This document shows positions 1-64,000 of a stretch of DNA of 64,000 bases, in pieces. Location: positions 2,974-66,973 of the forward strand of contig JAFSEA010000046.1 in assembly GCA_017435965.1 (NCBI GenBank). Direction: 5' to 3'. Position numbers and translations under genes: made by a program. How positions within the stretch are numbered: the first letter of the stretch is position 1; every line of letters begins with the position of its first letter. The DNA comes from Oscillospiraceae bacterium. GTDB lineage: Bacteria > Bacillota > Clostridia > Oscillospirales > JAAYXM01. The notes beneath the pieces were generated by a model. That model was not told where the DNA came from and made no database searches. It saw only the letters and a list, made by a program, of their open reading frames with translations.

Positions 1-1
1 A

Positions 2-3000
2 ATACGGGAGGAGAATGCATATGTAAACGGTGCACTTATCGGGAATACATACAATGCAAGAATTTCCGCAAAAAAACTCGGCAACACCGTTTTAAGATTT
101 TCAGCAAAGAAAAACGGAGTTGAGTACACCCGTGATGTGACTGTTTCGGTAGTTGAATATCCGATACTCGACAAGGTAAATCTTACCCTTGCAAAAAGAG
201 CTGTTCCGGCAACAAGAAGGACTTCGGCAAGCTTTGAGCTTTTCCGTGTGGGAGACGGCAAGGAATATACAGAGGATTATACTATTCGCTATGAGAGTAC
301 CAATCCCAAGGTCGCAACGGTTGACGAAAAGACGGGTGAGATAGAAGCGTTGGAAGAGGGCGAAACGGTTATTCGTCTTACCGTTACCGACTACAAAGGA
401 AACGAGGTGTCGGCAGAGCAACCTCTTGCGGTAACGGAAAAACCGGTACTCAATTCTCTTTCCGTAAAAGGCAGTCAGATTCTTCTTCCGGGAGAAACTT
501 CAAAGCTTTCTGTCGAGGCTGTTATGACAGACGGTGTTGTCACATCGGCAGATGCATATGAAATAAGCTTTGAAAGCTCCGATGAAGAAATCATCACAAT
601 AACGGATGACGGCGAGATTACTGTGCAGAAAATCGGCTCTGCTGCAATAATCGTGACAGCGATAAATGAAAAGGGCGAGAAGAAGCTTACAGTATTTCCT
701 GTTGATGTTGTTGCGGAAACTTCGGATATAGTTGTCGATTTCGTGCAGACCGAAGAAGCAGACGGCAGAGGTGTTCCCTCTGTCACTCCGGGATATACAA
801 TACTTACCGAAGAAGGAAATGCAAACTATTTTAGAAAATTTTACTGTGAGGATTCCAAGAAACTCCAGGTTTTCCAAATAGGAACACCTTCAAACGGAAA
901 CAAGCCGTGGCCTGAAAACGGTGATACAAGCGGAACCTTTGCACTTTCGGTAAATGCAGACGGTGCAGGGTATTACAGTATGAGCGTCACCGGCGGCGTA
1001 TGGTATGCAGGAAGTGATTATTCCGTTTTTGTAAACTCTTCCTATGCAGGAGACGTGTCCTTCCATCAAAAGGACGAATCGAATACAAAACTCTTCTCGG
1101 GAGAGGAACAGAAGCTTAATACCGTATACCTCCAAAAGGGTGAAAACAAAATATATTTCCGCTTTAAGAAGAAGTATGAGGGTTCTGCTCCATATCTTGT
1201 TCTCAATAACATAACACTCAAGGCAGTAAAGGGCGATGTCGCCTTTAAAGAGCTTCTTATGAGCGAAATTCCAAAGCAGCTTGCTGTTGGTGAGATATTT
1301 GAGGATACTGTTTCTGTGGGACTTTCAGACGGAAGCGTTCTGTCGTTGGGACCCTCTGCAACCGGCGAAGAGCCCGATGAGAGAAACACAATTTCAGCAA
1401 AGCTTATCGGGGATGCCTGCATTGATATGACAGGCTTTGAATATGAGCTTTGCAAAGCAGACAAAAGAAGCTACAAGCTTGTTGCAAAAAAGCCCGGAGA
1501 GGCAAAGCTTGTTTTCAGTCTTACCATTGACGGAAAAACAGAGAGCTTTGAATATCCGATAACAGTTTTGGAAGATGAGCTTATCGGAGCAGATGCAAGA
1601 TGCGAGGCATCCGAGCTTTATGCAGGCGACTCATCAAAGCTTATTGCAAAAGCTATTTTTAAAAGCGGAAGAGAAAGCGAAAATTCTCAGTCTGCAGTCG
1701 CAGAATTTGAGTCTCTCACCCCTGAAATCGCAACTGTTGCAAACGGAATGCTTGTTACTCATTGTGAGGGCATTGCAAAGATAAAAGTGTCGCTCTCATT
1801 CCATAACGTTGTAACGGGTGAAGGTAAAACTGTCGAAGGTATTGCGGAAATTCCTGTTGAGGCACAGGGTATGTCGGGAATTGAGGCAACTGCCGGAGGC
1901 AGCAAAATTATCCGTCTTACGGAAAAGGGAAGAGAAGATACGGTGCCTCTTTATGCCGAGGCGATAAGCAATCTCGGAGAAAAGATGGATATGACGGGTG
2001 CTGTTGTTTCGGCAAAGGCACTTACCCCCGAATATGCGGAAATAAGCGGTCTTGATATTCTTCCCGTTTCGGAGGGAAATGCACAGTTTGAAGTAACTGT
2101 TACAACCAATGACGGACGCACCAGATCACAGATAATTACGCTTCGTGTTGCATATGGCAAGGACAAGGCGACTTATTATACTGCGGAAAAGGCTTTGGCG
2201 GCGCGCGAAAATGCAGAAAAATACAGTTGGGCAAGGAGCACTATCGAAAGCTATGTCAAGAGAGCCGATGGATATATAGAAAATCTTGATAAAATATACG
2301 ATCTCATCCCATCCGAGGGAATTCCCCGTACTATCACTCTTGGAGAAGCAGATGATCCGTCATCATATAACTGCAAATACTGCAATACCGACCTTATGGT
2401 TGAATACGGATCAATTCCATGGGTTCACAATCCGACAAACCGACCGTGGAAGATACAATGCCCCGATTGTAAGCGAGTATTCCCGACAAATGATTTTGAA
2501 AGCTTTTATAAATTAGGTCTCAATGAATACGGCGAATTTGACCGTATGCGTGCACTTAAAGCTCATAGGGAGCTGTTCGGAGATAAATCAGTAACAGAGC
2601 CCGGAAAAGAAAACAGCGCACAGTGGAAAAAATATTACGGCTACGGGGTGAAGGGCGGATACCTCACCAATGAGCTGTATTCCGATCTTTCCGTTTCAAA
2701 AACAATAAATTGCGGTCAGGGATTGCGAGACGGAGAAACAGAAGCGACCTGGGGTGTTGACGACAGCCTCGGTTATGTTCCGTCGATGAGTGACGGCACT
2801 CCGTATACCGTCAACAGCGGCACAACTATTGCTACCGAACGCCACGGATATATAGCCGAGTATGTTCACTTTGGTCTGTGGCGACGTGAAAGTGAAGGCT
2901 ATGCAGGAGCGCTTATTCGCAATGTGGTTATGGACTCTGCCTATGCGTATTTCTATACGGGAGATATAAAATACGGTCGGGTGGCGGCTGTTCTTCTCGA

Positions 3001-6000
3001 CCGCATAGCAGATTTTTACCCCTATTATGAGGTGAAACCGTGGATCGGAAGATTCCGTCTGAACGACGGCGGTTCAGGCTGCGGCGGTATTATGGGAAAT
3101 ATCGTAGAGTCTCAGGAAATGGTGAGATATATTTCAGCCTACGATATGGTTTACGATGTATATGACGATCCGTTTGTTGTAAACTTCATTGCAAACAAGG
3201 GAAAAACACTTAAATACCGTCATGCAAAGGAAACACCTTCGCAGATTCGCACAAATATAGAGGACGGCATTATAAGAACCGTTCTTCAGGGACTTCGTGA
3301 CCACTCAATCAACGGAAACTTCGGTCTCCCACAGAAAACCAATGCTGTTGCGGCAGTAGTTCTTGACAGTATGCCGGAGACCTCCGAGTGGCTTGATTAC
3401 CTTATGGCGGCAGGCTGGCACCGTGACCCTGCAAAGGAGGTTACGGGCGGAGGTATCAATGAAGTGCTTGTAAATACCATAGATGCAGACGGTCAGGGAA
3501 ATGAAGGCTCGCAGTATAACATTGCATGGCACACAAATCTTCTCTCTGTTCAGGAGGTGCTTGACGCCTATGAAAAAGCCGGAGAAGCAAACCTTTATAC
3601 ACATCCGAAATTTATACAGATGTTCTATTCAAACATTCCGCTTATAGCGACATACTACACTCCGGCAATAGGAGATTCCGGAACTACTCAGGGAAGCGGA
3701 CTGTGGGTACAGCAAAATGTTATGCAGGAGGGCTGGAAAAATATAGGTGATCCGATATTTGCACAGCTTTTATATAAGCTCAACGGAAACTCCGCAAAAG
3801 GGCTTAAGTACGGAATATCCGAAAGAAATCCCGAGCGTCTTGAAGACGAAGTTGAGGCAGTTATAAGAGAATACGGCGAATTTCGACCGAAATCGGAAAT
3901 GATGACAAACTTCGGATTCTCAATCATACGGGACGGTAATGAGTTTGTATCAACCTCGGAAGCAAATTCAAAGGATACACGCCGTGATTTGTGGATGTAT
4001 TTCGGAAACAACACAGGACACGCACATCTTGACACTCTCAATCTCGGAATGAGCGCATTCGGTCTTGAGCTTTTGCCGGACCTCGGATACCCCGAAATGG
4101 CAGACAGAAGTGCAAACCGTCTCCAATGGGTAACGGGAACAATCTCTCACAATACCGTTCAGGTTGATAACCGTGAGCAGTTCCACGGAATTGAAGAACG
4201 TGGAGATTCAAAGCATTTTGACGTGAGCGAAACGGTTTCTCTCATGGATGTTTCAACACCGTATATATACCCGTATTCTGTGGAGGAATATCGCAGAAGC
4301 GTTGTTATGATAAAGGTAAACGATGAGATTTCCTATGCAGTTGACTTCTTCCGTGTTCTCGGCGGCTATGAGCATGTTTACAGCTTCCACGCCGCAAGCA
4401 ACACAATGCCTTTCACAGAAGGTCTCGGAGAGCTTGTTCCGCAGATGAAAAACGGTGAGTATGCAGGAACTCTTGCAGGGATTGACGTGCCCTACGGCGC
4501 AGACCCGGGAACAATTTCGGGAACTCTTGAATATCCCAAGGGTTATACCTGGATTGATACCATTGATTATGCGGAAAATCCCGAAAACAAATTTGAAATT
4601 GACTTTAACATAAAGGATTTCAATAAAAATATCAAAGACTCATCCGGAATCCGTCTGCGCATGACGATGCACAATGAAGAGAATGTTGCAAAGGGTGCCG
4701 ATGTCGATGTAAAGATAGGAAATGGATATCCGCCAAATAAGAAAGAAAACAAAAATATCGACAAGCTCAAGTATGTCATTGTGAAAAATACGGGAAATGC
4801 ACTTGATACCGTGTTCACAACGGTGCTTGAACCTTACAGGAATGAACGTTATCTCACATCAAGTGAAGAGCTTAATATGACGGTTGTTTCCGGAATTGAG
4901 AAAGACGGTGCAGCACACCGTGCACTTAAAGTAACCCACGAAAGCGGCAGGGTGGATTATATTTTCTATGCAACGGACAATTCGGTAACATATAAAATCA
5001 CCGATGAAATTGCAGGAGAGCCCGAAGATATTACTTTCCGTGGATTTATCGGAGTTTACACGGTGAATTCCGAAGGTGTGAACATTTACAGCTATGTACA
5101 CGACGGTGATACAATCGGCAAAGAAACAGACTCTTTGTCTGCCGTGACAGGTGTGCTCAAAAGCGTTACAAAAGAGCTTTCGGTAAATAACGAGCTTGTG
5201 ATTATTCCGCAGGAAGAGCTTTCCGGAGAAATTCTTGCAGACCTTCCGGGACGTTACGTCTTTGTGGATAACGGAGCAGAGGTCAGAAGCGGAGCTTGGA
5301 GAATCGAAGATGCTTATATGCGCGGAGAGGATCTTGTTCTTGATGTAGGAAGAGTTACAGCCATTCGTCAGTATGTGGATATGTATGAGCCTGAAAAGGG
5401 ATATGTTTATACTGTCACACCCGGTCAGTCTGTCCGTATTCCGCTTTCCTACAGCGAAGACTTTGCACCGGTATTTGAGTCCGTAAGTGATTCACTTTCA
5501 GCTTCTGTCGGAAGCTTAGTCTCCTTTACCGTAAATGCTGTAAGCGAGCTTGGGGAAACGGTAATATATTCGGAGGAAACTCTTCCGAGAGGAGCAAGCC
5601 TTGATGTCACAACAGGCAAGATTACATGGACTCCGGGAAGCTCACAGGTTGGAAAGAACCACTTTGCAATAACTGCAAGTGATGAATCGGGAAGAAGTAC
5701 AACAATCCACTTCTACATAACGGTCTACGGTTCAACCTCCGGCGGCGGAAGCGGTGCAACCGCACCCACAACCCCCGATAAGGAAGACACAACCGGCAAG
5801 ACGGAGAAACCCGTAGGGGAGGACGCCCCTGTCCTCCCTCCTGAAGATGCGGAAACCGTCCGCTTCACGGACCTCGCCTCCCACGCCTGGGCGGCAGATG
5901 CAATAAACGCTCTTGCAGATAAAGGAATAGTAAAAGGCACAAGTGCAACAACCTATTCACCGGCAAATAATATAACAAGAGCAGACTTTGCAATACTCCT

Positions 6001-6439
6001 TGTGAGAGCGTTTGAAAAGGAATCGGACAACACCGAAAACTTCGCAGATGTAAGTGAGAGCGACTACTTCGCAGCTGAGCTTGCAATAGCAAGAAACACA
6101 GGACTCGTCGGCGGAATAGGTGATAATAAATTCGCACCGAGAGAAAATATCAAGAGATGCGATATGATGCTTATGGTCTATCGAGTTCTGAATACCATTG
6201 ATGCCTCCCTTGTGCAAAGGGAGGAGGACCGCCATACGGCGGTGGAGGGATTGCCTTCGTCGCAATACGCGGATTTTGAAGATGTTCCCGACTACGCAAA
6301 GGAAGCAGTCTCCGCCCTCATAGGTGCAGGACTTGTAAACGGCAAGAATAACCTCATCGCACCTCTTGATAACACAACTCGTGCAGAAGTCGCAGTACTT
6401 ATTAAAAGAGTATTAGACTATAAATCTTCACTTTCGTGA
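2..6439 (+). CDS. Giant SLH-anchored heparinase II/III-type surface protein, paralog A (5' end outside window)
   Basis: Frame 2 is open from nt 2, with no stop before the GTG at 137 used by the ORF track. The upstream residues (RFSAKKNGVEYTRDVTVSVVEYPILDKV) align with an internal part of paralog B (VKVDGEEYTEVVPVSGMEYPVLERV). Contains Big_2-like Ig repeats, a lyase-type core (HAHLDTLNLG, PDLGYP, SHNTVQVDNREQ), a He_PIG-like domain (TLPRGASLDVTTGKITWTP), a Gly/Pro linker and three SLH repeats (FTDLASHAWAADAINALADKGIVKG...). Confidence 0.85.
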   Translation: MREENAYVNGALIGNTYNARISAKKLGNTVLRFSAKKNGVEYTRDVTVSVVEYPILDKVNLTLAKRAVPATRRTSASFELFRVGDGKEYTEDYTIRYESTNPKVATVDEKTGEIEALEEGETVIRLTVTDYKGNEVSAEQPLAVTEKPVLNSLSVKGSQILLPGETSKLSVEAVMTDGVVTSADAYEISFESSDEEIITITDDGEITVQKIGSAAIIVTAINEKGEKKLTVFPVDVVAETSDIVVDFVQTEEADGRGVPSVTPGYTILTEEGNANYFRKFYCEDSKKLQVFQIGTPSNGNKPWPENGDTSGTFALSVNADGAGYYSMSVTGGVWYAGSDYSVFVNSSYAGDVSFHQKDESNTKLFSGEEQKLNTVYLQKGENKIYFRFKKKYEGSAPYLVLNNITLKAVKGDVAFKELLMSEIPKQLAVGEIFEDTVSVGLSDGSVLSLGPSATGEEPDERNTISAKLIGDACIDMTGFEYELCKADKRSYKLVAKKPGEAKLVFSLTIDGKTESFEYPITVLEDELIGADARCEASELYAGDSSKLIAKAIFKSGRESENSQSAVAEFESLTPEIATVANGMLVTHCEGIAKIKVSLSFHNVVTGEGKTVEGIAEIPVEAQGMSGIEATAGGSKIIRLTEKGREDTVPLYAEAISNLGEKMDMTGAVVSAKALTPEYAEISGLDILPVSEGNAQFEVTVTTNDGRTRSQIITLRVAYGKDKATYYTAEKALAARENAEKYSWARSTIESYVKRADGYIENLDKIYDLIPSEGIPRTITLGEADDPSSYNCKYCNTDLMVEYGSIPWVHNPTNRPWKIQCPDCKRVFPTNDFESFYKLGLNEYGEFDRMRALKAHRELFGDKSVTEPGKENSAQWKKYYGYGVKGGYLTNELYSDLSVSKTINCGQGLRDGETEATWGVDDSLGYVPSMSDGTPYTVNSGTTIATERHGYIAEYVHFGLWRRESEGYAGALIRNVVMDSAYAYFYTGDIKYGRVAAVLLDRIADFYPYYEVKPWIGRFRLNDGGSGCGGIMGNIVESQEMVRYISAYDMVYDVYDDPFVVNFIANKGKTLKYRHAKETPSQIRTNIEDGIIRTVLQGLRDHSINGNFGLPQKTNAVAAVVLDSMPETSEWLDYLMAAGWHRDPAKEVTGGGINEVLVNTIDADGQGNEGSQYNIAWHTNLLSVQEVLDAYEKAGEANLYTHPKFIQMFYSNIPLIATYYTPAIGDSGTTQGSGLWVQQNVMQEGWKNIGDPIFAQLLYKLNGNSAKGLKYGISERNPERLEDEVEAVIREYGEFRPKSEMMTNFGFSIIRDGNEFVSTSEANSKDTRRDLWMYFGNNTGHAHLDTLNLGMSAFGLELLPDLGYPEMADRSANRLQWVTGTISHNTVQVDNREQFHGIEERGDSKHFDVSETVSLMDVSTPYIYPYSVEEYRRSVVMIKVNDEISYAVDFFRVLGGYEHVYSFHAASNTMPFTEGLGELVPQMKNGEYAGTLAGIDVPYGADPGTISGTLEYPKGYTWIDTIDYAENPENKFEIDFNIKDFNKNIKDSSGIRLRMTMHNEENVAKGADVDVKIGNGYPPNKKENKNIDKLKYVIVKNTGNALDTVFTTVLEPYRNERYLTSSEELNMTVVSGIEKDGAAHRALKVTHESGRVDYIFYATDNSVTYKITDEIAGEPEDITFRGFIGVYTVNSEGVNIYSYVHDGDTIGKETDSLSAVTGVLKSVTKELSVNNELVIIPQEELSGEILADLPGRYVFVDNGAEVRSGAWRIEDAYMRGEDLVLDVGRVTAIRQYVDMYEPEKGYVYTVTPGQSVRIPLSYSEDFAPVFESVSDSLSASVGSLVSFTVNAVSELGETVIYSEETLPRGASLDVTTGKITWTPGSSQVGKNHFAITASDESGRSTTIHFYITVYGSTSGGGSGATAPTTPDKEDTTGKTEKPVGEDAPVLPPEDAETVRFTDLASHAWAADAINALADKGIVKGTSATTYSPANNITRADFAILLVRAFEKESDNTENFADVSESDYFAAELAIARNTGLVGGIGDNKFAPRENIKRCDMMLMVYRVLNTIDASLVQREEDRHTAVEGLPSSQYADFEDVPDYAKEAVSALIGAGLVNGKNNLIAPLDNTTRAEVAVLIKRVLDYKSSLS

Positions 6440-6447
6440 AAGAAAAG

Positions 6448-6483
6448 CAGAATGCCGGGAGAAATAAGTCTTTTGGCATTCTG
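6448..6483 (+). terminator. Stem-loop after paralog A (CAGAATGCC / GGCATTCTG), weak or partial terminator
   Basis: Perfect 9-bp inverted repeat with an 18-nt loop, 9 nt after the stop codon. There is no clear U-tract, so read-through into paralog B is likely. Confidence 0.35.
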
Positions 6484-6506
6484 AAAGCGAAGATAAGGAG
6501 AAATAT

Positions 6507-9500
6507 ATGAAGAAATTATTATCGCTTATATTAACAACAGCGATGCTTATATCGTTTTTACCTACCGTAGCTTTTGCGGAAGATACAAGAGAAGAAGTGA
6601 TTTATTCTTTCCTTGAAGCGGACTATACGGGACTTAAACCCGATGGTATAACATATGCAAACAGCAATAACACATTGCAGTGGGTAGGAACAACCAGCAC
6701 CAACAAGACAAAGTATGGTTGGGAGGCAGGTTATGCCTTCTTTAATATCCCCGTGGGAAAATATGCCGCATATAAAATGAATATCCCGGCAAAGGGTGAG
6801 TATGTTGCACGTCTTGATTATATCTGCCGTGCGGCAGGCTCCGTTGCGGATATGTATATCATACAGGGAACGCCCGATGATATTGATGCGGCAATCGCAT
6901 CGGCAACGCCGGTGTTTGAGAATATAAATTTCCACAGCACCACCGACAAAGAGAAGAAATATACAACGGTAATCTTCAATGCGGAAACGGCAGGAGAATA
7001 CCTTATGGTCTGGGTAGGCAAGGATAACAGCGTATCCTACGCCGTGAGACCTATGAGCCTTAAGCTCACTCCATACACAAAACCCGTGTATGCCGAAACC
7101 GTTCACACAATGACAGATACGGAAATTGTGGGAAGAGACATAACCTTCACCTCACACATTCTTATGTCTGACGGAGAGAGGTTTATCCCGTCGGCGGAAG
7201 GTGACGGAATAAAGGCATTTTCGGAAACCGAGGACACCGTGGAGATAGTCTCCGAAAGCATGACCGACGGAGTTTATACGGTTACCTTTAAAACTTTAAA
7301 AACAGGTGTTGCAAAAATAAAGCTTGTTTCAACCGTTGAGGGAACACCTTACGAATCGGTACATACTCTGAATGTGATTGAACAGCCTCCGCTTTCACCT
7401 GTTGATATTGAAATGACTCAGGACACAATGCGTTTTACGGATAAAACTGCACCGTCGGAAACTTGGGAAACAGACGGCTTTGAGCTTGTTCTTGAGGGAA
7501 ATAAAATGACAACCTCAATTGCAAGATACACTCCCCGTGTGATAAAAGACCCCCAGGGGAAAACAAAGTATTTCGTTCAGCTTGATACGGGCACAAAGAT
7601 ATGGCCCACAGCGGCAAATGCTATGTTCACAATCAGAAAGAGAATATTCACACCGGGCTATTACAACGTGAGTTACAAGGGCGTTATGCTTAAGAATACG
7701 GGTGACTATTCAATATATGTAAACGGCGAGTATGCAGGCGATTTTGTATCTAATGACCCCAACGCAACAGATGCGGCGGCAAATCTCTATACGAAAGAAA
7801 AGAGTCTTAACACTCTCTATCTGCCGGAAGGATATGTTGAAATATCTTTCCGTGCAAGAAAGATATATTCGGGAAGTGCATTTTTCGTTCCTCACACAGT
7901 ATCACTTGTTCCGATTGAGGTGCAGGAGGCTCCGGAAATAAGTAAAGTAGAGCTTGCAATTTCCGAGAAGATTGCGGAGGGTGAGAGCGAGGACATAACC
8001 GCCCGTGTCCTTATGTCTGACGGCACTTACCGCCATTTCGGACTTGATAACGAGGGAAAAGCCGATGATGACAACAAGGTCATTGAGGTTATCTCCGACA
8101 ACCCCGAGATAATTGATATTTCCGAGGTTTCCTTTATGAACATCGGAACATCTGATGAAATAAAGTTTAAGGCAGAAGCAAAAGGAGTCGGAAATACAAA
8201 TATAAGAATAAAAGTCAAAGTAGACGGAGAGGAATATACGGAGGTCGTCCCCGTCTCCGGTATGGAATATCCCGTCCTTGAGCGTGTTGATGTGGCACTT
8301 GAAAGAAAAAACATCCCGGCAACAAGAAAGACAGAAGCAAGCATCACTCTCACGAGAAGCGAGGACGGAAAGCCCTATACGGATGAATATTCTGTGAGAT
8401 ACGAAAGCTCCGATACAGATATCGCAACAGTTGACGAGGAAACAGGTGAAATTACGGGACAAAATCCCGGAAGGGCAACAATTTATGCCTATGTAACCGA
8501 TTGGGCAGGCAACACAGTTACAGGAAGTGCAGAAATTGTAATTGCGGCAAAGCCTGTTCTCAATGAGATAAAAGCATCCGTTGACACTCAGCTTGTCACG
8601 GGACAGAGCAAGAAGATAACGGTGACGGGACAGATGGACGACGGAATCCCTGCAGATATGGAGGATTACGTCTGCGCCTTTGAAAGCACGGATGACAGTG
8701 TTGTATCGGTTTCCGAAGACGGCACGGTCACGGCTGTGGGCGAGGGTGAAGCGGCAATCTCCGTGACTGCAAAGAATGAGCTTTCAAAGAATTGCTCCCA
8801 TGTAATAATAATTTCCGTAAGCGATGATAAATGGGCTTTTGAAGTTGATTTTTCAAAGACTCAGACGGATGAGTCCAACCGAGGAGTGCTTCACGGAACA
8901 CCGGGATATACGATAATTGAGCGTGAGGACACAACCAATTATTATCGAATCTTCACATTCCCCGATACAAAGCAGAATGTGCTCCAGATTTTCACTCAGG
9001 CAAAGGACAAGCGTATGTGGCCTGAAACCTCCGACCCTAAGGGAGCTACCTTTGCATTCAATGTAGATGTTTCAGATGAAGGATTCTACGGTCTTGAGCT
9101 TTTCGGAGGGCTTTGGGAAGGCTCACCCACGTACTCTCTCTTTGTTGATGAAAATTATGTCGGCGACCACAGCTTCCACGAGGTGGGCGCTGTTCAGAAA
9201 ACCGACAGCGGAAAACAGCTCAACACGGTATATCTCTCCGAGGGAACACATTCCATCCGCTTCCGCCTCAGGAAGAAGGATAAGGACCTTCCCTATATGT
9301 ATGTGAGAAAGCTTGTTTTCTCACCACGTGAGGATGCAGGCTTTGAAAAAATTGAGGTAGAGCTTCCAAACGAGCTTGCCATAGGCGAAAGCGTAAGCGG
9401 AACGGCAAGGGTCAAAATGCGTGACGGAAGTATCCGTCATTTCGGACCTGATTTTGAAGGAAACGCAACAGATGAAGAGAATAAATTCACCCTTGATGTT

Positions 9501-12500
9501 TCAAATGACAGCGTTGAGGCTTCCGGCTTTGAATATCAGCTCGGAAACAGCGCAGAGCGTGACTTCACCATTACCGCAGTAAAGGAAGGAACGGTTGAGG
9601 TTACCTTTACCGCAACAATAGACGGAGTTTCCTATCCCTTAACCTTTGATATTGAGGTAAAGGATGACCCCCTTGTATCAACAGGTGTTGATACCGAGGC
9701 AACTGAGCTTCTTGCAGGTGATGCAACATACATTTTTGCAACACCGAAGCTTTCCTCGGGAAGAATTCTCGGTGCATCCTGCGCCACCTCAACCTTTGAG
9801 TCCCTTGATACGGACGTGGCAACCATTGAGGGCGATTTGCTCAGAACTCACAAACCCGGCATTGCAAGAATTAAGACGGTAACAACCTTCAACGGTGTCC
9901 AAGTAGAGGGAATATCTGAAATAGAAGTTCTGGAGGAAGGTCTTTCGGATATTGTTGTAACAGCAGGCGGAAGTGAGTATATCCGCCTCACGGACGAGGG
10001 CGACACCGTTCCCGTCTATGTTGCGGCATATGACAATCTCGGCAGGGAGATAGATGCCGAAAACTGTGAGATTTCAGCAATTTCTCTCACTCCGGAATAT
10101 GCTACACTTGATAGTGACAACAACATCATTCCCGTAAGCGAGGGTGAGGCAAAGTTTGATGTCACCGTTAAGGTTGACGGACGAATTCGTGAAAAAGAGG
10201 TCACACTCACGGTGGTTTACGGAAAGGCGAAATCCACCTACTACACACCGGAAAAGATTGAAGCGGTGCGTGAAAATTATAAAAAGTATTCCTGGGTAAA
10301 ATCAGAAGGAAATGCATATATAAAGAATGCGGATATATATGTGGATAAGCTCGATGAAATATACGACCTTATCCCGTCCGAGGGACTTCCCCGTGCCATA
10401 TGCATAGGAAATTCAAACGATCCACTTGCATACACCTGCCGTTACTGTAATACCAACGTAATGGAAAAATACGGACAGTTTTCTTGGAAACACAATGCAC
10501 TGAACGATCCGTGGAAAATTCAGTGTCCCGAGTGCAAACGCCGATTCCCGTCAAACGACTTCGGCTCATTCTATAAGCTCGGTCTTGATGAATATGGTGA
10601 GTTTTCTCGTGATCGTGCACTTAATGAGCACGCAAAGCTCTTTGGTGACCTCAATGCCGAGGTTGGCTCTGATGCCTACTACGGCTACGGCAAGGGATAT
10701 CTTGAAAACACTCTCTATAAGGATGTTGCAAGTGAACCTCGCTTAAACGGCGGTGTGGGACTTCGCCCCGGCGAAACTGTTGCCACTTGGGGAGTTGATG
10801 ACGGCTGGGGCTATGTTCCGAAGGATGAAAACGGAAAGCCTTATGAAAATGACGGAAATATTGAACGCCATACCTATATTGCGGAATATATCCATTTGGG
10901 ACTCTGGCGACGTCAGGACAGCTCCGATGCAAACGGCGGTCTCATTCAGCGTGCTATCGGTCAATGTGCCCGTGCATATCTCTATACCGGTGATATAAAG
11001 TATGGAAAAGTAGCGGCTGTACTTCTTGACAGAATAGCAGACTTCTATCCTGATTATGATATCGCTCTGTGGTCAGATTTCGCTGTTAATACCGACGGTG
11101 GACTCAACATAGGAAAGACCATGGGTTGTATCTGGGAGTGTGAAGAGGTTGTAAAGCGCGCAGAGGTCTATGATATAGTCTTTGATGCATACGACGACCC
11201 GTCTGTTATCAGCTACATAAATAATAAAGCACAGAATATCAAGATGCGCCACGCAAAGAATACTGCGGCGCAGATACGAACAAATATTGAGGACGGATTC
11301 CTCCGCACAGCACTTAGTGGACTCGTTGACTGTTCGGTTTCCGGCAACTTCGGACTTCCTCAGGAGGCAAACGCAATCGCCGCAGTTGTTCTTGACACAA
11401 TGCCCGAGACTGCAAAGTGGCTTGATTATCTTATGGCTCCCGGCTGGATTCGCTCAAACACATCACCGTGTCTCGGCGGCGGAGTGAGTGAAGTTCTTGT
11501 AAATACCATAGATGCAGACGGTCAGGGCGATGAAGCATCACAGTATAACATCAACTGGCATACTGCCCTTGCGGATATCCAGAATATCCTCGATAACTAC
11601 GACAGATACGACAAGGTAAATCTCTATAACAATCCCAAGTTCGTACAGATGTTCTATTCAAACATTTCCCTTATGTCAACGTATTACAGTCCGCAGATAG
11701 GCGATACGGGAACAACACAGGGCAAAGGACATTGGATAACGAAGAACACAGCTGTTGAAGGCTGGAGAAAGCTCCGCGATCCGCTTTTTGCTCAGGTTGT
11801 ATATAAGCTCAACGGAAATACCGTGGATGGACTTCGCTATTCTTCCTATGAGAAGGATCCGGAGAGACTTGCCGATGAGATACAGGAGGTCATTGATACC
11901 TACGGCCCTCTTGATCTCAAGTCGGAAATGATGACAAACTTCGGTTTTGGTATTCTTCGTGCAGGCGGAGATTATACATACGCAAACAGCGATACCGCAA
12001 AGGAAACAAGCCGCAATATATGGATGTATTTCGGAAAGAATACCGACCACGGTCACGTTGATACATTAAACCTCGGAATGACGGCATTCGGACTTGACTT
12101 TATGCCGGATCTCGGATATCCTGCTCTTACGGGAACAGACCACGAGCGTTACCAATGGACAAGAACAACACTTTCCCATAACAGCGTGGTAGTAAACAAA
12201 AAAGAGCAGACGGAAACAGGAGAAATCCGAGGCAAAATCAAGCACTTTGATGATGCGGGATTTGCGAAGCTTATGGATGTTTCGGCAGACTATTCATATG
12301 AAAGCACGGAGCAGTACCGCAGAAGCGTTATGATGATTGAGGTTGACGATGAAAACGCATATACGGTTGACTTCTTCCGTGTTCTCGGCGGTAACAGCCA
12401 CTTATATAGTTTCCACGCAACGAGTAACGAAATCAGCGGAACAGAAGGCTTGAATCTCACGCCTCAGACAGATGAAAACGGTAATTACATCGGAACGTAT

Positions 12501-14393
12501 GCAGGAGCTGATGTTCCATTCGGACCTGATGCGGCAGGTACTCACGTTGAATCACAGCTTGAAAATCCAATAGGATTTACATGGCTTAAAAACGTAGACC
12601 GGGATGCAGAGCCATCCGATGTATTTGAAGTAAACTTTAAGATTAAGGACTTCAATAAGCAGATTAAGGATGCAAACGGTCTCTATCTGCACATGACTGT
12701 CCACAATGAGGGCAATTCGGAAAAAGGCTCAAAGACAAACGTTGCAATTGCCGAGGGTCTTCCGCCTCAGGCATCAAAGAACAAAAATGTAGATAAGCTC
12801 AAATATCTCCTTATCGAAAACGAAGGAGAGAATCTTGATACTGTTTTCACAACGGTATTTGAACCCTACAGAAACAACCGATATCTCAAATCAAGCGAAG
12901 AGCTCTCACCGGTTATTGTCGGCGGAGTTGAAAACAGCGGTGATGCAAAGCGTGTCATTAAAGTAACTCACGAAAGCGGAAGATGCGATTATATTTTCTG
13001 GGCAACAAACAACACCGTGACATATAAGCTCACCGATGGGGATGTAGAAATTCTCTTCCGTGGCTTTATGGGTGTGTATACACTCAATAGTGACGGAGAG
13101 AACATATACAGATACGTCCACGACGGTGACATTATCGGAGAAGAGACGGATACAAAGGTTGCGGTTGAAGGCGTTATAAAGCGGTTTACCAAGGAGCTTT
13201 CAGAGAACAACAAAATCACAATAATTCCCACAGAGACTGTGACGGATGAAGAGCTTTCGTCTCTTGCCGGAAGGTATGTATTTATTGACAACGGTGCATC
13301 CGTGAGAAGCGGAACGTATGCAATAAAAGGTGCAGAGCGAAGCGGTGAGGATATTGTTCTTGATGTGGGAAGAATTACCGCGATAAGAAGATATAAGGAC
13401 TCAAACGACCTTGAAAAGGGATATGACTATATGATTTCCGAAGGTCAGTCAGTCCGCATACCCCTTTCAATGAGCGATGATTTCGCACCTGAATTTGAAG
13501 CTGTGAGTGATTCACTTTCCGCATCTGCAGGAAGCTCTGTCTCTCTCAGAGTTCGAGCAGAAAGCGAGCTTTCTGAGACTGTGACATATCTTGCGACAAC
13601 TCTTCCGAGAGGAGCAAGCCTTGACAGCGAAACGGGAGCGATTACCTGGACACCGGATAGTTCTCAGGTTGGAAAGAACCACTTTGCAATAACTGCAAGT
13701 GATGAATCGGGAAGAAGTACAACAGTCCACTTCTACATAACGGTCTACGGTTCAACCTCCGGCGGCGGAGGCGGTGGAGCAACAGCCCCCTCTGATAAAC
13801 CCTCAACCGATGTAGGGGAGGATATCATCCTCCCGCCCGCAGAGCCAGATGTCCGATTCACCGACCTCGGAAACCACGCCTGGGCGGAGGATGCAATCAA
13901 TTCTCTCGCCGATAAGGGAATCATAAAGGGAACAAGCGAAACCACATATTCCCCGGCAAACAATATAACAAGAGCAGACTTTGCGATACTCCTTGTAAGA
14001 GCATTTAAAAAGGAATCGGATAACACCGAAAACTTTGACGATGTAAATGAGTCCGACTACTTCGCACGTGAACTTGCGGTCGCCCGAAACACAGGACTCG
14101 TCGGCGGCGTTGGTGACAACAAATTCGCACCAAGAGATAATATCAAGCGTTGCGATATGATGCTTATGGTATATCGAGTAATTAAGGACAAATTTGTAGG
14201 GGCGGATATCATCCTCCCGGAATACGAAGATTTCGACTCCGTCCCCGACTACGCAAAAGAAGCAGTCTCAGCCCTAATCGGCGCAGGACTCGTAAACGGT
14301 AAAAACAACAAAATCGCACCCAACGACAACACAACAAGAGCAGAAGTAGCGGTTCTCTTGCAGAGAGTCCTCGAATTTGTAGCAGAAAAATAA
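6507..14393 (+). CDS. Giant SLH-anchored heparinase II/III-type surface protein, paralog B (2628 aa)
   Basis: RBS AAGGAGA 7 nt upstream; signal peptide MKKLLSLILTTAMLISFLPTVAFA. Contains several Big_2-like domains and three unassigned beta-sandwich-like modules. Core carries CRYC...CPEC, HGHVDTLNLG, PDLGYP and SHNSVVVNKKEQ. Ends with a He_PIG-like domain, a poly-Gly linker and three SLH repeats. Confidence 0.9.
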   Translation: MKKLLSLILTTAMLISFLPTVAFAEDTREEVIYSFLEADYTGLKPDGITYANSNNTLQWVGTTSTNKTKYGWEAGYAFFNIPVGKYAAYKMNIPAKGEYVARLDYICRAAGSVADMYIIQGTPDDIDAAIASATPVFENINFHSTTDKEKKYTTVIFNAETAGEYLMVWVGKDNSVSYAVRPMSLKLTPYTKPVYAETVHTMTDTEIVGRDITFTSHILMSDGERFIPSAEGDGIKAFSETEDTVEIVSESMTDGVYTVTFKTLKTGVAKIKLVSTVEGTPYESVHTLNVIEQPPLSPVDIEMTQDTMRFTDKTAPSETWETDGFELVLEGNKMTTSIARYTPRVIKDPQGKTKYFVQLDTGTKIWPTAANAMFTIRKRIFTPGYYNVSYKGVMLKNTGDYSIYVNGEYAGDFVSNDPNATDAAANLYTKEKSLNTLYLPEGYVEISFRARKIYSGSAFFVPHTVSLVPIEVQEAPEISKVELAISEKIAEGESEDITARVLMSDGTYRHFGLDNEGKADDDNKVIEVISDNPEIIDISEVSFMNIGTSDEIKFKAEAKGVGNTNIRIKVKVDGEEYTEVVPVSGMEYPVLERVDVALERKNIPATRKTEASITLTRSEDGKPYTDEYSVRYESSDTDIATVDEETGEITGQNPGRATIYAYVTDWAGNTVTGSAEIVIAAKPVLNEIKASVDTQLVTGQSKKITVTGQMDDGIPADMEDYVCAFESTDDSVVSVSEDGTVTAVGEGEAAISVTAKNELSKNCSHVIIISVSDDKWAFEVDFSKTQTDESNRGVLHGTPGYTIIEREDTTNYYRIFTFPDTKQNVLQIFTQAKDKRMWPETSDPKGATFAFNVDVSDEGFYGLELFGGLWEGSPTYSLFVDENYVGDHSFHEVGAVQKTDSGKQLNTVYLSEGTHSIRFRLRKKDKDLPYMYVRKLVFSPREDAGFEKIEVELPNELAIGESVSGTARVKMRDGSIRHFGPDFEGNATDEENKFTLDVSNDSVEASGFEYQLGNSAERDFTITAVKEGTVEVTFTATIDGVSYPLTFDIEVKDDPLVSTGVDTEATELLAGDATYIFATPKLSSGRILGASCATSTFESLDTDVATIEGDLLRTHKPGIARIKTVTTFNGVQVEGISEIEVLEEGLSDIVVTAGGSEYIRLTDEGDTVPVYVAAYDNLGREIDAENCEISAISLTPEYATLDSDNNIIPVSEGEAKFDVTVKVDGRIREKEVTLTVVYGKAKSTYYTPEKIEAVRENYKKYSWVKSEGNAYIKNADIYVDKLDEIYDLIPSEGLPRAICIGNSNDPLAYTCRYCNTNVMEKYGQFSWKHNALNDPWKIQCPECKRRFPSNDFGSFYKLGLDEYGEFSRDRALNEHAKLFGDLNAEVGSDAYYGYGKGYLENTLYKDVASEPRLNGGVGLRPGETVATWGVDDGWGYVPKDENGKPYENDGNIERHTYIAEYIHLGLWRRQDSSDANGGLIQRAIGQCARAYLYTGDIKYGKVAAVLLDRIADFYPDYDIALWSDFAVNTDGGLNIGKTMGCIWECEEVVKRAEVYDIVFDAYDDPSVISYINNKAQNIKMRHAKNTAAQIRTNIEDGFLRTALSGLVDCSVSGNFGLPQEANAIAAVVLDTMPETAKWLDYLMAPGWIRSNTSPCLGGGVSEVLVNTIDADGQGDEASQYNINWHTALADIQNILDNYDRYDKVNLYNNPKFVQMFYSNISLMSTYYSPQIGDTGTTQGKGHWITKNTAVEGWRKLRDPLFAQVVYKLNGNTVDGLRYSSYEKDPERLADEIQEVIDTYGPLDLKSEMMTNFGFGILRAGGDYTYANSDTAKETSRNIWMYFGKNTDHGHVDTLNLGMTAFGLDFMPDLGYPALTGTDHERYQWTRTTLSHNSVVVNKKEQTETGEIRGKIKHFDDAGFAKLMDVSADYSYESTEQYRRSVMMIEVDDENAYTVDFFRVLGGNSHLYSFHATSNEISGTEGLNLTPQTDENGNYIGTYAGADVPFGPDAAGTHVESQLENPIGFTWLKNVDRDAEPSDVFEVNFKIKDFNKQIKDANGLYLHMTVHNEGNSEKGSKTNVAIAEGLPPQASKNKNVDKLKYLLIENEGENLDTVFTTVFEPYRNNRYLKSSEELSPVIVGGVENSGDAKRVIKVTHESGRCDYIFWATNNTVTYKLTDGDVEILFRGFMGVYTLNSDGENIYRYVHDGDIIGEETDTKVAVEGVIKRFTKELSENNKITIIPTETVTDEELSSLAGRYVFIDNGASVRSGTYAIKGAERSGEDIVLDVGRITAIRRYKDSNDLEKGYDYMISEGQSVRIPLSMSDDFAPEFEAVSDSLSASAGSSVSLRVRAESELSETVTYLATTLPRGASLDSETGAITWTPDSSQVGKNHFAITASDESGRSTTVHFYITVYGSTSGGGGGGATAPSDKPSTDVGEDIILPPAEPDVRFTDLGNHAWAEDAINSLADKGIIKGTSETTYSPANNITRADFAILLVRAFKKESDNTENFDDVNESDYFARELAVARNTGLVGGVGDNKFAPRDNIKRCDMMLMVYRVIKDKFVGADIILPEYEDFDSVPDYAKEAVSALIGAGLVNGKNNKIAPNDNTTRAEVAVLLQRVLEFVAEK

Positions 14394-14409
14394 AATCCAC
14401 CACGCCGTA

Positions 14410-14433
14410 GGGAACGACCTATGTGTCGTTCCC
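14410..14433 (+). terminator. Stem-loop after paralog B (GGGAACGAC / GTCGTTCCC)
   Basis: Perfect 9-bp stem with a 6-nt loop, 17 nt after the stop. No U-tract, so the terminator role is uncertain. Confidence 0.3.
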
Positions 14434-14473
14434 TCTCGATTTACGAAAAAATCAACATACAGGAGGGAAAACG

Positions 14474-16033
14474 ATGAGAAAATTCATAGCATTTCTTCTT
14501 GCTTCCGTTATGATACTCGCACTTTGTGCCTGTGGAAAAAATACGGAAATGGATAAAGCCGCAGACCATTCCGGCGCAGACAAGACATTTACCGAAAAAA
14601 CAGTTCTCAAATATCTTGTGCCCTCACACGCAAGCTGGCCTGTACGTGAAGACTGGAAGGTATTTGAGTATATGCAGGAGGGCTCGGGCGCAACTCTCGA
14701 CATTATGGTAGTTCCCATGGGAGATGTTGCAACAAAGCTTCCTCTTATGATATCCGATCCAAAGGAGATGCCCGATCTTCTTGCAGGAGACAATAACAAG
14801 AGTTACAACCAATATTGGGGCGAGGGCATTGCGGCTCTTGACGATTTTGCCGAGTATATGCCAAACTACAATGCGTGGCTTGATTCCCTCTCAGATGATG
14901 AATACTATGTTGCGGTAACAAATCGCAAGGCTGCAGACGGCAAGATCTATTACACACCGGGAACGGGACGTGAGGGCAGAACTCGTATGCGTGCATGGCT
15001 TTATCGCGAAGATATCTTCAAAAAGCACAACCTCAAAGTTCCCGAAACCTTCGACGAGCTTTATAAGGTATGTAAGAAGCTTAAGACCATATATCCCGAT
15101 TCATACCCCTTCAGCACAAGAAGTATCTCATATCTCTTCGATATTTTAGGCTCATCCTTCGATAAATGGTGGGAACACGGTCTCTACTATGATTTCGATG
15201 ACGGCGAATGGCGCTGGGGAGCAACCGAAGACACGGCAAAAGAAGTTCTGGAGTTCTATAAGAGGATGGTAAAGGAAGGTCTTATGCCTGCCGATGCCAT
15301 TTCCCTTGAAGTAACGAAATGGAATGAGTATGTTCTCACAGACCGCACCTTTATTATGCCGCATCTCCAGCTCTATATCGACTACTTCAACAGCCGTGCA
15401 CAGGAAAACAATCCCGAGTTCAAGATTGTCGCCATGAAGCCCCCCGTTGCAAACGAGGATACGGGTGTACCCTTGATGGATCGCGGAGACATTGAGCAGA
15501 TTGGTACAGTTATCGGCGATACGGGCGATCAGGAACGAATGATAAATGCCGCAAAGTTTATCGACTGGATGTATACAGACGAAGCTGTTGAGCTTGTTTC
15601 CTGGGGTAAGGAAGGCGAAACCTTTGAATGGGTCGATAAGGAAAAAGGCGAGAGAAGATATATCACAAATGAAAACAACGACCAGGCGAACACGATGTAT
15701 GGCTTCCAGCTCTACGGAACGTTTATAAAGCTTGACCCCACAGCCGCAAAGGCACTTCAGTCCGAAACAACTCTCGAGTGTGAGGATATAGTTATTGATA
15801 GTGCGCTTCCCTATCACAACCCGGGAATGTGGGTGGCTTTGAATGAAGAGGAGCAGGCGGTCATTGACGAAAAATACACAGCTGTATTAAATTATACAGA
15901 GGAAATGATGACAAAGTTCATGCTTGATCAGGAGCCTATGAGCAAGTATGACAGCTTTGTGAAGGAACTCAAGAAAATGGGTGTTGACGAAATCCTTGAG
16001 GCCTACACATCGGCATACGACAGAGTAAAGTAA
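14474..16033 (+). CDS. Extracellular solute-binding lipoprotein (ABC-type carbohydrate SBP, family 1-like)
   Basis: ATG at 14474 is preceded by AGGAGGG. Lipoprotein signal MRKFIAFLLASVMILALCAC (lipobox LALC). The ~520-aa size and composition are typical of LplA/YtcQ-like sugar SBPs. The ORF-track start at 14423 lacks an RBS. Confidence 0.75.
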   Translation: MRKFIAFLLASVMILALCACGKNTEMDKAADHSGADKTFTEKTVLKYLVPSHASWPVREDWKVFEYMQEGSGATLDIMVVPMGDVATKLPLMISDPKEMPDLLAGDNNKSYNQYWGEGIAALDDFAEYMPNYNAWLDSLSDDEYYVAVTNRKAADGKIYYTPGTGREGRTRMRAWLYREDIFKKHNLKVPETFDELYKVCKKLKTIYPDSYPFSTRSISYLFDILGSSFDKWWEHGLYYDFDDGEWRWGATEDTAKEVLEFYKRMVKEGLMPADAISLEVTKWNEYVLTDRTFIMPHLQLYIDYFNSRAQENNPEFKIVAMKPPVANEDTGVPLMDRGDIEQIGTVIGDTGDQERMINAAKFIDWMYTDEAVELVSWGKEGETFEWVDKEKGERRYITNENNDQANTMYGFQLYGTFIKLDPTAAKALQSETTLECEDIVIDSALPYHNPGMWVALNEEEQAVIDEKYTAVLNYTEEMMTKFMLDQEPMSKYDSFVKELKKMGVDEILEAYTSAYDRVK

Positions 16034-16064
16034 ATAAGTAAAAATTTCATCACGACTATTGAAA

Positions 16065-16109
16065 AGCAGTAGTGAACGACAATCAGTCGTTCACTACTGC
16101 TCATTTTTT
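16065..16109. terminator. Bidirectional rho-independent terminator
   Basis: Perfect 16-bp stem AGCAGTAGTGAACGAC / GTCGTTCACTACTGCT with a 5-nt loop, followed by a T-run on + and flanked by an A-run. Lies between convergent genes and overlaps the stop of the AraC gene. Confidence 0.75.
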
Positions 16110-16898
16110 ATGCAAACTTCGTTTATATTCAAGAGGTGTTTTTCCTGTTTCACGGCGGAATATGCGTGAAAAGTTCTGTGGGTCGAGGCCTACATATTCT
16201 GCAGCGGTTGATACCGATATATCTTCGTTTTTGATAAGCGTGCAAAAACGTTCTATTCGAAGTTTGTTGAGATATGCGTGGGGAGACATTCCCGTAACGC
16301 TTTTGAAAAGTGTTGAAAAATAGCTTCGGGCAAGTCCTACGGAGTCTGCGATGTTCGCTATGTCGAGATTTGTGTTATAGTAGTTTTCCATAATACCGAT
16401 TGCACGGCGTATAGGCACTATGCTGTCACTTTTTTGTCCGACACGCGCAAGCTCGCCGAGAATGGAATAGAGAAAAGAGGTGCGCCGAAGCTCGGCACCG
16501 GGGTCTGTGTCGTTTCGTAGCTCATAAAGACCCTCCATGGCGCGGCAAAGAGAAGGAAACATATCCTTTGGTGCAAATGGGTTTGTTGCGGTTATTCCGC
16601 AGCTTGAAAGGATTCGACCAAGCGAAAGTCCATCGAGAGAACACCATATGCCGCGTCTTGGATTTATGTTGGCTGTGGTGTGAATTATTCTGTCTCCCGG
16701 TAAAAGAATATAAAAATCGCCGGGGGAAACGGGGAACTCCAGACCATTGATTATAACAGAGCCATAGCCGGAAATGTTACAATCGAAAATGTATGCCGAA
16801 CGCACGATTGGACCGAAGACTGTTCCGGGTGCAAGGTCCACATCCCGGTCTATTTCGAGAAGTAAAGGTGCACTTTCTGATATCAGGATATTGTTCAT
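16101..16898 (-). CDS. AraC family transcriptional regulator (cupin-like N-domain + HTH_AraC)
   Basis: The C-terminal 100 aa carry the double HTH typical of AraC/XylS (IADSVGLARSYFSTLFKSVTGMSPHAYLNKLRIERF ... AAEYVGLDPQNFSRIFRRETGKTPLEYKR). RBS GGAGG. Confidence 0.85.
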   Translation of the reverse strand: MNNILISESAPLLLEIDRDVDLAPGTVFGPIVRSAYIFDCNISGYGSVIINGLEFPVSPGDFYILLPGDRIIHTTANINPRRGIWCSLDGLSLGRILSSCGITATNPFAPKDMFPSLCRAMEGLYELRNDTDPGAELRRTSFLYSILGELARVGQKSDSIVPIRRAIGIMENYYNTNLDIANIADSVGLARSYFSTLFKSVTGMSPHAYLNKLRIERFCTLIKNEDISVSTAAEYVGLDPQNFSRIFRRETGKTPLEYKRSLHKK

Positions 16899-16909
16899 TT
16901 GCTATACCT

Positions 16910-16944
16910 CCTGACAAAATGAGGATAAACCCTGACAAAATGAG
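16910..16944 (-). promoter_or_regulatory. Two perfect 14-bp direct repeats (CCTGACAAAATGAG) spaced 21 bp, in the leader of the AraC gene
   Basis: The repeats lie at 16910-16923 and 16931-16944. The proximal copy abuts or overlaps the RBS of the 16101-16898 gene. Confidence 0.4.
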
Positions 16945-17009
16945 CTTCAAAAGCTAACAGATTGATGATACAATTATATCATACATAAAACAAAAGGAAA
17001 AGACAAAAA

Positions 17010-17906
17010 TCATTTTTCCGCTTTTATTTCACGATATTTTTTGATGAATTGCAAAGGCGTTATGCCGGTATCCTTTTTAAATTCAACTATGAAATAAGAA
17101 TCGCTGTTGTAACCAACGGCCGATGCGATATTATGAACGGAAAGAGTTGTGTTTGAAAGAAGCACCTTTGCGTATTTTATGCGGGTCTTATTGAGGTACT
17201 TGCTGAAACCCTCGCCAGTGGCTTTTGAAAAGCATTGTAAGAAGTATTTGTAGCTTAAGCCCAGCATCTTCGCAACATCCTCGCCTTTTATGTTGGTTGC
17301 ATAATTTGCATTTATATATTCGGTTGCTTTCTGCATTGAGGAAAGTGAACTGTTTTCATTTTGCAATTCCCTGTATTTTTTTGATTTGTGAACTTTGGAG
17401 TCTTTGAGAATTGCAAGCAGAAGCTTGCATATGTTCAACTTGTGGGATATTTGGGTGAGATAATCGTTCTTGCCGCATTCGCTTATAAGCTCCGATATGG
17501 GATTTGTGAATTCCTTTGATAATTCATCCGCTTTCCAGAGAAGTTTCTGTTCCGGTGAAGTGAGGGAGAAGAAATATTGAAAAAAAGGAGCTTTGCTTTT
17601 TCCCGCCATTTCCGATATCAGTCTTGAGTGAATGTGAAAATAGTAATATTTTCCTCCGCTTCGGGAGACTGCGAATGTTGAGTGTATGGAATATTGAGGG
17701 AAAAGAACGAGGTCTCCTTCATTGGCGGTGAAATTTCTGTCATTTACCGAGATTTCATACGAGCCGTTTGTAATATAAATAAGCTCAACCTGACTGTGAA
17801 TGTGCGGAAGTGCCTCAATTCCGCATTGTTCGGATTGAATCGGCAAGACACGAACACCTTCGGAAAAGTCGAGATGTGAGTCTGATTCATAAAAATACCG
17901 TTCCAT
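17010..17906 (-). CDS. AraC family transcriptional regulator
   Basis: Cupin-like N-terminus (ALPHIHSQVELIYITNGSYE) and a C-terminal AraC HTH (GEDVAKMLGLSYKYFLQCFSKATGEGFSKYLNKTRIKYAK ... IASAVGYNSDSYFIVEFKKDTGITPLQF). Start chosen at MERYFYE (GGGAGA RBS 7 nt upstream) rather than the ORF-track start at 17969. Confidence 0.8.
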   Translation of the reverse strand: MERYFYESDSHLDFSEGVRVLPIQSEQCGIEALPHIHSQVELIYITNGSYEISVNDRNFTANEGDLVLFPQYSIHSTFAVSRSGGKYYYFHIHSRLISEMAGKSKAPFFQYFFSLTSPEQKLLWKADELSKEFTNPISELISECGKNDYLTQISHKLNICKLLLAILKDSKVHKSKKYRELQNENSSLSSMQKATEYINANYATNIKGEDVAKMLGLSYKYFLQCFSKATGEGFSKYLNKTRIKYAKVLLSNTTLSVHNIASAVGYNSDSYFIVEFKKDTGITPLQFIKKYREIKAEK

Positions 17907-18016
17907 AGAAAAATCTCCCATATAGAAATTTTTATATTTTTGCTTGAAATTATTATAACATATACACATTGAAATTGATATAATAAAATTGAAAATATAA
18001 AAAATGGAGAAGTGAA

Positions 18017-19279
18017 ATGAAAGCTATTGATGTTATCCTGATAGGTGCAGGCATCCGTGGACGGGGATATACAGAATATATGACAGACGGCAAATTTCGT
18101 GTTGTCGCCGTTGCAGACCCCGAAAAGGCGTGCCGTGACTATATAAAAAACAAGCATAATATCCCCGATGATATGTGCTTTGGCGGTTGGGAAGAAATTC
18201 TGGCTCTTCCGAAGTTTGCCGATGTTGCGGTAATTGCAACATCGGATAAAATGCATTATGAGCCGGCAATGAAGGCAATAGAGCTTGGATATAATCTTCT
18301 GCTCGAAAAACCGGTCGCACCCACATACCGTGAATGTCAGGACATTGCCGATGCGGCAAAGGCGAAGAATGTTAAAGTTCTTGTGTGCCACGTTCTCCGC
18401 TACACGGCGTTTTTCAGAAAGATAAAAGACCTTATCAATGAAGGAAAGCTTGGCAAGGTGATTTCTGTTCATCACAGCGAATGTGTGGGAAATATTCATC
18501 AGAGCCACAGTTATGTCCGCGGCAACTGGAACAATACCGAAGAAAGCTCAAATATGCTTCTTGCAAAGTCCTGCCACGATATTGATATTATGCAATGGCT
18601 TGTGGGAAGTCGTGCAAAGAAGGTTTCGTCCTTTGGCTCTCTTTCGTATTTCTGCCGTGACAATGCACCGGATGGCGCACCCAACTATTGCATAGAGGGT
18701 TGTCCCTATGGTGAGACCTGCTATTATAACGCAGTTAAGCTCTATCTTGAGGATGAAGAAAACGACTGGTTCCGTGGTGCGGCAACGAAAAAAGTCAATG
18801 CGACAAACGAAGAAGTTGAAAAAGCACTTCGCACAACACAATACGGAAAATGTATATTCAAATGCAATAACGATGTGGTTGACCATCAGGTTGTAAATAT
18901 TGAATATGAAAACGGAGCTGTTGCTTCATTTAATATGTGTGCTTTCAATGCAGGCGGAAGATACATCCGTGTTATGGGTACAGACGGTGAGCTTTATGGG
19001 GATATGGAAAGTGATGAAATTGATTATTTCAGCTTCAAAACCCGTGAGCACACGGTCATAAATCCTATGGGAAGAGCAATCAGCGGCGAGATCGTAGGCG
19101 GCCACGGCGGCGGTGACGACGGAATCGTTGAGATTCTCTATAAATATATAGCCGAAGATTATGAGGGCGATATGCTCAGCGAAATCGGAATATCGGTTTC
19201 AAACCACGCAACGGTATTTGCCGCAGAAAAGGCACGTCTTGAAAATTACGTTGTTGAAATGAAGGATTTCAATGGCTGA
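18017..19279 (+). CDS. Gfo/Idh/MocA family NAD(P)-dependent oxidoreductase
   Basis: N-terminal Rossmann motif VILIGAGIRGRGY and the family EKP motif (LLLEKPVAP). The ~420-aa length includes a C-terminal alpha/beta domain. RBS GGAGAAG. Confidence 0.85.
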   Translation: MKAIDVILIGAGIRGRGYTEYMTDGKFRVVAVADPEKACRDYIKNKHNIPDDMCFGGWEEILALPKFADVAVIATSDKMHYEPAMKAIELGYNLLLEKPVAPTYRECQDIADAAKAKNVKVLVCHVLRYTAFFRKIKDLINEGKLGKVISVHHSECVGNIHQSHSYVRGNWNNTEESSNMLLAKSCHDIDIMQWLVGSRAKKVSSFGSLSYFCRDNAPDGAPNYCIEGCPYGETCYYNAVKLYLEDEENDWFRGAATKKVNATNEEVEKALRTTQYGKCIFKCNNDVVDHQVVNIEYENGAVASFNMCAFNAGGRYIRVMGTDGELYGDMESDEIDYFSFKTREHTVINPMGRAISGEIVGGHGGGDDGIVEILYKYIAEDYEGDMLSEIGISVSNHATVFAAEKARLENYVVEMKDFNG

Positions 19280-19294
19280 ACGGAGTGAGTTCCG

Positions 19295-20161
19295 ATGAAA
19301 TATGAAGAATACATAAATAAGCTCGGCTTTACGGATGAAGAGCTTATGATAATTTCGGATGTGAATAAAAAATGCCGTGAGTATTTCCCGGAAGAGCTTT
19401 CTTTCGCACGGACGGCATATGACAAAGGTGAGGAGGGCTTTGCCGAATACCTTTCTGAATTTTCCGAAAAATCCGATATCCCCCTCAATACCCTCACGCT
19501 TTATATATATCTTCGTTTGCTTGAAGATACATATAAGCAATATGAGAAGATGGGAATAGACAAGAGTGTATTCCTTGCCACAATGGAAGACTTTTCCGTG
19601 GTGAGCCGTCTTCCGCTGTATACCGATGAGCCCTTCGGCATCTCAAAAGAGGTTTTTCTTCCTTGGCTTCGGAGAAATGTTGATTGCACAATCTACCGCA
19701 TCGGAAATCTTGAATTTGAGATTATGGATGCGCTGTGCGATATGGAGATTGATGGGAGAAGCATTAAAGAGGGAGAAAAGTGTATCGCGGTTCATATCCC
19801 CCGAAAAGTTGATTTTAATGAGGAGCTTTGCGAGGATTCATACAGACGTGCAAGGGAGTTTTTCAAAAAGTATTACGGTATGGAAAATATGATCTTTATG
19901 TGTTGGTCGTGGCTTCTCTATCCGTGGCTTTGTGAAGTTCTTCCCGAAAAATCTTCCATAGTGAAATTCCAAAAGAAGTTCAAAATCATAAAGCTTTATG
20001 AAGACAACTGCGGACTTTACTCACTGTTTGAAGGATGTCTCGGCAAGGACGGAAAAGCACCCATAGAAGACCTTCCCGAAAATACTTCTCTGCGTCGTGC
20101 GGCAAAAAAGAGACTTTCGGAGGGAGGAAATCTCGGCAGGGGTCTCGGAATCAGGTTGTAG
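19295..20161 (+). CDS. Uncharacterised protein resembling NAT_N (DUF5596)/GNAT_C acyltransferase-like family
   Basis: Motifs recalled for that family are present: RIGNLEFE, VHIPRKVDF and MCWSWLLYPWL. Lies 15 nt downstream of the oxidoreductase. The assignment is from memory only. Confidence 0.45.
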   Translation: MKYEEYINKLGFTDEELMIISDVNKKCREYFPEELSFARTAYDKGEEGFAEYLSEFSEKSDIPLNTLTLYIYLRLLEDTYKQYEKMGIDKSVFLATMEDFSVVSRLPLYTDEPFGISKEVFLPWLRRNVDCTIYRIGNLEFEIMDALCDMEIDGRSIKEGEKCIAVHIPRKVDFNEELCEDSYRRAREFFKKYYGMENMIFMCWSWLLYPWLCEVLPEKSSIVKFQKKFKIIKLYEDNCGLYSLFEGCLGKDGKAPIEDLPENTSLRRAAKKRLSEGGNLGRGLGIRL

Positions 20162-20228
20162 ACGGAAATATCCGTTTTTAAAACGGTTTGATATATAAGC
20201 GACTATTATATTTTATGGAGGAGAAATT

Positions 20229-22847
20229 ATGAAAAGATTTATCTCAACATTACTTGTTTTATGTTTGCTTTTCGGCTTTGTGCCTGTAATGGGTGCAAGT
20301 GCAAGCGAGGCAGAAGCTTCAAAAAGCGGAATAACCATAGTTTTTGACTATGCATCACAGTTTCCGATAAAAACCGGCAACGATGCGGCATCGGTTGAAG
20401 CAATGGAGAAATTTACCTTTGATACTTCCCACGGTATCTGGGCTTATGCCGCATATTGGGGCGGCGATGTGCGTTTCAGAAACAAGAGCACCATTCAGCT
20501 CAATTCAAACAATTACTGGGTTGCAATGGAAGTGTATGTTCCCAAAAGCGGATTATATAATATGGAACAGAAATATAATACGTATTCGGGAAGCGGAACT
20601 CTTGAGGTGTATGTAATCCCGAAGGGGGATAACACGACTTACAGCGATTCGCTTATAAACGGTGTTTCGCCCACGCTTTCACAGAGCTGTGACGGTGCAA
20701 ACGGCAACTTTATTGCCCTTGCAGATCCGGCAATAGTGGAAAACGTATATTTTGATGCAGGATATTACTACATAGTCTATAAGGCAAACGGCGGAAGAGC
20801 GATCTTCGGAAACCTCACCCTCAATGGCGGTACGGGAAAAGCTGTTACGGAGATAACATCCGTTTCTGCACCTTCTGAAGTAAAGTCGGGAGCAACCGGT
20901 ACGGTCACAGCCGAGGTTTATTATAGTGATTTAACCTCCGGCAGCGCAGCTGCAGGTGACGTTACATTTGAAAGCAATTCCCCCGATGTTATTGAGATTG
21001 ATGCAACAACAGGTGCATATGTTGCAAAAGCAGGCGGTGTTGCAACCGTTACCGTAAAGTCGGGACTTAAAAGCAAGAGCGTGGAAATAGCTGTTGAAGA
21101 AGTTGAGAAGAGCGGAATAAGTGCAGTTTACAATTGGGGAACGCAGATGAAAACTTCTCCGGAAAATGATCCGGTTCCCCTTAAGGATGCTACTTTCTTA
21201 TCTCAGTTTACATTTGGCAATTCCCATAATTTGTGGGAATACGAAAATCAGCAGTCGTGGTCTACAGTCACATGGAGAGCCGGTAATTTCATCCAGTTCA
21301 ACAGAAGCGGCGGCGGTCTCTGGATGGCATTTGAAATATATGTGCCGAAAAAAGGCATATATACACTTGAACAGAAATACGCACAATTTGGCGGAAGCCA
21401 GTCGGATATCAATGTATATATGTTCCCGAAGACAAGCGGAGTCGCATTTGCACAGAGCGATATGACAGCTGACAGAAAAGTGCTTACCCTTGATTGTAAG
21501 GGTGCAGCCGGTACAGGTCTCCTCGCTCAGTCTCCGGCGAAGAAAGACGTGGAGCTTTCGGAGGGCTATTATTATGTTGCTTATCAGCAGGTAAAAACTG
21601 CCGACGGCACAAACGTCGCTCTCTTTGGTGATCTTACCCTCAACGGCGGAACGGGAAAGGTTGTTACGGAAATAGCATCGGTTTCTGCACCTTCCGAGGT
21701 AAAATCGGGAGCTACAGGTGCTGTCACAGCCGAGGTTTACTATAGTGATCTGACCTCCGGCAGCGCAGCTGCAGGTGATGTTACATTTGAAAGCAATGCC
21801 TCCGATGTTCTTGAGATTGATGCAACAACAGGTGCATACACAGCAAAGGGTGCAGGTGTTGCAACCGTTACGGCGAAGGCTTCTCTTTCAAGCAAAAGCG
21901 CGGAAGTAACGGTTAAGGATACCGCCATGGAAGATGCTTTTGAAGTTACGGTAACTCCTGCAACGGGATATGTTGAATCAACCGTAGCGGGACTTACAGA
22001 CGACAGCACAATTGAGGCGGAAAAGAACTCTGACGGAACATTCACTCTCACAGCCCCAGGAACCAAGGAAAACGCAAAGTTCCTCTACTGGGCAAAGGGA
22101 ATGAGCAGGGATAAGAAGATTATTTCCTTCTCTGCCACACTTTCAGACTATATGCCCGAAGAAAACGGAAAGAATTATCTCATCGCAGTATATGAAGGCG
22201 ATATTTCCGACACAGCGGAATATTACAATGCAAACGGTCAGCGTATTGCAACGGGAACAGAGCCGGCACTTCCTTCAATGGCAGGCTATGGCATATCAAC
22301 AGGTTGGGACAGATACGAAGATACAAATATTTATGTTGCACACTATGACCTCGCAGAGCCTCAAAAGAATATCAATATAACCGTAACCGGCGGTGAGGGA
22401 ACAGGTGTATATGCATACGGTGATACCGTAAACTGCATCGCAACGGGAGAAGGTACTTTCAAGTGCTGGACAAAAACACTTGATGACAATACAACCGAAA
22501 TTGTAAGCGCAGACAGAGAATACAGCTTCAAGGCTTGGGAAAGCTGTACTGTAACTGCAGTATACGGAGAGAACAATTACAGCGGAAGCACGAGAAAGAT
22601 TGTTATAGACAGCTTCTTTGCAGGAAATACACCTGCAGTTATGGCTGAGTTTATCGGCTTTGGAAACAATGTTGTTGAAAAGGGTATTATGTTTGGCGAA
22701 ACAAGAATTGCCATGACAACACCCGGCAATCAGTTTACCGTAACAGGTAGCGCAGGCGAAACTTTCAAGGGTTATGCAATAGTTAAAAACGACACAGAGT
22801 ACAGCCTCATTGTTGATGGTGAGGTAACACTTTCAGACGCAGAATAA
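20229..22847 (+). CDS. Secreted anchorless protein D: 2 unassigned modules + 2 Big_2 domains + C-terminal repeat region (no catalytic core, no SLH)
   Basis: Signal peptide MKRFISTLLVLCLLFGFVPVMGASA. The modules resemble those of protein C. The C-terminal ~300 aa contain F.YW/F.CW motifs reminiscent of Listeria-Bacteroides/InlB B-type repeats. Confidence 0.85.
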   Translation: MKRFISTLLVLCLLFGFVPVMGASASEAEASKSGITIVFDYASQFPIKTGNDAASVEAMEKFTFDTSHGIWAYAAYWGGDVRFRNKSTIQLNSNNYWVAMEVYVPKSGLYNMEQKYNTYSGSGTLEVYVIPKGDNTTYSDSLINGVSPTLSQSCDGANGNFIALADPAIVENVYFDAGYYYIVYKANGGRAIFGNLTLNGGTGKAVTEITSVSAPSEVKSGATGTVTAEVYYSDLTSGSAAAGDVTFESNSPDVIEIDATTGAYVAKAGGVATVTVKSGLKSKSVEIAVEEVEKSGISAVYNWGTQMKTSPENDPVPLKDATFLSQFTFGNSHNLWEYENQQSWSTVTWRAGNFIQFNRSGGGLWMAFEIYVPKKGIYTLEQKYAQFGGSQSDINVYMFPKTSGVAFAQSDMTADRKVLTLDCKGAAGTGLLAQSPAKKDVELSEGYYYVAYQQVKTADGTNVALFGDLTLNGGTGKVVTEIASVSAPSEVKSGATGAVTAEVYYSDLTSGSAAAGDVTFESNASDVLEIDATTGAYTAKGAGVATVTAKASLSSKSAEVTVKDTAMEDAFEVTVTPATGYVESTVAGLTDDSTIEAEKNSDGTFTLTAPGTKENAKFLYWAKGMSRDKKIISFSATLSDYMPEENGKNYLIAVYEGDISDTAEYYNANGQRIATGTEPALPSMAGYGISTGWDRYEDTNIYVAHYDLAEPQKNINITVTGGEGTGVYAYGDTVNCIATGEGTFKCWTKTLDDNTTEIVSADREYSFKAWESCTVTAVYGENNYSGSTRKIVIDSFFAGNTPAVMAEFIGFGNNVVEKGIMFGETRIAMTTPGNQFTVTGSAGETFKGYAIVKNDTEYSLIVDGEVTLSDAE
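20322..21650 (+). repeat. Module-Big_2-module unit homologous to the tandem array in protein C
   Basis: Type-2 module (FTFDTSHGIWAYAAY...FGNLTLNGG), then Big_2, then type-1 module (YNWGTQM...FTFGNSHNLWEYENQQSW...FGDLTLNGG). Includes an 87-nt block (20465-20551) that is almost identical to 25482-25568. Confidence 0.8.
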
Positions 22848-22856
22848 TTTGTATAA

Positions 22857-22884
22857 GTAGCGGAGGGGTTACTCCCTCCGCTAC
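22857..22884 (+). terminator. Stem-loop after protein D (GTAGCGGAGGG / CCCTCCGCTAC)
   Basis: Perfect 11-bp stem with a 6-nt loop, 10 nt after the stop. It is followed by an A-run rather than a T-run, so it is an atypical terminator. Confidence 0.4.
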
Positions 22885-22928
22885 AGCAAAAAAAGGGATA
22901 TGGGAATATAGCGAAACGGAGAAGAGTT

Positions 22929-23564
22929 ATGAACAGATTTGAGCACAGAGAGGAAAAGTGGGCATTTCCGTTTGTGGAGTATTCAGGCGGAAATGAGGAC
23001 AAAAAGCGACCGCTTATTATCCAGCTTCACGGTGCAGGAGAAAGAGGCTCGGGCGGCGAAGACCTTGAAATAGTTGAAACCTATGGTTTTTCGGAGGTCA
23101 TCCGTGATATAGAAAAAGACCTTGTGGTTGTGATGCCTCAATGCCCAGAGGATACATTCTGGGCGGCGAGGGTTGAATCCATAATCCGTTTTGCAGAGCA
23201 GATAATCAAGGAATATAACATTGATGAAGACAGAGTTTATTTAACGGGACTCAGTATGGGAGGCTACGGAACGTGGTTTACGGCGATGGCACGTCCAGAT
23301 ATGTTTGCGGCGATTGCTCCCGTTTGCGGAGGAGGAATGGCGTGGAATGCAAATGTTCTGAAAATGCCGGTATGGGCATTCCACGGTGCCGATGACATTA
23401 CCGTAAGTCCCACCCAGACAGACGAAATGATTGCAAAGCTCCGTGAGTTTAATGAGGATGTGAAATATACAAGACCTTGCGGTGTCGGTCATAACATATC
23501 CGAAACCTCATATGATGCAGAGCTTCTTGAATGGCTTCTTGAGAAAAGAAGAAACCGCGATTAG
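22929..23564 (+). CDS. Alpha/beta-hydrolase esterase (carboxylesterase/CE1- or S9-like), no signal peptide
   Basis: Contains LIIQLHGAGERGSGG, the nucleophile elbow GLSMGG, and the acid and His motifs HGADD and GVGHN. 211 aa with no N-terminal hydrophobic leader. Confidence 0.75.
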   Translation: MNRFEHREEKWAFPFVEYSGGNEDKKRPLIIQLHGAGERGSGGEDLEIVETYGFSEVIRDIEKDLVVVMPQCPEDTFWAARVESIIRFAEQIIKEYNIDEDRVYLTGLSMGGYGTWFTAMARPDMFAAIAPVCGGGMAWNANVLKMPVWAFHGADDITVSPTQTDEMIAKLREFNEDVKYTRPCGVGHNISETSYDAELLEWLLEKRRNRD

Positions 23565-23636
23565 AATTTTGAAAATAATGTTGTCGATGTTTTTAAGACG
23601 ATTTATGATATAAACGATTTTTATGGAGGAGAAATT

Positions 23637-26600
23637 ATGAAAAGATTTATCTCAACATTGCTCGTTTTATGTATGGTCTGCAGTTTTGTGCCCACAATAG
23701 GTGCAGAACCGGCAGAAGCTTCAAAAAGCGGAATAAGCGTAGTTTATGACTGGGGAACGCAGATGAAAACAGAAACGGAAAACGATCCGGCTCCTCTCAA
23801 GGATGCTGCTTTCCTATCGCAGTTTACATTTGACAGTTCCCATAATTTATGGAAATATGACAGCCAACAGTCCTGGTCTACCGTAACATGGAGATACGGC
23901 AATTACGTTCAGTTCAACAGAAGCGGTGGCGGTCTCTGGATGGTTTTTGAAATTTATGTGCCGAAAACCGGTATGTATACACTTGAACAGAAGTATGCAA
24001 AATTCGGAGGAAGTCAGTCGGATATCAATGTATATATGATTCCGAAAGAAAACGGAGCCGCTTTCACAACAGCCGATATGAAAGATGCCAATAAAGTTCT
24101 CACCCTTGACTGCAAAGGCACAAGCGGCGGCATTGTCGGAGATATTGCAACGACAGATAAAGAACTTTCATCGGGTTATTACTATGTAGCTTATCTGCAG
24201 GTAAAAACTGCCGATGGCACAAATGTTGCACTCTTTGGTGACCTCACCCTTAACGGCGGTGAGGGTAAAGCCGTTACGGAAATAACATCCGTTTCTGCAC
24301 CGGCCGAAGTGAAGGTGGGAGCAACGGGAAGTGTGACAGCCGAGGTTTATTATAGTGATCTGACCTCCGGCAGCGCAACTGCCGGTGATGTTACATATGA
24401 AAGTGACAATACCGATGTTCTTGAAATCAACGAAGCAACAGGTGCATATACTGCCAAAGCTTCGGGCGTTGCAACCGTTACCGCAAAGTCGGGCATTCTC
24501 CAAAAGAGCATTGAAATAACTGTGGGTGATGTTGAAAGAAGCGGAATAAGCGCAGTTTATGACTGGGGAAAGCAGATGAATCCGGGATCGGACAATGGTT
24601 CTCTCAAGGACACTACCTTCTTGTCACAATTTACCTTTGACCGTTCACACAATTTGTGGAAATATGACAGTCAGCAGTCATGGGCAACGGTCACATGGCG
24701 ATACGGTGATTATGTTCAGTTCAACAGAGGCGGTGGCGGTCTCTGGATGGTCTTTGAAATATATGTACCCAAGAAAGGTGCATATACACTCCGGCAGAAA
24801 TATGCAAAGTTTGGCGGAAGTCAGTCGGATATCAATGTGTATATGATTCCGAAAGAAAACGGAGCCGCTTTCACAACAGCCGATATGAAAGATGCCAATA
24901 AAGTTCTCACCCTTGATTGTAAAGGCACAAGCGGCGGCATTACGGGAGATACTGAAACAACAGTCAAAGAGCTTCGGGAAGGCAATTATTATGTAGCCTA
25001 TCTGCAGGTGAAAACTGCCGATGGCACAAACGTTGCCCTCTTTGGGGATCTTACCCTCAACGGAGGTTCGGGAAAAGTTGCGACATCAATAAACTCCGTA
25101 TCCATACCGTCGGATGTGAGAATGGGAACTACGGGAACTGCAACAGCCGAGGTCTATTACAGCGACCTTACTTCGGGACCTGGAGACAATGTTACATTTG
25201 AGAGCAGCGCTCCCGATGTTCTTGAAATCAATGCAACAACAGGTGCATACACAGCAAAGGCAGGCGGCGTTGCCACCGTTACCGCAACTGTTGGCAACAT
25301 AAGCAAAAGCATTGAAGTAAAAGTAGGAAATGTTGAAAAAAGCGGAATAAGCGTTGTTTATAATTATTCGGCACAGATGCCCCTGAGAACGGGAAACGAC
25401 ACGGCGAGCGTTTCGGATATGGAAAAGTTCACCTTTGATTCCTCTCACGGACTCTGGGCTTATGCCGCATATTCCGGAAGCGATGTGCGTTTCAGAAACA
25501 AGAGCACCATTCAGCTCAATTCAAACAATTATTGGGTTGCAATGGAAGGCTATGTTCCCAAAAGCGGAGCATATAACATCGAGCAGAAATACAGTACATA
25601 TCCTGGAAGCGGAACTCTTGATGTGTATATAATTCCAAAGGGTGATAACACTTCATACAATGCATCGCTCATAAACGGTGTTTCGCCCACACTTTCACAG
25701 AACTGTGACGGTGAAAACGGAAACTTTGTTGCACTTTCTACACCTGCAATAAAGGAAAACGTATATCTTGATGCAGGATATTATTATATAGTTTATAAAT
25801 CAAACGGCGGAAGGGCAATATTCGGAAACCTCACCCTCAACGGCGGCGAAGGACGTGAGCTTGTTGATTTTGAAGTCGTAAAGCCCGATTTTATCGCCGA
25901 GGGAGAAGCGGGAGAAGTCTCTGTTGTTGCTTATTACAGCGATGCAACAAGCGAAAACTACGCAGGTGAAGTATCGTATGCAACGGAAGACGGAGACATT
26001 CTGAATATTGACGAAAACGGTGCATATGAGGCAATTTCTTCGGGAACTGCCGTTGTAACCGTAGAAGTCGGCGGACTTAAAAAGGATGTCACCTTTGATA
26101 TAAGAGGAAAGAGCGGAATAACTGTAATCTATGATTATGCAAAAGAGTTGCCGCTTTCAAGCTCAAGACAAACAACAGAGTTTGACCTTGGACTTTTCTC
26201 CTTTGAAAACTCAAAGGGACTCTGGGCATATGCAGGACATAACGGAGGCGATATACGCTTCAGAAACGGCAAAATATTCCAGCTTGCCGAAAAGAATTAT
26301 TGGTTTGTAATGGAAATATATGTTCCGAAGAGTGGTATGTATAATCTTGAGCAGGAATATACCACATATCCGGGCAGCGGAACATTGGATGTATATGTGC
26401 TTCCGAAGGGTGAAAATACTTCCTACAGCGACACACTTATAAAGGAAAAAGCCCCCACCTTCTCACAGAGCTGTGAGGGAGCTGACAAAGCATTCACAGC
26501 CCTTTCTGAACCGTCAATAAAGGAAAATGTGTATTTCGACAACGGATATTATTATATAGTTTATAAATCAAACGGCGGCAGAGCAATGTTCGGAAACCTC

Positions 26601-29600
26601 ACCCTCAATGGCGGTGGGGAGCGTGAGCTTGCCACAATTTCCTTTGACATTCCCGAAATTATGGTAAAGGGCGATGGCGGACTTATCGCACCCATAGGAA
26701 CAATGAGTGACGGTACTGCCTTCTCCGTAAAAGACGGATATATTTTCTCAAGCGATAACGAAGATGTGCTTTATGTAAACCGTGAAACGGGAGAATATAC
26801 TGCAAGTGGTGCAGGTGTTGCAACGGTTACCGTTTCTTATGATATCGGAAGAATGATAACCTCCGAGAAAAAGGTTGAGGTTATTGAAGGCGCGGCGGCA
26901 GGCAAGCTGTTTATCTATGATTTTGCAGAAGCAATCCCCGAATATGGAACAGATAAGGCATTTTCCGAGCTTTCAAGCGATGATGCGAGCGGTGCATATC
27001 AATTTGCATCGGCAAGTCAGAGTGGAGTGGGTACTCAGATTCAATACAGAGACACATTCATAAATCTTGGAAAAGGTGAATGGTTCGCCTTTGAAATTGA
27101 CATCCCCGTATCGGGAATATATTCGATAAATCAGAGATATGGCAAATACAACAACTCAACGGGTGCTCTTGAAGCATACATTATTCCGAAAAACGGAAAC
27201 TTTGATATCAGCACCATCAATAACCTTGATGCAACCGGCACACAGAGCTGTTTTGACGGTGATGCATCCGAATATTCGGAAAGTGCAACAGTTTCCGACT
27301 TCGGAGTAGATTTCTTCGAGGCTGGCAAATACTATGTTGTTTACAAGGCTAAATATGGTAGAGCAATGTTTGGAAATCTCATACTTGACGGAAGAAACAC
27401 ATTCAAGAAGCTCATTGTATCTGCTCCGAAGAGTATAGGCGTTGGTGAGCGTGTTGAAATAGGCATAGAGGCAAAGTCTCTTGATATGACAACAATCGAC
27501 ATAGAAACCCTCAATTTGAAGAGTCTTTCATCTGTTCAATTTGCCCTTACAACAGAAATCGGTGACAACAACGAATGTTTTGTCTATGGTGAAAATGAGG
27601 GTGCTTCCGAGATTACAATCACGGCAGATGACGGTGAATTCTCCGATTCAAAGACAGTTGAGATTAAAGTAATTGACTCAAGTGAAGTTCAAAATGTCGA
27701 AATTGATATTTCCGATTATATCTATGTGAGAGCTTCCGAAAACATCAAATTTATCGCTCATATGGGAAGCGGAAAGACTATAGAAATACCGGATGAGACC
27801 TATGAAATCATAGCATCGGAGCCTGAAGGTGCAGGTGTGGTTTCGGGAAATTCCATTACCGGAAATGCAGAAGGAAAGATAACTTTAAAGGCAAGTGCAG
27901 ATTTCAAGGGTGAAATGAGAACTGCCGAAAAGGAAATAGACATTCTTGAGGGAATGTCAAAGCAGGCTCCCACATACTACACCTATGAGATGCGCGAAAA
28001 CGTTAAAAAGAATACCGAAAAGTATTCCTGGGTACGAAGTGAAGTAAATGCGAAAAAAGCAGATGCCGACATCGCTTTAGAGAACCTTGACGCATATTAC
28101 GATATGATAATCGGTGAGGGAATTCCGAGATCAAGAAGTATGAAGACGAAAGGTCATCCCGAAATTGATAATTGTCCTTACTGCGGAGAATATTATCAAT
28201 TTGCGTGGAAATATGATTTTCTCAATCGTCCGTGGAAGGCTCAGTGCCCGGGTTGCAAACGTTTCTTCCCTTCAAATGATTTTGAAAGCTTTATGAAGCT
28301 GGGACTTGATGAACAGAAATATTACGATGTTGACAGAGCAAGACAAGCACATCACGAGATGCTTTTTCACAAGGGCGGAGAAGAATGTACCTGTGAGAAA
28401 CCCGAAACGCCCTATTCCGAAGAGTGGTATGAGTTCTACGGATATGGAAATGAGGAAGGATATCTCTACAACAAGCTTTATAAAGAAGTCGGAAGCGAAA
28501 ATTCAAGTGTGGAGCTCCTTCCCAGCGAAAAGGCCGAGCGCTGGTGCGTTGATGACGGCTTCGGATACTACACAGGAAGAGTTTTCAATACAGGCGTAAA
28601 GGAAATGTATTGCCCGATAGCATTATATAACTATTCTTTGTTACCGGGAATTTCAAACAGAATAAGCTCCCTCGGAATGGCTTATGTATACACGGGAGAG
28701 ACAAAATACGGCGTTGCGGCGGCAATACTTTTAGACCGACTGGCAGACGTTTACCCGAGCCATGATGCCGATTCCTTTGACACCGGTGCATTCCAGATAA
28801 CAGATGGAGGAACGGGAAAAGGAAAAATACAGGGTCTTATTCAGGATGCATATTTCGCAAAGGGCTTTGCTCTGCGTATCGATGAGGTGTTCCCCATCCT
28901 CAAGGATGAGGCCGCCTGCAATCAGGTTATTCAGTATCTGAGCCCGAAAGCAGATGCAATGGGTCTTGAAAATAAGAAGAAAACCGCAGAGGATATATGG
29001 AGAAACTGGGAAGAGAATATTCTTCTTGAGAATTTTGAGGCGGCAAAGCTTTATAAGGTCGGAGGTAACTTCGGCACATACCAGGCTGCCATTGCGGCAA
29101 CTGCGCTTGTTCTTGACAAGAAGCCCGAATCCGATGAGATGATGGATTGGTGCTTCAGAAGCGGTGGAGTTGTTTATCCCCAGAACAGCGAAACGGGAAC
29201 CTACTACAACACAGGTGGAAACATCAATGCCCAGATTGTTGATGAAGTTGACCGTGACGGTCTGGGAACAGAATCCTCCGCAAGCTACAACTGTATGTGG
29301 TGGGAAAAGCTTATAAATATTGCAGAAATGTCTGCAAAATACGGTGATCCGAAATATGATCTTTATCAGAATGTAAAGTTCCTCAAAATGCTGGAGGCAT
29401 TTTCCGATCTCGTAATGACAAACTCCCACACAGTTCATATCGGTGACTGTTCTTCGGGTATCGCATCAGCTACACTCCTCGGAAATGTAAAGCTTCTCTC
29501 CACGATATTCCCGTATGTAAAATACACACCTATGGCTGAAAAGATTGCAAAGTATATAGCATTATATTACAACTACAATCTTGACGGCTTCAGAGAAAGT

Positions 29601-32165
29601 GTTTTTGCGGAAAATCCGGAAGGTCTCGGCGAGGAGATTATGAGCTTTGTCGAAAATGAAGACGGATTCACGGAAAGCAAAATGCTTGCAGGATATGGCT
29701 TCTCGGTGCTTCGTGCAGGTAAGAATTATAAATCCGTGAGCGATTCAACCGAAAATAATAACCTCCGTGACTTCTGGATTTACTTTGGTGGTGCTCAGTC
29801 TCACAGACACCTTGATGCACTCAATCTCGGTATCGAGGCATATGGTCTCAACATAGCTCCCGACCTTGCATACCCCGTAGATGCCACAGTAAATGCAGAG
29901 CGTATGCAATGGACGAGCACAACCCTTTCTCATAACACCGTAACCGTTGACGGACAGCAGCAGAAGAACATCACTCTCCCCGGAAAACCGTTACATTTTG
30001 ATGATTCGGGCATGGTAAAGGTTCTTGATACATCTGTTCCGGAAGTATATGAGGCAACATCGGAATACAGACGAACGGTTGTTATGATTGAAGCGGACGA
30101 CGACATAAGCTATGGCGTTGACTTCTTCCGTGTCGTTGGCGGAAATGAGCATATCTACAGCTTCCACGCACTCAGCGGTGACGATGCCTCCGTTGTTGAC
30201 GGACTCACACTTGTTCCGCAGGTTGATGAGCCGCAGAGTGACTGGACAAGTGAAGACACAAGCTCCTATGCAGGTGCTGACATCAAATACGGTCCTGACC
30301 CGAATCCCATGAAAGACTACAACTACGTCACATATTATCCGAGAGGAACAACGTGGCTCCGCGATGTACGTCGCTCCGATGATGTTGTAAATGACTTTAC
30401 GGCTGATTTCAAGATAACAGACTATAACCGTGTGATAAAGGACAACAAGGATATTCACTTAAGCCTCACAATGGTAAACGATTTTGAGCTTTCTGAGGTT
30501 GCATTTGCAAAGGGTAAAGTTCCTGAAAGAGCAACCAACAAGAATATTCCTTCACACCTTGAGTATATGCTCGCAAAGCGTGAAGGAAAGAACCTCGACA
30601 GCTTGTTTACCGCAGTATATCAGCCGTATAAGAAGGAAGCATATATATCATCGGTTGAACAGATTGTCCCTGAGATAATCAGCGGAACAGAGAAAAACGG
30701 CGATATCGCAAAGGCTGTAAAGGTTACCCACACAAACGGCAGGGTTGATTATATCATCTATGCCACAAACGATGAAGTAACGTATCAGCTTGAAAACAAC
30801 GAAGCTCTGACATTCAGCGGTTTTGTGGGCGTATGGACATTAAATGCAAACCGTGAGATTACATATTCCTATGTCCTTGGCGGAGAAGGCGATGTAACAG
30901 GAAAGATTTCAGGCTTCACGGAAGGGCTCTCCACCAATAACTACATTGATATAACACCGGATAAGGCAGTTTCCCCTGAAAGTCTTGCAGGAAAGTATAT
31001 CTTTATTGAGCACGATGGAGTGGGAAATGCCGCATATGAAATACTTTCCGCAGAAAAGAAAGCAGATGGAGATATCCGTCTTGATATCGGAACAGTAACA
31101 ACAGTTCGCAAGTATATGGATGCAAAGGATTTCGACAAGGGTTATGAATATAACATTGCAAAGAAACAGAAGTTTGTGATTTCAATGCCTGTCATATCGG
31201 ATTCGGCTCCCGTATTTGAAACATATGACGGTGGCGTTGCCGGCGTAAATAGTATATACGAGAGAAAGTTTACGGCAACAAGCTCACTGTCGGGAACAGA
31301 AATTGAGTATATCGGAAGAACTCTCCCGAGAGGTGCCACCATTGATTCGGAAACGGGACTCTTCACATGGAAACCCGCTTCTTCGCAGGTTGGAGATAAC
31401 CACGTTGCCATAACTGCAAGAGATTCTGACGGACGTGAAACAACCATACATATCACCATAACGGTTTACGGTTCAACCTCCGGCGGAAGCATCGGCGGTG
31501 CAGGTAGCGGTGGAACAGGCACGACCACAATACCTCCGGCTGAAAAGGAAGAAGAAAAAGAACCTTCAACCGATGTGGAAAACGGCGGTTCCGACGTTCC
31601 GCAAACTCCGGATTCGGAAAATGTCCGCTTCATAGACCTCGCCTCCCACGCATGGGCCGAGGATGCAATCAACTCTCTTGCAGATGAAGGCATTATAAAG
31701 GGCACAAGCGAAAATACCTTCTCTCCCGGAAACAACATAACAAGAGCAGACTTTGCAATTCTTCTTGTGCGTGCATTCAAGCTTTCTTCCGAAAACACAG
31801 AGAACTTCTCTGATGTCAAGGCTTCCGATTACTTTGCAAGTGAGCTTGCAATAGCACGAAATGAAGGACTTGTCGGCGGAATCGGTGATAATAAGTATGC
31901 ACCATACAACAACATCACCCGTCAGGATATGATGGTTATAGTTTACCGTGCACTTAAATCAATGGACAAACTTGTAGGGGTGGATATCATCCGCCCGGAA
32001 AACGAGGATTTTGAAGATGTAGCAGACTATGCAAAGGAAGCGGTTTCGGTCCTCATAGGTGCAGGTTTAGTCAACGGAAAGAACGGGAAAATCGCTCCCA
32101 CCGACTTCACAACCCGCGCAGAAGTTGCGGTACTTATCAAACGTATTCTCGAATATACCAAGTAA
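23637..32165 (+). CDS. Giant SLH-anchored heparinase II/III-type surface protein, paralog C (2842 aa)
   Basis: RBS GGAGGAG; signal peptide MKRFISTLLVLCMVCSFVPTIGA. Five unassigned modules alternate with Ig-like domains. Core carries CPYC...CPGC, HRHLDALNLG, PDLAYP and SHNTVTVDGQQQ. Ends with a He_PIG-like domain, a Gly-rich linker and three SLH repeats. Confidence 0.9.
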   Translation: MKRFISTLLVLCMVCSFVPTIGAEPAEASKSGISVVYDWGTQMKTETENDPAPLKDAAFLSQFTFDSSHNLWKYDSQQSWSTVTWRYGNYVQFNRSGGGLWMVFEIYVPKTGMYTLEQKYAKFGGSQSDINVYMIPKENGAAFTTADMKDANKVLTLDCKGTSGGIVGDIATTDKELSSGYYYVAYLQVKTADGTNVALFGDLTLNGGEGKAVTEITSVSAPAEVKVGATGSVTAEVYYSDLTSGSATAGDVTYESDNTDVLEINEATGAYTAKASGVATVTAKSGILQKSIEITVGDVERSGISAVYDWGKQMNPGSDNGSLKDTTFLSQFTFDRSHNLWKYDSQQSWATVTWRYGDYVQFNRGGGGLWMVFEIYVPKKGAYTLRQKYAKFGGSQSDINVYMIPKENGAAFTTADMKDANKVLTLDCKGTSGGITGDTETTVKELREGNYYVAYLQVKTADGTNVALFGDLTLNGGSGKVATSINSVSIPSDVRMGTTGTATAEVYYSDLTSGPGDNVTFESSAPDVLEINATTGAYTAKAGGVATVTATVGNISKSIEVKVGNVEKSGISVVYNYSAQMPLRTGNDTASVSDMEKFTFDSSHGLWAYAAYSGSDVRFRNKSTIQLNSNNYWVAMEGYVPKSGAYNIEQKYSTYPGSGTLDVYIIPKGDNTSYNASLINGVSPTLSQNCDGENGNFVALSTPAIKENVYLDAGYYYIVYKSNGGRAIFGNLTLNGGEGRELVDFEVVKPDFIAEGEAGEVSVVAYYSDATSENYAGEVSYATEDGDILNIDENGAYEAISSGTAVVTVEVGGLKKDVTFDIRGKSGITVIYDYAKELPLSSSRQTTEFDLGLFSFENSKGLWAYAGHNGGDIRFRNGKIFQLAEKNYWFVMEIYVPKSGMYNLEQEYTTYPGSGTLDVYVLPKGENTSYSDTLIKEKAPTFSQSCEGADKAFTALSEPSIKENVYFDNGYYYIVYKSNGGRAMFGNLTLNGGGERELATISFDIPEIMVKGDGGLIAPIGTMSDGTAFSVKDGYIFSSDNEDVLYVNRETGEYTASGAGVATVTVSYDIGRMITSEKKVEVIEGAAAGKLFIYDFAEAIPEYGTDKAFSELSSDDASGAYQFASASQSGVGTQIQYRDTFINLGKGEWFAFEIDIPVSGIYSINQRYGKYNNSTGALEAYIIPKNGNFDISTINNLDATGTQSCFDGDASEYSESATVSDFGVDFFEAGKYYVVYKAKYGRAMFGNLILDGRNTFKKLIVSAPKSIGVGERVEIGIEAKSLDMTTIDIETLNLKSLSSVQFALTTEIGDNNECFVYGENEGASEITITADDGEFSDSKTVEIKVIDSSEVQNVEIDISDYIYVRASENIKFIAHMGSGKTIEIPDETYEIIASEPEGAGVVSGNSITGNAEGKITLKASADFKGEMRTAEKEIDILEGMSKQAPTYYTYEMRENVKKNTEKYSWVRSEVNAKKADADIALENLDAYYDMIIGEGIPRSRSMKTKGHPEIDNCPYCGEYYQFAWKYDFLNRPWKAQCPGCKRFFPSNDFESFMKLGLDEQKYYDVDRARQAHHEMLFHKGGEECTCEKPETPYSEEWYEFYGYGNEEGYLYNKLYKEVGSENSSVELLPSEKAERWCVDDGFGYYTGRVFNTGVKEMYCPIALYNYSLLPGISNRISSLGMAYVYTGETKYGVAAAILLDRLADVYPSHDADSFDTGAFQITDGGTGKGKIQGLIQDAYFAKGFALRIDEVFPILKDEAACNQVIQYLSPKADAMGLENKKKTAEDIWRNWEENILLENFEAAKLYKVGGNFGTYQAAIAATALVLDKKPESDEMMDWCFRSGGVVYPQNSETGTYYNTGGNINAQIVDEVDRDGLGTESSASYNCMWWEKLINIAEMSAKYGDPKYDLYQNVKFLKMLEAFSDLVMTNSHTVHIGDCSSGIASATLLGNVKLLSTIFPYVKYTPMAEKIAKYIALYYNYNLDGFRESVFAENPEGLGEEIMSFVENEDGFTESKMLAGYGFSVLRAGKNYKSVSDSTENNNLRDFWIYFGGAQSHRHLDALNLGIEAYGLNIAPDLAYPVDATVNAERMQWTSTTLSHNTVTVDGQQQKNITLPGKPLHFDDSGMVKVLDTSVPEVYEATSEYRRTVVMIEADDDISYGVDFFRVVGGNEHIYSFHALSGDDASVVDGLTLVPQVDEPQSDWTSEDTSSYAGADIKYGPDPNPMKDYNYVTYYPRGTTWLRDVRRSDDVVNDFTADFKITDYNRVIKDNKDIHLSLTMVNDFELSEVAFAKGKVPERATNKNIPSHLEYMLAKREGKNLDSLFTAVYQPYKKEAYISSVEQIVPEIISGTEKNGDIAKAVKVTHTNGRVDYIIYATNDEVTYQLENNEALTFSGFVGVWTLNANREITYSYVLGGEGDVTGKISGFTEGLSTNNYIDITPDKAVSPESLAGKYIFIEHDGVGNAAYEILSAEKKADGDIRLDIGTVTTVRKYMDAKDFDKGYEYNIAKKQKFVISMPVISDSAPVFETYDGGVAGVNSIYERKFTATSSLSGTEIEYIGRTLPRGATIDSETGLFTWKPASSQVGDNHVAITARDSDGRETTIHITITVYGSTSGGSIGGAGSGGTGTTTIPPAEKEEEKEPSTDVENGGSDVPQTPDSENVRFIDLASHAWAEDAINSLADEGIIKGTSENTFSPGNNITRADFAILLVRAFKLSSENTENFSDVKASDYFASELAIARNEGLVGGIGDNKYAPYNNITRQDMMVIVYRALKSMDKLVGVDIIRPENEDFEDVADYAKEAVSVLIGAGLVNGKNGKIAPTDFTTRAEVAVLIKRILEYTK
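23724..27393 (+). repeat. Tandem array of five (unassigned ~190-aa module + Ig-like domain) units, period ~770-815 nt
   Basis: Unit starts are marked by KSGI[ST]V[VI]Y at about 23724, 24538, 25338 and 26107, with a diverged fifth at about 26893. Each module ends with FGNLTLNGG, FGDLTLNGG or FGNLILDG. Confidence 0.85.
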
Positions 32166-32191
32166 AAAATACATCCTCAGGAGGAAAAAAT

Positions 32192-32983
32192 ATGCAAATC
32201 GGAGCACAGCTTTATACTGCATATAACCACACAACAACGCTTGAAGATTTTAGCAAAACATTAAAGAAAGTAGCTGATATCGGATATAAGACTGTTCAAG
32301 TTTCGGGAACTTGTCCTTTTGAGCCGGAGTGGTTGCGTGAAGAGCTTTTGAAAAACGAGCTTAAGTGTGTTCTTACACACGTTTCTCCCATGAGTCTTAT
32401 TGAGGGAAATCTTGAAAAGATAATTGCAGACCATGCAGTATTCGGATGCAAGAATATAGGTATCGGAAGCCTTCCTCCGGGTGGCTCTGATCCCATTGAA
32501 AGATATGAGCTGTTTCGTGAAAAATTTGTTCCGATAGCAAAAGAAATGCGTGATCTCGGAGCAAAGCTTCATTACCACAATCACGATCAGGAATTCCGGG
32601 GCTGTTTTGCAGAAAAAAGTGTGCTCGACCGTATTTTAGAGGATTTTCCGGAAGATTCCATTGATTTCACACTTGATCTCGGTTGGGCAGCATGGGCAGA
32701 TGTGGATGTTGTCTCACTCATAAAGAAGCTCAACGGAAGACTTTCGAGAATCCATTTAAAAGATTATCTCGATGAAATTCCTGAAGGTATTGACGAAAAA
32801 GAGGTATACCTCCGTCCGATATATGAGGGAAAGCTTGATTATGATGCATACATAAAAACTCTTTCTGAAGCTGGCTGCGAATATATGCTTGTTGAGCAGG
32901 ATAGTTGTTATAACGAAGATGAATTTGAATGCCTCAGAAGAAGCTTTGTGAATGTAACAAGTCGATTCCCCGAAGTTAAGTAA
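32192..32983 (+). CDS. Sugar phosphate isomerase/epimerase (xylose isomerase-like TIM barrel)
   Basis: RBS AGGAGG, 26 nt after the stop of protein C. Family-like motifs include HYHNHDQEF, DLGWA and RIHLKDY. No signal peptide. Confidence 0.8.
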   Translation: MQIGAQLYTAYNHTTTLEDFSKTLKKVADIGYKTVQVSGTCPFEPEWLREELLKNELKCVLTHVSPMSLIEGNLEKIIADHAVFGCKNIGIGSLPPGGSDPIERYELFREKFVPIAKEMRDLGAKLHYHNHDQEFRGCFAEKSVLDRILEDFPEDSIDFTLDLGWAAWADVDVVSLIKKLNGRLSRIHLKDYLDEIPEGIDEKEVYLRPIYEGKLDYDAYIKTLSEAGCEYMLVEQDSCYNEDEFECLRRSFVNVTSRFPEVK

Positions 32984-33004
32984 TCGTAAGAAGGAGAGAG
33001 TATC

Positions 33005-33901
33005 TTGAAAAAGATTGACCTTCATTGTCACACTTATGCACCACAGGAAAATTCTTCTCGGTGTCTCAAAGAAGATGCCGAGAGAATATCCCCGGAGGAG
33101 CAGATAGAAATTTTTGATAAACTCAATGTGGAAAAAGGCGTTATCCTTCCGCTTATTACGGCTAAACATCCGGATGGACTCGCGGCAGTTGAAAACTGCA
33201 GATATATTGCGGATAAATACCCCGATCGCTTTTCGTGGTTCTGCAATATTGACCCACGCGCAGAAGGCTTTGATGAAAAAACCGATCTCGGTGAATATTT
33301 CGGGCGCTATAAAGAACTTGGTGCAAAGGGAGTGGGAGAAATTACCACTCCTCTTTATGCGGACAGCCCTCTTATGGATAACCTTTTTCATCATTGTGCC
33401 CGGTGCGATATGCCGGCTCTTATACATATCGGAACAACACCCCAAGAAAATTATGGCATCGTAGATGAAAAGGGACTGCCACGGATAGAAAAGATGCTGA
33501 AAAAACATAAAAATCTTCGCATAATCGGTCACTCTGCGGCGTTCTGGTGTGAGATTTCCGAAAATGGTTATCCCGAAGACAGAAACGACTATCCCAAGGG
33601 AAAAGTATCCGATGGTCGCCTTGCTTTTCTTTTCCGTGAATATGAAAATCTCTACTGTGATTTGTCTGCAGGAAGCGGCTCAAACGCAATGATGCGTGAC
33701 CGTGAGTATGCCGCAAAATTCCTCACGGAATTTGCCGACAGGATTTATTACGGAACAGATATGACAGGAAAAAGTCAGAAGTTCCCATATGTGTTTGACG
33801 ACTTTCTCACATCACTTCTTACCGACAAGATGATAAGTGATGTGGTTTATGAAAAAATAGTTTATAAAAATGCCGCAAAACTTCTGGGTATCCAAGGATA
33901 A
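33005..33901 (+). CDS. Amidohydrolase-family metal-dependent hydrolase (TIM barrel)
   Basis: TTG start with RBS AGGAGAG. N-terminal metal motif IDLHCHT, with later IHIG, IIGHSA and YYGTD. About 300 aa, no signal peptide. Confidence 0.65.
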   Translation: MKKIDLHCHTYAPQENSSRCLKEDAERISPEEQIEIFDKLNVEKGVILPLITAKHPDGLAAVENCRYIADKYPDRFSWFCNIDPRAEGFDEKTDLGEYFGRYKELGAKGVGEITTPLYADSPLMDNLFHHCARCDMPALIHIGTTPQENYGIVDEKGLPRIEKMLKKHKNLRIIGHSAAFWCEISENGYPEDRNDYPKGKVSDGRLAFLFREYENLYCDLSAGSGSNAMMRDREYAAKFLTEFADRIYYGTDMTGKSQKFPYVFDDFLTSLLTDKMISDVVYEKIVYKNAAKLLGIQG

Positions 33902-33915
33902 GGAGAATTTTAAAT

Positions 33916-35847
33916 ATGAAAATTATGGTTTGCCACGTAGGCTTAAATGAAACGGTGGAGTTTGCATCGGAAGAGCTTCGCCGATACCTTTACAAGATAG
34001 ACAAAACCATCGAAGTTGAAATCACCTCGTATGATACATATAATCCAACACGAAATGATGCCATTTGGCTCATTGTCGATCCGGCACTTGCACCTGAAGT
34101 TTCGGATCCTTCAATGGATGATGCTTTTCGCATTACTATAAACAACAACACAGGTATGATTGCAGGAACAAATCCCATATCGGTTCTTATCGGTGTGTAC
34201 AGTCTTCTTAAGAAACTTGGATGCAAATGGATTCGCCCCGGTCGTGACGGAGAAGTTATTGAAGAGAAGATACTCTCTCCTCTCAATTTCAATTATGAAG
34301 AAAAGGCGGCTTACCGTTTCAGGGGCATTGACCCTGCCGTAGGCACATCTCTTCAGAGAAACATTGACCTGATTGACTGGCTTCCCAAAGAGGGAATGAA
34401 CAACCATTTCAAAGAAATGCTTTCTCCTGAAAAGGGATATAAAAAATACAAGGAATATGAAGACTTTACCGACGAGGATTGCATGGCTACCTTCAAAACA
34501 ATCGTCCGTGAGATGAAAAAGAGAGGAATCAAACGTCATGGAGTGGGTCACGGTTGGCATATGGAAGCAATCGGATTTCACGATCATTCAGATTGCTGGA
34601 AACTTTCTGATGATGACCTCACCGAAGAGCAACATTCAATGCTTGCTCTCCGTGACGGAAAGCGCAATCTGTATCTCGGTCGCAACCTTTTCGGCACACA
34701 GCTCTGCTATTCTCAGGATAAAATCCGTGATTCAATCGTAGGGCAGATTGTGGATTATCTCGGGGAGCATCCCGAGATTGATTATCTGCATTTCTGGCTT
34801 GCAGACGGTTGTAACAACCATTGCGAATGTGAGGAATGTCAGAAACACAGACCATCAGACTGGTATGTAATGATGCTTAACGACCTTGACAGACGTCTTA
34901 CGGAAGAAGGAATCAAGTCACGGGTTGTTTGCCTTATTTATGTTGACCTTTTGTGGGAGCCTGTTGAGTTTTCAATAAACAATCCCGACAGATTCATTCT
35001 TATGTTTGCGCCCATCACAAGAGAGTATGATACAAGCTATTCAGATTTTGATAAGCCTGCCGAGAAGATGCCTTATGTCCGCAATAAGCTTGTTTGGCCG
35101 GCTTCTGCAGCTGAAAATATCGCATATCTCCGTGATTGGCAGGAAAAGCAGATTAAAGGCGATTCATTCCTCTTTGATTATCATCTTATGTGGAATCAGT
35201 ATAAAGACCCAAGCTTCCGCAATGTTTCAAGAGTTGTTTATGAAGATATGTATAACCTCAAAAACCTTGGACTCGGCGGAAATATATCCTGCGAAGTATT
35301 CACAGGTCAGATTCCCAATGATTTCCCCAGAAGAATTATGGCAAGAACACTCTGGAACAGAGATGTTGACTATTACGAAGAAGAAAAACAGTGCTACGAG
35401 GAAACTTACGGATCGGGTGCAGACAAAGCAGCCGAATATCTTGCAAAGCTTGCAGATGTATTCTCTTTAATGTATCGCTATTATAAAGAACCCGAAAACA
35501 CACGTGAAGAACAGAAGGCATTTGCCGCAAATGTTGAAAAAATTGTAAATGACTTTAAGCCTGTAATCAAAAAGTACCTTGAGGCTGACCTTCCCCGTGC
35601 TCAGCACATTTCCTGGGAGCTTCTTGATGCACAGACGGAATATAACATTGAGCTTGCACGGGCATATTGCGCAAAATACATCGGTGAAGAGAAAACTGCG
35701 GATGAGCATCTTGAGAAGTTCAATAAAATCTGCGACGATATTGACGAAAAATATGGCTACTACTTCAATGCCAATCAGGCAAAGTATTCCATAAAACAAT
35801 TTTACAATGAGATAACAAGAGAGGGTCCCAGAGTTATTATTCAATAA
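33916..35847 (+). CDS. DUF4838-like putative glycoside-hydrolase-related protein, copy 1
   Basis: The N-terminus FASEELRRYLYKI resembles the GH20b/GH67N-like lead-in of DUF4838 proteins. Conserved block HFWLADGCNNHCECEECQKHRPSDWYVMMLNDLD. Paralog of 40088-42031. Family assignment is from memory. Confidence 0.55.
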   Translation: MKIMVCHVGLNETVEFASEELRRYLYKIDKTIEVEITSYDTYNPTRNDAIWLIVDPALAPEVSDPSMDDAFRITINNNTGMIAGTNPISVLIGVYSLLKKLGCKWIRPGRDGEVIEEKILSPLNFNYEEKAAYRFRGIDPAVGTSLQRNIDLIDWLPKEGMNNHFKEMLSPEKGYKKYKEYEDFTDEDCMATFKTIVREMKKRGIKRHGVGHGWHMEAIGFHDHSDCWKLSDDDLTEEQHSMLALRDGKRNLYLGRNLFGTQLCYSQDKIRDSIVGQIVDYLGEHPEIDYLHFWLADGCNNHCECEECQKHRPSDWYVMMLNDLDRRLTEEGIKSRVVCLIYVDLLWEPVEFSINNPDRFILMFAPITREYDTSYSDFDKPAEKMPYVRNKLVWPASAAENIAYLRDWQEKQIKGDSFLFDYHLMWNQYKDPSFRNVSRVVYEDMYNLKNLGLGGNISCEVFTGQIPNDFPRRIMARTLWNRDVDYYEEEKQCYEETYGSGADKAAEYLAKLADVFSLMYRYYKEPENTREEQKAFAANVEKIVNDFKPVIKKYLEADLPRAQHISWELLDAQTEYNIELARAYCAKYIGEEKTADEHLEKFNKICDDIDEKYGYYFNANQAKYSIKQFYNEITREGPRVIIQ

Positions 35848-35916
35848 TTAAACATAGTTGTTCGGGGAAAAGTTTGTAGTATTCACAAAACTGATTTCAT
35901 ACAAAAATGAGGATTG

Positions 35917-37707
35917 ATGATGAAGCTGAGATATAAAATATACAAAGAAAAAGTATACGGATGCTTTACCGGCAAAAGCGTAGGTGGTACATTGGGGATG
36001 CCGTTTGAAGGACAATTGGACGTAGACTCGGTTACATATTATGATCCTGTACCAACCGAAATGGTGCCTAACGACGACTTGGATTTGCAGGTGGTCAATC
36101 TTGAAACGCTTCTTCGCACAGGTTTTCCGGTTTCCCGTCATCATATCGGCGAAATCTGGTTGCACCATATGGAAGATAATGCCCCTGATGAATATAGTGT
36201 CGGCATAGCAAACCATAAGCTCGGCATCAGAGGACCGCTTTCGGGGCAGTATCGCAATAAGTTCCACAGCGGTATGGGTGCCGCGATTCGCAGTGAACTT
36301 TGGGCGTGTGTTGCTCCTGCGAATCCAAAACTTGCAGCACTTCTCGCAAGAGAAGATGCCTGCACTGATCACACAGGTGACGGCATATATACGGAAATGT
36401 TTCTCGCTGCTGTTGAAAGTCAGGCATTTATAGAGAACGATTTGGAAAAACTCATCCAAACGGGACTTGAGTTTGTGGACAAAGAAAGCAAGCTTTATAA
36501 AGTCTTTGGAGATGTTATTCGTTTGTATAAAGAAACGAAGGATGTCTATGCAGTAAAAGAGTATATATTGAGACAATATCCTTGTGATAACTGGACAGAT
36601 GTAACGATAAATGTTTCGTTTATTCTTTTGGCATTAATAGCTTCCGATGGCGACTTCGACAAAGCAATTTGCACAGCTACTTCATTGGGATATGATGCTG
36701 ATTGTACTGCCGCTACAGTCGGTGCAATTTTTGGAATTATGAAACCTGACAGTATTGACGAAAAGTGGACAAATCCGATAGGCGATGCTTTGGTTCTTTC
36801 GCCTTGCATTGTTAATATGCATAGCTTTGATACAATAAGTGAGTTTTGCGAAGTGGTAATGTCTGTTGCGAATTATGCACAAGAGTATTATCAAACAGGA
36901 ATACAGTTTGAAGGCGCTGACGGTTTTGCTGATATACGTCTTGCAGATAGCTGGACGGATGATTACAAAAGTCTTTATGATTGGAAAATCGGAGCAAAGG
37001 AATCCCTCCTGACGGGCTTGCCTTGCCTGATGAGCTTGGTCTATCCGGAAGAGGTTGCTGCCGAACCGGGTAAAAGTAAGGAATACACCTTGAAATTATG
37101 CGCAGATAAAGACATATCGGGTTCTGTTAAATTGTTTGTGCCGGAAAAGTGGCAGGTATCTTCGGAAACGTTCTCGTTCAATCTTTCAAAAGGTGAAACA
37201 AAAGAAATTTCGTTCTTTGTTAAACCTGATGCAGAACAAGGGTTGAGATGTCAGAAAAATATTTTAACGATGCGTTTTTGCATAAATGGTGTTACTTTTG
37301 TGCAAGAGGCAGGACTTCCTGTTTCAACTCCGTGGATGGTTACTGCTGCCGATGGCAGAGAGTACGTATATGAAGCAACGTCCATTTACTTCCCGGTTCC
37401 GTCGGGTGAGTACAGATATAAAACGCGCGTAAACTCACCGATACAAAAAAATGTTCGTATGGCATGCAACGGAACAAGACCGTTTATCGTTAAATTGAAT
37501 GGTGAAACAGTGTATGAAGGCGATGGTTCTTTCTATGTACCTGCATTTCATCGCGGAGATACCTGGACAAACGTTGTGTTGAATACCGGAGCATCAAATG
37601 AGATAGAAGTTGTTTTCCCTGAATATAAAGAGGGCGAGTTCTTCTTTGGTTTCGGAACAACCTTCGGATGTGCAACATGGTTAGATACGATTGAAAGAAC
37701 GCTCTGA
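35917..37707 (+). CDS. ADP-ribosylglycohydrolase (ARH) family protein with ~250-aa C-terminal extension
   Basis: ARH motifs are present: GCFTGKSVGGTLGMPFEG, NDDLDLQ and LGYDADCTAATVGAIFG. The extra C-terminal region after about aa 340 looks beta-rich. Start is ambiguous among TTG 35914, ATG 35917 and ATG 35920. Confidence 0.75.
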   Translation: MMKLRYKIYKEKVYGCFTGKSVGGTLGMPFEGQLDVDSVTYYDPVPTEMVPNDDLDLQVVNLETLLRTGFPVSRHHIGEIWLHHMEDNAPDEYSVGIANHKLGIRGPLSGQYRNKFHSGMGAAIRSELWACVAPANPKLAALLAREDACTDHTGDGIYTEMFLAAVESQAFIENDLEKLIQTGLEFVDKESKLYKVFGDVIRLYKETKDVYAVKEYILRQYPCDNWTDVTINVSFILLALIASDGDFDKAICTATSLGYDADCTAATVGAIFGIMKPDSIDEKWTNPIGDALVLSPCIVNMHSFDTISEFCEVVMSVANYAQEYYQTGIQFEGADGFADIRLADSWTDDYKSLYDWKIGAKESLLTGLPCLMSLVYPEEVAAEPGKSKEYTLKLCADKDISGSVKLFVPEKWQVSSETFSFNLSKGETKEISFFVKPDAEQGLRCQKNILTMRFCINGVTFVQEAGLPVSTPWMVTAADGREYVYEATSIYFPVPSGEYRYKTRVNSPIQKNVRMACNGTRPFIVKLNGETVYEGDGSFYVPAFHRGDTWTNVVLNTGASNEIEVVFPEYKEGEFFFGFGTTFGCATWLDTIERTL

Positions 37708-37779
37708 TAAAACAGATAATGAAAAGTTAAAATGCAATCCGACAGATGATTTTTACAAAACAAAATAAGGAGGAAAATC

Positions 37780-38673
37780 ATGGAAACAAGATGGTTACAT
37801 ACAACAAGTGAAGATTTTAAAAAGCTCCGTGAAGAATCGGAAAGAGTGTGCGTTATTCCTATGGGATGCCTTGAAAAACATTCCGTTTATCTTCCTCTGG
37901 GCACCGATGTTATCATAGCAAATAATATGGCATATGATGCATCTCAGCTTGAAACAGTATGTGTTTTCCCTGATTTCGCATTCGGTGATGTTCCCTGCGG
38001 TGACCATGCGGCTCGCCCTGACGGAACAATCGCCCTTGATGTTCGCATACAGATGCTTTTGCTGGAGAATCTTTGTGGCGAGATTTCCGCAAACGGCTTT
38101 AATAAAATTCTCGTTGTAAATGGTCACGGCGGAAACCTTCCGTGGCTCCAGACCTTTGCAAGAAATCTCGGTTGCAAGCCTCATAAATATGTTTTTGCAT
38201 ATGTGGATGTTCCCGATACAGTTCCGCATCAGATGGCAGAGTTCCTCCTTGAAAAAGGAAGCGGTTCTATTCCGGAGCTTACGGCGGAGGATGAAGAGCT
38301 TATAATCAAATACTACAAGGCTGATATGCAGCTTGGCCACGCCTGCATGCAGGAGGCGGCATACACTATGGAATATGCCCCCGAAAGCGTACATCTTGAC
38401 CGCCTTGGAAGAGAAGACGGCTCTCCGAGAGACCTACCCGAGCTTCAGAAGCTTCTTGACCTTAAAGTGCGCCTTTCCATGGGCGGTTGGGATCATTTAT
38501 ACCCCGACTGGTATGCAGGGGATGACCCATATGGACTCAATGAGCGTATAGCACGCGCCGCAACAAGAATTGCCACGGAAAAGCTTGCAGAGGTCTATAA
38601 GGCATTTAAGGAAGATAAGTTCCTTCTCGGACGTGCAAAAGAAAACTACAAGGACAAAACTTGGTTTGAATAA
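37780..38673 (+). CDS. Creatininase-family amidohydrolase
   Basis: RBS AAGGAGG. Family signature IPMGCLEKHSVYLPLGTDVIIA ... DGTIAL ... ILVVNGHGGN. Confidence 0.8.
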   Translation: METRWLHTTSEDFKKLREESERVCVIPMGCLEKHSVYLPLGTDVIIANNMAYDASQLETVCVFPDFAFGDVPCGDHAARPDGTIALDVRIQMLLLENLCGEISANGFNKILVVNGHGGNLPWLQTFARNLGCKPHKYVFAYVDVPDTVPHQMAEFLLEKGSGSIPELTAEDEELIIKYYKADMQLGHACMQEAAYTMEYAPESVHLDRLGREDGSPRDLPELQKLLDLKVRLSMGGWDHLYPDWYAGDDPYGLNERIARAATRIATEKLAEVYKAFKEDKFLLGRAKENYKDKTWFE

Positions 38674-38697
38674 GGAAACACAAAGGGAGAATTTTCT

Positions 38698-40032
38698 ATG
38701 AAAACAGGTTTTTCAAAAGTTTGCATCAATCCGCCTTACGGTGCGCCGATGGTGGGTTATTATGAAGCTCGTTTTGTTAAGGGAATTGAGCAGAATCTTT
38801 ATGCAAGGGCTGTTGCGTTTGATGACGGATGCAAAAAGGCTGTTGTTATTGCCGTTGATGTTATCGGCCTTACCTTGGATTTCTGCAATATGGCAAAAGA
38901 TGCTATTGCCGCTTCAACGGGAATTGAGAAAGATGCAATTTTTATAAACTTCTCACATACACACACAGGCCCTCTTGTGGGAGAAGACTTCGCCTCGGAA
39001 ACAAAAAGCTCCGATGCCTATAATGATTTTCTCATCACAGGTATCCGTGATGCGGCAATATATGCACTTGACGATCTTTGTGAGTCGAGATTTGAGGTAG
39101 GGGATGCCGAGGCAAAGAACATCTCATTTATCCGCCGTTACAGAATGAAAGACGGCGGAGTTGTGACAAACCCCGGTGCTTATAACGAGAATATTGACCA
39201 TCCGCTGGGGACTCCCGATGAAACCGTGAAGCTCGTTAAAATAGTGAGAGACGGTAGCGACGATATATTCATAATCAATTTCGGAACACACGCCGATGCG
39301 GTAGGCGGAGAATATATAAACTCGGATTATATGGGATATGCGTGTTCCACCCTTGAAAAGGCAATCCCCGGAATAAATTGCATTTTCCTTCTCGGTCCTC
39401 AGGGAGATGTCAATCACATCAACATCAACCCAACAAAAGGCGAATGGAATATTCTCGAGGATAAAGAAGCCGTGTGTCCACATAGTGTGCGACACTCTCA
39501 GCATATGGGAAGAGTTATTGCAGGTGCAGTCCTTTCGGTATGCTCCGTTACGGAGGAGATAAACGCCGATAGGATTTCGTATGGTGTTAAAGAAGTACAG
39601 CTTCCCTCATACCGGGAAAATGACAAGCTTGATGAAGCAAGAAGAATCTGGACACTCCACGAAAGCGGAAAAGATGACGAGCTTCCATACAAAGGAATGG
39701 AGCTCACAACGGTTATTGCGGAAGCAAAGCGAATTGTCGGGCTTGAAAACGGTCCGGAATCTTTCCCGTTCCTTATTTCGGCGTTAAGAATAGGCGAGCT
39801 TGTTTTTGCCGGAATCGGCGGTGAGCCGTTTACGGAAATAGGTGTAAGGATATCGGATGCATCGCCCTTTAAAAACACAATAGTATGTTGCCTTACAAAC
39901 AATAGTGGAAGCTATATTCCAACAAAAAGCGCATACGATGAAGGTGGATATGAGGCAAGAGCCTCTGTTCTTATGCCCGGCGGTGATGATATCATCGTTG
40001 AAGGTGTGGTCGAGCTTTTAAAAACACTTTAG
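38698..40032 (+). CDS. Neutral/alkaline ceramidase-N-terminal-like hydrolase, copy 1
   Basis: The N-terminus KTGFSKVCINPPYGAPMVGYY...LYARAVAFDDG matches the ceramidase_alk-type lead motif. Paralog of 42047-43378. No signal peptide. Confidence 0.65.
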   Translation: MKTGFSKVCINPPYGAPMVGYYEARFVKGIEQNLYARAVAFDDGCKKAVVIAVDVIGLTLDFCNMAKDAIAASTGIEKDAIFINFSHTHTGPLVGEDFASETKSSDAYNDFLITGIRDAAIYALDDLCESRFEVGDAEAKNISFIRRYRMKDGGVVTNPGAYNENIDHPLGTPDETVKLVKIVRDGSDDIFIINFGTHADAVGGEYINSDYMGYACSTLEKAIPGINCIFLLGPQGDVNHININPTKGEWNILEDKEAVCPHSVRHSQHMGRVIAGAVLSVCSVTEEINADRISYGVKEVQLPSYRENDKLDEARRIWTLHESGKDDELPYKGMELTTVIAEAKRIVGLENGPESFPFLISALRIGELVFAGIGGEPFTEIGVRISDASPFKNTIVCCLTNNSGSYIPTKSAYDEGGYEARASVLMPGGDDIIVEGVVELLKTL

Positions 40033-40046
40033 TTATAAAACCGAAT

Positions 40047-40089
40047 AACAAACGCCTTGTGAATTGACACAAGGCGTTTGTTATTTTTT
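40047..40089. terminator. Bidirectional rho-independent terminator between convergent operons
   Basis: Perfect 15-bp stem AACAAACGCCTTGTG / CACAAGGCGTTTGTT with a 6-nt loop, followed by ATTTTTT. Overlaps the stop of the minus-strand gene. Confidence 0.85.
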
Positions 40090-42031
40090 AGAGAATTACA
40101 ACTGTTTTCTTATCGGCAGGGCCGCTTATTTTGTCTGCAATACTTACGCAGGCAAGATAAAGGTCAAAATAACGCTCAATATAAATCTCGTATTCGGAAA
40201 ATTTGTGGAGAAGGCGTTTCATAGTTGCTGATGCCATAGAATTGTTGCCCAAAGCCAGATAGCTTATGAACTCTGCCATTCCCGAAATCCATTCTGTGTG
40301 GTATTCGATGATTTTCCAGGAAACCGCACGGGCACGGATGGGATTGTTTTTCTCACTTGAAACAAGTGGTGCGAAGTCTTTGAGAAGCTCTGCAACCTTC
40401 TCTTTGCAATCGCTCATTTCAAGATTATAGTGCTTGCCCTTTTCGGGATTTTGTGACTTAAAGCCTGAAATATATTCAAAGTCAAAAATATCACGGACAC
40501 GCTCAAGATATCCAACAACCTCACGCCACTTATCGCCAAAGGCGTGGGAGAAATAGTCCTCAACAAGTTCATCGAAGCTTCTGCTTTTGTCGTAAAGTGC
40601 TTCGGCATATACAAAAAAGGCAAAGCCCGTGGGGAAAAAGCTTCTCTGTGAGCCGTCCTCAATTATTCCCGAAAGACCTCTTGAATGAAGGGCGTGGATA
40701 TCATCATATAAAAGCTTTCCGAGATACATACCACTCTGGTCTATATACTGCTGCATCCAGAAATGATATTCGTAGCAGAAACAGTCACCCTTCCAATGTT
40801 CCTGCCATCGGCTTAAGTATCCGAGGCATTCTGACATACCCTCGGGAGGTGTGTTTTTGTTGAGACTGAAGGGTTTTGTCGATGCAACATCGGGCGTTTC
40901 TCCGTAGGTTTCGGTATAGAGACGGAAAATCGGGGCATAGAGCATTGTGAAACGCTTTGTGTTGTTAAGCTTTTCTTCAACAGGAGCCCAAAATGTTTCC
41001 GTGTATACGATAAACACAAGGTGGGTATCAAGCCCTCTGCGCTCAAGCTCTGCATCAATATCGTTGAGAAGCATTACATACCAGTCGGAGGGAGTTTTCT
41101 TCCGACATTCACTACATTCACAATGGTTGTTTATGTTGTCGGCGAGCCATATATGAAGAAAATCAACGTTGTTCTGGGTTTCTGCATAGTCGGCAACGTA
41201 GTTTGCCACTACCCGACGTGCCTTGGGATTTGACATACATATGTTTGTGTCGGAGGGGCGGCAGAAAACGCCACGCTTTCCGTTGACTTCGGCAAGAAGC
41301 ATAAGAGTATCTTCGGGAATGTTTTCCTGAACACCACGGAGGCTTCCGTCAAGTCCGAAGGGAAGGCAGGTCCAGCCGTGACCCATATCGTGAAAGTGAA
41401 GTCCGCGCTTTTCAATTTCCACCTCGCATTGTCTCTTCCATTGGAGAATTGTTTCACGGGTTACGGGCTCAGGCTCACGGAAGGTGTTGTGGACATGGTT
41501 ATAATACTGGTCGTAGTAATAGGTGGGGATATCAAATTCCAGCATAAATGTGTTAAGTCCTATTTTCGGAGTGAAGTCAATGGCTTCAAGCATATTGCTC
41601 TGGAATTCCGAGCCCTCGTTGCATTGACCACGATAGCGATGGTCAGCAAGATGACGATAATCAACGGGAGGGAGATTCTCAAGAAGCGGAATGTGCTCAC
41701 CGTCAACTCCGGGGAAAAGCCAACGACAACCGCACTCACGGAGATAGCGATAGACGGCGATAAGAAGTGCGCCATAGTTTGTGCCGGCAATGATTCCGCC
41801 TTTTTCGGTTGTCTTTATATAGATGATATCATCAAGTGCAGGTATCTTTGCATCTGAAATATCAAGTCCGAAGTCCTGCATAAGACCGAGTTTGAAGCCA
41901 TCCGTTTCATCGGCAGATGCATTTATCGGAATATTGCCTCCCCTCGGAAGCATCATACGAAGATATTTTTTAAGCTCCTCTGCCGCAAAAATTGCGGTGG
42001 GGTGTGCTGTGAGAGTTGAGATTGAATACAT
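40088..42031 (-). CDS. DUF4838-like putative glycoside-hydrolase-related protein, copy 2
   Basis: N-terminus FAAEELKKYLRMM; conserved block LHIWLADNINNHCECSECRKKTPSDWYVMLLNDID. Same length class as copy 1 (647 vs 643 aa). Confidence 0.55.
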   Translation of the reverse strand: MYSISTLTAHPTAIFAAEELKKYLRMMLPRGGNIPINASADETDGFKLGLMQDFGLDISDAKIPALDDIIYIKTTEKGGIIAGTNYGALLIAVYRYLRECGCRWLFPGVDGEHIPLLENLPPVDYRHLADHRYRGQCNEGSEFQSNMLEAIDFTPKIGLNTFMLEFDIPTYYYDQYYNHVHNTFREPEPVTRETILQWKRQCEVEIEKRGLHFHDMGHGWTCLPFGLDGSLRGVQENIPEDTLMLLAEVNGKRGVFCRPSDTNICMSNPKARRVVANYVADYAETQNNVDFLHIWLADNINNHCECSECRKKTPSDWYVMLLNDIDAELERRGLDTHLVFIVYTETFWAPVEEKLNNTKRFTMLYAPIFRLYTETYGETPDVASTKPFSLNKNTPPEGMSECLGYLSRWQEHWKGDCFCYEYHFWMQQYIDQSGMYLGKLLYDDIHALHSRGLSGIIEDGSQRSFFPTGFAFFVYAEALYDKSRSFDELVEDYFSHAFGDKWREVVGYLERVRDIFDFEYISGFKSQNPEKGKHYNLEMSDCKEKVAELLKDFAPLVSSEKNNPIRARAVSWKIIEYHTEWISGMAEFISYLALGNNSMASATMKRLLHKFSEYEIYIERYFDLYLACVSIADKISGPADKKTVVIL

Positions 42032-42046
42032 AATTTTACCTCCGTT

Positions 42047-43378
42047 TTATTCTTGTGCGAAAAAGAGATTATCAAGAACTTCTTTTCCTGTTTCCGTCAG
42101 TTTTTTTGCAGTCCCCTCTTTGTAACGTGCGCTTAAAACTTCATAGCCGCCGTCGGCATAGGTAGAGTCATTTGGGAAATATCCTTCATATCCGTTTGCA
42201 CAACAGGAAATGAAGGTCATTTTAAACTTTGAACTTTCCTTTATTCTGCGTCCGATATCGGTAAAGGGTTCGCCCGGCAGACCGAGAATTGCAAAATCTC
42301 CGATTGAGAGACCCGAAACGTAAAGCTCTTTAAAGTCGGGAGCATTTTCGAGCTTTACCATTCTCGTTGAAACAACAAGATTGAGAATAGGGATGAGATC
42401 GCCTTTCTGCGGAATTTCATCGTCTCTTCCGCTTTCGTGAAGGTCTACTATAACACGGGCTTCACGAAGCTCTTCTTCCGTTGCCTTGTTGTGGGGGACA
42501 TTTGTGTTTTTCTGATATGCACGGATGGGAGTAGCTTTTGTTTTCTTTGCCATTGCACGGAGTGACATTGCCGTTCCTGCAATGGTGCGCCCCATATGAC
42601 GGGAAAATTCATAGCCTGCTTTCAGCTCACCGTCGGGAGTTTCAACGTTTATGTGATTTGTATCACCCTGAGCACCGTTTATGTACATACAAAGGGAGTT
42701 TTCAACTGCCGCTTCATACGTTCTGCGCACAAATCCGGGATAGTCTGCGGAAAGCTCAAGACCTCCCACAACATCGGGATGAACCTGGAAGTTTATGATT
42801 GCAATTTCGGGAGCATTTTCACGGACAAAGTTTATGAGTGCAACACGTCTGTCGGCATCACCGTCGGGGAAGGTTTCAACGCTTGTGTCAAACTTTCCCG
42901 TGTTTGCAACGAGCTTTCCATCCTTTGTTTTGCGACGGCGGATAAAGGAAATATCAACGGGAGTTTCCGCTGAATTTGTGTACATCTCGGAAGGCTTCAT
43001 ATCGTCAATCGCCATTTTAGCCAACCCCGAAAGCTTGTCTGTAAGAGACAACATAAGCTCATGATACCTTTCATCGGAAAGATCCGTTACGGGGTATGCA
43101 AGATGAGTGTGGGTGCAGGAGATAAAGACCGCTTCACGGGAAAGCCCATATCGCTTTGCAATTTCATCGCGGACAAGGTCGCAGAACTCCTGCCTGAGAC
43201 CCAAAACATCCGCACTAATTATAACGGCAGTTGTTTTTCCGTCATTTACTGCAACGGCTGTTGCAAGAAGGGGATCGAGTATACCTTCCGAAAGTCTTTC
43301 GTGATAATAGCCGGACATATTATGTCCGATGGGCGGTGTGATGTCAATACGGGCAAATCCTGCTTTTAAATTTTCCAT
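42047..43378 (-). CDS. Neutral/alkaline ceramidase-N-terminal-like hydrolase, copy 2
   Basis: N-terminus KAGFARIDITPPIGHNMSGYYHERLSEGILDPLLATAVAVNDG. 443 aa vs 444 aa for copy 1. Lies 15 nt upstream of DUF4838-like copy 2. Confidence 0.65.
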   Translation of the reverse strand: MENLKAGFARIDITPPIGHNMSGYYHERLSEGILDPLLATAVAVNDGKTTAVIISADVLGLRQEFCDLVRDEIAKRYGLSREAVFISCTHTHLAYPVTDLSDERYHELMLSLTDKLSGLAKMAIDDMKPSEMYTNSAETPVDISFIRRRKTKDGKLVANTGKFDTSVETFPDGDADRRVALINFVRENAPEIAIINFQVHPDVVGGLELSADYPGFVRRTYEAAVENSLCMYINGAQGDTNHINVETPDGELKAGYEFSRHMGRTIAGTAMSLRAMAKKTKATPIRAYQKNTNVPHNKATEEELREARVIVDLHESGRDDEIPQKGDLIPILNLVVSTRMVKLENAPDFKELYVSGLSIGDFAILGLPGEPFTDIGRRIKESSKFKMTFISCCANGYEGYFPNDSTYADGGYEVLSARYKEGTAKKLTETGKEVLDNLFFAQE

Positions 43379-43391
43379 ATGGAGTGCCTCC

Positions 43392-44177
43392 TTATAAATC
43401 CTCTGTTTGTATATTTGCCGCCATTTGGCTCTTTTTATATAAACCGGGAGTTATATTCATATACCTTTTAAACATTTTGTTGAAATAATAAACGTCTGTG
43501 AATCCACAAATTTCCGACACCTGCTCAATGGTATATATCCCCGTGAGAAGAAGATTTGATGCGTGGTCAATCTTTTTGCGGAGGATATACTTTCTCGGAG
43601 TCTCGCCGTAATACTCTTTAAAAAGAGTTGTGAAGCGGCGCTCACTCAGGGAGCACATATCCGCAAGAGCCGAGTTTAAAAGGGTACTTGTGAGATAATT
43701 TGTTTCTATATAGTCAAATGCCTTTTGCAAAACGGAGCTTTTGGGGGAAATATGATGCTCTTTCTTTTGCATACCGTCAACAATGTGAAACACTTCATAA
43801 AGGGCGGATAAACAATAATAGAGGTTTGAAGTCTCGTTGAGGTTGTTGTTTGCAAGAAGCTTCTTGAAAATCGTTCTGATTCTTAGATTGTTTTCGCAAT
43901 CAATCGAAAAACTCTCCATATCCGTATCACCCGTGAAAACAACACAAATGCTTTCTGTGGGTTCTTCGAGAACTACATCATAAGCATCGTTTTTTGACAA
44001 AAACAGAAGTGTGTCTTCCTTGTTGCGGAAAGAGTTGTTCTTTGTTTTATGAATGTTTTTTCCCGAGGTGTGATATGCAAGATAATGGGCACTCCGGGGT
44101 GCAGGAGCGTGCCAGGAAGGTTCATCGCTGTAAAAAAGGTGAATGCTTATGACATTTTCAATATACAGTTTCTCCAT
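43392..44177 (-). CDS. AraC family transcriptional regulator (first gene of the minus-strand operon)
   Basis: C-terminal AraC HTH (LADMCSLSERRFTTLFKEYYGETPRKYILRKKIDHA ... VSEICGFTDVYYFNKMFKRYMNITPGLY). Start chosen at MEKLYIE (GGAG 9 nt upstream). Confidence 0.8.
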   Translation of the reverse strand: MEKLYIENVISIHLFYSDEPSWHAPAPRSAHYLAYHTSGKNIHKTKNNSFRNKEDTLLFLSKNDAYDVVLEEPTESICVVFTGDTDMESFSIDCENNLRIRTIFKKLLANNNLNETSNLYYCLSALYEVFHIVDGMQKKEHHISPKSSVLQKAFDYIETNYLTSTLLNSALADMCSLSERRFTTLFKEYYGETPRKYILRKKIDHASNLLLTGIYTIEQVSEICGFTDVYYFNKMFKRYMNITPGLYKKSQMAANIQTEDL

Positions 44178-44347
44178 AGTCATCATCTCCGTATATAAAG
44201 GTAACACAAAAATACAAACAAAGTCAATGTATAATACGGATTTGCCGGGAATTATATTTCCGTTTTATACAAAAGTGCAATTTCGCACATTGAAATTCAT
44301 TATAAGTAAGTATAGACTTGTAATTAAGTGAGGAGTATTTCGCAAAA

Positions 44348-46612
44348 ATGTGGAAAGAGGTATTGGAAATGGAATATGCTTCAATAAAAAAAGAACTTAA
44401 CAAATATTATTTGGATGTCGCTCCGAAAAGTGCAAAGAAACTTCAGAAAGAATGTTTTGCGTTTCTGGATGAAGCCGCAAAAGAGATTTCCGATGCCGAC
44501 AATTTCACTCTAAAAAGTATGCAATATAAATGCATTGCCGACAAAATTGAACCCGTTATATTTCCGAAACTTCCATTCTATTTCGAAATGGGCTCAATGC
44601 ACCCCTTTTGTGACGGGCATTATCTGCGAGGAATGCTTCATGCAAACGGCTGGCTCATTCAGAAAAATGAACACATTTTCAGAGAAGAAAATCCTCATAT
44701 GAACAAAGTCCGCATTGCAAACACGGGAGAAAAGCTCTATCTCGGCGATGAGATGTATTTTGATCTTGAGCATTTCAGTATTCCCTTGAAAAAGATATTC
44801 AAGGGAGGTCTTCGCGGTGTTTGGGAAGAGGCAAAACAGACTCTCCAAAGATGCGAAACCGAAGCTGAGAGAAAATTCGTCCTCACCGCAATAGACGGAA
44901 TTGAGGCGGTAAAGTCTCTTTCCGAAAAGTTTTCAAAAAAGGCAGAAGAGCTTGCTCTCACGGTTACAGACGAAAGTGAGAGGAAAAACCTTGAGCTTAT
45001 CAAAGAAACTGCCGCACGTATTCCCTGGGAAGCACCAAAGAGCGTTTATGAAGGCCTTGCCACAATAGCCTTTATGCGAAAAGCCGTGGGAAGCCTCGAA
45101 GGAGTCGGCTACAACACCATGGGAAGAGTTGACGTTCTTCTTTATCCCTTATATGAAGAGGATAAGAAAAAAGGCATTTCGGACGATGAGATTTATGACC
45201 TTGTCTGCAAATTCCTTCTTATATGGGATGCTCATATCGACAAGGTAAAAGAAATGTCGGGCTATGCCGACTATGAATATGAAAATGCGTTGACCCTTGG
45301 CGGTTGCGACAAAGACGGAAATGAAGTATTCAATGAAATAACAAAATTTTTCTTAAAGGCACATTATGAGCTTGACAATACATATCCGAAAATAATGTGT
45401 CGCTATTCGGCTAAATCATCAAAGGAATATATCGGTATGATAACCGAGCCGATACTGAATAAAAAAAGCGTCCTGCTCTATTGCAATGACGACAAGGTTA
45501 TGCCGGCAATGAAAAAGCATGGCTTTTCGGATGAACACATATATGATTATACCGTTTCCGGTTGCTGGGACATAGGTATTGATGATTACTGTCACGGTCA
45601 ATGCGGACAGTATATAAACGTTCTTCGTGCTCTTGAATGGTCAATGTATTTTCCTAAAGAGAAAATAGAAAATTGTGAGCTTTCCTTAAAGCCTCTTGAA
45701 AATGCCTCCTCCTTTGAGGAAGTATATGAGATTTTTATGCATAATCTTATGCAGATTATATATAAGAAAGCGGAGCAGGAGGCCTTCGGCACTCGCAACT
45801 GGTCGAGAATTTCACCTCTTTGCCTGACCTCGGCTTTGACATACGGACCTTTTGAAAAACGCCGTGACCACACCGATGGGGGTAGCACATATAACTGGGA
45901 AGCAATGCTTCTTGCGGCAGTTCCGGATGCAATAGATTCCCTTATTGCCATAAAAACCCTTTGCTATGATAAAAAGGTCTGCACTTTGAAAGAACTCATA
46001 GAATGTTGCAGAAACAACTGGGACAATGAGGTTTTGCGGCAGATGGCAATTTCCGCACCGTCATACGGCGATGGCTCGGAAGAAGCGTCAAGGCTTATTG
46101 CAAAATTTGTTGATGATGTATATAATAAAACAAGAAATCTGCCAACGGCATATGGCGGAAGCTGGCAGATCGGCTCATATATGTATACCGAGATAATCTG
46201 GTGGGGAAAAGAAATTGCGGCAACTCCCAACGGTCGCCGAAACGGGGAACTCATATCTCAAGGATTTACTCCGTCAAGACTCAAAAAGATTGATTCCGTA
46301 ACGGATGTATTCACAAGCCTTTGTTATCTTGACAGCGAAAAGCTTTCGCAGGGAGTCGTAATAAACGTTGTTCTTCCTGCGACAAATATGACCGGAGATA
46401 TAATCGAGAGCTTTCTCCGGGGATGTGCAAGGTCAAACACATATATAATGCAGATAAATTGTGTTGACAAAGAGGATTTGCTGAAGGCACAGAAGAACCC
46501 CGAAAACTACGGACACATAATAGTGAGAGTCTGCGGCTTTTCGGCGCAGTTCATAAGCCTTTCAAAAGAATATCAGGACGAGTTTTTGAGTCGGAATTTC
46601 TATATCAATTAG
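44348..46612 (+). CDS. Glycyl radical enzyme (PFL2/dehydratase-like superfamily), function unknown
   Basis: C-terminal glycyl-radical motif IIVRVCGFSAQF (Gly codon 46535-46537). Upstream blocks ATPNGRRNGELISQGFTPS and QINCVDKEDLLKAQKNPENY. Candidate Cys loop TVSGCWD (Cys codon 45563-45565), 324 aa before the Gly. An alternative start at ATG 44369 has a better RBS (AAGAGG). Confidence 0.85.
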   Translation: MWKEVLEMEYASIKKELNKYYLDVAPKSAKKLQKECFAFLDEAAKEISDADNFTLKSMQYKCIADKIEPVIFPKLPFYFEMGSMHPFCDGHYLRGMLHANGWLIQKNEHIFREENPHMNKVRIANTGEKLYLGDEMYFDLEHFSIPLKKIFKGGLRGVWEEAKQTLQRCETEAERKFVLTAIDGIEAVKSLSEKFSKKAEELALTVTDESERKNLELIKETAARIPWEAPKSVYEGLATIAFMRKAVGSLEGVGYNTMGRVDVLLYPLYEEDKKKGISDDEIYDLVCKFLLIWDAHIDKVKEMSGYADYEYENALTLGGCDKDGNEVFNEITKFFLKAHYELDNTYPKIMCRYSAKSSKEYIGMITEPILNKKSVLLYCNDDKVMPAMKKHGFSDEHIYDYTVSGCWDIGIDDYCHGQCGQYINVLRALEWSMYFPKEKIENCELSLKPLENASSFEEVYEIFMHNLMQIIYKKAEQEAFGTRNWSRISPLCLTSALTYGPFEKRRDHTDGGSTYNWEAMLLAAVPDAIDSLIAIKTLCYDKKVCTLKELIECCRNNWDNEVLRQMAISAPSYGDGSEEASRLIAKFVDDVYNKTRNLPTAYGGSWQIGSYMYTEIIWWGKEIAATPNGRRNGELISQGFTPSRLKKIDSVTDVFTSLCYLDSEKLSQGVVINVVLPATNMTGDIIESFLRGCARSNTYIMQINCVDKEDLLKAQKNPENYGHIIVRVCGFSAQFISLSKEYQDEFLSRNFYIN

Positions 46613-46621
46613 GAGATATAT

Positions 46622-47410
46622 ATGAAGATAGCAATTTCCAACATTCAGAATTTCTGTGTTCACGACGGACCGGGAATACGAACGGTTTTCTTCCTTTCGG
46701 GATGTCCTTTGCGATGTAAGTGGTGTCACAATCCCGAAACGTGGGAAAGCTCTCCCTCCATTGCGTTTGAAAAGGAAAGGTGCATTTTGTGCAAAGGCTG
46801 CAATGTATGTTCACAGGGTGTGCATACATTCCGGGGAGAACATCTCATAAACCGAAGTCTGTGCAAAAGATGCGGAAGGTGCATTGAAAATTGTCCGACA
46901 AAAGCTATTTCTTTTACTGCAAGAGAATATGAGGAGAGGGAAATTCTTGAGATTATAGATAAACAAAGTGCGTTTTTCGGAGACGTCGGCGGAGTTACCT
47001 TCTCCGGCGGCGAGCCCCTTACGCAATGGGAGAGGGTAAGCCGTCTCTGCAAGAACATATCGGTATCAAAAGCTGTTGAAACCTGCGGATATACAGGGAG
47101 CGAAACATTTAAAAAAATGCTCTCCGATGTTGACTATGTTATGATGGATATAAAGCTTTATGACGAAAGTCAACACATAAAATATACGGGAGTATCGAAT
47201 AAGCCGATACTTGAAAATCTTAAGCTTTTAAAAGAAAGTGGTATCGACTGTTGCATCCGCACTCCGCTGATTCCCGGGATTACCGATACGGAAGAAAACC
47301 TTTCCGGAATACAGGGAATTATAGGTGATCTCCCGTGGGAGAAGCTTCCGTATAATGCGATTACACCTCAGAAGTATGAAAGACTCGGAATGACTTTTTC
47401 GCTTTCTTGA
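46622..47410 (+). CDS. Glycyl-radical enzyme activating protein (radical SAM)
   Basis: FCVHDGPGIRTVFFLSGCPLRCKWCHNPE (CX3CX2C at 46703-26), plus two ferredoxin-type Cys clusters (CILCKGCNVC, CKRCGRCIENCP). Lies 9 nt after the GRE stop. Confidence 0.9.
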   Translation: MKIAISNIQNFCVHDGPGIRTVFFLSGCPLRCKWCHNPETWESSPSIAFEKERCILCKGCNVCSQGVHTFRGEHLINRSLCKRCGRCIENCPTKAISFTAREYEEREILEIIDKQSAFFGDVGGVTFSGGEPLTQWERVSRLCKNISVSKAVETCGYTGSETFKKMLSDVDYVMMDIKLYDESQHIKYTGVSNKPILENLKLLKESGIDCCIRTPLIPGITDTEENLSGIQGIIGDLPWEKLPYNAITPQKYERLGMTFSLS

Positions 47411-47442
47411 CAAGTATTGTATCGATATAAGCAATTAAACAT

Positions 47443-48402
47443 ATGAAGACGGGAGTTGAAGCTGTGTATACAGGAATAGACATAGGAGGAACAAAGTGTG
47501 CAGTTGTGAAAGGCAACAGCTGTGACGGAATTGTTGAAAAAATCAGATTTGACACCACCGATGTTGAAGAGACTTTAAAAAATATTTTTGAGGCAGTGGA
47601 AAAACTGGGGAATACAAAGGCAATCGGAATAAGCTGCGGTGGGCCTCTTAATTCGAGAAAAGGCATAATAATGTCACCGCCAAACCTTCCCGGATGGGAC
47701 AATATACATATTTGTGATATGCTGAGAGACAGATTTAATGTTCCGGCAGGATTACAAAACGATGCAAATGCCTGTGCTCTTGCCGAGTGGAAATATGGCG
47801 CGGGAAGAAATACAAGAAATATGATTTTCCTCACCTTCGGCACAGGTCTCGGAGCAGGTCTTATCTTAAACGGAAGGTTATATTCGGGAACAAATGATAT
47901 GGCAGGAGAGGTTGGTCATATAAGGCTCTCGGAATTCGGCCCCGTTGGGTATGGAAAAAGCGGATCCTTTGAAGGCTTCTGTTCGGGAGGAGGAATCGCA
48001 GGACTTGGCAGGTTGATTGCGGAAGAATGGTTACAGGCAGGAAGAAAAACAGCTTTTTGTAAATCTTATGATGACCTTGATAAAATAAACGCAAAGCTTA
48101 TTGCGGAATGTGCAAAAAACGGTGACGAAGCGGCAAAGAAGGTGTATAACATTTGTGCCGAAAAGCTCGGCACAGGCCTTTCAATTTTGATTGATATATT
48201 AAACCCCGAGCGTATTGTAATCGGAAGCATATTTGAGCGAAGTGAAAATCTTCTCCGTGAAGGTATGCAGAAAGTAATTGAAAAAGAAGCACTTAAGTAT
48301 TCGAAGAATGTCTGTGAAATCGTTCCGGCAGAGCTTGGAGATTCAATCGGTGACTGGGCAGCCATTGCCGTTGCCCAAAATTGTGTTTGCGAGGATGTGT
48401 GA
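47443..48402 (+). CDS. ROK family protein (putative sugar kinase) lacking the Cys-rich zinc motif
   Basis: Contains GIDIGGTKCAVV, NDANACALAEWKYGAG and GTGLGAGLILNGRLYSG..MAGEVGH. The usual CxCGxxGCxE position reads VGYGKSGSFE. Confidence 0.75.
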   Translation: MKTGVEAVYTGIDIGGTKCAVVKGNSCDGIVEKIRFDTTDVEETLKNIFEAVEKLGNTKAIGISCGGPLNSRKGIIMSPPNLPGWDNIHICDMLRDRFNVPAGLQNDANACALAEWKYGAGRNTRNMIFLTFGTGLGAGLILNGRLYSGTNDMAGEVGHIRLSEFGPVGYGKSGSFEGFCSGGGIAGLGRLIAEEWLQAGRKTAFCKSYDDLDKINAKLIAECAKNGDEAAKKVYNICAEKLGTGLSILIDILNPERIVIGSIFERSENLLREGMQKVIEKEALKYSKNVCEIVPAELGDSIGDWAAIAVAQNCVCEDV

Positions 48403-48405
48403 ATT

Positions 48406-49002
48406 ATGAAAGAATTGTTTGAAAGATACCCAAAATTAGAAGCGTGCAAAGAAGATATCGAAAAAGCTCTTGAGCTTATTTTGGATACATATAAAAATGG
48501 AGGAAAAGTTCTTCTTTGCGGAAACGGCGGAAGTGCCGCGGACTGTGAGCATATTGTGGGTGAACTTATGAAGGGCTTTAAGAGTATGAGAAAGGTTTCG
48601 GATGAGAGACTTCCCGAGGAAATACGGGAGAAACTCCAGGGCTCATTGCCTGCAATATCCCTTCCGAGTCAATCTGCCATAATATCGGCATACTGCAATG
48701 ATATTTCACCCGAGATGGTATATGCCGAGCTTGTATACGGCTATGCCAAACGTGAAGATCTCGTAATTGCCCTGTCAACATCGGGTAATTCAAAGAATAT
48801 TGTCCGTGCGGCAGAGGTTGCGGGGTGTCTTGGGGTAAAAACTCTTGCACTTACGGGAATGGGAGGCGGAGAGCTCTCAAAGCTTGCAACGGTAACGATA
48901 AAAGTTCCCGAAACCGAAACATACAAGGTTCAGGAACTTCATCTGCCGATATACCATTATCTGTGTGCCGAAACCGAAAAAAAGATTTTTGGAAACGAAT
49001 GA
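48406..49002 (+). CDS. SIS-domain phosphosugar isomerase (GmhA/phosphoheptose isomerase-like)
   Basis: Contains LLCGNGGSAADCEHIVGEL and ALSTSGNSKNIV. About 198 aa. Lies 3 nt after the ROK gene. Confidence 0.8.
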   Translation: MKELFERYPKLEACKEDIEKALELILDTYKNGGKVLLCGNGGSAADCEHIVGELMKGFKSMRKVSDERLPEEIREKLQGSLPAISLPSQSAIISAYCNDISPEMVYAELVYGYAKREDLVIALSTSGNSKNIVRAAEVAGCLGVKTLALTGMGGGELSKLATVTIKVPETETYKVQELHLPIYHYLCAETEKKIFGNE

Positions 49003-49034
49003 TTGAATGAAGCGTTTCCTTTGTGCCTTTTTTA
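48991..49034 (+). terminator. Putative terminator of the GRE operon
   Basis: Stem GGAAACG / CGTTTCC with a 15-nt loop, followed by TTTGTGCCTTTTTT. Overlaps the SIS stop codon. Confidence 0.45.
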
Positions 49035-49122
49035 TAGTCTCTGTTGTACTGTAAAAACATAGAATGTGATATGTAAATCGGATGCCTATTTCTGCGAAAA
49101 GTATTGAACCTTATATCTTGAT

Positions 49123-49716
49123 TTGGTTGATGTGGAAGTTCGCCCTTTGTGTAATTCTATTGATGAAATCAGTTTACAAGACGAGAGAAAATTCAAATTA
49201 ACAATTACGGAAGATACGTTAAATGATGCCCAAAGAGAAGAATTTGTTTTTTCTCCAATAAAAAAAGGTTTGCAATTGAATCGGGACTATATCAAAGAAC
49301 TTTCTTTGAGAGAAATTATGTCGGTGATTTTTGTGTTGGCCAATATGGATGAATCTTCTTTGTCAGATGATGCAAAAAAGATCAAGGAAGGCAACCGGGG
49401 TTTTTTACTTTCAATGGTGGCTGAACGGCTGAAAAACAATACTTTTTATGTTGTGTGCACTAAAAATAACGATGTGCCGATTACGATGTCTCAAAATGGT
49501 ATGATTTTTACATTTGTTTATTCGTCAAAAGAGTATGCTGAAACTGCAATCAACGGAGATGTTAATTTGTTGTGCAGAGAAATTTCTTCTCAAAAAACCG
49601 AATTCTGGCAATTGTTAGCACAAAATGGTATTTCTCAGATTGTTGTTGACAACAGCCCTATGACTGTAACTGTACAAGGCTGCTATATGTATTCAATTGC
49701 AACTGTGCAGGAATAG
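49123..49716 (+). CDS. Hypothetical protein (faint SseB-like flavour)
   Basis: ORF with a non-ATG start and no clear RBS. No motif was recognised with confidence. Confidence 0.35.
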   Translation: MVDVEVRPLCNSIDEISLQDERKFKLTITEDTLNDAQREEFVFSPIKKGLQLNRDYIKELSLREIMSVIFVLANMDESSLSDDAKKIKEGNRGFLLSMVAERLKNNTFYVVCTKNNDVPITMSQNGMIFTFVYSSKEYAETAINGDVNLLCREISSQKTEFWQLLAQNGISQIVVDNSPMTVTVQGCYMYSIATVQE

Positions 49717-49729
49717 GCAAAATCGAATC

Positions 49730-49758
49730 TTGACACAGATATGCTCAAATGATAAAAT
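49730..49758 (+). promoter_or_regulatory. Sigma-A type promoter of coaD
   Basis: TTGACA (49730-35), a 17-nt spacer, then TAAAAT (49753-58) with an upstream TG (TGATAAAAT). Confidence 0.65.
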
Positions 49759-49779
49759 CTTTACAGAGGTGAAGAGATA

Positions 49780-50253
49780 ATGAGCAATATAGCAATTTAT
49801 CCGGGGTCTTTTGACCCTTTTACAAATGGGCATTTGGATATTGTAAAAAAGGGTGCAAAGCTTTTTGATGAAGTACACATCTTAATCGGCATCAATGCCA
49901 ATAAAAAGCGAACATATGACAGTATGGTGATGAAAACTGCCATCGAAGAAACTCTTATTAAAAATAACATATCAAACTGTAAAGTTGATATTTACGATGG
50001 ACTTGTCGCCGAATATACAAAAAAGAACAACATCGGATATATGATACGCGGACTTCGCAACAATATGGACTATAACTACGAAGAAAACATTGCGGAAGTA
50101 AATAAGCTCATAAATCAGAAGCTTGAATATGTCTATTTCAGGGCAGAAAATGTGGCAGTATCTTCTTCAATGGTGAAAGAACTTTCGTATTACGGCAGAG
50201 ATGTATCGAAGTTTGTTCCGAAACCTGTTCTTGAGGTTATGAAAAACAGCTGA
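49780..50253 (+). CDS. coaD: Phosphopantetheine adenylyltransferase
   Basis: IAIYPGSFDPFTNGHLDIVKKG matches the PPAT T/HxGH nucleotidyltransferase signature. 157 aa. Confidence 0.92.
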   Translation: MSNIAIYPGSFDPFTNGHLDIVKKGAKLFDEVHILIGINANKKRTYDSMVMKTAIEETLIKNNISNCKVDIYDGLVAEYTKKNNIGYMIRGLRNNMDYNYEENIAEVNKLINQKLEYVYFRAENVAVSSSMVKELSYYGRDVSKFVPKPVLEVMKNS

Positions 50254-50277
50254 TTTTCGGGTTTGGTTAAAAAACAG

Positions 50278-50315
50278 AACACAGAGCTTTCAAAATCAGA
50301 AGCTCTGTGTTTTCT
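50278..50315. terminator. Bidirectional terminator
   Basis: 12-bp stem AACACAGAGCTT / AAGCTCTGTGTT, with a T-run on + and an A-run upstream. Lies between convergent genes. Confidence 0.65.
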
Positions 50316-50784
50316 TGATTTTTATTCTTTCTATTATCTGCAGGACGAGAATAATTGCATTGAGTATGAATGAGCAGGAAGAGATGATAAATGATATTTC
50401 AATTAAGGTATTGTTATGTATGAGTCCGAAAAAGGCATATGATCCGGTATCACCTCCGTCCGGGAGGAATATATAACCTGCGAGATATGTGATATAAGAC
50501 AGGACGGAATACCTTTTGATTCCGGCAGATTTGTCAATGTAAGTAAGGGCTAAATCGTTTATAAATAAAAAGGCAATGGTGTGAATTGTCGGTATTGCAA
50601 GAAATGTCATAAAAAACCTGAGCCAACCAAAGTTTAGAAACCAGGAAATAATTGCAATGAGTGCACACAGACCGGAAAGGAGGGTGAATTTAATTTTCGC
50701 TATATTTCCGGTTTGTTTTGAATGAATGATTGAGTGTATTAAGATAGCAAATCCTGCGATTACGCCAAGAAAATTTATCAACAT
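50296..50784 (-). CDS. Hypothetical multi-pass membrane protein
   Basis: Start chosen at MLINFLGVIAG (RBS AAGGTGGTG 6 nt upstream). Contains four to five hydrophobic segments. The longer ORF-track start would overlap the neighbouring gene. Confidence 0.5.
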   Translation of the reverse strand: MLINFLGVIAGFAILIHSIIHSKQTGNIAKIKFTLLSGLCALIAIISWFLNFGWLRFFMTFLAIPTIHTIAFLFINDLALTYIDKSAGIKRYSVLSYITYLAGYIFLPDGGDTGSYAFFGLIHNNTLIEISFIISSCSFILNAIILVLQIIERIKIKKTQSF

Positions 50785-50894
50785 CAAAAACACCACCTTG
50801 TGTTCAGTATACCATACAAGCCGTGATATTTCAACGTAGGTGTTCTTTTTGATTTTTTCTGTGCATATACTCCAACAGAAATGTATGGAGGTAT

Positions 50895-51242
50895 ATGACG
50901 ATGACAAAAGGAAAAGTTTACAAAGGAATAGCAATTATTTTATTTGCACTTATATTTATAGGTGCGGTGGCTGTGGGGAATTCTGAAATATTCCGTGTTA
51001 TTTCGGAAGACGAATTTAATTTCGGAGTGTTTTTCTACATCCTTATAACGGGACTTCTTGCCTGCATTCCCATTTATGGAATAGGTGATGCTGTTGAGGC
51101 GAAAGGTCTTTGCAACTGTGGGAATGCGGAGAAAAGCAACGAGAGCGCACCGCCTTCTTCCGACGGTTGGATATGCAAGAAGTGCTCTGTTAAAAATGAC
51201 AGCCTTTCCGCGTTTTGCAAAAACTGCGGCGAATACAAGTAA
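50895..51242 (+). CDS. Small membrane protein with C-terminal zinc-ribbon (CKKC...CKNC)
   Basis: Two hydrophobic helices followed by WICKKCSVKNDSLSAFCKNCG. RBS GGAG. Confidence 0.5.
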   Translation: MTMTKGKVYKGIAIILFALIFIGAVAVGNSEIFRVISEDEFNFGVFFYILITGLLACIPIYGIGDAVEAKGLCNCGNAEKSNESAPPSSDGWICKKCSVKNDSLSAFCKNCGEYK

Positions 51243-51245
51243 AAA

Positions 51246-51280
51246 AGAGCTTCGGGAGAAAAAACTTCCGAAGCTTTTTG
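51246..51280 (+). terminator. Rho-independent terminator
   Basis: Stem AGCTTCGG / CCGAAGCT followed by TTTTG. Confidence 0.6.
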
Positions 51281-51309
51281 TTGACACGGATATGAGTAAA
51301 TGGTAAAAT
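51281..51309 (+). promoter_or_regulatory. Sigma-A type promoter of the sulfite-reductase-like gene
   Basis: TTGACA (51281-86), a 17-nt spacer, then TAAAAT (51304-09) with an upstream TG. Confidence 0.65.
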
Positions 51310-51339
51310 CTTTATATAAATAGTGAGAAGGTGAAACGA

Positions 51340-52248
51340 ATGAAAAACGCAAACGATTTTCCTGTTAAAAGCACGGTTTCTGCAGAGGATGCCGCACGTG
51401 TTAAAGGTCTCGGCTTTTTGCGAGATAAAAACACCCCCGATTGCTTTAACGGAAGAGTTATAACAAGAAACGGAAAGATTACTGCAGATGAGAGCATCGC
51501 CATTGCCGAAGCTGCACGCCGTTTCGGAAGTGGTGAGGTTGCGATGACTTCACGACTCACAGTTGAAATTCAAAAGGTCCCTTTTAATAATATTGCACCG
51601 CTTTGTGAGTTCCTTGCAGCCCACGGTCTTGAAACAGGAGGAACGGGACCGAAGGTTCGTCCCATAGTTTCCTGTAAGGGAACAACCTGCGTGTTTGGAC
51701 TTATTGACACCTTTGCTCTTTCCCGTGAGATTCACGAGCGTTTTTATAAGGGATACCACGATGTGAAGCTTCCTCATAAGTTCAAGATAGGCGTTGGCGG
51801 ATGTCCCAACAACTGCGTGAAGCCGGATCTTAACGATGTGGGAATCATCGGTCAGAGAGTTGTTAAGGTTGATTATGACAAGTGTCGCGGCTGCAAGAAG
51901 TGCGCAATTGAAGAAGCTTGTCCCATAAAGGCTGCAAAGCTTTCGGGTGATAAAATCACGGTTGATAAAGAAGAATGCAACAATTGCGGAAGATGTGTAA
52001 AGAAGTGCCCCTTTGGTGCATTTGAGGAATATACAAACGGTTGCAGAATGTATATCGGCGGAAGATGGGGAAAGAAAACTGCACGTGGAATCCCTCTTTC
52101 AAAGGTATTTACAGACAAGGAAGAAGTGCTTGAAGTTCTTGAAAGGGCAATTTGCTTCTTCCGTGACAACGGTATTCCGGGAGAAAGATTTGCCGATACA
52201 ATCGCAAGGATAGGCTTTGAAAACGTGGAAAAGGCTCTTCTCGGATAA
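51340..52248 (+). CDS. Nitrite/sulfite reductase-like 4Fe-4S/siroheme-type protein with ferredoxin insert (AsrC/DsrA-like small form)
   Basis: Cys motifs SCKGTTC and GGCPNNC resemble the siroheme-[4Fe-4S] site. Two ferredoxin CxxCxxCxxxCP motifs (CRGCKKCAIEEACP, CNNCGRCVKKCP). ATG 51340 has RBS GAAGGTGA; GTG 51331 is also possible. Confidence 0.65.
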   Translation: MKNANDFPVKSTVSAEDAARVKGLGFLRDKNTPDCFNGRVITRNGKITADESIAIAEAARRFGSGEVAMTSRLTVEIQKVPFNNIAPLCEFLAAHGLETGGTGPKVRPIVSCKGTTCVFGLIDTFALSREIHERFYKGYHDVKLPHKFKIGVGGCPNNCVKPDLNDVGIIGQRVVKVDYDKCRGCKKCAIEEACPIKAAKLSGDKITVDKEECNNCGRCVKKCPFGAFEEYTNGCRMYIGGRWGKKTARGIPLSKVFTDKEEVLEVLERAICFFRDNGIPGERFADTIARIGFENVEKALLG

Positions 52249-52267
52249 AAAATAAACACAAAGAAAA

Positions 52268-52307
52268 AACACGCAAGAATCTCCGGAAAAGGGGATTTTT
52301 GCGTGTT
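52268..52307. terminator. Bidirectional terminator
   Basis: Stem AACACGCAA / TTGCGTGTT enclosing an inner stem (ATCTCC/GGGGAT). T-rich 3' flank. Lies between convergent genes. Confidence 0.55.
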
Positions 52308-52315
52308 CGTTATTT

Positions 52316-53020
52316 TTATGTATTTTTCTTTGATATGAAAGGAATGAACAGACACAGGAAAAGAAGGATTGAGGTGGTAATCGTTCCTGTTCCCACAAAT
52401 GACCCGATGTCAATGTTGAGAGCTATTGCTGCGCCGAAGCCAAGAATTAAAATAACGGCAAGATTTGCAAGAACAGCTATCCTAAATAAAAATTTACTGT
52501 TTTTTGCTGCAGCAATCATCATTACAATGAAGAGGACAAGGATGACAACGAGCATAAAGAAAACAAGGAGAAGAGGCGTGCGTATTTGATTTAGCATAGG
52601 GATAAGCACTCTTTCGATATCAGAAGCAGTTTTCTCAAAAGAGATTGCGAGAAAAGCCACAATGCCCTTTTTTATGATATCGTTTTTTTTCTGATCGGAG
52701 ATATCGAATTTGTCGAGCTCCTCATCTGACATTCTGAGGATATTGATTTCCTCTCTGGTGAGGGTTTCGGTTTCAACCAGTTTCTCAAGAGTCTCTTCGG
52801 ACAGCTCTTCGGCAAAGTTCACGATTTCGCCATTTGCCATCTCCGGAAACTCTATGCCCATAAAGGAAAGCTGAATGGCATCTGTTGCATAGAGGTTGAT
52901 GCCGCCTAACTGATCAAGGGTAAAAAGTGGTAAAAAGGAGAAGCACATAAAGGTGATTAGAAGTATCAAAAGCATTCTGACTCTATAATCTTTTTTTGCT
53001 GTGGCAGTTGGATTGTCCAT
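52316..53020 (-). CDS. Hypothetical membrane protein
   Basis: An N-terminal and several C-terminal hydrophobic segments flank an acidic central region. Own promoter upstream. Confidence 0.55.
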   Translation of the reverse strand: MDNPTATAKKDYRVRMLLILLITFMCFSFLPLFTLDQLGGINLYATDAIQLSFMGIEFPEMANGEIVNFAEELSEETLEKLVETETLTREEINILRMSDEELDKFDISDQKKNDIIKKGIVAFLAISFEKTASDIERVLIPMLNQIRTPLLLVFFMLVVILVLFIVMMIAAAKNSKFLFRIAVLANLAVILILGFGAAIALNIDIGSFVGTGTITTSILLFLCLFIPFISKKNT

Positions 53021-53096
53021 TGCGATATCCCCTGTGTAATTTTTATATTGTTATCCTCTTGTGCAAGCGTGCTGATTTGCCCAAACTGTTAAGTTT

Positions 53097-53125
53097 ATGA
53101 TATCACAATTGTCGTTATGTGTCAA
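53097..53125 (-). promoter_or_regulatory. Sigma-A type promoter (minus strand) for 52316-53020
   Basis: Read on the minus strand: TTGACA (53125-53120), a 17-nt spacer, then TATCAT (53102-53097) with an upstream TG. Confidence 0.55.
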
Positions 53126-53165
53126 TATTTTTGAAGGCACATCGAGTGTTGTGAGCAATGTTATA

Positions 53166-53194
53166 GAAAAAGCGGTCAAGTTACTGACCGCTTT
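53166..53194 (-). terminator. Terminator downstream of tyrS
   Basis: Stem AGCGGTCA / TGACCGCT with a 6-nt loop. On the minus strand it is followed by a T-run. Confidence 0.6.
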
Positions 53195-53326
53195 GAAACT
53201 TTTAGTTTGTCTTTTCCTTTTTCTTTCTGAACAGGAGGAAAATACAGAGAGCGAGGAGAATTATCGTCCATGCCATTCCTCCGCCCATAAATGAACCGGC
53301 ATCAACATCGAGGAACACATTTGATA

Positions 53327-54547
53327 TTACTTAATAATTGCCTTGTGGAAGACTTTCTTGCCCTTCTTTATCTTAACACCGTTTTTGAGAACATCGGCAG
53401 AAACTACAAAGTCTGCTGCAGCTACCTTCTCACCGTCGAGAGCGACACCGCCCTGCTGAACAAGACGTCTTGCCTCGCCCTTTGAGGGAGTGAGACCGCA
53501 CATCATAAGGAGATCGAGGATTCCCACACCATCGCCTACATCACTTGCAGAAAGCTCGGTTGTGGGCATATTGGAATCATCTCCACCGCCTGAGAAGAGA
53601 CTTCTTGCGGCATCACGTGCCTTAATTGCTTCTTCCTCACCGTGAACAAGAGCTGTGAGCTCATAGGCGAGAAGCTCTTTCTTTTCGTTGATGCGATTGT
53701 CTTCCCATTTTTCAATTTCGTCAATCTCTTCAATGGGAATAAATGTGAGCATTCTGATGCACTTCATAACATCGGCATCGTCAACGTTTCTCCAGTACTG
53801 GAAGAACTCGAAGGGAGTTGTTTTCTCAGGGTCAAGCCATACTGCACCGCGTGCGGTTTTGCCCATCTTCTTGCCCTCGGAATTGAGAAGAAGGGTGATT
53901 GTCATAGCGTGGGCATCCTTGCCGAGCTTTCTTCTTATAAGCTCTGTTCCGCCAAGCATATTGCTCCACTGGTCGTTTCCGCCAAACTGCATATTGCAGC
54001 CGAGCTTCTGATACATATAATAGAAGTCATAGGACTGCATAATCATATAGTTGAATTCAAGGAAGGAAAGTCCCTTTTCCATTCTCTGCTTATAGCACTC
54101 CGCACGGAGCATATTATTTACCGAGAAGCAAGCACCGACTTCGCGGAGAACATCGATATAGTTGAGGTCCAAAAGCCAATCGGCATTGTTTACCATCATA
54201 GCCTTGCCTTCGCCGAACTCGATGAATCTCTCCATCTGCTTCTTGAAGCAGTCGCAGTTGTGCTGAATTGTTTCTTTTGTCATCATAGAGCGCATATCTG
54301 TACGTCCCGAGGGGTCACCGATCATCGCTGTTCCGCCACCGATAAGAACGATAGGCTTGTTTCCTGCCATCTGAAGACGCTTCATAAGGCAGAGTGCCAT
54401 AAAGTGACCTACATGGAGGGAATCGGCAGTGGGGTCAAAGCCGATATAGAAAGTTGCCTTACCGTTGTTTACGAGCTCACGGATTTCTTCTTCGTTTGTA
54501 ACCTGAGCAATAAGACCACGGGCAACGAGTTCTTCATAAATTTTCAT
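53327..54547 (-). CDS. tyrS: Tyrosine--tRNA ligase
   Basis: HIGH motif (HVGHF), KMSKS-type motif (KMGKT) and a C-terminal S4-like domain. Start chosen at MKIYEELVARGLIAQV (ATG 54547). Confidence 0.92.
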   Translation of the reverse strand: MKIYEELVARGLIAQVTNEEEIRELVNNGKATFYIGFDPTADSLHVGHFMALCLMKRLQMAGNKPIVLIGGGTAMIGDPSGRTDMRSMMTKETIQHNCDCFKKQMERFIEFGEGKAMMVNNADWLLDLNYIDVLREVGACFSVNNMLRAECYKQRMEKGLSFLEFNYMIMQSYDFYYMYQKLGCNMQFGGNDQWSNMLGGTELIRRKLGKDAHAMTITLLLNSEGKKMGKTARGAVWLDPEKTTPFEFFQYWRNVDDADVMKCIRMLTFIPIEEIDEIEKWEDNRINEKKELLAYELTALVHGEEEAIKARDAARSLFSGGGDDSNMPTTELSASDVGDGVGILDLLMMCGLTPSKGEARRLVQQGGVALDGEKVAAADFVVSADVLKNGVKIKKGKKVFHKAIIK

Positions 54548-54677
54548 AACTTTAAAAACCTTCTTTCGTTTCATAAACATACACATGTAATATACCATAT
54601 CGTGCCATAAAAATCAAGGAATTATGATTAAAAACCGTGATTTTGCACTTGTGATGCAATTTTTAATGAAAAAATTA

Positions 54678-54706
54678 TTGACAGAAAAAAATAACGGTGC
54701 TATAAT
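54678..54706 (+). promoter_or_regulatory. Consensus sigma-A promoter driving the T-box leader
   Basis: TTGACA (54678-83), a 17-nt spacer, then TATAAT (54701-06). Confidence 0.75.
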
Positions 54707-54730
54707 TATTTATAATTTAATATGTATAAA

Positions 54731-54990
54731 CCGTTGAGACAGAAAAAAGTCAGGGCAGGGTCTTTTATAGCGAGCGAAAGATGGTGAGAGTTTCGCAAAG
54801 ATTCTCTGAGTAATATGGGCTGTTGAGGGCTGTGAAGAAATGCACGGACGTGTGACCTGCGTTAAAGGTCGGGAGTATGATTGTACTCTTAAGGCGCATC
54901 GGTTTTCCCGATGAATCAAGGTGGCACCGCGGATATAAGCTTATGTTCGTCCTTGGCAGAAATAATGTTGTTCTGTCGGGGCGTTTTTTT
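54731..54990 (+). promoter_or_regulatory. T-box riboswitch leader, probable Trp (UGG) specifier
   Basis: K-turn-like GUUGAGA at 54734. Stem I helices ACAG (54739-42)/CUGU (54820-23) and AGGGUCUUU/AAAGAUUCU. Distal hairpin GCGAAA...UUUCGC. UGG at 54816-18 is followed by a purine directly before the closing helix. Stem III CATCGG/CCGATG. T-box AAUCAAGGUGGCACCGCGG at 54914-32. Terminator plus U7 at 54948-90. Confidence 0.8.
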
Positions 54991-55030
54991 ATAGCCTTTG
55001 CAGAAAGACTCGAAGAAAGGATATGTTATT

Positions 55031-56251
55031 ATGAATTTGAACGGCGTTGATTTTGAAACTTACTTTAACAATTACCCCGATAAAGACGGATACTTCGGAA
55101 AATACGGCGGAGTGTATATTGACGATAAGCTCAAAACCGCCATGGCAGAGATTACCGAGGCATATTATTCCATATGCCAGTCAAGAAAGTTTATTGCGGA
55201 GCTTCGCAGAATAAGAAAGGAATTCCAGGGAAGACCCACTCCCGTAACCCACCTTGAAAGACTTTCCGATGCTCTCGGCGGAAAGGTTCAGCTTTATGCA
55301 AAGCGTGAGGATTTGAACCACTCCGGTGCACATAAGCTTAATCACTGTATGGGTGAAGCACTTCTTGCAAAGTATATGGGCAAGAAGAAGGTTATTGCAG
55401 AAACGGGTGCCGGTCAGCACGGTGTTGCTCTTGCAACAGCGGCGGCATATTTCGGTCTTGAATGTGATATCTATATGGGTTCTGTTGATATAAAGAAGCA
55501 GGCTCCGAATGTTGCAAGAATGAAGATACTCGGTGCAAACGTTGTTGAGGTAACCCACGGTCTCCAGACTCTCAAAGAGGCTGTTGATGCGGCGTTTGAT
55601 GCATATAGCAAGGAATATAACGATGCTATCTATTGCATCGGCTCGGTTCTCGGTCCTCATCCCTTCCCGATGATGGTAAGAGACTTCCAGAGCGTTGTGG
55701 GAATTGAGGCAAGAGACCAGTTTATTGATATGACAGGACATCTTCCGGATGCAATCGTTGCCTGCGTTGGCGGTGGCTCCAATGCTGCAGGTCTTTTTGC
55801 GGGATTCCTCAATGACCCTGTTGATATTTACGGTATTGAACCTCTCGGAAGAGGACCTAAGCTCGGCGACCACGCCGCAAGCCTTAAGTATGGCGAAGAG
55901 GGCATTATGCATGGTTTTAACAGCATTATGCTCAAAGACGAAAACGGCGAGCCTGCTCCTGTTTATTCAGTTGCAAGCGGTCTTAACTATCCATCCTCTG
56001 GTCCTGAGCACGCATTCCTTCAGGAAATCGGCAGAGTAAAGTATGATGTTATTGACGATGAAGAAACAGTTGATGCATTCTATCGTCTTGCAAGACTTGA
56101 GGGCATTATTCCGGCAATCGAGAGTGCTCACGCCGTTGCATTCGGTATGAAGCTTGCAAAGCAGATGGACAAAGGCTCCATTCTCATAAATCTCTCCGGC
56201 CGTGGCGATAAGGATATGGACTATATCATAGAAAACTTCGGAATAAGATAA
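55031..56251 (+). CDS. trpB: Tryptophan synthase beta chain (stand-alone, no trpA nearby)
   Basis: Collinear with canonical TrpB: [22 protein letters not shown] (PLP Lys), [16 protein letters not shown] and [12 protein letters not shown] 55031 has RBS AAAGGA; the ORF-track TTG at 54998 lies inside the terminator tail. Confidence 0.9.
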
Positions 56252-56256
56252 AAGAT

Positions 56257-56291
56257 AAGGGTTGAGCGAATCGCTCAACCCTTTGTTTGTG
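56257..56291. terminator. Palindromic bidirectional terminator, copy 1 (AAGGGTTGAGCG / CGCTCAACCCTT)
   Basis: 12-bp stem followed by TGTTTGTG. Lies between convergent trpB and the DUF1273 gene and contains the DUF1273 stop codon. Confidence 0.7.
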
Positions 56292-56721
56292 TAAAATTTT
56301 CCGCAAGATTGATTGCTGTTTTACCTCGTTTTTTGGCAAGTTCAAAATATCTGTTCGCGCCACCGATGGGGCGTGAGATATAACCGATAACAAAATCCGC
56401 GTTTTTTACCAGCCATTCGTTGCGGTGAGCGATAGCAAATCGTGGATGAACAAGCTCAAGCCCATCGGGAATTATGGTATCGGAATAGTCCTCATCGTTT
56501 TTCTTTGGAAAATAGGCAAGAACCACAAAATATCTGATGTGAGGGTATTTTTCGGAAAGGGAACGGAGAATACCTCTTACATATGAGTCAAACTTTCCTT
56601 GATTGCCAACATAAAAAGTATCAACTCCGTGTGTTGAAATAAGCTCTTCTATTGCCTTTATGATATAAGGCTTAATTCCTTCCGGAGTATCTCTGTGCCC
56701 GAAAAAAGTACATACATGCAT
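56275..56721 (-). CDS. SLOG-fold DUF1273 (YpsA-like) protein
   Basis: N-terminal VCTFFGHRD followed by FYVGNQGKFD, typical of DUF1273. About 148 aa from ATG 56721. Confidence 0.7.
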   Translation of the reverse strand: MHVCTFFGHRDTPEGIKPYIIKAIEELISTHGVDTFYVGNQGKFDSYVRGILRSLSEKYPHIRYFVVLAYFPKKNDEDYSDTIIPDGLELVHPRFAIAHRNEWLVKNADFVIGYISRPIGGANRYFELAKKRGKTAINLAENFTQTKG

Positions 56722-56768
56722 AATACAAATCACCCTTATTGACCAATATCACGGTCTATATTTTCTTG

Positions 56769-56797
56769 AGTATAGCATAAAATAATAGAAATTGCAA
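56769..56797 (-). promoter_or_regulatory. Candidate promoter of the DUF1273 gene
   Basis: Minus strand: TTGCAA, a 17-nt spacer, then TATACT. Confidence 0.4.
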
Positions 56798-56825
56798 CTA
56801 ATGCCGGTCAAAAAGAGGTGAGGGT

Positions 56826-57074
56826 ATGGAACAAAAATTACGTCGTGATAGGTGTATGGGAGATAATTTAAGGAAGATGCGCCTTGAACACAAGCTTTCA
56901 CAGGAAAAGCTTTGTACCATGCTTCAGCTCAGAGGATGCGATATAGGAAGAACAACATATGAAAAATATGAGTGCGGAGAATTAAATATCAAGATAAGCG
57001 TTATTATCCAGCTCAAAAAAATGTATAATTGTTCATATGATGATTTCTTCGAAGGACTTGATGTTGAAAAATGA
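56826..57074 (+). CDS. XRE-family HTH regulator
   Basis: LRKMRLEHKLSQEKLCTMLQLRGCDIGRTTYEKYECGE is an HTH_3-type pattern. RBS AGAGGTGAG. Confidence 0.7.
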   Translation: MEQKLRRDRCMGDNLRKMRLEHKLSQEKLCTMLQLRGCDIGRTTYEKYECGELNIKISVIIQLKKMYNCSYDDFFEGLDVEK

Positions 57075-57289
57075 GCAGATTAAAAGAGTTGAGAAAAGAG
57101 AAAGGATATACTCAGATAAAAATGCAGATGCTCACAGGAATAGACCAGAGCGACTATTCAAAGATTGAATGCGGAAAACGTTATTATACTTTTGAGCAAT
57201 GCGTTAAAATTGCAAAAGTACTGGGAACAAGTATGGATTATCTCGCAGGACTTACCGACGAAAAGAAACCCTATCCGAGAAAGGGTTAG
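57071..57289 (+). CDS. XRE-family HTH regulator
   Basis: LKELRKEKGYTQIKMQMLTGIDQSDYSKIECGKRY ... LGTSMDYLAGLTDE. Its ATGA start/stop overlaps the upstream XRE gene. Confidence 0.8.
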   Translation: MSRLKELRKEKGYTQIKMQMLTGIDQSDYSKIECGKRYYTFEQCVKIAKVLGTSMDYLAGLTDEKKPYPRKG

Positions 57290-57345
57290 TTGTTATCGTA
57301 TAAAGAGTACGTCTGATAATTGCTGTAAATGCTTCAAAAATACAA

Positions 57346-57384
57346 CAAAGGGTTGAGTGATTTCGCTCAACCCTTTGTTTTGTC
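57346..57384. terminator. Palindromic bidirectional terminator, copy 2 (ACAAAGGGTTGAG / CTCAACCCTTTGT)
   Basis: 13-bp stem with nearly the same sequence as 56257-56291, followed by TTTTG. Lies between convergent genes. Confidence 0.7.
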
Positions 57385-57392
57385 TCTATAAG

Positions 57393-59756
57393 TTATACCA
57401 CATTAAAACCGCTTGACCATACTTTCTGAGTTCCCGAAGTATCTGTTGCTGTAACCTGAAGCACATAGTAGCCTTTTGCGAGCTTATTGAATATAAGATT
57501 GTTGTTTACATTTGCGTATCTTATATCCATAGAGGTGGAATTGGGATAATCTGTTGTTCTTTGAACAACATTTCCCTTTGAATCGTGGATAGTGCCGATT
57601 ACAGTTGTAATTTTATAGTTTGATGTTACACTTCCGCGAAGACCGAAGGACTTGCCCTTATTTATGCTTGTGGGATATTTTGTGAGATTTACATTAAGGG
57701 TAGATTTCGGTTTTGAGGATGATGAACTTGATGAAGAGGAGGAAGACTTACCTTTGACGGTGAATTCTTTACTCCACGTTTTTGTTCCTGCAGAGTTCTT
57801 TGCGGTGAACTTCAATGTATATGTGCCTGCACCGAGGGTGTTGAAGGTTATCTTATTGTTGGCGTTCATATTCTTGATGTTGCCGGTTGAGTTTGCGGAG
57901 ATAGTGTCGGCTGTTGAGAGAACTGCTTTTCCGCTTTTGTTGATAACCTCGGTTGTAACAGTGGTCTTTGCACCGTTTGCATAAATTGTACCGCGAAGAC
58001 CATAGGAACTTCCCTGATTTATGCTTGTGGGATAGCTTGTTACATCAATCGACGGCTTTTTTGCCGTGGATTGAGTTGATGTAGTTGCTTTTGATGAACT
58101 TGTGTTTTTGCTTGATGAACTTGATGAAGAGGAGGAAGATTTACCTTTAACGGTGAATTCTTTACTCCACGTTTTCTTTCCTGCGGAGTTCTTTGCGGTG
58201 AACTTCAATGTATATGTTCCTGCACCGAGGGTGTTGAAGGTTATCTTATTGTTGGCGTTCATATTCTTGATGTTGCCGGTTGAGTTTGCGGAGATAGTGT
58301 CGGTTGTTGAGAGAACTGCTTTTCCGTTTTTGTTGATAACCTCGGTTGTAACAGTAGTCTTTGCGCCGTTTGCATAAATTGTGCCGCGGAGACCATAGGA
58401 GCTTCCCTGATTTATGCTTGTGGGATACCTTGTTACATCAATCGAAGGCTTTTTTGCTGTGGATTGAGTTGATGTAGTTGTTTTCGATGAACTTGTATTT
58501 TTGCTCGATGAGGATGAACTTGTGTTTTTGCTTGATGAGGACGATGCGGGAGTCTGTTTTTGGTATTTCTTGTCAAAATCCTTAGCGTAGACATATGCTG
58601 TTACTGTTTTCTTTGTTGAGTTGTCATAGTAGCTTATAGCATACCATTTATTCTTGTAAGCATTTGTGACATATCCGACAACTGTGATCTTGTTTGTGAC
58701 CTTGTATGGATATGCTGCAGCATCCTCATAAGGTTCTTTGTAAATGCCGATTTTGCTGCTTTTATAGTTGTCTTTGAGCTCATAAACCTGTGTTGTTAGC
58801 TTTTTGAGGGTGTATTTATAAGCCTTACCGCAGACCTTGCAAACACCGGGCTTGCCATTTTTTGTTTGGTATGAGGTGCAGGTATGGGTGGTAGTTGCAG
58901 GCTTGGTTGTTGTGGTGGATTTTGAGGTGGTAGTACTTTGGGCAGTATCAATGTAGGCGATGTAGCCATCTATGCTATTTGACATACTATCATATAAATT
59001 TTTGGCACCTTTATGAGTTAAAGCACCTTTACTGTTATAATGATCGCTATATTGCCACGTTTTCGTATAAAGCTCTCTCCCATCGCCCCAACCGACGTCA
59101 ACGCCATCTATTGCATAAAAGATATAGTCGTCTCCGCTTTTAACAAAATCGGTGAAGACAATACAATGACCACTTCCGCGATAATGAACGCCTTCCGGAT
59201 GTTCAAGAAGAAGATTTGCTAAAAATTCTCTGAATTTTTTGTCTGAGTTTATTCCGTATTTACTTGTCATTGTGGGTTTGGAAATTTGAACAAATTTATA
59301 TTTGTTTCCATTTTTTGCGGTAAACGTATATTTATACCATTGAGAAGTAGCATTATCATATTCATAACCATTGCCATAATACATTTTGCAGTTTCCAGTA
59401 TGATAAAAATCAACACCTGCAGCTGTAACTGTATTACCGCAAGCAGATATCACATCAGACATAGTAAAAACATTGTTTGAAGATAAAGAACTACCGATAT
59501 CATACGCTAATCGTCTGTTCAAAAGCTGAGTAGCAGCCACAATGTTACATATTCCTGGATTAGTGCTTTTTGATTTATAAGAATTCCCGTTTTTTACTAC
59601 ACGATAGCTTTGTTTTTGTAAAGGAATAGATAACTTGTTGAGATTATCAACTTTAGCTTTGTATGAATTATAATCTGTTGCTGCTGATACTGAAATTGAT
59701 GGTAGTATAGACAGTATCATAGCACAACAGAGGATAAGGCTTAAAAACTTTTTCAT
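57393..59756 (-). CDS. Secreted Ser-rich repeat protein: papain-like (clan CA-like) domain + SH3b-like domain + three Ig-like repeats
   Basis: Signal peptide MKKFLSLILCCAMILSILPSISVSA. Candidate Cys/His pair (NPGICNIVAATQLL; GSGHCIVFTDF). SH3b-like stretch (IGIYKEPYEDAAAYPYKV...NKWYAISYY). Three ~105-aa repeats are joined by poly-Ser/Thr linkers. Confidence 0.85.
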   Translation of the reverse strand: MKKFLSLILCCAMILSILPSISVSAATDYNSYKAKVDNLNKLSIPLQKQSYRVVKNGNSYKSKSTNPGICNIVAATQLLNRRLAYDIGSSLSSNNVFTMSDVISACGNTVTAAGVDFYHTGNCKMYYGNGYEYDNATSQWYKYTFTAKNGNKYKFVQISKPTMTSKYGINSDKKFREFLANLLLEHPEGVHYRGSGHCIVFTDFVKSGDDYIFYAIDGVDVGWGDGRELYTKTWQYSDHYNSKGALTHKGAKNLYDSMSNSIDGYIAYIDTAQSTTTSKSTTTTKPATTTHTCTSYQTKNGKPGVCKVCGKAYKYTLKKLTTQVYELKDNYKSSKIGIYKEPYEDAAAYPYKVTNKITVVGYVTNAYKNKWYAISYYDNSTKKTVTAYVYAKDFDKKYQKQTPASSSSSKNTSSSSSSKNTSSSKTTTSTQSTAKKPSIDVTRYPTSINQGSSYGLRGTIYANGAKTTVTTEVINKNGKAVLSTTDTISANSTGNIKNMNANNKITFNTLGAGTYTLKFTAKNSAGKKTWSKEFTVKGKSSSSSSSSSSKNTSSSKATTSTQSTAKKPSIDVTSYPTSINQGSSYGLRGTIYANGAKTTVTTEVINKSGKAVLSTADTISANSTGNIKNMNANNKITFNTLGAGTYTLKFTAKNSAGTKTWSKEFTVKGKSSSSSSSSSSSKPKSTLNVNLTKYPTSINKGKSFGLRGSVTSNYKITTVIGTIHDSKGNVVQRTTDYPNSTSMDIRYANVNNNLIFNKLAKGYYVLQVTATDTSGTQKVWSSGFNVV
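57714..58454 (-). repeat. Two near-identical tandem coding repeats (393-nt unit: Ig-like domain + Ser/Thr linker)
   Basis: Copy 1 is 58062-58454 and copy 2 is 57714-58061. The domain parts differ at 4 of 105 aa. A diverged third copy lies at 57393-57713. Confidence 0.85.
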
Positions 59757-59774
59757 ATTAAAAATCCTTTCTTG

Positions 59775-60626
59775 TTATTTTTCGTAATTTGCAAGAGTTC
59801 CGCTTTCGAGGTCATAATATCCTTCGAACATTTCTGAACCATCGGTTTTTACTATGTAGCTTGTTGCTCTCGATGTGTAAGGTTCTCCCGTCACCTGATC
59901 AACAAGAACCGTGCTTACCTCAATCTGATAATAGCTTTCGCCTTCATACTCAAAGAAGTATTCAAAGGAGGCAACCATTCCATCAGCGAGGGTTTCGGCA
60001 ACGAGTGAAACAGCTTCTTCGTCTGTCAGGGCGGTGGAGCTTTCTTCTGTTTCGGGAATTTCGGGAACTGCAACTTCATCTTCCTGAGGCTCTGTTTCTT
60101 CCGGAGCTTCCACAGGTGCTTCCTCTTCGGTTGGCTCGGAAGTATCAGCTTTGGGATTTGAGGTTATTATAACGCTTCTTGTTTCGTGAATCCACTCGAT
60201 ATCCGTTCCCCAGATTTCGCAGAAAGCACGGATGGGAATATGGAAGCTTCCGTTATGGATTGTTGCAGGAACATCAAGTGTGTATTCCTCGGTTGTTCCG
60301 TCAGCGTATGTTATGAGTGCGGTTGAAGAGTCGTTTGTGAAGGTACAGGAAGTATCGTCACTTTGGAATGTGGCTGATTTTATGCTGTCATCATAAGCAA
60401 TGCCGTCTTCTGCCCAACCCATTGCCTCAAAAATGGGGCGGAGGGGAACCAATGTGCGGTCATTGATGATACAGGGCTTGTTTTCGCTGTTTGCATAGAC
60501 ATCTTCGCCGTTATAATAAACGGACAAGTCTTCGGAGTAGCTGTTTATTTCTACGGCAGATGCAAATGATAAGAGCATAAATACCGAGAGAGAAACAGCT
60601 AAAAGGGTGGAAAGTGCTTTTTTCAT
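59775..60626 (-). CDS. Secreted copper-amine-oxidase-N-terminal-like (stalk) domain protein
   Basis: Signal peptide MKKALSTLLAVSLSVFMLLSFASA. The motif INDRTLVPLRPIFEAMGW is typical of the Cu_amine_oxidN1 domain. Contains an acidic Pro/Glu linker. Start at ATG 60626 (RBS GAAGGAA). Confidence 0.75.
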   Translation of the reverse strand: MKKALSTLLAVSLSVFMLLSFASAVEINSYSEDLSVYYNGEDVYANSENKPCIINDRTLVPLRPIFEAMGWAEDGIAYDDSIKSATFQSDDTSCTFTNDSSTALITYADGTTEEYTLDVPATIHNGSFHIPIRAFCEIWGTDIEWIHETRSVIITSNPKADTSEPTEEEAPVEAPEETEPQEDEVAVPEIPETEESSTALTDEEAVSLVAETLADGMVASFEYFFEYEGESYYQIEVSTVLVDQVTGEPYTSRATSYIVKTDGSEMFEGYYDLESGTLANYEK

Positions 60627-60658
60627 AAATATTCCTTCTTTCATAAATATTACTCACT

Positions 60659-60682
60659 AATATTGAGTATATACTCAATATT
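60659..60682. promoter_or_regulatory. 24-bp perfect palindrome (AATATTGAGTATATACTCAATATT), candidate XRE operator
   Basis: Lies in the divergent intergenic region. Overlaps the -10 and predicted start site of the minus-strand promoter at 60678-60706. Confidence 0.6.
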
Positions 60683-60706
60683 ATCAAATTCAAATTGGAT
60701 TGTCAA
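60678..60706 (-). promoter_or_regulatory. Sigma-A type promoter of the 59775-60626 / 57393-59756 operon
   Basis: Minus strand: TTGACA (60706-60701), a 17-nt spacer, then TAATAT (60683-60678) with an upstream TG. Confidence 0.6.
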
Positions 60707-60719
60707 GAGTATAAAATAG

Positions 60720-60995
60720 ATGTTGTCAAATAAATATATGATAGGATTGAGTTTTATGCTGGGCGAAAATGAATACAACGGAATACTTCTTGATATAGGA
60801 ATAAAAATCGGATATTATCGCAGACGTGCCGGAATGACACAGGCAGAGCTTGCGGAGCATACGGGGCTTACATTATCATATATCAGTCAGCTTGAAAGCC
60901 CGAATCTTCCTTATTGCCCATCAATAAAAGCACTTTTTACCATAGCAAAAGCACTCGGCGTGAAAGCTTCAAAGATTATTGACTTGGAAGACTGA
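60720..60995 (+). CDS. XRE-family HTH regulator (start uncertain)
   Basis: IGYYRRRAGMTQAELAEHTGLTLSYISQLESPN is an HTH_3 pattern. In-frame ATGs at 60738 and 60756 are alternatives. Confidence 0.7.
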   Translation: MLSNKYMIGLSFMLGENEYNGILLDIGIKIGYYRRRAGMTQAELAEHTGLTLSYISQLESPNLPYCPSIKALFTIAKALGVKASKIIDLED

Positions 60996-61003
60996 AAAAA
61001 CAA

Positions 61004-61037
61004 ATAGCCGTAGCAAGGGATTTCTTGCTACGGCTAT
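61004..61037. terminator. Bidirectional terminator
   Basis: 14-bp stem ATAGCCGTAGCAAG / CTTGCTACGGCTAT with a T-rich flank. Lies between convergent genes. Confidence 0.7.
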
Positions 61038-61038
61038 T

Positions 61039-61257
61039 TTATATGATACTGTTAAAATACTCTTCGCTGACACGAAGTTGTTTCTTTAATATTTCACGCC
61101 ACAAATGGGTATGTATTTCACCGCTTCCTTTTGATACCTTTGTCATGCGGATGGTGCCGTCTTTATCCCTTTTGCGATAAAAATAATGATCGGTGTCTTT
61201 ATACAGTTCCCAACCGTCGCGCTCACAAAAACGCTTTAATTCTTTCCATCTTGGCAT
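61039..61257 (-). CDS. HicA/YcfA-like type II toxin
   Basis: MPRWKELKRFCERDGWELYKDTDHYFYRK...TKVSKGSGEIHTHLWREILKKQL fits the HicA-like pattern (K.L.K.L...GW ... H). RBS GGAGAG. Its 5' end overlaps the upstream gene by 22 nt. Confidence 0.65.
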   Translation of the reverse strand: MPRWKELKRFCERDGWELYKDTDHYFYRKRDKDGTIRMTKVSKGSGEIHTHLWREILKKQLRVSEEYFNSII

Positions 61258-61661
61258 TGAATACACTCTCCAATTCTTTCGGAATCATCGAGTATAATAG
61301 CTTTGATTATATATGGAATGTGGCCCTTTCTCTCGGGAGAAGAGGACCAATACTTGTAGTCCTCATAAAAATCGTGAGAATATTCAAGTATGGCCGAGGC
61401 AAGCTTTTCTTTTGCAAGAGCTTCGGTTTCTGCATTCTCGACAAGGTCAATTTCATTTAAAGAAAGAGTGATGCTTCCGTCAGACTCTGTGTATCTGTTG
61501 GCAGTAAAGTTATATACAGACAAGATGTCTTGCATAAGTTCAATATTTGAAAGCATCATATAATCCCGTGTGCGCTTTATAAAGCTGGGACGCTCTCTGA
61601 TAACGCTATCGGAGACGGCACTCCAATTTTTACGGACATCCGTTGCATTTACAGTCAACAT
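61236..61661 (-). CDS. Putative antitoxin with Phd/YefM-like N-terminus
   Basis: MLTVNATDVRKNWSAVSDSVIRERPSFIKRTRDYMMLSNIELMQDIL resembles Phd/YefM antitoxin N-domains. RBS AAGGAG 7 nt upstream of ATG 61661. About 141 aa. Confidence 0.55.
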   Translation of the reverse strand: MLTVNATDVRKNWSAVSDSVIRERPSFIKRTRDYMMLSNIELMQDILSVYNFTANRYTESDGSITLSLNEIDLVENAETEALAKEKLASAILEYSHDFYEDYKYWSSSPERKGHIPYIIKAIILDDSERIGECIQCQDGKN

Positions 61662-61686
61662 ATCATTCAACTCCTTATCACCTCCG

Positions 61687-61715
61687 ATTATAGCATAAAA
61701 CGTACATTGTGTCAA
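61687..61715 (-). promoter_or_regulatory. Consensus sigma-A promoter of the toxin-antitoxin operon
   Basis: Minus strand: TTGACA (61715-61710), a 17-nt spacer, then TATAAT (61692-61687). Confidence 0.75.
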
Positions 61716-61728
61716 CAATGTACGTTTT
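61697..61728. promoter_or_regulatory. 13-bp perfect inverted repeat bracketing the -35 box (AAAACGTACATTG-TGTCAA-CAATGTACGTTTT), candidate TA operator
   Basis: The arms are 61697-61709 and 61716-61728. The central hexamer is the -35 element of the TA promoter. Confidence 0.6.
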
Positions 61729-61766
61729 AGTATATGTATGAACATATTTTTTATTCCTGCAAACGA

Positions 61767-61815
61767 AAATAGAGAAAGACCGGTCTGATGTGCGCAGACC
61801 GGTCTTTCTCTATTT
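61767..61815 (-). terminator. Strong terminator downstream of tadA
   Basis: Perfect 21-bp stem AAATAGAGAAAGACCGGTCTG / CAGACCGGTCTTTCTCTATTT with a 7-nt loop. On the minus strand it is followed by TTTTCGTTT. Confidence 0.8.
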
Positions 61816-61950
61816 GTTACAATAGGAGTGTGGGGAGGAGTAACAGAGAAAAGATTATTATCAATTTATGTAAACAGCCTTTCGGCTGATTACGTTTAAT
61901 ATTATAACTTGATTTTGTTAACAAATAAATCGAATTCTGTTAAGCAAATG

Positions 61951-62448
61951 TTAAACTTCATCTTTTTTCTCTTTTTTTCGCAGTTTGTTTCGCTCGCGAA
62001 GCCCACGGAAGAAGCGGGAGAGGATATCGGAGCATTCCGCTTCAAGCACACCCTCCGTGATTTCCGGCTTGTGGTTATAGGGAAGCTCAAAGAGATTTAT
62101 CACAGAGCCACAGCTTCCGGCTTTGGGGTCTCTTGCACCGAATATAACTCTCTCAACTCTTGAATTGATGCAGGCACCGGCACACATGGGACAAGGCTCC
62201 AATGTGACATAAAGCTCGCAGTCAACAAGTCGGAAGCTTTTCACTTTTTCCGAGGCTTCATTTATTGCGATAACTTCTGCATGGGTGAGGGGATTTCCGC
62301 TGCTTTCACGGAGATTATAGCCGCGGCCGATGATTTCATCACCGAGGACTATGACACAACCCACGGGAGCTTCTCCAAGCTCATATGCCTTCTCTGCAAG
62401 TGCGAGAGCTTCCTTCATATATAATTCATCACGTTTGATATCACACAT
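61951..62448 (-). CDS. tadA: tRNA adenosine(34) deaminase
   Basis: Zinc motifs HAEVIAINEA and PCPMCAGA. Start chosen at MCDIKRDELYMKEAL (ATG 62448), 4 nt after the upstream stop. Confidence 0.9.
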   Translation of the reverse strand: MCDIKRDELYMKEALALAEKAYELGEAPVGCVIVLGDEIIGRGYNLRESSGNPLTHAEVIAINEASEKVKSFRLVDCELYVTLEPCPMCAGACINSRVERVIFGARDPKAGSCGSVINLFELPYNHKPEITEGVLEAECSDILSRFFRGLRERNKLRKKEKKDEV

Positions 62449-62452
62449 GGCT

Positions 62453-63811
62453 TTAGTTCTTCTGACTGTGGATGGGGGCAGGGATTCTGCCGCCACGGGA
62501 TATAAGCTTTAAGGGTGAGCAGGTGCTGATGGGCATAATTGGTGCTTCGCCGAGGAGTCCGCCGTAGCTTACCGAATCGCCAACGCCCTTGCCATAGGCA
62601 GGGATAACACGGACAGCCGTCGTTTTATTATTGACAACGCCGATTGAGATTTCGTCTGCAATGATTGCGGAAATAACCTCGGGGGGAGTGTCGCCGGGAA
62701 CAGCTATCATATCAAGACCAACGGAGCATACTGCAGTCATTGCTTCAAGCTTATCAAAGGAAAGAAGTCCTTTTCTTGCCGCTTCAATCATACCTGCATC
62801 TTCGGAAACGGGGATGAACGCACCGGAGAGACCGCCGACATGGGGAGATGCCATAACGCCGCCTTTCTTGACTGCATCGTTGAGCATTGCAAGAGCCGCA
62901 GTTGTACCGTGGCTTCCAACGGAGGAAAGTCCCATCTCTTCAATGATATGTGCAACGGAATCACCTATCGCAGGAGTGGGGGCAAGGGATAAATCAACGA
63001 TACCGAAGGGGATGCCGAGTCTTTCTGCCGCAGTTTTTGCGACAAGCTGACCTGCACGGGTAATCTTGAAGGCAGTTCGCTTTATAACCTCGGCAAGGTC
63101 TGTGAGGTTGCAATCACCTGCACGCTTTATTGCCTTATGAACAACACCGGGGCCTGATACACCGACATTGATAACAGCTTCGCCTTCGCCGACACCGTGG
63201 AAAGCACCTGCCATAAAGGGGTTATCCTCGGTGGAGTTTGCAAATGCAACAAACTTTGCACAGGCAACGCTTTCGCGGTCACGGGTAAGATATGCCATCT
63301 TGCATACAAGCTCACCGAGAGTCTTGACCGCATCCATATTGATGCCTGCCCTTGTTGTTGCAACGTTTACAAATGAGCACACACGCTCGGTTTCGGAAAG
63401 TGCTTCGGGGAGAGAGTTTATAAGGGCAGTATCGCCCTTTGTCATACCCTTATGAACGAGAGCACCATAGCCTCCGATAAAGTTTATACCGAGAGTATCG
63501 GCGGCACGGTCGAGTGCCTTTGCAAGGATTGTTATATCCTCGCTCTCAACTGCATCGGCAAGCATTGATATGGGAGTTACGGAAACACGCTTGTTTACAA
63601 TCGGGATACCATATTCAACGGAAATCTGCTCCGCTGTGGGAACAAGCTTTTCTGCAGTTTTTGTAATTTTGTCATACACCTTGTCTGCAACGCGGTTTAT
63701 GTCGCTTCCTGCACAGTCACGGAGGGAGATTCCCATTGTGACGGTGCGGATATCAAGATGCTCTTCTTCGATCATCTTGATGGTTTCGAGAATGTCAAAT
63801 GAATTTATCAT
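62453..63811 (-). CDS. UPF0210 (DUF711, PFL-family-named) protein
   Basis: The N-terminus [33 protein letters not shown] is characteristic of UPF0210. About 452 aa. Sits downstream of an ACT-domain gene, as in the usual pair. ATG 63811 has RBS AGAGGTGAA. Confidence 0.85.
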
Positions 63812-63826
63812 GGAGAGCTTCACCTC

Positions 63827-64000
63827 TTATATTCTGTGCATTGTGTTGAAGATATCCTCGTGCATTGCGAGAATCTTAAGACCCATATTGTCACCAAGGG
63901 TTGTAAGCTCGCCCTGAAGGGAAGCAAAGTCAACCTTGCTTGAAGTGATGTCAACAAGCATAACCATCACGAACATATCAGAGAGAACGCTCTGATTGAT
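63827..64000 (-). CDS. ACT-domain protein UPF0237 (3' part only; 5' end outside window)
   Basis: The minus-strand frame reads ...INQSVLSDMFVMVMLVDITSSKVDFASLQGELTTLGDNMGLKILAMHEDIFNTMHRI*. This is the typical C-terminus of the small ACT protein that precedes UPF0210 genes. Confidence 0.75.
   Translation of the reverse strand: MNQSVLSDMFVMVMLVDITSSKVDFASLQGELTTLGDNMGLKILAMHEDIFNTMHRI

Follow-up and report, generated by a model that had tools for sequence, protein, structure and literature searches.

An operon-like gene block behind a predicted surface polysaccharide lyase of an uncultured Oscillospiraceae bacterium, with a gene content that differs between close relatives

The window, a 64,000-nucleotide stretch of DNA, comes from an uncultured ruminant or animal-gut Oscillospiraceae bacterium, and the exact proteins of the block described here are found in NCBI as MBQ7119357-63, from an Oscillospiraceae bacterium metagenome-assembled genome (MAG). 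Seven plus-strand ORFs (23637-32165, 32192-32983, 33005-33901, 33916-35847, 35914/35917-37707, 37780-38673 and 38698-40032), from the giant protein C to the ceramidase-like protein CerA, are each preceded by a purine-rich ribosome-binding site and are separated by 26, 21, 14, 66-69, 72 and 24 nt, the ORF positions confirming the coordinates and gaps (69 nt for the fourth) of a first-pass annotation made from the sequence alone. No plus-strand terminator-like site was found between the genes from 32165 to 40032, where the only terminator-like matches are intragenic and weak, and the intergenic gaps of the block fold no better than shuffled sequence. As that annotation had stated, the first strong hairpin lies behind the block. 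It is a bidirectional intrinsic terminator (40043-40085, both strands; 19-bp stem, -28.1 kcal/mol, z = -9.7) bordered on either side by U/A runs, and is common to the plus-strand run and the convergent gene 40088-42031 of a minus-strand pair. By their layout, C and the downstream genes look like one co-transcribed operon; internal promoters could be present in the 69- and 72-nt gaps flanking the fifth gene, which contain promoter-like hexamers. Judged by eye, a signal-peptide-like hydrophobic stretch is present in C and absent from the N-termini of all six downstream products, in agreement with the earlier reading.

The same-strand run begins further upstream, at 18017, and comprises 11 genes up to CerA; C therefore need not be its first gene. 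The proposed operon-like block behind a surface-anchored lyase holds, as part of this longer run. The four genes ahead of C, separated by gaps of 15, 67, 81 and 72 nt and free of a strong terminator, code for a GFO/IDH/MocA sugar dehydrogenase-like protein (18017..19279), a GNAT_C/NAT_N acyltransferase-like protein (19295..20161; PF18164 at 2.7e-37), a secreted 872-aa protein (20229..22847) and an alpha/beta-hydrolase esterase of the S9/PHB-depolymerase-like type without signal peptide (22929..23564; Pfam, NCBIfam). The first of these has weak NCBIfam matches to IolG, UDP-GlcNAc 3-dehydrogenase and glycoside/disaccharide 3-dehydrogenase, all far under cut-off. The 872-aa protein is paralogous to the repeat modules in the N-terminal part of C (59-75% identity to residues 1-1065), with a near-identical signal peptide. 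An AraC-family gene (17010..17969, minus strand; Pfam HTH_18, HTH_AraC, AraC_binding and Cupin_2) diverges from the run and is a candidate regulator of the cluster; a promoter-like site at 17955-17984 points toward gene 18017. A ROK sugar kinase and an SIS isomerase are also encoded near the cluster.

Protein C (23637..32165, 2842 aa) consists of a signal peptide, CBM-like/Big_2 repeats, a lyase module of ~1000 aa (about aa 1501-2520, nt 28137-31200), a He_PIG domain and three SLH cell-wall anchors. Its own Hepar_II_III_C match scores 22.7 bits, short of the 24 bits that Pfam requires, and the lyase assignment therefore relies on profile and structure comparisons. In profile searches against the PDB the module matched PL17 at 5e-23 and PL40 at 1e-22, and Foldseek searches with its AF2 model (pLDDT 83.7) retrieved the PL17 structures 7bjt and 4nei and the PL40 structure 9vtk with E of about 1e-21 and TM scores on the target of 0.61-0.68. 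These matches uphold the surface lyase proposed earlier; C is an SLH cell-wall-anchored giant with a module of PL17/PL40 lyase fold. The alpha-toroid plus beta-sandwich fold is that of the PL17 alginate lyases (Alg17c 4NEI, 7BJT) and the PL40 ulvan lyase Uly1040 (9VTK; PMC12915356), and an invariant GHGHxD motif resembles the HxH metal/catalytic-base motif described for PL40. However, the module of C is only 14-16% identical to these enzymes, is ~1000 aa long with an extra N-terminal Cys-rich segment, and sits inside a 2842-aa SLH protein. It probably belongs to a PL family or subfamily of its own that is not yet classified.

The family assignments of the six downstream products made in the first-pass annotation hold, with Pfam matches to AP_endonuc_2, Amidohydro_2, ADP_ribosyl_GH, Creatininase and Ceramidase_alk, and with DUF4838 recognised through a paralogue. 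All six score under the equivalog cut-offs of NCBIfam, and their functions are therefore undescribed, as had been suggested for the downstream pathway. XylTIM (32192..32983; Pfam 5e-13), a cytoplasmic xylose-isomerase-like TIM barrel with a partial IolE-like NCBIfam match under cut-off, is a candidate keto-sugar isomerase, epimerase or eliminase. The next gene (33005..33901; PF04909, 2e-10) codes for an Amidohydro_2 metal hydrolase/decarboxylase/lactonase-type protein starting with MKKIDLHCHT, whose sole solved relatives in the PDB are LigW-type decarboxylases, matched weakly (E 0.006). The creatininase-fold metallohydrolase (37780..38673; Pfam 3e-33) belongs to an uncharacterised subfamily: no characterised one was matched, every NCBIfam equivalog being far under cut-off. 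The creatininase fold also includes IolN, a C-C hydrolase. In the Thermotoga-type inositol pathway IolN acts together with IolG (GFO/IDH/MocA) and IolO (an AP_endonuc_2 epimerase), and the same three folds occur here in one co-oriented run (18017, 32192 and 37780). However, the NCBIfam scores are far under the equivalog cut-offs (IolN 32.5 vs 245, IolG 81.5 vs 355, IolE 51 vs 290), the cluster has no kinase or aldolase partners and the genes stand 13 kb apart.

The ARH-like protein (35917..37707; ADP_ribosyl_GH, 5e-33) contains an ADP-ribosylglycohydrolase-fold domain (aa 16-276) with a strong PF03747 match (115 bits), like DraG and ARH1/ARH3, but differs from them by an extra C-terminal region of about 300 aa. 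The motifs PNDDLD and GYDADCT are invariant; we take these acidic motifs to be of the type by which ARH enzymes coordinate their two metal ions. The only significant PDB sequence match was to a short stretch of the ARH-like protein 8XKS. Relatives are encoded at at least 596 genome loci among GTDB species representatives, those listed being mostly from glycan-degrading lineages (Clostridia, Lentisphaerae, Planctomycetota, Kiritimatiellae and Actinobacteria), and the family is widespread without constant neighbours. Among the genes directly adjoining the homologues, no ADP-ribosyltransferase partner was seen. The closest relative among the matches listed (74%) is a lone gene next to an AraC regulator; another homologue (L087) lies near GH20, polysaccharide deacetylase and SASA esterase genes, and in a Planctomycetales MAG (L056) a 41%-identical Amidohydro_2 homologue is directly upstream of the ARH gene.

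DUF4838a (33916..35847, 643 aa) is a cytoplasmic DUF4838-like putative glycoside hydrolase with a GH163/GH185-related TIM barrel. It has no Pfam match of its own, is named a DUF4838 domain protein in NCBI, and shares 31% identity (E 3e-91) with DUF4838b, a minus-strand protein of 647 aa that matches PF16126 above cut-off. DUF4838 corresponds to glycoside hydrolase families GH163/GH185, of which cytoplasmic members act on small oligosaccharides (PMC10570127). Like the cytoplasmic GH185 cluster, both paralogues lack a signal peptide, and at ~640 aa they resemble the GH185 6-sulfo-beta-GlcNAcase Sp_0475 and the GH163 enzyme BT1035, although the similarity to these is weak. A NNHCECxEC motif is conserved in the DUF4838-like protein; the GH185 paper makes no mention of 'zinc' or 'cysteine'. 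CerA (38698..40032, 444 aa; Ceramidase_alk, 34.8 bits) corresponds to the catalytic domain of a neutral-ceramidase-like Zn-amidase. Its profile aligned with 4WGK at 8e-14, including the HxH, His and Glu/Tyr regions, and neutral ceramidases were the sole convincing PDB matches of its AF2 model (E 7e-23, TMq 0.67; all others TMq < 0.2). CerA is thus a well-supported candidate Zn-amidase; for none of the other five is an amidase active site well supported. Fold and metal-site residues align with those of the human (4WGK) and Pseudomonas (2ZWS) neutral ceramidases, but identity is 15-16%, and the C-terminal Ig-like domain and any signal peptide or membrane anchor are lacking. Ceramide is an unlikely substrate, because the protein occurs in Oscillospiraceae (Clostridia) and in sugar-related or housekeeping contexts. 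CerB (42047-43378), followed by DUF4838b (40088-42031), forms a second such pair on the minus strand (40088..43378; Pfam); CerB is 36% and DUF4838b 31% identical to the plus-strand counterpart.

The gene content of the block differs between close relatives. In a sister genome (L088) the order is C(72%)-SBP-XylTIM(91%)-DUF4838(81%)-Creat(85%)-Cer(78%)-MFS, where Amidohydro_2 and ARH are each missing through a clean indel at the gene boundaries, and in MAGs with proteins at least 90% identical, consecutive accession numbers skip the same two genes, which are strain-variable insertions. In a third relative (L176) only SBP-DUF4838(85%)-Cer(76%) is retained, with an S9-like esterase gene behind the pair; XylTIM, Creat, Amidohydro_2 and ARH are all missing. 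These two genomes are the only other organisms in which any core partner gene was found, among 80 ARH-anchored and about 85 ceramidase-anchored loci. No lyase module, Cer or significant DUF4838 match was seen at the 80 ARH-anchored loci, and no partner genes at about 80 Cer-anchored metagenome loci. None of the six downstream genes is present at three loci with 33-38% identical lyases, one of which (L171) has GH78, UxaC and UxuA alongside and a GNAT_C gene nearby. Around ARH and Cer homologues, most genes have carbohydrate-active or sugar-metabolic products, but the neighbourhoods vary greatly. The six genes are not conserved as a set, and a smaller conserved core exists; one recurrent module, DUF4838-like glycosidase plus ceramidase-like amidase, was encountered four times, twice in the window as an old paralogous pair and once in each of the two relatives.

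We consider the locus rather likely to be a lineage-specific polysaccharide-utilisation cluster of the Gram-positive type, a modular toolkit and not a fixed linear pathway. Such loci in Paenibacillus and Clostridia combine SLH-anchored multimodular enzymes, a solute-binding protein (SBP), AraC-type regulators and cytoplasmic finishing enzymes. The present cluster resembles them in its surface-anchored depolymerase C with CBM/Ig repeats and SLH domains, its SBP gene, AraC regulators and downstream enzymes without signal peptide, and its strain-dependent gene content. In contrast to them, it has no recognisable GH88/GH105, KduI/KduD or KdgK/KdgA, these Pfam families being absent from the scanned ORFs of the window, and the first-pass annotation had placed none of the six products in the textbook uronate route; the window has neither an ABC permease gene nor another importer gene beside its single SBP; and the ARH-like, ceramidase-like and creatininase-fold families have no characterised role in glycan catabolism. 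At the cell surface, C and its paralogues A and B would cleave a polysaccharide that contains uronate, and the oligosaccharides would be imported, probably by an SBP-dependent transporter, to be handled by cytoplasmic enzymes acting as a toolkit more than a set pathway. To judge from fold and pairing, the stable unit of DUF4838-like glycosidase (GH20/GH115-like barrel) and Zn-amidase would most plausibly free and N-deacylate an amino-sugar residue. XylTIM and the creatininase-fold enzyme, which accompany the lyase in its nearest relatives, may process a uronate-derived keto sugar, and the Amidohydro_2 and ARH-like proteins may be strain-specific add-ons that widen the side groups or linkages handled.

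The first-pass annotation had proposed that the six enzymes, three or four of them C-N cleavers, form one dedicated undescribed pathway for a lyase product with unusual N-acyl, lactam or ribofuranosyl decorations. Consistent with this proposal are the close spacing and shared orientation of the genes behind the lyase, the absence of uronate-pathway families from the scanned ORFs, the lack of known equivalogs, the intact-looking Zn-amidase site of CerA, the invariant metal-binding-type motifs of ARH and the single adjacency of Amidohydro_2 and ARH in a distant phylum. However, its emphasis on amide hydrolases leans on family names: CerA remains an amidase candidate, but DUF4838 is a glycosidase family, the structures nearest the Amidohydro_2 protein are decarboxylases and the creatininase-fold enzyme matches no characterised subfamily. 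Much of what that annotation had named as refuting it was observed: at the three lyase loci and in the incomplete sister genomes the set is not conserved, and relatives of CerA lie among housekeeping genes. The 80 ARH-anchored and about 80 Cer-anchored metagenome loci do not restore the partners. Since the set varies between relatives, the family evidence points elsewhere and relatives of ARH and CerA stand alone, a coherent six-step pathway for a decorated glycan is improbable, and the locus is better described as a patchwork in which poorly characterised enzymes of sugar processing follow a surface polysaccharide lyase.

The opposite reading, in which independent units (C; DUF4838/XylTIM/Creat; ARH as a mobile gene; CerA as a housekeeping gene) happen to share orientation and the downstream genes have no functional link to the lyase, is somewhat less doubtful, although still unlikely. 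CerA relatives of 67-69% identity lie alone among mutS/mutL/miaB or phoH/ybeY housekeeping genes, so that CerA may have a general cellular role and stand at the operon end by chance; the closest listed ARH relative forms a one-gene unit next to an AraC regulator of its own, promoter-like hexamers surround ARH, and the neighbourhoods of both families are extremely variable. However, the C orthologue of the sister genome still precedes XylTIM, DUF4838, Creat and Cer in the same order, the DUF4838-Cer association recurs, gaps of 14-26 nt that fold no better than shuffled sequence are too small for a terminator, and a single strong terminator ends the block. A narrower proposal concerns the substrate, which might be a microbial cell-envelope polymer of uronic acids and N-acylated amino sugars (teichuronic-acid-like or capsular polysaccharide), from which the amidase, esterase, GNAT-like and creatininase-fold enzymes would remove acyl or peptide substituents. 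The lyase fold suits uronate polymers, a GH20-related glycosidase is paired with a Zn-amidase, esterase and GNAT_C genes are in the run, the ROK kinase and SIS isomerase genes are close by, and the L087 ARH homologue has GH20, deacetylase and SASA esterase neighbours. These points are purely circumstantial, whereas the L171 lyase locus suggests rhamnose/glucuronate-type plant or algal glycans, and we give a cell-envelope substrate little likelihood; it is compatible with the modular polysaccharide-utilisation cluster and not distinct from it in mechanism.

AraC regulators flank homologues at many loci, and a second AraC-family gene of the window (43392..44207, minus strand; Pfam HTH_18/HTH_AraC) is located immediately upstream of the CerB-DUF4838b pair. 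Regulators of this type probably control the units of the cluster.

An ORF check placed seven genes on the forward strand, as the first-pass annotation had described: the gene of C, the SLH-anchored giant protein (23637-32165), followed by those of a xylose-isomerase-like TIM barrel (XylTIM, 32192-32983), an Amidohydro_2 protein (33005-33901), a DUF4838-like protein of 643 aa (DUF4838a, 33916-35847), an ARH-like protein (starting at 35914 or 35917, both positions being given, and ending at 37707), a creatininase-family protein (37780-38673) and the ceramidase-N-like CerA (38698-40032). The gaps from C to CerA measure 26, 21, 14, 66-69, 72 and 24 nt, and each of the seven genes is preceded by a purine-rich ribosome-binding site. 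A terminator scan found no intergenic forward-strand terminator inside the block, and its intergenic gaps fold no more strongly than shuffled sequence. The sole strong terminator closes the block at 40043-40085 (19-bp stem, -28.1 kcal/mol, z = -9.7); as it has U/A runs on both sides, it is likely to terminate the convergent minus-strand genes too. Promoter-like hexamers are present in the 69- and 72-nt gaps. From this layout, the block is operon-like, and C to CerA may be co-transcribed as one unit. The co-oriented run starts at 18017, where four further genes precede C; they encode a GFO/IDH/MocA protein, a GNAT_C protein, a secreted protein of 872 aa and an esterase, and no strong terminator was found between these genes and C. 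An Rfam search found no riboswitch or leader RNA in the gene cluster. Exactly the proteins of the block have NCBI entries (MBQ7119357.1 to MBQ7119363.1) that come from the MAG of an Oscillospiraceae bacterium, and metagenome contigs match the window at 100%.

The family calls of the six downstream products also held, five being supported by Pfam and the sixth, DUF4838a, through its 31%-identical paralogue DUF4838b (E 3e-91). None of the six has a signal peptide-like N-terminus, whereas signal peptides were seen in C, in the giant SLH protein B, in the solute-binding protein (SBP) and in the 872-aa protein, all judged by eye. Answers from the PDB came from family profiles and AlphaFold (AF2) models only; single-sequence searches gave no match for either half of C or for DUF4838a, matches at chance level for CerA and, for the ARH-like protein, a single short one.

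The Hepar_II_III_C match of C (22.7 bits) is below the Pfam cut-off of 24, whereas those of A and B, the two other giant SLH proteins, reach 38-40 bits. For residues 1501-2550 of C, 63 homologues were found, and many of these are separate proteins of ~1000 aa that carry a heparinase II/III family annotation. A profile built from 32 of these 63 sequences matched the PL17 alginate lyases (5e-23) and the PL40 ulvan lyase Uly1040 (1e-22) in the PDB, as well as PL39 and PL15. The AF2 model of the module (pLDDT 83.7) shows an alpha/alpha-toroid and an anti-parallel beta-sandwich, and Foldseek aligned it with PL17 and PL40 structures at E ~1e-21 (TM 0.61-0.68 on target), with further matches to PL39, PL12, PL21, PL15 and PL33, the top hits spanning E 1e-21 to 1e-12. 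Together, the profile and the structure model support a lyase fold. Identity to the PL17 and PL40 enzymes is 14-16%, however, and from these comparisons the module appears to belong to a lyase family distant from PL17/PL40, the families that it most resembles. In the alignment of this family, H556, H558 and H599 never vary, D560 hardly does, and Tyr and Asn residues are conserved; the invariant GHGHxD resembles the HxH metal and catalytic-base motif of PL40. At the N-terminus of the module family (in C, from nt 28137), two near-invariant Cys pairs, CxxC ... CPxC, are found.

CBM-like/Big_2 repeats make up the first 1500 aa of C, and the 872-aa secreted protein (20229-22847, forward strand) is 59-75% identical to them. 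Its signal peptide nearly matches that of C, and it has neither SLH anchor nor lyase module; it may bind glycans as a free protein, or it may be a fragment that arose by duplication. Further upstream, at 137-16101, A (2100 aa) and B (2628 aa), both with Hepar_II_III_C matches, are followed by the lone SBP gene and a terminator at 16065-16101 (16-bp stem). No ABC permease genes were found in the whole window.

DUF4838a has no PF16126 match at E <= 0.01; its orthologues carry precomputed ones, and DUF4838b, at 33.5, exceeds the cut-off of 26.6. DUF4838 corresponds to glycoside hydrolase families GH163 and GH185, and cytoplasmic members have been shown to act as 6-sulfo-beta-GlcNAcases, whose substrate-assisted mechanism resembles that of GH20 and whose fold is nearest to GH115; in Sp_0475 the catalytic residues are D309 and Y436 (PMC10570127). 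An NNHCECxEC cysteine motif is conserved in both DUF4838-like paralogues (33916-35847 and 40088-42031), and the terms 'zinc' and 'cysteine' are nowhere used in the GH185 paper (PMC10570127). This motif and the Cys pairs of the lyase module are possible metal sites.

CerA matches PF04734 at 34.8 bits (cut-off 32.1). A search with its family profile found human neutral ceramidase 4WGK at 8e-14, with SHTHTGP, HPD and GEPFT...Y, the regions of the HxH, His and Glu/Tyr zinc ligands, aligned, and H87, H89, H198, E376 and Y406/Y418 are invariant in the ceramidase-like (Cer) family. In a Foldseek search with the AF2 model (pLDDT 78), neutral ceramidases alone were convincing (E 7e-23). CerA is a credible candidate Zn-amidase. 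Unlike neutral ceramidases, it lacks the C-terminal Ig-like domain (444 aa; the model spans the catalytic domain alone, TM on target 0.46), and whereas these enzymes are extracytoplasmic, it has no signal peptide or other export signal; ceramide is unlikely to be its substrate. The family is strongly conserved, the best 120 of 1861 matches all aligning along their entire length at ~62-78% identity. On the minus strand (40088-44207), a second pair, CerB (42047-43378) and DUF4838b (40088-42031), has its own AraC regulator (43392-44207) and converges on the terminator of the forward-strand block.

The ARH-like protein matches PF03747 at 115.4 bits (cut-off 26.2) and is remote from every solved ARH. 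The acidic motifs PNDDLD and GYDADCT, which we take to form its metal site, are invariant in 20 ARH-like sequences down to 43% identity, and the protein carries an extra C-terminal region of ~300 aa. With the alignment of these 20 sequences as anchor, at least 596 relatives were found in the GTDB species representatives, and the best 80 of these loci were examined with 10-kb flanks by tblastn with all window proteins. These 80 loci span Clostridia, Lentisphaerae, Planctomycetota, Kiritimatiellae, Verrucomicrobiota, Armatimonadota and Actinobacteria. Long forms of ~600 aa occur in Clostridia and short forms of ~480-500 aa in Lentisphaerae, Planctomycetota, Kiritimatiellae and Actinobacteria, with a catalytic domain 42-51% identical across these phyla (L004-L083). 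Among the matches listed, the nearest genomes are MAGs from ruminant and other animal guts, and the relative with the highest identity (74%) stands alone, next to a divergently oriented AraC regulator gene. The contexts of the homologues are carbohydrate-related, and no ADP-ribosyltransferase family is among the 25 neighbour families listed for the ARH loci. No constant partner emerged, since 92 same-strand neighbours fell into 97 Pfam families, the commonest being HAD (4), AP_endonuc_2 (3) and GH20 (2). One preprint mentions ribose-utilisation loci of Bacteroides with ARH genes; for PF04734 or PF03747 in glycan catabolism, nothing was found in the literature searched.

For the remaining enzymes, the family is clearer than the specificity. 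The creatininase-fold protein has a Pfam superfamily match of 115.6 bits and falls below all NCBIfam equivalog cut-offs (creatininase 59.9 vs 235, MftE 63.9 vs 172, IolN 32.5 vs 245, ArfB 27.7 vs 180). PF04909 is the sole family match of the Amidohydro_2 protein, which has no NCBIfam match and no close characterised amide hydrolase, its sole solved relatives being LigW/5-carboxyvanillate decarboxylases (E 0.006). XylTIM has only a partial IolE-like NCBIfam match. The first-pass annotation had regarded the set as rich in amide hydrolases; CerA is a good amidase candidate, but DUF4838a belongs to a glycosidase family and the other four are metal-enzyme folds of open specificity, so that the description was overstated. 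Its remark that none of the six belongs to the textbook uronate route is supported, GH88/GH105, KduI/DhuI, KduD/DhuD, KdgK and KdgA being absent in a Pfam search of most window ORFs of at least 180 aa. A 2024 study reportedly describes oxidative glycoside cleavage by a GFO dehydrogenase and a xylose-isomerase-like eliminase. The GFO protein of the cluster has weak NCBIfam matches to glycoside 3-dehydrogenase models, and on these matches alone, such a cleavage may be taken as a lead.

Comparative genomics had been proposed as a check on whether the six genes co-vary with the lyase, and as a set they do not: four of the six were kept at the sister-genome locus (L088), two in a third relative (L176), and none of the six was present at three loci with 33-38% identical lyase modules, one of which (L171) has GH78, UxaC, UxuA and a GNAT_C gene. 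The order in L088 is C orthologue (72%), SBP, XylTIM (91%), DUF4838 (81%), creatininase-fold gene (85%), Cer (78%) and MFS, without Amidohydro_2 and ARH, and the DNA alignment with the window shows collinear blocks interrupted precisely at these two genes; in L176 it is SBP, DUF4838 (85%), Cer (76%) and S9 esterase. MAGs in the same 90% protein clusters show the accession order SLH protein, XylTIM, DUF4838, creatininase-fold protein and Cer. This order, deduced for the sister MAGs IJO61 (MBQ6845607-11) and E7473 (MBE6912270-72) from consecutive accession numbers, suggests that even very close relatives lack Amidohydro_2 and ARH. Both thus appear to be strain-level additions, and since their GC and GC3 do not differ from those of the neighbouring genes, there is no compositional signal of recent transfer. 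At the 80 ARH loci, tblastn detected no lyase module, no Cer and no significant DUF4838 match, one XylTIM and one Amidohydro_2. The Amidohydro_2 homologue (41%), in a Planctomycetales MAG (L056:9084-11464), lies directly upstream of a short-form ARH-like gene (45%), and the two belong to the same families as the two strain-variable insertions of the window; as it occurs at 1 of 80 loci, this adjacency may be due to chance. Lyase matches beside Cer or ARH homologues (L005, L090, L098 and human-gut loci) consisted of SLH domains only, and the linkage was rejected. In L084, L087, L088 and L090 (Oscillospiraceae/Clostridia), creatininase-family genes are no more than 10 kb away from ARH-like or ceramidase-like ones, and metallo-beta-lactamase-fold genes adjoin ARH (L004, L087) or Cer (L089); metallohydrolases could form a loose guild in sugar loci of these genomes.

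This layered and variable gene content points to a modular polysaccharide-utilisation cluster and not to a fixed pathway. In the model that we consider rather probable as a whole, C, with A and B, would cut a uronate-containing polymer at the cell surface and the fragments would be imported for modular processing in the cytoplasm. There an N-acylated amino-sugar component would fall to the GH20/GH115-related glycosidase and the Zn-amidase, and keto-sugar intermediates to the TIM-barrel and creatininase-fold enzymes; with the two add-ons, Amidohydro_2 and ARH-like, a broader range of substituents would be covered. The layout of the cluster, its pattern of conservation and the assignment of folds are observed, and we infer all substrates and reactions. 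The main competing explanation is that the adjacency is largely incidental and CerA a general cellular enzyme. Cer homologues 67-69% identical are solitary among mutS/mutL/miaB or phoH/ybeY genes, other Cer loci have differing sugar-related neighbours, no partner genes were found at ~80 Cer-anchored metagenome loci, and 51 neighbours fell into 60 families, none of which was matched by more than 3 of them. On the other side, the DUF4838-Cer pair was found four times, twice in the window (old paralogues, 31% and 36% identical) and once each in L088 and L176, with lyase, TIM-barrel and creatininase-fold genes accompanying it in the nearest relatives only, and the second paralogous pair is the strongest hint of a joint function. 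We regard incidental adjacency as improbable. The six-step pathway for exotic decorations put forward by the first-pass annotation is less probable still: the tight gene layout agrees with it, but the comparative data remove its most exciting element, a coherent undescribed six-enzyme pathway coupled to the lyase.

Within the modular cluster, a more specific proposal can be made only tentatively, namely that the DUF4838/ceramidase-like pair forms a two-enzyme module, so far undescribed, that acts on oligosaccharides with N-acylated amino sugars, and that the ARH-like protein represents a new family of metal-dependent enzymes whose glycoside-cleaving activity is directed at glycans and not at ADP-ribosylated proteins. 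If so, two or three enzymes of the cluster would each be the first of a new carbohydrate-active family, and they would serve a new PL17/PL40-related lyase family. The type of system, a Gram-positive glycan-utilisation locus, is already known; its enzyme complement is unusual and uncharacterised. If the model of the modular cluster is right, first functions could be assigned to several large, as yet uncharacterised enzyme families common in gut and environmental glycan degraders: the ARH-like family (999 proteins at E <= 1e-10 and at least 596 genome loci, mostly in glycan-degrading lineages), the truncated ceramidase-like amidases (more than 1800 proteins), the cytoplasmic DUF4838 relatives and the distant PL17/PL40-like lyase family. 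The value of the locus lies in the candidates that it offers to the search for enzymes in uncultured Oscillospiraceae, and no long-standing question is opened by it.

Two neighbouring regions were also noted. A T-box leader (54725-54957, forward strand) lies upstream of trpB (54998-56251); its 93 bits equal the Rfam gathering score, and it was seen by a permissive short-region search only, the whole-window gathering search having missed it. Within this interval, no separate T-box accompanies the divergent tyrS (53327-54598). At 44348-49002 on the forward strand, a glycyl-radical enzyme of the dehydratase/PFL2-3 type, below the NCBIfam equivalog cut-offs, is accompanied by an activase, a ROK sugar kinase and a GmhA-like SIS isomerase, and these genes may encode an anaerobic sugar or diol-type pathway beside the glycan cluster.

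Follow-up and report, generated by a model that had tools for sequence, protein, structure and literature searches.

Within the 64,000-nt stretch of an Oscillospiraceae genome that we have analyzed (hereafter the window), two pairs of genes face each other across a hairpin. Each pair encodes one protein of the DUF4838 type (D1 and D2) and one short protein related to neutral ceramidases (C1 and C2). This mirrored layout raises the question of whether both pairs descend from a single module that was duplicated long ago and retained, as the first-pass annotation of this DNA had proposed, or were put together separately, and whether the two kinds of protein act together. The features that bear on this question are the following:

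23637..32165, plus strand: giant SLH-anchored heparinase II/III-like protein ("lyase C"; Pfam SLH, Hepar_II_III_C, Big_2, He_PIG)
32192..32983, plus strand: xylose-isomerase-like TIM-barrel protein (AP_endonuc_2), a conserved neighbor of D1 in two relatives (L019 and L020)
33005..33901, plus strand: Amidohydro_2 protein, missing from the orthologous operon of both relatives
33916..35847, plus strand: D1, putative cytoplasmic DUF4838-type (GH163/GH185-like) glycosidase, 643 aa (ORF and translation)
34822..34839, plus strand: C-x-C-x2-C codons of D1 (C303, C305, C308; family alignment)
35914..37707, plus strand: ADP-ribosylglycohydrolase-fold protein, missing from the orthologous operon of both relatives
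37780..38673, plus strand: creatininase-family amidohydrolase between D1 and C1, conserved in both relatives
38698..40032, plus strand: C1, putative short cytoplasmic amidase of neutral-ceramidase fold, 444 aa (PF04734)
40044..40085, no strand: bidirectional intrinsic terminator common to both operons (perfect 18-bp stem, 6-nt loop)
40088..42031, minus strand: D2, putative cytoplasmic DUF4838-type glycosidase, 647 aa (PF16126, AF2, Foldseek)
41105..41122, minus strand: C-x-C-x2-C codons of D2 (C304, C306, C309; family alignment)
42047..43378, minus strand: C2, putative short cytoplasmic amidase of neutral-ceramidase fold, 443 aa (PF04734, AF2, Foldseek)
43392..44207, minus strand: AraC-family regulator, first gene of the AraC-C2-D2 run (HTH_18 and HTH_AraC domains)

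The descriptive part of the first-pass annotation could be confirmed. The coordinates and lengths that it gave for D1, C1, D2 and C2 are correct (643, 444, 647 and 443 aa, respectively), and so is its placing of C2 and D2 next to each other on the minus strand with the AraC gene at their head, these three genes being closely spaced (gaps of 13 nt, AraC/C2, and 15 nt). D1 and C1 belong to a plus-strand operon that has the gene of lyase C as its first member. Both operons converge, as had also been claimed, on one bidirectional terminator: the stop codons of C1 and D2 are 55 nt apart and enclose the perfect 18-bp hairpin, with T-runs on both strands. The moderate identity attributed to the copies was found as well. 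By BLASTP, D1 and D2 are 31% identical across 611 columns (E 3e-91), and C1 and C2 36% across 451 columns (E 1e-94), values far above chance.

A mirror layout about a hairpin is reminiscent of inverted duplications and of fold-back chimeras, and a recent local inverted duplication, or a chimera of assembly, could have produced the arrangement. We regard this as exceedingly improbable, since such an origin is at odds with a protein identity between the copies of merely 31-36% and with the existence of orthologs of these copies in other species at 78-87% identity. Moreover, one contig from another sample covers positions 39795-43143 with zero differences, and gut metagenome contigs from three other studies, belonging to strains ~96% identical, cover C1, the hairpin and D2. 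Since independent metagenome assemblies contain the same junction, it is not an assembly artifact.

DUF4838 is the catalytic domain of the glycoside hydrolase families GH163 and GH185, the latter including Sp_0475 of Streptococcus pneumoniae TIGR4, an exo-6-sulfo-beta-N-acetylglucosaminidase (PMC10570127). D2 scores 33.5 bits against this domain (PF16126), a weak match but above the gathering score of 26.6 bits, and in a six-frame family search all four D genes of the genome were recovered with 31.4-54.2 bits. D1 reached 34.1 bits in that search, a match that has to be considered marginal since the protein gave no hmmscan match at E up to 0.01. The AF2 model of D2 (pLDDT 94.5) has a predicted N-terminal alpha/beta domain followed by a (beta/alpha)8 barrel, an architecture like that of GH20, and its top Foldseek matches were GH67, GH20, GH115, GH89 and GH84 enzymes (E 1e-13 to 1e-9, TM 0.45-0.56). 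In the PDB, single-sequence searches with D returned only spurious cellulose-synthase matches, and the family profile matched only the N-terminal domain of GH67, and weakly; neither the sequence and profile searches nor Foldseek brought up a GH163 or GH185 structure there.

We have also compared the residues conserved in the D family. D1 keeps E167, H212, D297 and Y422 together with C264, C303, C305 and C308, the equivalents in D2 being E165, H218, D298, Y422, C265, C304, C306 and C309. H218, D298 and Y422 of D2 are invariant, at offsets consistent with H227, D309 and Y436 of the GH185 enzyme, a putative correspondence drawn from position and from the published description. Column 165 alternates between E and Q (46 and 41 of the 87 members), and an E/Q alternation has been reported at Q174 of Sp_0475 (PMC10570127), its presumed equivalent by position. 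D and Sp_0475 also share PF16126, a length of about 640-650 aa, a predicted helical C-terminal domain behind the two domains named above, and GH115, GH84 and GH20 as fold neighbors. Neither has a signal peptide, and both are therefore probably cytoplasmic; inspected by eye, the N-termini of D1, D2, C1 and C2 all lack one. There are also differences. Neither of our two alignments (A1 and A2) has a conserved Arg/Lys column near the C-terminus of D that could be the counterpart of the sulfate-binding R633 of Sp_0475, a residue not conserved within SSN cluster 3, to which Sp_0475 itself belongs (PMC10570127). Conversely, the four cysteines of D (C265 and the C-x-C-x2-C motif in D2 numbering), invariant in 87/87 family members, are unmentioned in the description of Sp_0475 (PMC10570127). 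The gene of Sp_0475 has a GH1 neighbor, whereas D is found among giant lyase-like surface proteins and amidohydrolases. A second comparison is with BT1035 of Bacteroides thetaiotaomicron, a GH163 enzyme that attacks complex N-glycans as an endo-beta-N-acetylglucosaminidase. Like D, it has DUF4838 as its catalytic domain and is a remote relative of GH20. It is, however, located at the cell surface and has an F5/8 type C module at its C-terminus, while D1 and D2 are module-free and apparently cytoplasmic. Taken together, sequence and model make D look like a cytoplasmic hexosaminidase-like glycosidase of the DUF4838 (GH163/GH185) type.

For the C proteins the match to PF04734 (the N-terminal domain of Ceramidase_alk) is weak but above the gathering score of 32.1 bits (34.8 bits for C1 and 38.1 for C2). 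The AF2 model of C2 (pLDDT 91.9) matched only neutral ceramidases in Foldseek (TMq 0.71-0.74), with roughly one half of each ceramidase chain covered (TMt 0.49-0.53), and the family profile matches the human enzyme (PDB 4wgk) with E 4.5e-17. The predicted catalytic-domain fold is thus that of the neutral ceramidases, among them those of Pseudomonas aeruginosa (2zws, 2zxc), at a sequence identity of merely 15-17%. Conserved in the C proteins are the residues that bind zinc in published ceramidase structures (H-x-H, His, Glu and Tyr), and so are the catalytic Arg and Tyr. In C2 they are H90, H92, R147, H200, E370, Y400 and Y412, invariant in 54/54 sequences and aligned to the THTH, HP, PGE and Y...YE motifs of 4wgk; in C1 the set is H87, H89, R146, H198, E376, Y406 and Y418. 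Since fold, ligands and catalytic residues are conserved, C is predicted to be a zinc-dependent amide hydrolase. Neutral ceramidases are, however, proteins of about 640-700 aa. C1 and C2 stop at 443-444 aa with no C-terminal Pfam domain, so that the C-terminal immunoglobulin-like domain is absent, and their N-termini have no hydrophobic segment that could serve for secretion or membrane anchoring. In addition, C occurs in up to about 15 copies per genome within glycan loci of anaerobic Clostridia, and ceramide is an unlikely substrate. The short family is very large (4008 clusters at 50% identity, E up to 1e-30), and no characterized member was found in the literature searched on short bacterial PF04734 proteins.

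We come now to the origin of the two pairs. A descent of D1-C1 and D2-C2 from one ancestral module, with the daughters diverging to 31-36% identity, would explain the nearly equal lengths and the similar divergence of the D copies and of the C copies. The genome (2.65 Mb), though, carries 4 D and about 15 C paralogs, very unequal numbers for families that would have been duplicated together, and the nearest relatives of the four genes lie elsewhere. A paralog on contig C72 shares 66% identity with C1, five other paralogs match C2 at 41-44% (as against 36% between C1 and C2), and D1 and D2 are each nearer to the D copies of C25 and C78 than to each other. Trees were built in "quick" mode, with several long-branched rows on the C side. 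In the D tree D1 and D2 fall on opposite sides of the deepest split (support 100), each with orthologs from other species, and in the C tree C1 groups with the genes of L020 and C72 (97/100) and C2 with 12 database orthologs (99), in a group that is sister to the clade of C15, C51, C24, C82 and C78 (96). AU tests reject both a C1+C2 sister relationship (p 1e-43) and a D1+D2 one (p 7.5e-4). The phylogenies that had been named beforehand as a check thus gave independent origins for the copies. One observation goes the other way: the three linked pairs of this genome are congruent across both trees, D2 going with the D gene of C78 and C2 with its C gene, both apart from D1 and C1. Such congruence is also what a very deep co-duplication would give, and chance alone produces it one time in three.

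The linkage of the genes in other genomes speaks to the same point. Orthologs of D1 at 87% and 81% identity (L019 and L020) lie in the same succession of genes (lyase, AP_endonuc_2, D1, creatininase, C), and the C gene linked to the ortholog in L020 is 78% identical to C1. Near D1-type genes of 73%, 66% and 60% identity no C was found, so that the D1-C1 linkage is kept only in relatives with a D1 identity of at least 81% and is gone at 73% or below. For the second pair, no PF04734 gene was found within 10 kb of the D2 orthologs (78%, 59% and 56%) and no D within 8 kb of the C2 orthologs (62%, 58% and 57%); the best relatives of C2 in a family scan (58% and 56%) belong to genomes without any D gene, and the AraC-C2-D2 arrangement has so far been found in this organism alone. 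A scan of 32 genomes of the family gave 16 D genes besides those of the genome studied here, and not one of them lies on the same contig as a C gene. Many contigs are short, so that in some genomes a missing linkage carries little weight. Where D2-type genes do adjoin a C gene, the partner comes from other clades: such C genes are spread over no fewer than three parts of the C tree, never grouping with C2, and the AU test rejects a tree in which every D-linked C gene belongs to one clade (p 1.3e-8). The association of the two families across genomes (see below) would agree with an old duplication of the module; nevertheless, these results largely refute it, and we hold it to be very unlikely. 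The two operons were assembled separately, out of different old clades, and are not a module retained as a pair.

We have also examined the surroundings of 80 D2-type genes. Two apparent associations had to be discarded. The D2 ortholog at 78% identity lies directly behind a glycyl-radical enzyme (GRE) and its activase, but this GRE is merely 25% identical to that of the window, and a window-like GRE appears in 0/80 D2-type loci; a conserved link between D2 and GRE was rejected. A "neighbor cluster" of 723 aa present in 11 loci turned out to be an antisense ORF of D itself.

Whether D and C work together is a separate matter. The co-occurrence check that had been proposed along with the phylogenies places the pair beyond chance: among 301 genomes of the order, 28 have both families, 10 only D, 20 only C and 243 neither (odds ratio 34, Fisher p 1.7e-18, a calculation that ignores kinship and lifestyle). 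Both families are concentrated in a few glycan-degrading families (f1, f17, f20 and f23). At the level of loci, C is found within 10 kb in 12/80 D2-type loci and directly upstream of D on the same strand in 8-9/80. One recurrent form, confirmed by Pfam, is a putatively cytoplasmic operon of a GFO/IDH/MocA oxidoreductase, a ceramidase-like protein, a DUF4838 protein and a BNR protein (GFO-C-D-BNR; three loci), where C precedes D as in AraC-C2-D2 and the products, like the D and C proteins of the window, have no signal peptides. Unlike those of the window, its C genes belong to another clade, near copies C27 and C10 of this genome, and its D genes to another D2-type subclade. The window itself contains a GFO gene (18017-19279), 20 kb from its D/C pairs, and neither GFO nor BNR genes adjoin either pair.

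These figures could also be read without any direct functional coupling, D and C being common accessory enzymes of glycan loci that are constantly reshuffled, and acting on different substrates and at different parts of them. Along these lines, 11 of the 15 C genes of this genome lie ~10 kb or less from a giant lyase-like ORF with or without a D gene, the surroundings of D2-type genes vary widely, most neighbor clusters appearing in at most 5/80 loci, and some 85% of these genes lack a C within 10 kb, so that any partnership between D and C would be facultative. Within this genome, a C gene is close to two of the three independent D loci, the baseline for genes near giant lyases being 17%; the difference is not significant (p about 0.08), and the comparison was dropped as uninformative with only three independent loci. 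Against this reading, chance would give ~0.4 adjacent loci where 8-9 were observed, if a genome of about 2000 genes holds about 5 C genes, and the same-strand C-to-D adjacency is spread over no fewer than 3-4 separate parts of the D tree. Varied C clades and gene orders recur (GFO-C-D-BNR, D-GFO-AraC-C, and D-C in G216), and C and GFO are the two commonest neighbors of D2-type genes. We consider an absence of coupling rather unlikely. As for the earlier proposal that the two folds act together, it holds in a weaker form, in that the families co-occur and adjoin above chance, with C genes of different clades; the partnership itself we infer from this gene association.

The reading that we favor, and hold to be probable, is that of two separately assembled D+C operons, drawn from ancient multi-copy families and likely encoding consecutive cytoplasmic steps in the use of amino sugars. 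D and C have been made neighbors repeatedly and independently in Clostridia, from different subfamilies and often together with a GFO/IDH/MocA oxidoreductase, most likely as a consequence of their catalyzing consecutive cytoplasmic steps on imported amino-sugar oligosaccharides. By substrate-assisted catalysis, known from the related GH185 and GH163 enzymes, D would first free a terminal beta-N-acetylhexosamine, which may be a modified one, and C would then hydrolyze the N-acyl amide of the freed sugar or of the leftover glycan. That the families adjoin more often than by chance in other gut bacteria suggests that they work on the same sugars, presumably amino sugars, and the likely chemistry, a release of amino sugars followed by their de-N-acylation, is deduced from folds and conserved residues only. 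The association agrees with a functional partnership, and with separate regulation of the two operons. A more far-reaching possibility, which we put forward tentatively and with some doubt, is that the short cytoplasmic ceramidase-fold proteins are a missing family of glycan de-N-acylases that, with DUF4838 and GFO/IDH/MocA proteins, would form a recurrent, kinase-independent pathway for the degradation of amino-sugar glycosides by gut Clostridia. The operons of the window would then be two substrate-specific versions of it, fed by the giant surface lyases.

For all their resemblance to a mirrored duplicate module, the two pairs were assembled independently from expanded families. The correction of such an attractive story calls for caution in operon-level inference from genomes rich in glycan loci. 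The first activities of DUF4838 glycosidases were described only in 2019-2023, and their recurrent neighbors described here, a very large family of ceramidase-fold putative zinc amidases with no characterized member found, offer a testable lead. If the partnership is real, it would amount to an undescribed de-N-acylation step in the catabolism of amino-sugar polymers by gut bacteria, and would provide a route to assigning substrates to both the D and the C families.

The four genes of the two convergent operons belong to a DUF4838-type glycosidase family (here D, with copies D1 and D2) and to a family of short cytoplasmic ceramidase-fold amidases (here C, with copies C1 and C2). We recovered them exactly as the first-pass annotation had placed them, all coordinates and lengths matching, in the following arrangement.

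23637-32165, plus strand: giant SLH-anchored heparinase II/III-like protein, first gene of the run with D1 and C1
33916-35847, plus strand: D1, open reading frame of 643 aa
38698-40032, plus strand: C1, open reading frame of 444 aa
40044-40085, T-runs on both strands: perfect 18-bp hairpin, within the 55 nt separating the stop codons of C1 and D2
40088-42031, minus strand: D2, open reading frame of 647 aa
42047-43378, minus strand: C2, open reading frame of 443 aa
43392-44207, minus strand: AraC-family gene, heading the AraC-C2-D2 run

The plus-strand genes form a tight run (giant SLH protein, AP_endonuc_2 TIM barrel, Amidohydro_2, D1, ADP-ribosylglycohydrolase fold, creatininase family, C1), and the gaps on the minus strand are of 13 nt (AraC/C2) and 15 nt (C2/D2). 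An assembly artefact at the junction is ruled out, since independent metagenome contigs assemble the same junction: positions 39795-43143 are spanned with zero differences by one contig from another sample, and the order C1, hairpin, D2 by contigs of three further studies (strains about 96% identical). The metagenome runs containing the window sequence are gut and faecal, some of them from goat, sheep and cattle.

This mirror arrangement had been read as an old duplication of a two-gene module retained as a pair, an interpretation that is wrong. D1 and D2 are 31% identical (611 columns, E 3e-91) and C1 and C2 36% (451 columns, E 1e-94). In the D tree (107 sequences) the deepest split (support 100) separates D1, which lies beside orthologs at 87%, 81% and 73% identity, from D2, which together with a 78% ortholog belongs to a clade (100) of 26 D2-type sequences drawn from several families of Clostridia. 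In the C tree (56 sequences) C1 pairs first with a 78% identical gene of another species, where that gene is linked to a D1 ortholog (support 97), and next with the copy on contig C72 of its own genome (100). C2 sits among 12 orthologs from the databases (99), and the sister of this clade is the one that holds five other paralogs of the same genome (96). Approximately unbiased (AU) tests rejected both a C1+C2 clade (p = 1e-43) and a D1+D2 clade (p = 7.5e-4), which rules out a duplication that is recent or local. A point of caution is that the three linked pairs within the genome are congruent across the trees, D2 grouping with the D gene and C2 with the C gene of contig C78, both apart from D1 and C1, a congruence that has a chance probability of one in three.

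The genome assembly (2.65 Mb, 88% complete) is that of an uncultured gut Clostridia bacterium, and the close homologs come from metagenome-assembled genomes named Oscillospiraceae or Ruminococcaceae. It contains four D genes, all above the PF16126 cut-off (two in the window, one each on contigs C25 and C78), and about 15 C genes. Identities amount to 66% between C1 and the C72 copy, 41-44% between C2 and the copies on contigs C15, C51, C24, C82 and C78, 37% between D1 and the D gene on C25, and 33% between D2 and each of the C25 and C78 copies. The window copies are thus members of expanded families, each with closer relatives elsewhere, and form no private pair. A third locus with both families lies on one strand of C78 (positions 46-22734; L003, L010), in the order GH4, D, Abhydrolase_7/glucuronyl-esterase-like, a 264-aa protein, a binding-module protein, a giant lyase-like protein and C. 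There are 57 open reading frames of at least 1800 aa in the genome, all related to the SLH-anchored heparinase II/III-like giants of the window; they occupy 453 kb, or 17% of the assembly, an extreme outlay on a single protein type, and a giant lyase-like frame is found within about 10 kb of 11 of the 15 C genes.

Gene neighborhoods in relatives bear on the same question. The 78% ortholog of D2 (L013:6990-14271), recovered from two genomes of the same genus and from three metagenome contigs, is flanked by two GH95 genes and comes right after a glycyl-radical enzyme (GRE) and its activase, with no PF04734 gene within 10 kb; such a gene is likewise absent near the D2 orthologs at 59% and 56%. 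No D gene was found within 8 kb of the C2 orthologs at 62%, 58% and 57%, and the C2 relatives that ranked highest in the family scan, at 58% and 56% identity, reside in genomes without any D gene. Across the family (32 genomes), 16 D genes lie outside the window's genome, each of them on a contig devoid of C genes. The D1 orthologs at 87% and 81% keep the order giant SLH protein, (SBP), AP_endonuc_2, D1, creatininase and C, this last gene being 78% identical to C1. No C gene accompanies the D1-type genes at 73%, 66% and 60%, whose neighbors are GFO and SBP genes or GalK, GalT and GH42 genes. With D2 and C2 orthologs unlinked and D1-C1 linked only in close relatives, both pairings are evolutionarily shallow. 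Taken with the rejected sister pairings, we consider it very probable that the pairs are not a duplicated module and that the two pairings were assembled separately.

Some of these loci deserve a separate comment. The D1-type genes at 66% (L021:1875-18580; L111:1982-6834) adjoin galactokinase and Gal-1-P uridylyltransferase genes, and the one in L021 also two GH42 beta-galactosidase genes, neighbors that hint at a substrate of Gal-HexNAc type for this subclade. As the GRE beside the 78% D2 ortholog shares just 25% identity with that of the window (44348-46612), two different GREs adjoin D2-type genes in two related species. One or two in-frame TAA/TGA codons appear in several full-length C2 matches of the same-genus genomes G015, G021, G022, G025, G026 and G028, which may be pseudogenes, assembly errors or alignments across tandem paralogs.

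The two families are nevertheless associated on a wider scale. Of 301 evenly sampled genomes from the order, 38 contained D and 48 contained C (both in 28, D only in 10, C only in 20, neither in 243). The odds ratio is 34 (Fisher p = 1.7e-18), a figure uncorrected for phylogeny, and both families are concentrated in a few family-level groups. Physical linkage was assessed by a C-family HMM search of 80 D2-type loci, all taken from species-representative genomes and with a D gene 46-62% identical to D2. A C gene lies within 10 kb in 12 of the 80, and in eight (nine counting L095) directly upstream of D on the same strand, the order of C2 and D2 in the window; about 0.4 such adjacencies are estimated to be expected by chance. 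The commonest neighbors were GFO/IDH/MocA oxidoreductases (12 loci) and C genes (10-12 loci), every other neighbor cluster appearing in at most five. A C gene is missing from the surroundings of about 85% of D2-type genes, so any partnership would be facultative.

Gene orders at loci carrying both families
GFO-C-D-BNR propeller: L068, L074, L099
GFO-C-D: L072, L075
C-D: L045, L077, L082
D-GFO-AraC-C: L026, L029
C (at the contig edge), then seven tandem D genes, one strand: L095:1171-16408
D-C: G216, one order-level genome

The four-gene operon of the first line (L068:7576-13047, likewise L074 and L099) is tight, its products lack signal peptides, and it lies opposite an apiosidase-like/DUF5060 gene. 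None of the C partners of D2-type genes is an ortholog of C2; seven of them make up a separate clade (99), adjacent to the copies that the window's genome carries on contigs C27 and C10, and the rest are placed elsewhere in the tree. The AU test rejected a grouping of every D-linked C gene in one clade (p = 1.3e-8), and on the D tree the presence of C upstream requires at least three changes. Repeated independent joining of different subfamilies is better evidence of a functional partnership than one inherited pair. The proposal that the two folds act together is plausible and draws support from the co-occurrence and adjacency statistics, and we lean slightly towards a real partnership of D and C.

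DUF4838 is the catalytic domain of CAZy families GH163, with the surface endo-beta-GlcNAcase BT1035, and GH185, with the cytoplasmic exo-6-sulfo-beta-GlcNAcase Sp_0475, which uses substrate-assisted catalysis with key residues Q174, H227, D309 and Y436 (PMC10570127). The AF2 model of D2 (pLDDT 94.5) had no close solved relative in the PDB, the best matches being GH67, GH20, GH115, GH89 and GH84 (TM 0.45-0.56, about 10% identity). In all 87 family members compared, residues H218, D298 and Y422 (numbered as in D2) do not vary; position 165 holds either E (46 members) or Q (41), an alternation also reported at Q174 for GH185 (PMC10570127). Matched by position only, these four residues (E167, H212, D297 and Y422 in D1) are candidate equivalents of the GH185 catalytic residues. 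Four cysteines (C265, C304, C306 and C309) are invariant in 87/87 members, the one about 40 residues before the C-x-C-x2-C motif being encoded at 34705-34707 (plus strand, C264 of D1) and 41237-41239 (minus strand, C265 of D2). Their conservation suggests a Cys4 metal site, zinc or Fe-S; an unexplained reductant effect on the kinetics of the GH185 enzyme has been described (PMC10570127). With hmmscan, D1 matched no Pfam family at E <=0.01, and D1-type proteins may hence be left unnamed by annotation pipelines; in the six-frame family search it scored 34.1 bits against PF16126, above the cut-off.

The C family profile matches human neutral ceramidase (E 4.5e-17), and the AF2 model of C2 (pLDDT 91.9) has neutral ceramidases as its only structural matches (TMq 0.71-0.74). 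The zinc site (H-x-H, His, Glu, Tyr) and the catalytic Arg and Tyr show no variation and are present in C1 and C2 alike, the zinc-binding roles being assigned after published ceramidase structures. Unlike neutral ceramidase, which has a C-terminal Ig-like domain, C proteins lack that domain, and they also lack a signal peptide. With fold and zinc site kept and these two elements absent, C appears from sequence and model to behave as a zinc amidase with a ceramidase-type fold and to be no ceramidase in the strict family sense. The short family (proteins of about 440 aa) comprises 4008 clusters at 50% identity (E <=1e-30), and a literature search found no characterised member.

How the two enzymes might cooperate can be sketched tentatively. 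Surface lyase-like giants would yield oligosaccharides that are imported, and D would cleave off a terminal residue of N-acetylhexosamine type, a step that requires the 2-acetamido group and so would precede any deacylation of that residue. C would then hydrolyse an N-acyl amide on the freed sugar or on the remaining glycan, and GFO-type oxidoreductases and TIM-barrel enzymes would process the products further. This specific chemistry, release by D and then de-N-acylation by C, is a possibility that we hold rather doubtful. Each of the two operons, one under the promoter of the giant SLH-anchored protein and the other headed by an AraC regulator of its own, would be devoted to a different substrate; the earlier idea of separately regulated substrate variants is plausible. 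The four genes themselves belong to known families, and it is the recurrent pairing of a DUF4838 glycosidase with an uncharacterised ceramidase-fold amidase that offers a lead for glycan enzymology.

Follow-up and report, generated by a model that had tools for sequence, protein, structure and literature searches.

An AraC-paired glycyl-radical enzyme of gut Clostridia without the Cys-loop glutamate of the known eliminases

The window analysed here, a stretch of 64,000 nucleotides from an Oscillospiraceae bacterium, encodes an intact and complete glycyl-radical enzyme (GRE) and activase system, whose GRE belongs to a large uncharacterised lineage. The lineage is without the Cys-loop Glu of the eliminases and isomerases, and because this catalytic residue of the characterised enzymes is missing, the chemistry or the substrate of its members has probably not yet been described. 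Our preferred reading, to which we give a probability of roughly 0.45, is that the enzyme would be gated by an AraC-family regulator and would catalyse a radical 1,2-elimination or ring-opening of a carbohydrate-derived substrate, with a base relocated to strand beta3. A search of the literature returned no account of the clade, of its CW loop or of any GRE paired with an AraC gene.

GREs contribute to some of the most far-reaching anaerobic chemistry of the gut through the formation of TMA, H2S, p-cresol and skatole and through the use of hydroxyproline and anhydro-sugars. According to a 2026 review of the GREs, whole clades remain unassigned, and the motif CXE is kept by every characterised eliminase and isomerase. 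The present clade is large and breaks this one motif common to all the known members of both groups. Because the catalytic Glu seems to have been relocated, our reading is open to test by mutagenesis, and the strict pairing with an AraC sensor, along with an upstream motif that is conserved, makes reporter screening a practical way of finding the substrate. Once found, that substrate would add a new step to anaerobic glycan catabolism and possibly a new type of GRE reaction.

The GRE, its activase and the divergent AraC gene

The GRE of 754 aa is encoded at positions 44348..46612 of the + strand and was characterised by ORF translation, Pfam, NCBIfam and PDB alignments. The translation bears out the initial annotation in placing the radical Gly730 (nt 46535-46537) in RVCGFSAQF, which begins at residue 727, and Cys406 (nt 45563-45565) in TVSGCWD, which begins at residue 402, the two being 324 residues apart. 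Cys406 aligns with C433 of the glycerol dehydratase (GD), C434 of HypD and C441 of YbiW, and is kept in 323 of 324 relatives. Further key residues from the alignments are His142 (44771-44773), Glu310 and Glu312 (45275-45283), Trp407, Asp408, Tyr422, Tyr613, Glu615 and Arg630, all on the + strand. The C-terminal fingerprint of the GRE superfamily (IPR004184), RVxG[FWY]x6-8[FL]x4Qx2[IV]x2R, is matched by R727-V-C-G730-F-SAQFIS-L738-SKEY-Q743-DE-F746-LS-R749, where Phe746 in place of I/V is the sole misfit. Pfam assigns 274 bits to PFL-like (PF02901) and 55.6 bits to Gly_radical, and the first 135 residues match no Pfam model. With the AF2 model (pLDDT 93.4, pTM 0.93), Foldseek matched over 40 GRE chains, including GD, CutC, HypD, PflD and PD, at TM 0.79-0.85. 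Pfam, AF2 and Foldseek agree on a PFL-like ten-stranded alpha/beta barrel, inside which the finger loop bearing Cys406 meets the Gly loop.

A cognate radical-SAM activase, as found throughout the GRE superfamily, follows after a spacer of 9 nt (GAGATATAT). This protein of 262 aa (46622..47410, + strand) has the features of the GRE-activating enzymes (PFLE/PFLC): a score of 267.5 bits for TIGR02494 (NCBIfam cutoff 174.35), Pfam matches to Radical_SAM, Fer4_12 and Fer4, an N-terminal DGPGIR, and a radical-SAM cluster CX3CX2C made up of C28, C32 and C35. The ferredoxin-like insert contains the two motifs that had been noticed earlier, C54ILCKGCNVC, with the non-canonical spacing CX2CX2CX2C, and C81KRCGRCIENC.

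On the - strand, divergent from the GRE gene, lies a gene for an AraC-family regulator of 271 aa (43392..44207; Pfam HTH_18 and HTH_AraC), with its HTH at residues 181-259. Its presumed sensor domain, made up of the ~180 aa at the N-terminus, has no Pfam match even at E=1 and so gives no clue to the ligand. The gene is directly upstream of a ceramidase-like and a DUF4838-like gene, as had been described, but its depiction as primarily the head of that pair did not hold up, since about 72 related gene pairs have an AraC homolog immediately upstream of the GRE and divergent from it, as a conserved partner. The identity matrices of the AraC and GRE proteins are correlated (r=0.69), a value reached in none of 999 Mantel permutations.

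Sequence reading and a promoter scan of the control region between the two divergent genes (44208..44347) point to a candidate operator with elements ATTTGCCG (44240-44247) and ATTTCCG (44256-44262), a promoter-like site (44290-44318) and a ribosome-binding site, GAGGAG (44330-44335). The sequence TTTCYGT occurs in sense orientation upstream of 20 of the 74 family GREs, where shuffled sequences lead one to expect 4.65 and gave a maximum of 11, and ATTTCYGTWTTTTACAAA is common to the upstream regions of the close relatives.

Relatives of the GRE numbered 535 in species-representative genomes, and there are ~70 full-length clusters at 50% identity. They are short proteins of about 735-760 aa from hundreds of uncultured gut and rumen Clostridia, restricted to poorly cultured bacteria of the Oscillospirales and Christensenellales types, and there are often several paralogs per genome, each copy with a divergent AraC regulator of its own. 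For the study of genomic context, 80 related loci were kept, all from Clostridia MAGs. The activase adjoins the GRE in ~37 of 81 loci, so that the conserved module is an AraC gene divergent from a GRE gene, with an adjacent activase in about half of the loci.

The Cys loop, the beta3 glutamate pair and the predicted reaction

In the HMMER and BLAST alignments, GCWD falls opposite GCVE in glycerol dehydratase, A. fulgidus PFL2, HpyG and HypD, opposite GCTE in IseG and opposite GCIE in YbiW; the Cys loop picked in the initial annotation is therefore the correct one. As proposed there, the loop fits neither the Cys-Cys pair of PFL and TdcE, given its single Cys, nor the CXE of the 1,2-eliminases and isomerases, in place of which it reads C-W-D. 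The suggestion that Trp-Asp is the signature of the loop has to be abandoned, because Cys+2 varies among D, G, A and S across the clade, even in relatives that are 53-59% identical, and about half of the clade (including relatives with 59% identity) has Gly, Ala or Ser at position 408; no acid is conserved there. The signature of the clade is instead Trp407 together with a Glu pair on strand beta3, which occurs invariantly as H-E-x-E-N or Y-E-x-E-N; the clade also carries a Y-T-E motif on beta8. None of the GREs with an inspected Cys loop, whether solved or reviewed, has an invariant Trp beside the thiyl Cys.

The two acids tend to replace each other. Cys+2 is Glu in 117 of 324 distinct sequences, only one of which has E312, and E312 is found in 202 of the 207 in which Cys+2 is not Glu; sequence P0139 carries both the loop Glu and E312. 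Neighbor-joining trees, whose topology is weak at the 30-40% identity of these sequences, place CWE sequences that have no Glu pair within the CW[DGS]+ExE clade in 50/50 bootstrap replicates. In these trees the CW[DGS]+ExE set is not a simple monophyletic group, and the Trp-bearing loops taken together are polyphyletic. The anticorrelation of E312 with the loop Glu is largely a matter of clade structure, reflecting one or a few evolutionary events.

Alignment to the solved enzymes also provides some orientation in the predicted active site. H142, present in 315 of the 324 relatives, aligns with GD His164 (the counterpart of which in HypD is His160) and with YbiW His165. E312 aligns with GD Tyr339 and, if the conserved GG serves as anchor, with HypD Phe340, HMMER's own alignment to HypD having a gap of 3 residues in this region. 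Tyr450 and Thr645 of HypD correspond to Y422 and Y613, His281 and Ser282 of GD align with Tyr255 and Asn256, and IseG Arg676 maps to R630, the universal PNGR (P-N/D-G-R) arginine. The sulfonate-binding residues Arg187 and Gln191 of IseG were dropped from the mapping on account of an unreliable N-terminal alignment. From the GD and HypD alignments, we infer that E310, E312 and E615 would line the active-site pocket, which would be polar and acidic and neither aromatic nor hydrophobic. Across the sequences, the beta3 pair, E310 and E312, appears in almost precisely those that lack the loop Glu, in what looks like a relocation of the catalytic Glu.

A C-O or C-N radical elimination with a relocated base is in our estimation the likeliest mechanism. 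The AraC protein would sense the substrate or a precursor and switch on the operon, and the radical-SAM activase would generate the Gly730 radical. The thiyl radical of Cys406 might then take a hydrogen from a carbohydrate-derived molecule that is small, polar and hydroxylated, while Glu312, helped by Glu310 or Glu615, would deprotonate the adjacent hydroxyl, the base now being on beta3 and no longer on the Cys loop. Protonation of the leaving group by His142 would result in 1,2-elimination or ring-opening of a C-O, possibly a C-N, bond. In this window, the ROK and SIS proteins encoded downstream would most likely either convert the product of this particular paralog further or prepare its substrate. 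The paralogs differ at pocket residues 255, 311, 408-415, 419 and 611, and their substrates would for this reason probably differ as well.

More tentatively, and with a likelihood clearly below that of our preferred reading, the CW(D/G) clade might constitute a new mechanistic class of GREs, in which the acid/base function resides on the beta3 Glu pair and the thiyl Cys is flanked by Trp. Its AraC-gated paralogs might have radiated by substrate and might allow uncultured gut Clostridia to cleave glycan-derived monomers by O2-independent radical chemistry outside the known pathways. Deacylated amino sugars, sugar acids and fragments of nonulosonic acids are examples of monomers that could be considered.

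The foremost alternative, which we regard as unlikely though still the strongest of the competing explanations, is a non-eliminase GRE class that dispenses with a Cys-loop base and carries out decarboxylation, C-C cleavage, or isomerisation or epimerisation by hydrogen-atom shuttling. The variable Cys+2 and the invariant Trp are in accord with this idea, and phenylacetate decarboxylase (PAD/PhdB) has Cys482...Gln484, with no Glu at Cys+2, and an essential Trp495 near its Cys loop. Since PAD, like the present enzyme, is without the loop Glu, the reaction of the latter need not be an elimination. The resemblance seen is one of loops, and the substrate of PAD is an aromatic acid, at odds with the polar and acidic pocket predicted here and with the carbohydrate-related genomic context. 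The clade is also about as distant from the eliminases as are the X-succinate synthase (XSS) and HPAD classes, the distance of the window's GRE from the solved GREs being similar to that which separates those two classes from E. coli YbiW. Nevertheless, the eliminases and isomerases remain the best matches in both sequence and fold (HPAD, BSS and MASS score 72, 80 and 115 bits), the His matching GD His164 is kept, and the operon has no ORFs for the small subunits that accompany HPAD, BSS and MASS.

The ROK and SIS genes and the glycan locus

Returning to the proposed AraC-gated eliminase with a base on beta3, the question of what it acts on leads to the genes around it. As had been annotated, the activase gene is followed, after gaps of 32 and 3 nt, by genes for a ROK-family sugar kinase of 319 aa (47443..48402, + strand; Pfam ROK E=3e-54) and a single-SIS-domain, GmhA-like phosphosugar isomerase of 198 aa (48406..49002, + strand; Pfam SIS_2 and SIS). 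The ROK protein scores 170 bits with the glucokinase subfamily model (cutoff 260) and 99 bits with NanK, and the SIS protein 132 bits with the GmhA model (cutoff 209). The terminator scan found no terminator-like site in the activase-ROK and ROK-SIS gaps; ROK is probably co-transcribed with the GRE operon, of which SIS is probably the final gene. Two terminator-like matches on the + strand, at 48152-48176 and 48355-48377, fall inside the ROK ORF.

That the substrate of the GRE is a phosphosugar formed by ROK and SIS from a product of the glycan locus is a somewhat weaker possibility than a non-eliminase class, and one that we consider improbable. The tight spacing of the four genes speaks for it, as does their identical order in the 99%-identical contig L081, and the AraC gene shares an operon with the ceramidase-like and DUF4838-like genes, counterparts of which lie beside relatives in loci L003 and L065. 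There is also a precedent, which renders out of date the earlier statement that no GRE with such a role is known: the isomerases YbiW and PflD convert 1,5-anhydroglucitol-6-P and 1,5-anhydromannitol-6-P to 1-deoxyfructose-6-P ("anhydroglycolysis"). They too are encoded beside an activase among sugar-handling genes, their substrates are carbohydrate-derived, and their thiyl-radical chemistry sets the example of C-O cleavage in a sugar ring. However, YbiW is only 25% identical to it, YbiW and PflD keep CXE, with a Glu hydrogen-bonded to the C2-OH that has no equivalent in our loop, and their context includes an aldolase (fsaA, a neighbour of ybiW) and a sugar phosphatase, both absent at this locus. 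The operon thus has neither the close sequence nor the 1-deoxyfructose-6-P aldolase that would mark a YbiW/PflD system, and no PTS component either. Moreover, the genes downstream of SIS are housekeeping genes, so that the link of ROK and SIS to the GRE may be no more than a loose one.

The comparison of loci also weighs against a phosphosugar from ROK and SIS. None of the 80 related loci has either gene, not even those of relatives that are 53-62% identical, and besides the window the two were seen only in L081; the annotated link of the GRE to them is not a feature of the family. Clustering of ORFs from the 80 loci and three Pfam censuses of operon-linked and nearest neighbours uncovered no constant metabolic partner, with only the AraC and activase genes recurring; the window's creatininase, ADP-ribosylglycohydrolase and xylose-isomerase-like genes, like ROK and SIS, are not recurrent. 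DUF4838-like, ceramidase-like, GH20C-like, DHDPS-type aldolase and esterase genes recur beside close relatives, where BNR, CE4, SGNH, GH127 and SBP genes are also found, and many other neighbours of related GREs are unrelated housekeeping or biosynthetic genes. The tie to a glycan locus is accordingly real but loose: carbohydrate and deacylation genes keep reappearing, but none of them is constant. A sialic-acid or amino-sugar reading, suggestive only, was not adopted because no single locus has the full set of genes. The genes that brought it to mind (DHDPS aldolase, BNR, SGNH esterase, GH20C-like and ROK) lie beside different close relatives.

Comparison with the characterised GREs

None of the NCBIfam equivalog or subfamily models reached its cutoff with the window's GRE. 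The score for TIGR01774 (PFL2-3) was 275.5 bits against a cutoff of 678.2, and those for HpsG, CutC and HypD were 240, 201 and 192 bits against 1000, 1050 and 1100. PRK09983, labelled only "formate C-acetyltransferase" and which we take to be the PflD equivalog, gave 188 bits (cutoff 1109). Identity to any solved GRE is ~20-25%, and the eliminases in the PDB score 137-211 bits, compared with 370-550 bits when the same enzymes are matched to YbiW. The family profile is about equidistant from all eliminases (253-341 bits in the PDB sequence search), and PFL matches only in the C-terminal region, with 39 bits. Neither NCBIfam, nor PDB searches with the protein and the profile, nor Foldseek favoured assignment to any characterised family, and the protein clusters with no characterised clade, in keeping with the earlier description of it as divergent.

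With the B12-independent glycerol dehydratase (C. butyricum, PDB 1r8w) and the other GRE 1,2-eliminases compared (PD, HypD, HpyG/HpzG, CutC, IslA/IseG, HpsG and HpfG), the window's GRE has in common the barrel with its Gly and Cys finger loops, the C-terminal glycyl radical domain, the type of activase with a ferredoxin-like insert, the counterpart of GD His164 and the arginine R630. It differs from them in having C-W-(D/G/A/S) in place of CXE, in having Glu312 within an invariant E-x-E-N in place of GD Tyr339 or HypD Phe340, in being about 40-90 residues shorter, and in adjoining a dedicated AraC regulator with no microcompartment or aldehyde-processing genes. The second-best PDB match, A. 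fulgidus PFL2 (PDB 2f3o, of debated function; 195 bits), is similarly short at 776 aa, but it is archaeal, keeps GCVE and is outside the CW clade.

It is most improbable that the protein is an ordinary glycerol/1,2-propanediol dehydratase or other characterised eliminase in which Asp stands in for Glu. The best single PDB match is indeed glycerol dehydratase (E=2e-61, TM 0.84), and Asp408 is chemically similar to Glu. Yet identity is low, all equivalog and subfamily cutoffs were missed by a factor of 2.5-5, the Asp gives way to Gly, Ala or Ser in so much of the clade, GD Tyr339, His281 and Ser282 are exchanged for Glu, Tyr and Asn, and 1,3-propanediol dehydrogenase, microcompartment and aldehyde dehydrogenase genes are absent. 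Least probable of all is a degenerate or non-catalytic paralog, such as a regulatory or spare-part protein: many copies in these paralog-rich genomes have no adjacent activase, but here an activase adjoins an intact ORF that recurs at 99% identity in another sample, Gly730, Cys406, RVxGFS, H142 and R630 are invariant among relatives that are 39-62% identical, and the fold is predicted with high confidence.

An intact glycyl-radical enzyme remote from characterised clades

The window encodes a real, intact glycyl-radical enzyme (GRE) system. Its clade is large and uncharacterised; the catalytic loop is non-canonical, and an AraC regulator is dedicated to the enzyme. The 754-aa GRE (44348..46612, + strand; Pfam PFL-like 274 bits, Gly_radical 55.6 bits) carries the motif RVCGFSAQF from residue 727 (Gly730 at nt 46535-46537) and the loop TVSGCWD from residue 402 (Cys406 at nt 45563-45565); the glycine and the cysteine are 324 residues apart. 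The protein fits the GRE fingerprint RVxG[FWY]x6-8[FL]x4Qx2[IV]x2R of a 2026 review, the sole exception being Phe746 at the [IV] position. A 262-aa radical-SAM activase (46622..47410, + strand) is encoded 9 nt further on, after the spacer GAGATATAT; its cysteines are arranged as C28-x3-C32-x2-C35 plus two ferredoxin-type Cys motifs, and it scores above the NCBIfam cutoff for GRE activases (TIGR02494, 267.5 bits vs 174.35). The initial annotation had described this GRE and activase pair, with ROK and SIS genes next and an AraC gene divergent from it, and the ORFs, Pfam matches and motif positions confirm that description in every detail. Its choice of the loop cysteine was also correct: in HMMER and BLAST alignments, G405-C406-W407-D408 lies opposite G-C433-V-E435 of glycerol dehydratase (GD), GCVE of A. 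fulgidus PFL2, HpyG and HypD, GCTE of IseG and GCIE of E. coli YbiW. An AF2 model built from 40 homologs (pLDDT 93.4, pTM 0.93) superposes on GD, CutC, HypD, PflD, 1,2-propanediol dehydratase (PD) and others with TM values of 0.79-0.85, at 16-22% identity.

None of the NCBIfam cutoffs is reached by the GRE, which scores 275 bits against TIGR01774 (PFL2-3 subfamily; cutoff 678), 240 against the HpsG model (cutoff 1000), 201 against CutC (1050), 192 against HypD (1100) and 188 against PRK09983 ('formate C-acetyltransferase', assumed to be PflD-type; 1109). For calibration, YbiW was run against the same PDB set and scored 370-550 bits against other eliminases and isomerases (137-211 for the window's GRE), 226-258 against X-succinate synthases (80-115), 217 against HPAD (72) and 154 against PFL (39). 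By these scores, the distance between the enzyme and the eliminases is roughly that between YbiW and whole other GRE classes. The family profile is equidistant from all of the eliminases and isomerases (253-341 bits) and therefore favours no characterised clade. We found no description in the literature of the clade to which the enzyme belongs, in which Trp directly follows the loop Cys (the CW clade), and according to the 2026 review entire GRE clades remain unassigned.

The initial annotation knew of no GRE that acts on sugars or sugar phosphates in polysaccharide catabolism. For carbohydrate catabolism this view is outdated, since 1,5-anhydroglucitol-6-P and 1,5-anhydromannitol-6-P undergo ring-opening by YbiW and PflD, and PD has a role in fucose and rhamnose catabolism. 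The window's enzyme nevertheless falls outside those families because it is 25% identical to YbiW and lacks both the aldolase context and the CXE motif, in which a Glu stands at position Cys+2 of the loop. A Glu at this loop position is also missing from phenylacetate decarboxylase (which has Gln484), and an elimination mechanism for the window's enzyme is therefore not guaranteed.

Among 5.8 billion clustered proteins, one is 99% identical to the enzyme and every other match is at most 62% identical; the latter are proteins of 735-754 aa from Clostridia MAGs, annotated as hypothetical or 'PFL family'. A scan of species-representative genomes returned 535 relatives, from which 80 loci were kept, all from uncultured gut or rumen Clostridia (Oscillospiraceae, Acutalibacteraceae, Christensenellaceae, Faecousia, Flemingiibacterium and Scatosoma among them). 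When 1.84 billion representatives were searched exhaustively with HMMER, 883 matches had E<=1e-30; ~70 full-length clusters (730-760 aa, 50% identity) scored from 781 down to ~230 bits, below which the matches grade into generic PFL2-like proteins of ~800 aa and ~200 bits. Several loci (L020, L042, L043/L051, L030, L048, L061, L067 and L092) hold 2-3 GRE paralogs, mostly each with its own AraC gene, including very distant ones (21-24% identity) with GCNE, GCYE, GCHE, GCVE or GCNQ loops, and GREs with GCQE loops and a 'PETST' motif emerged from the representative search as a large sister clade. These uncultured Clostridia appear to harbor unassigned GREs in unusual number and diversity. One of these loci, L092, also encodes a second PFL-like protein of 788 aa (10436-12802, + strand) downstream of its own activase, with no Gly_radical Pfam match on record, which could be a divergent GRE or a recently described aminoacyl radical enzyme.

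Conserved residues and a possible relocated acid

In relatives at least 39% identical to the window's GRE, the essentially invariant residues are H142 in [YF]xDxxH, E310-x-E312-N313 in D[YH]E[LYF]EN[TS], G405-C406-W407, Y422, Y613-T614-E615, R630 and R727-V-[CT]-G730-F-S. At position 408, where CXE has its Glu, a 40-sequence alignment shows D 25 times and G 15 times; D, G, A and S all occur there among the relatives overall, with non-acidic residues even at 53-59% identity. Because of this variability, the Trp-Asp pair that the initial annotation had singled out is not the signature of the clade; that signature is Trp407 without a conserved acid.

According to the 2026 review, CXE is kept in each of the six C-O eliminases, in CutC, in the C-S lyases and in the three isomerases, and its Glu is hydrogen-bonded to the substrate and usually acts as base. 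When residues were counted in 324 distinct relatives, Glu312 was present in 202 of the 207 sequences in which Cys+2 is not Glu and in 1 of the 117 in which it is, counts that are not phylogenetically independent. The one sequence with both acids, P0139 (794 aa, from the representative library), is the sole case found in which a loop Glu (GCWE) accompanies the Glu pair of strand beta3 (HEMET), and it is possibly an evolutionary intermediate. Neighbor-joining trees rooted on YbiW, a method that is weak on such divergent sequences, place the CW clade as sister to the GCQE/'PETST' clade, with CWE groups that lack the Glu pair at its base. One CWE group without the pair sits inside the CW[DGS] clade that has it, in 50/50 bootstrap replicates, which hints that the exchange of acids may have occurred more than once or been reversed.

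Position 312 aligns with Tyr339 of GD and, if the alignment is anchored gap-free on the conserved beta3 Gly-Gly, with Phe340 of HypD, a residue that touches the substrate and whose neighbor Asp339 is essential. The invariant Y422 and Y613 align with Tyr450 and Thr645 of HypD, which bind the substrate carboxylate, and H142 aligns with His164 of GD, which the 2026 review proposes to protonate the leaving hydroxyl. Our preferred reading is that the enzyme would act on a small and polar substrate of carbohydrate origin by radical 1,2-elimination or ring-opening, a reaction in which Glu312 on beta3 might serve as base in place of the loop Glu and His142 might serve as acid. We put the probability of this statement as a whole at about 0.45, and that of its chemical part lower.

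Pairing with an AraC regulator

Clustering of the ORFs of the 80 loci and the window identified a 250-270-aa AraC-family gene directly upstream of the GRE gene, and divergent from it, in ~72 pairs with spacers of typically 70-185 bp; the window's own copy lies at 43392..44207 (- strand). The AraC and GRE identity matrices are correlated (r=0.69, with 0/999 Mantel permutations as high), a value to which shared phylogeny contributes. The activase gene is directly downstream of the GRE gene in only ~37/81 loci.

The upstream regions of close relatives have ATTTCYGTWTTTTACAAA in common, and its core TTTCYGT occurs in 20/74 upstream regions, against 4.65 expected and a maximum of 11 in shuffles. 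The window has ATTTGCCG at 44240-44247 and ATTTCCG at 44256-44262, with a promoter-like site (44290-44318) downstream of both. The conserved ATTTCYGT element, in some cases a direct repeat with ~16-21 nt spacing, immediately precedes a -35-like TTTACA in the window (44240-44262) and at L001, L002, L003, L029, L036, L049, L053, L070 and L085. We regard it as a candidate operator for the AraC protein paired with the GRE.

Operon and genomic neighborhoods

In the window, the activase gene is followed after 32 nt by a ROK kinase gene (47443..48402, + strand) and, 3 nt later, by a gene for a GmhA-like protein with a single SIS domain (48406..49002, + strand). The terminator scan found no terminator-like site within either gap; its + strand matches at 48152-48176 and 48355-48377 both lie within the ROK ORF, and the first strong terminator-like hairpin (50276-50313) follows coaD and precedes housekeeping genes such as that for TyrRS. 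Between the SIS gene and coaD, where rsmD is often found, there is a 197-aa ORF with a TTG start (49123-49716, + strand) that has no Pfam or NCBIfam match and no methyltransferase signal. The initial annotation had suggested that the substrate may be a sugar or sugar-phosphate, with phosphosugars made by the ROK and SIS enzymes as candidates. The latter idea is possible for the window's paralog, but it finds no support across the family, as ROK and SIS genes occur in 0/80 related loci and recur only on the 99%-identical contig L081.

Pfam censuses that covered 83 operon-linked neighbors and 232 nearest neighbors revealed no dominant family; the commonest were ABC permeases (8), SDR and beta-lactamase fold (6 each), GH2, transglutaminase-like and EamA (4 each), and GH127, GDSL and S9 (3 each). 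The neighbors of close relatives share a loose theme of carbohydrate metabolism and deacylation. At L003 (61% identity to the window's GRE) a GH20C-like gene comes after the GRE gene, and a DUF4838-like gene lies farther downstream; the product of the latter shares 32% identity with each of the window's two DUF4838-like proteins. At L065 (41%) a ceramidase-like gene follows the GRE gene. A DHDPS-family aldolase gene comes next at L004, L083 and L084 (53%; the cluster of representative P0009, with 134 member sequences), with additional genes for a BNR protein, an SBP-like protein (weak SBP_bac_8 match) and a beta-lactamase-fold protein at L004, and an SBP gene upstream at L083 and L084. At L085 (59%) the order is CE4 deacetylase gene, AraC gene, beta-lactamase-fold gene, GRE gene and activase gene, and at L086 (56%) an SGNH esterase gene precedes the GRE and activase. 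Among relatives of 42-46% identity, L005 has a GH127-like gene (Pfam) immediately upstream of the GRE; a member of the same ORF cluster (c15) is upstream and co-directional at L054, and lies elsewhere on the opposite strand at L075. At L087-L093 (47-48%) an SBP gene follows the GRE directly or one gene later, most of these loci have another AraC gene and a PnuC-like transporter upstream, and L087 and L091 have GDSL esterases. We conclude that the GRE module is recruited into varied glycan loci and is not tied to one fixed pathway.

The window itself also encodes SBP, GNAT-like, S9 and amidohydrolase proteins. Three giant SLH-anchored surface proteins with Big_2 and He_PIG Ig-like domains (2100, 2628 and 2842 aa; 137-6439, 6507-14393 and 23637-32165, all + strand), two of which have heparinase II/III-like C-terminal domains, are probably extracellular depolymerases of some glycan. 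The pairing of a GFO/IDH/MocA oxidoreductase (18017-19279, + strand) with a xylose-isomerase-like TIM-barrel protein (32192-32983, + strand) presumably resembles oxidative-eliminative systems of glycoside or C-glycoside cleavage and inositol catabolism. A 597-aa ADP-ribosylglycohydrolase-family protein (35914-37707, + strand) and a creatininase-family amidohydrolase (37780-38673, + strand) form an unusual combination within a glycan locus, and neither gene recurs among the related GRE loci. Two pairs of DUF4838-like and ceramidase-like genes occupy 33916-35847 and 38698-40032 (+ strand) and 40088-42031 and 42047-43378 (- strand), and members of both families are the next genes after the AraC gene on its strand. 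The 643-aa protein of these pairs has no Pfam match, yet is a homolog of the L003 DUF4838-like protein. DUF4838-like and ceramidase-like homologs also adjoin CW-clade GREs elsewhere, at L003 (7123-9039) and L065 (9711-11192).
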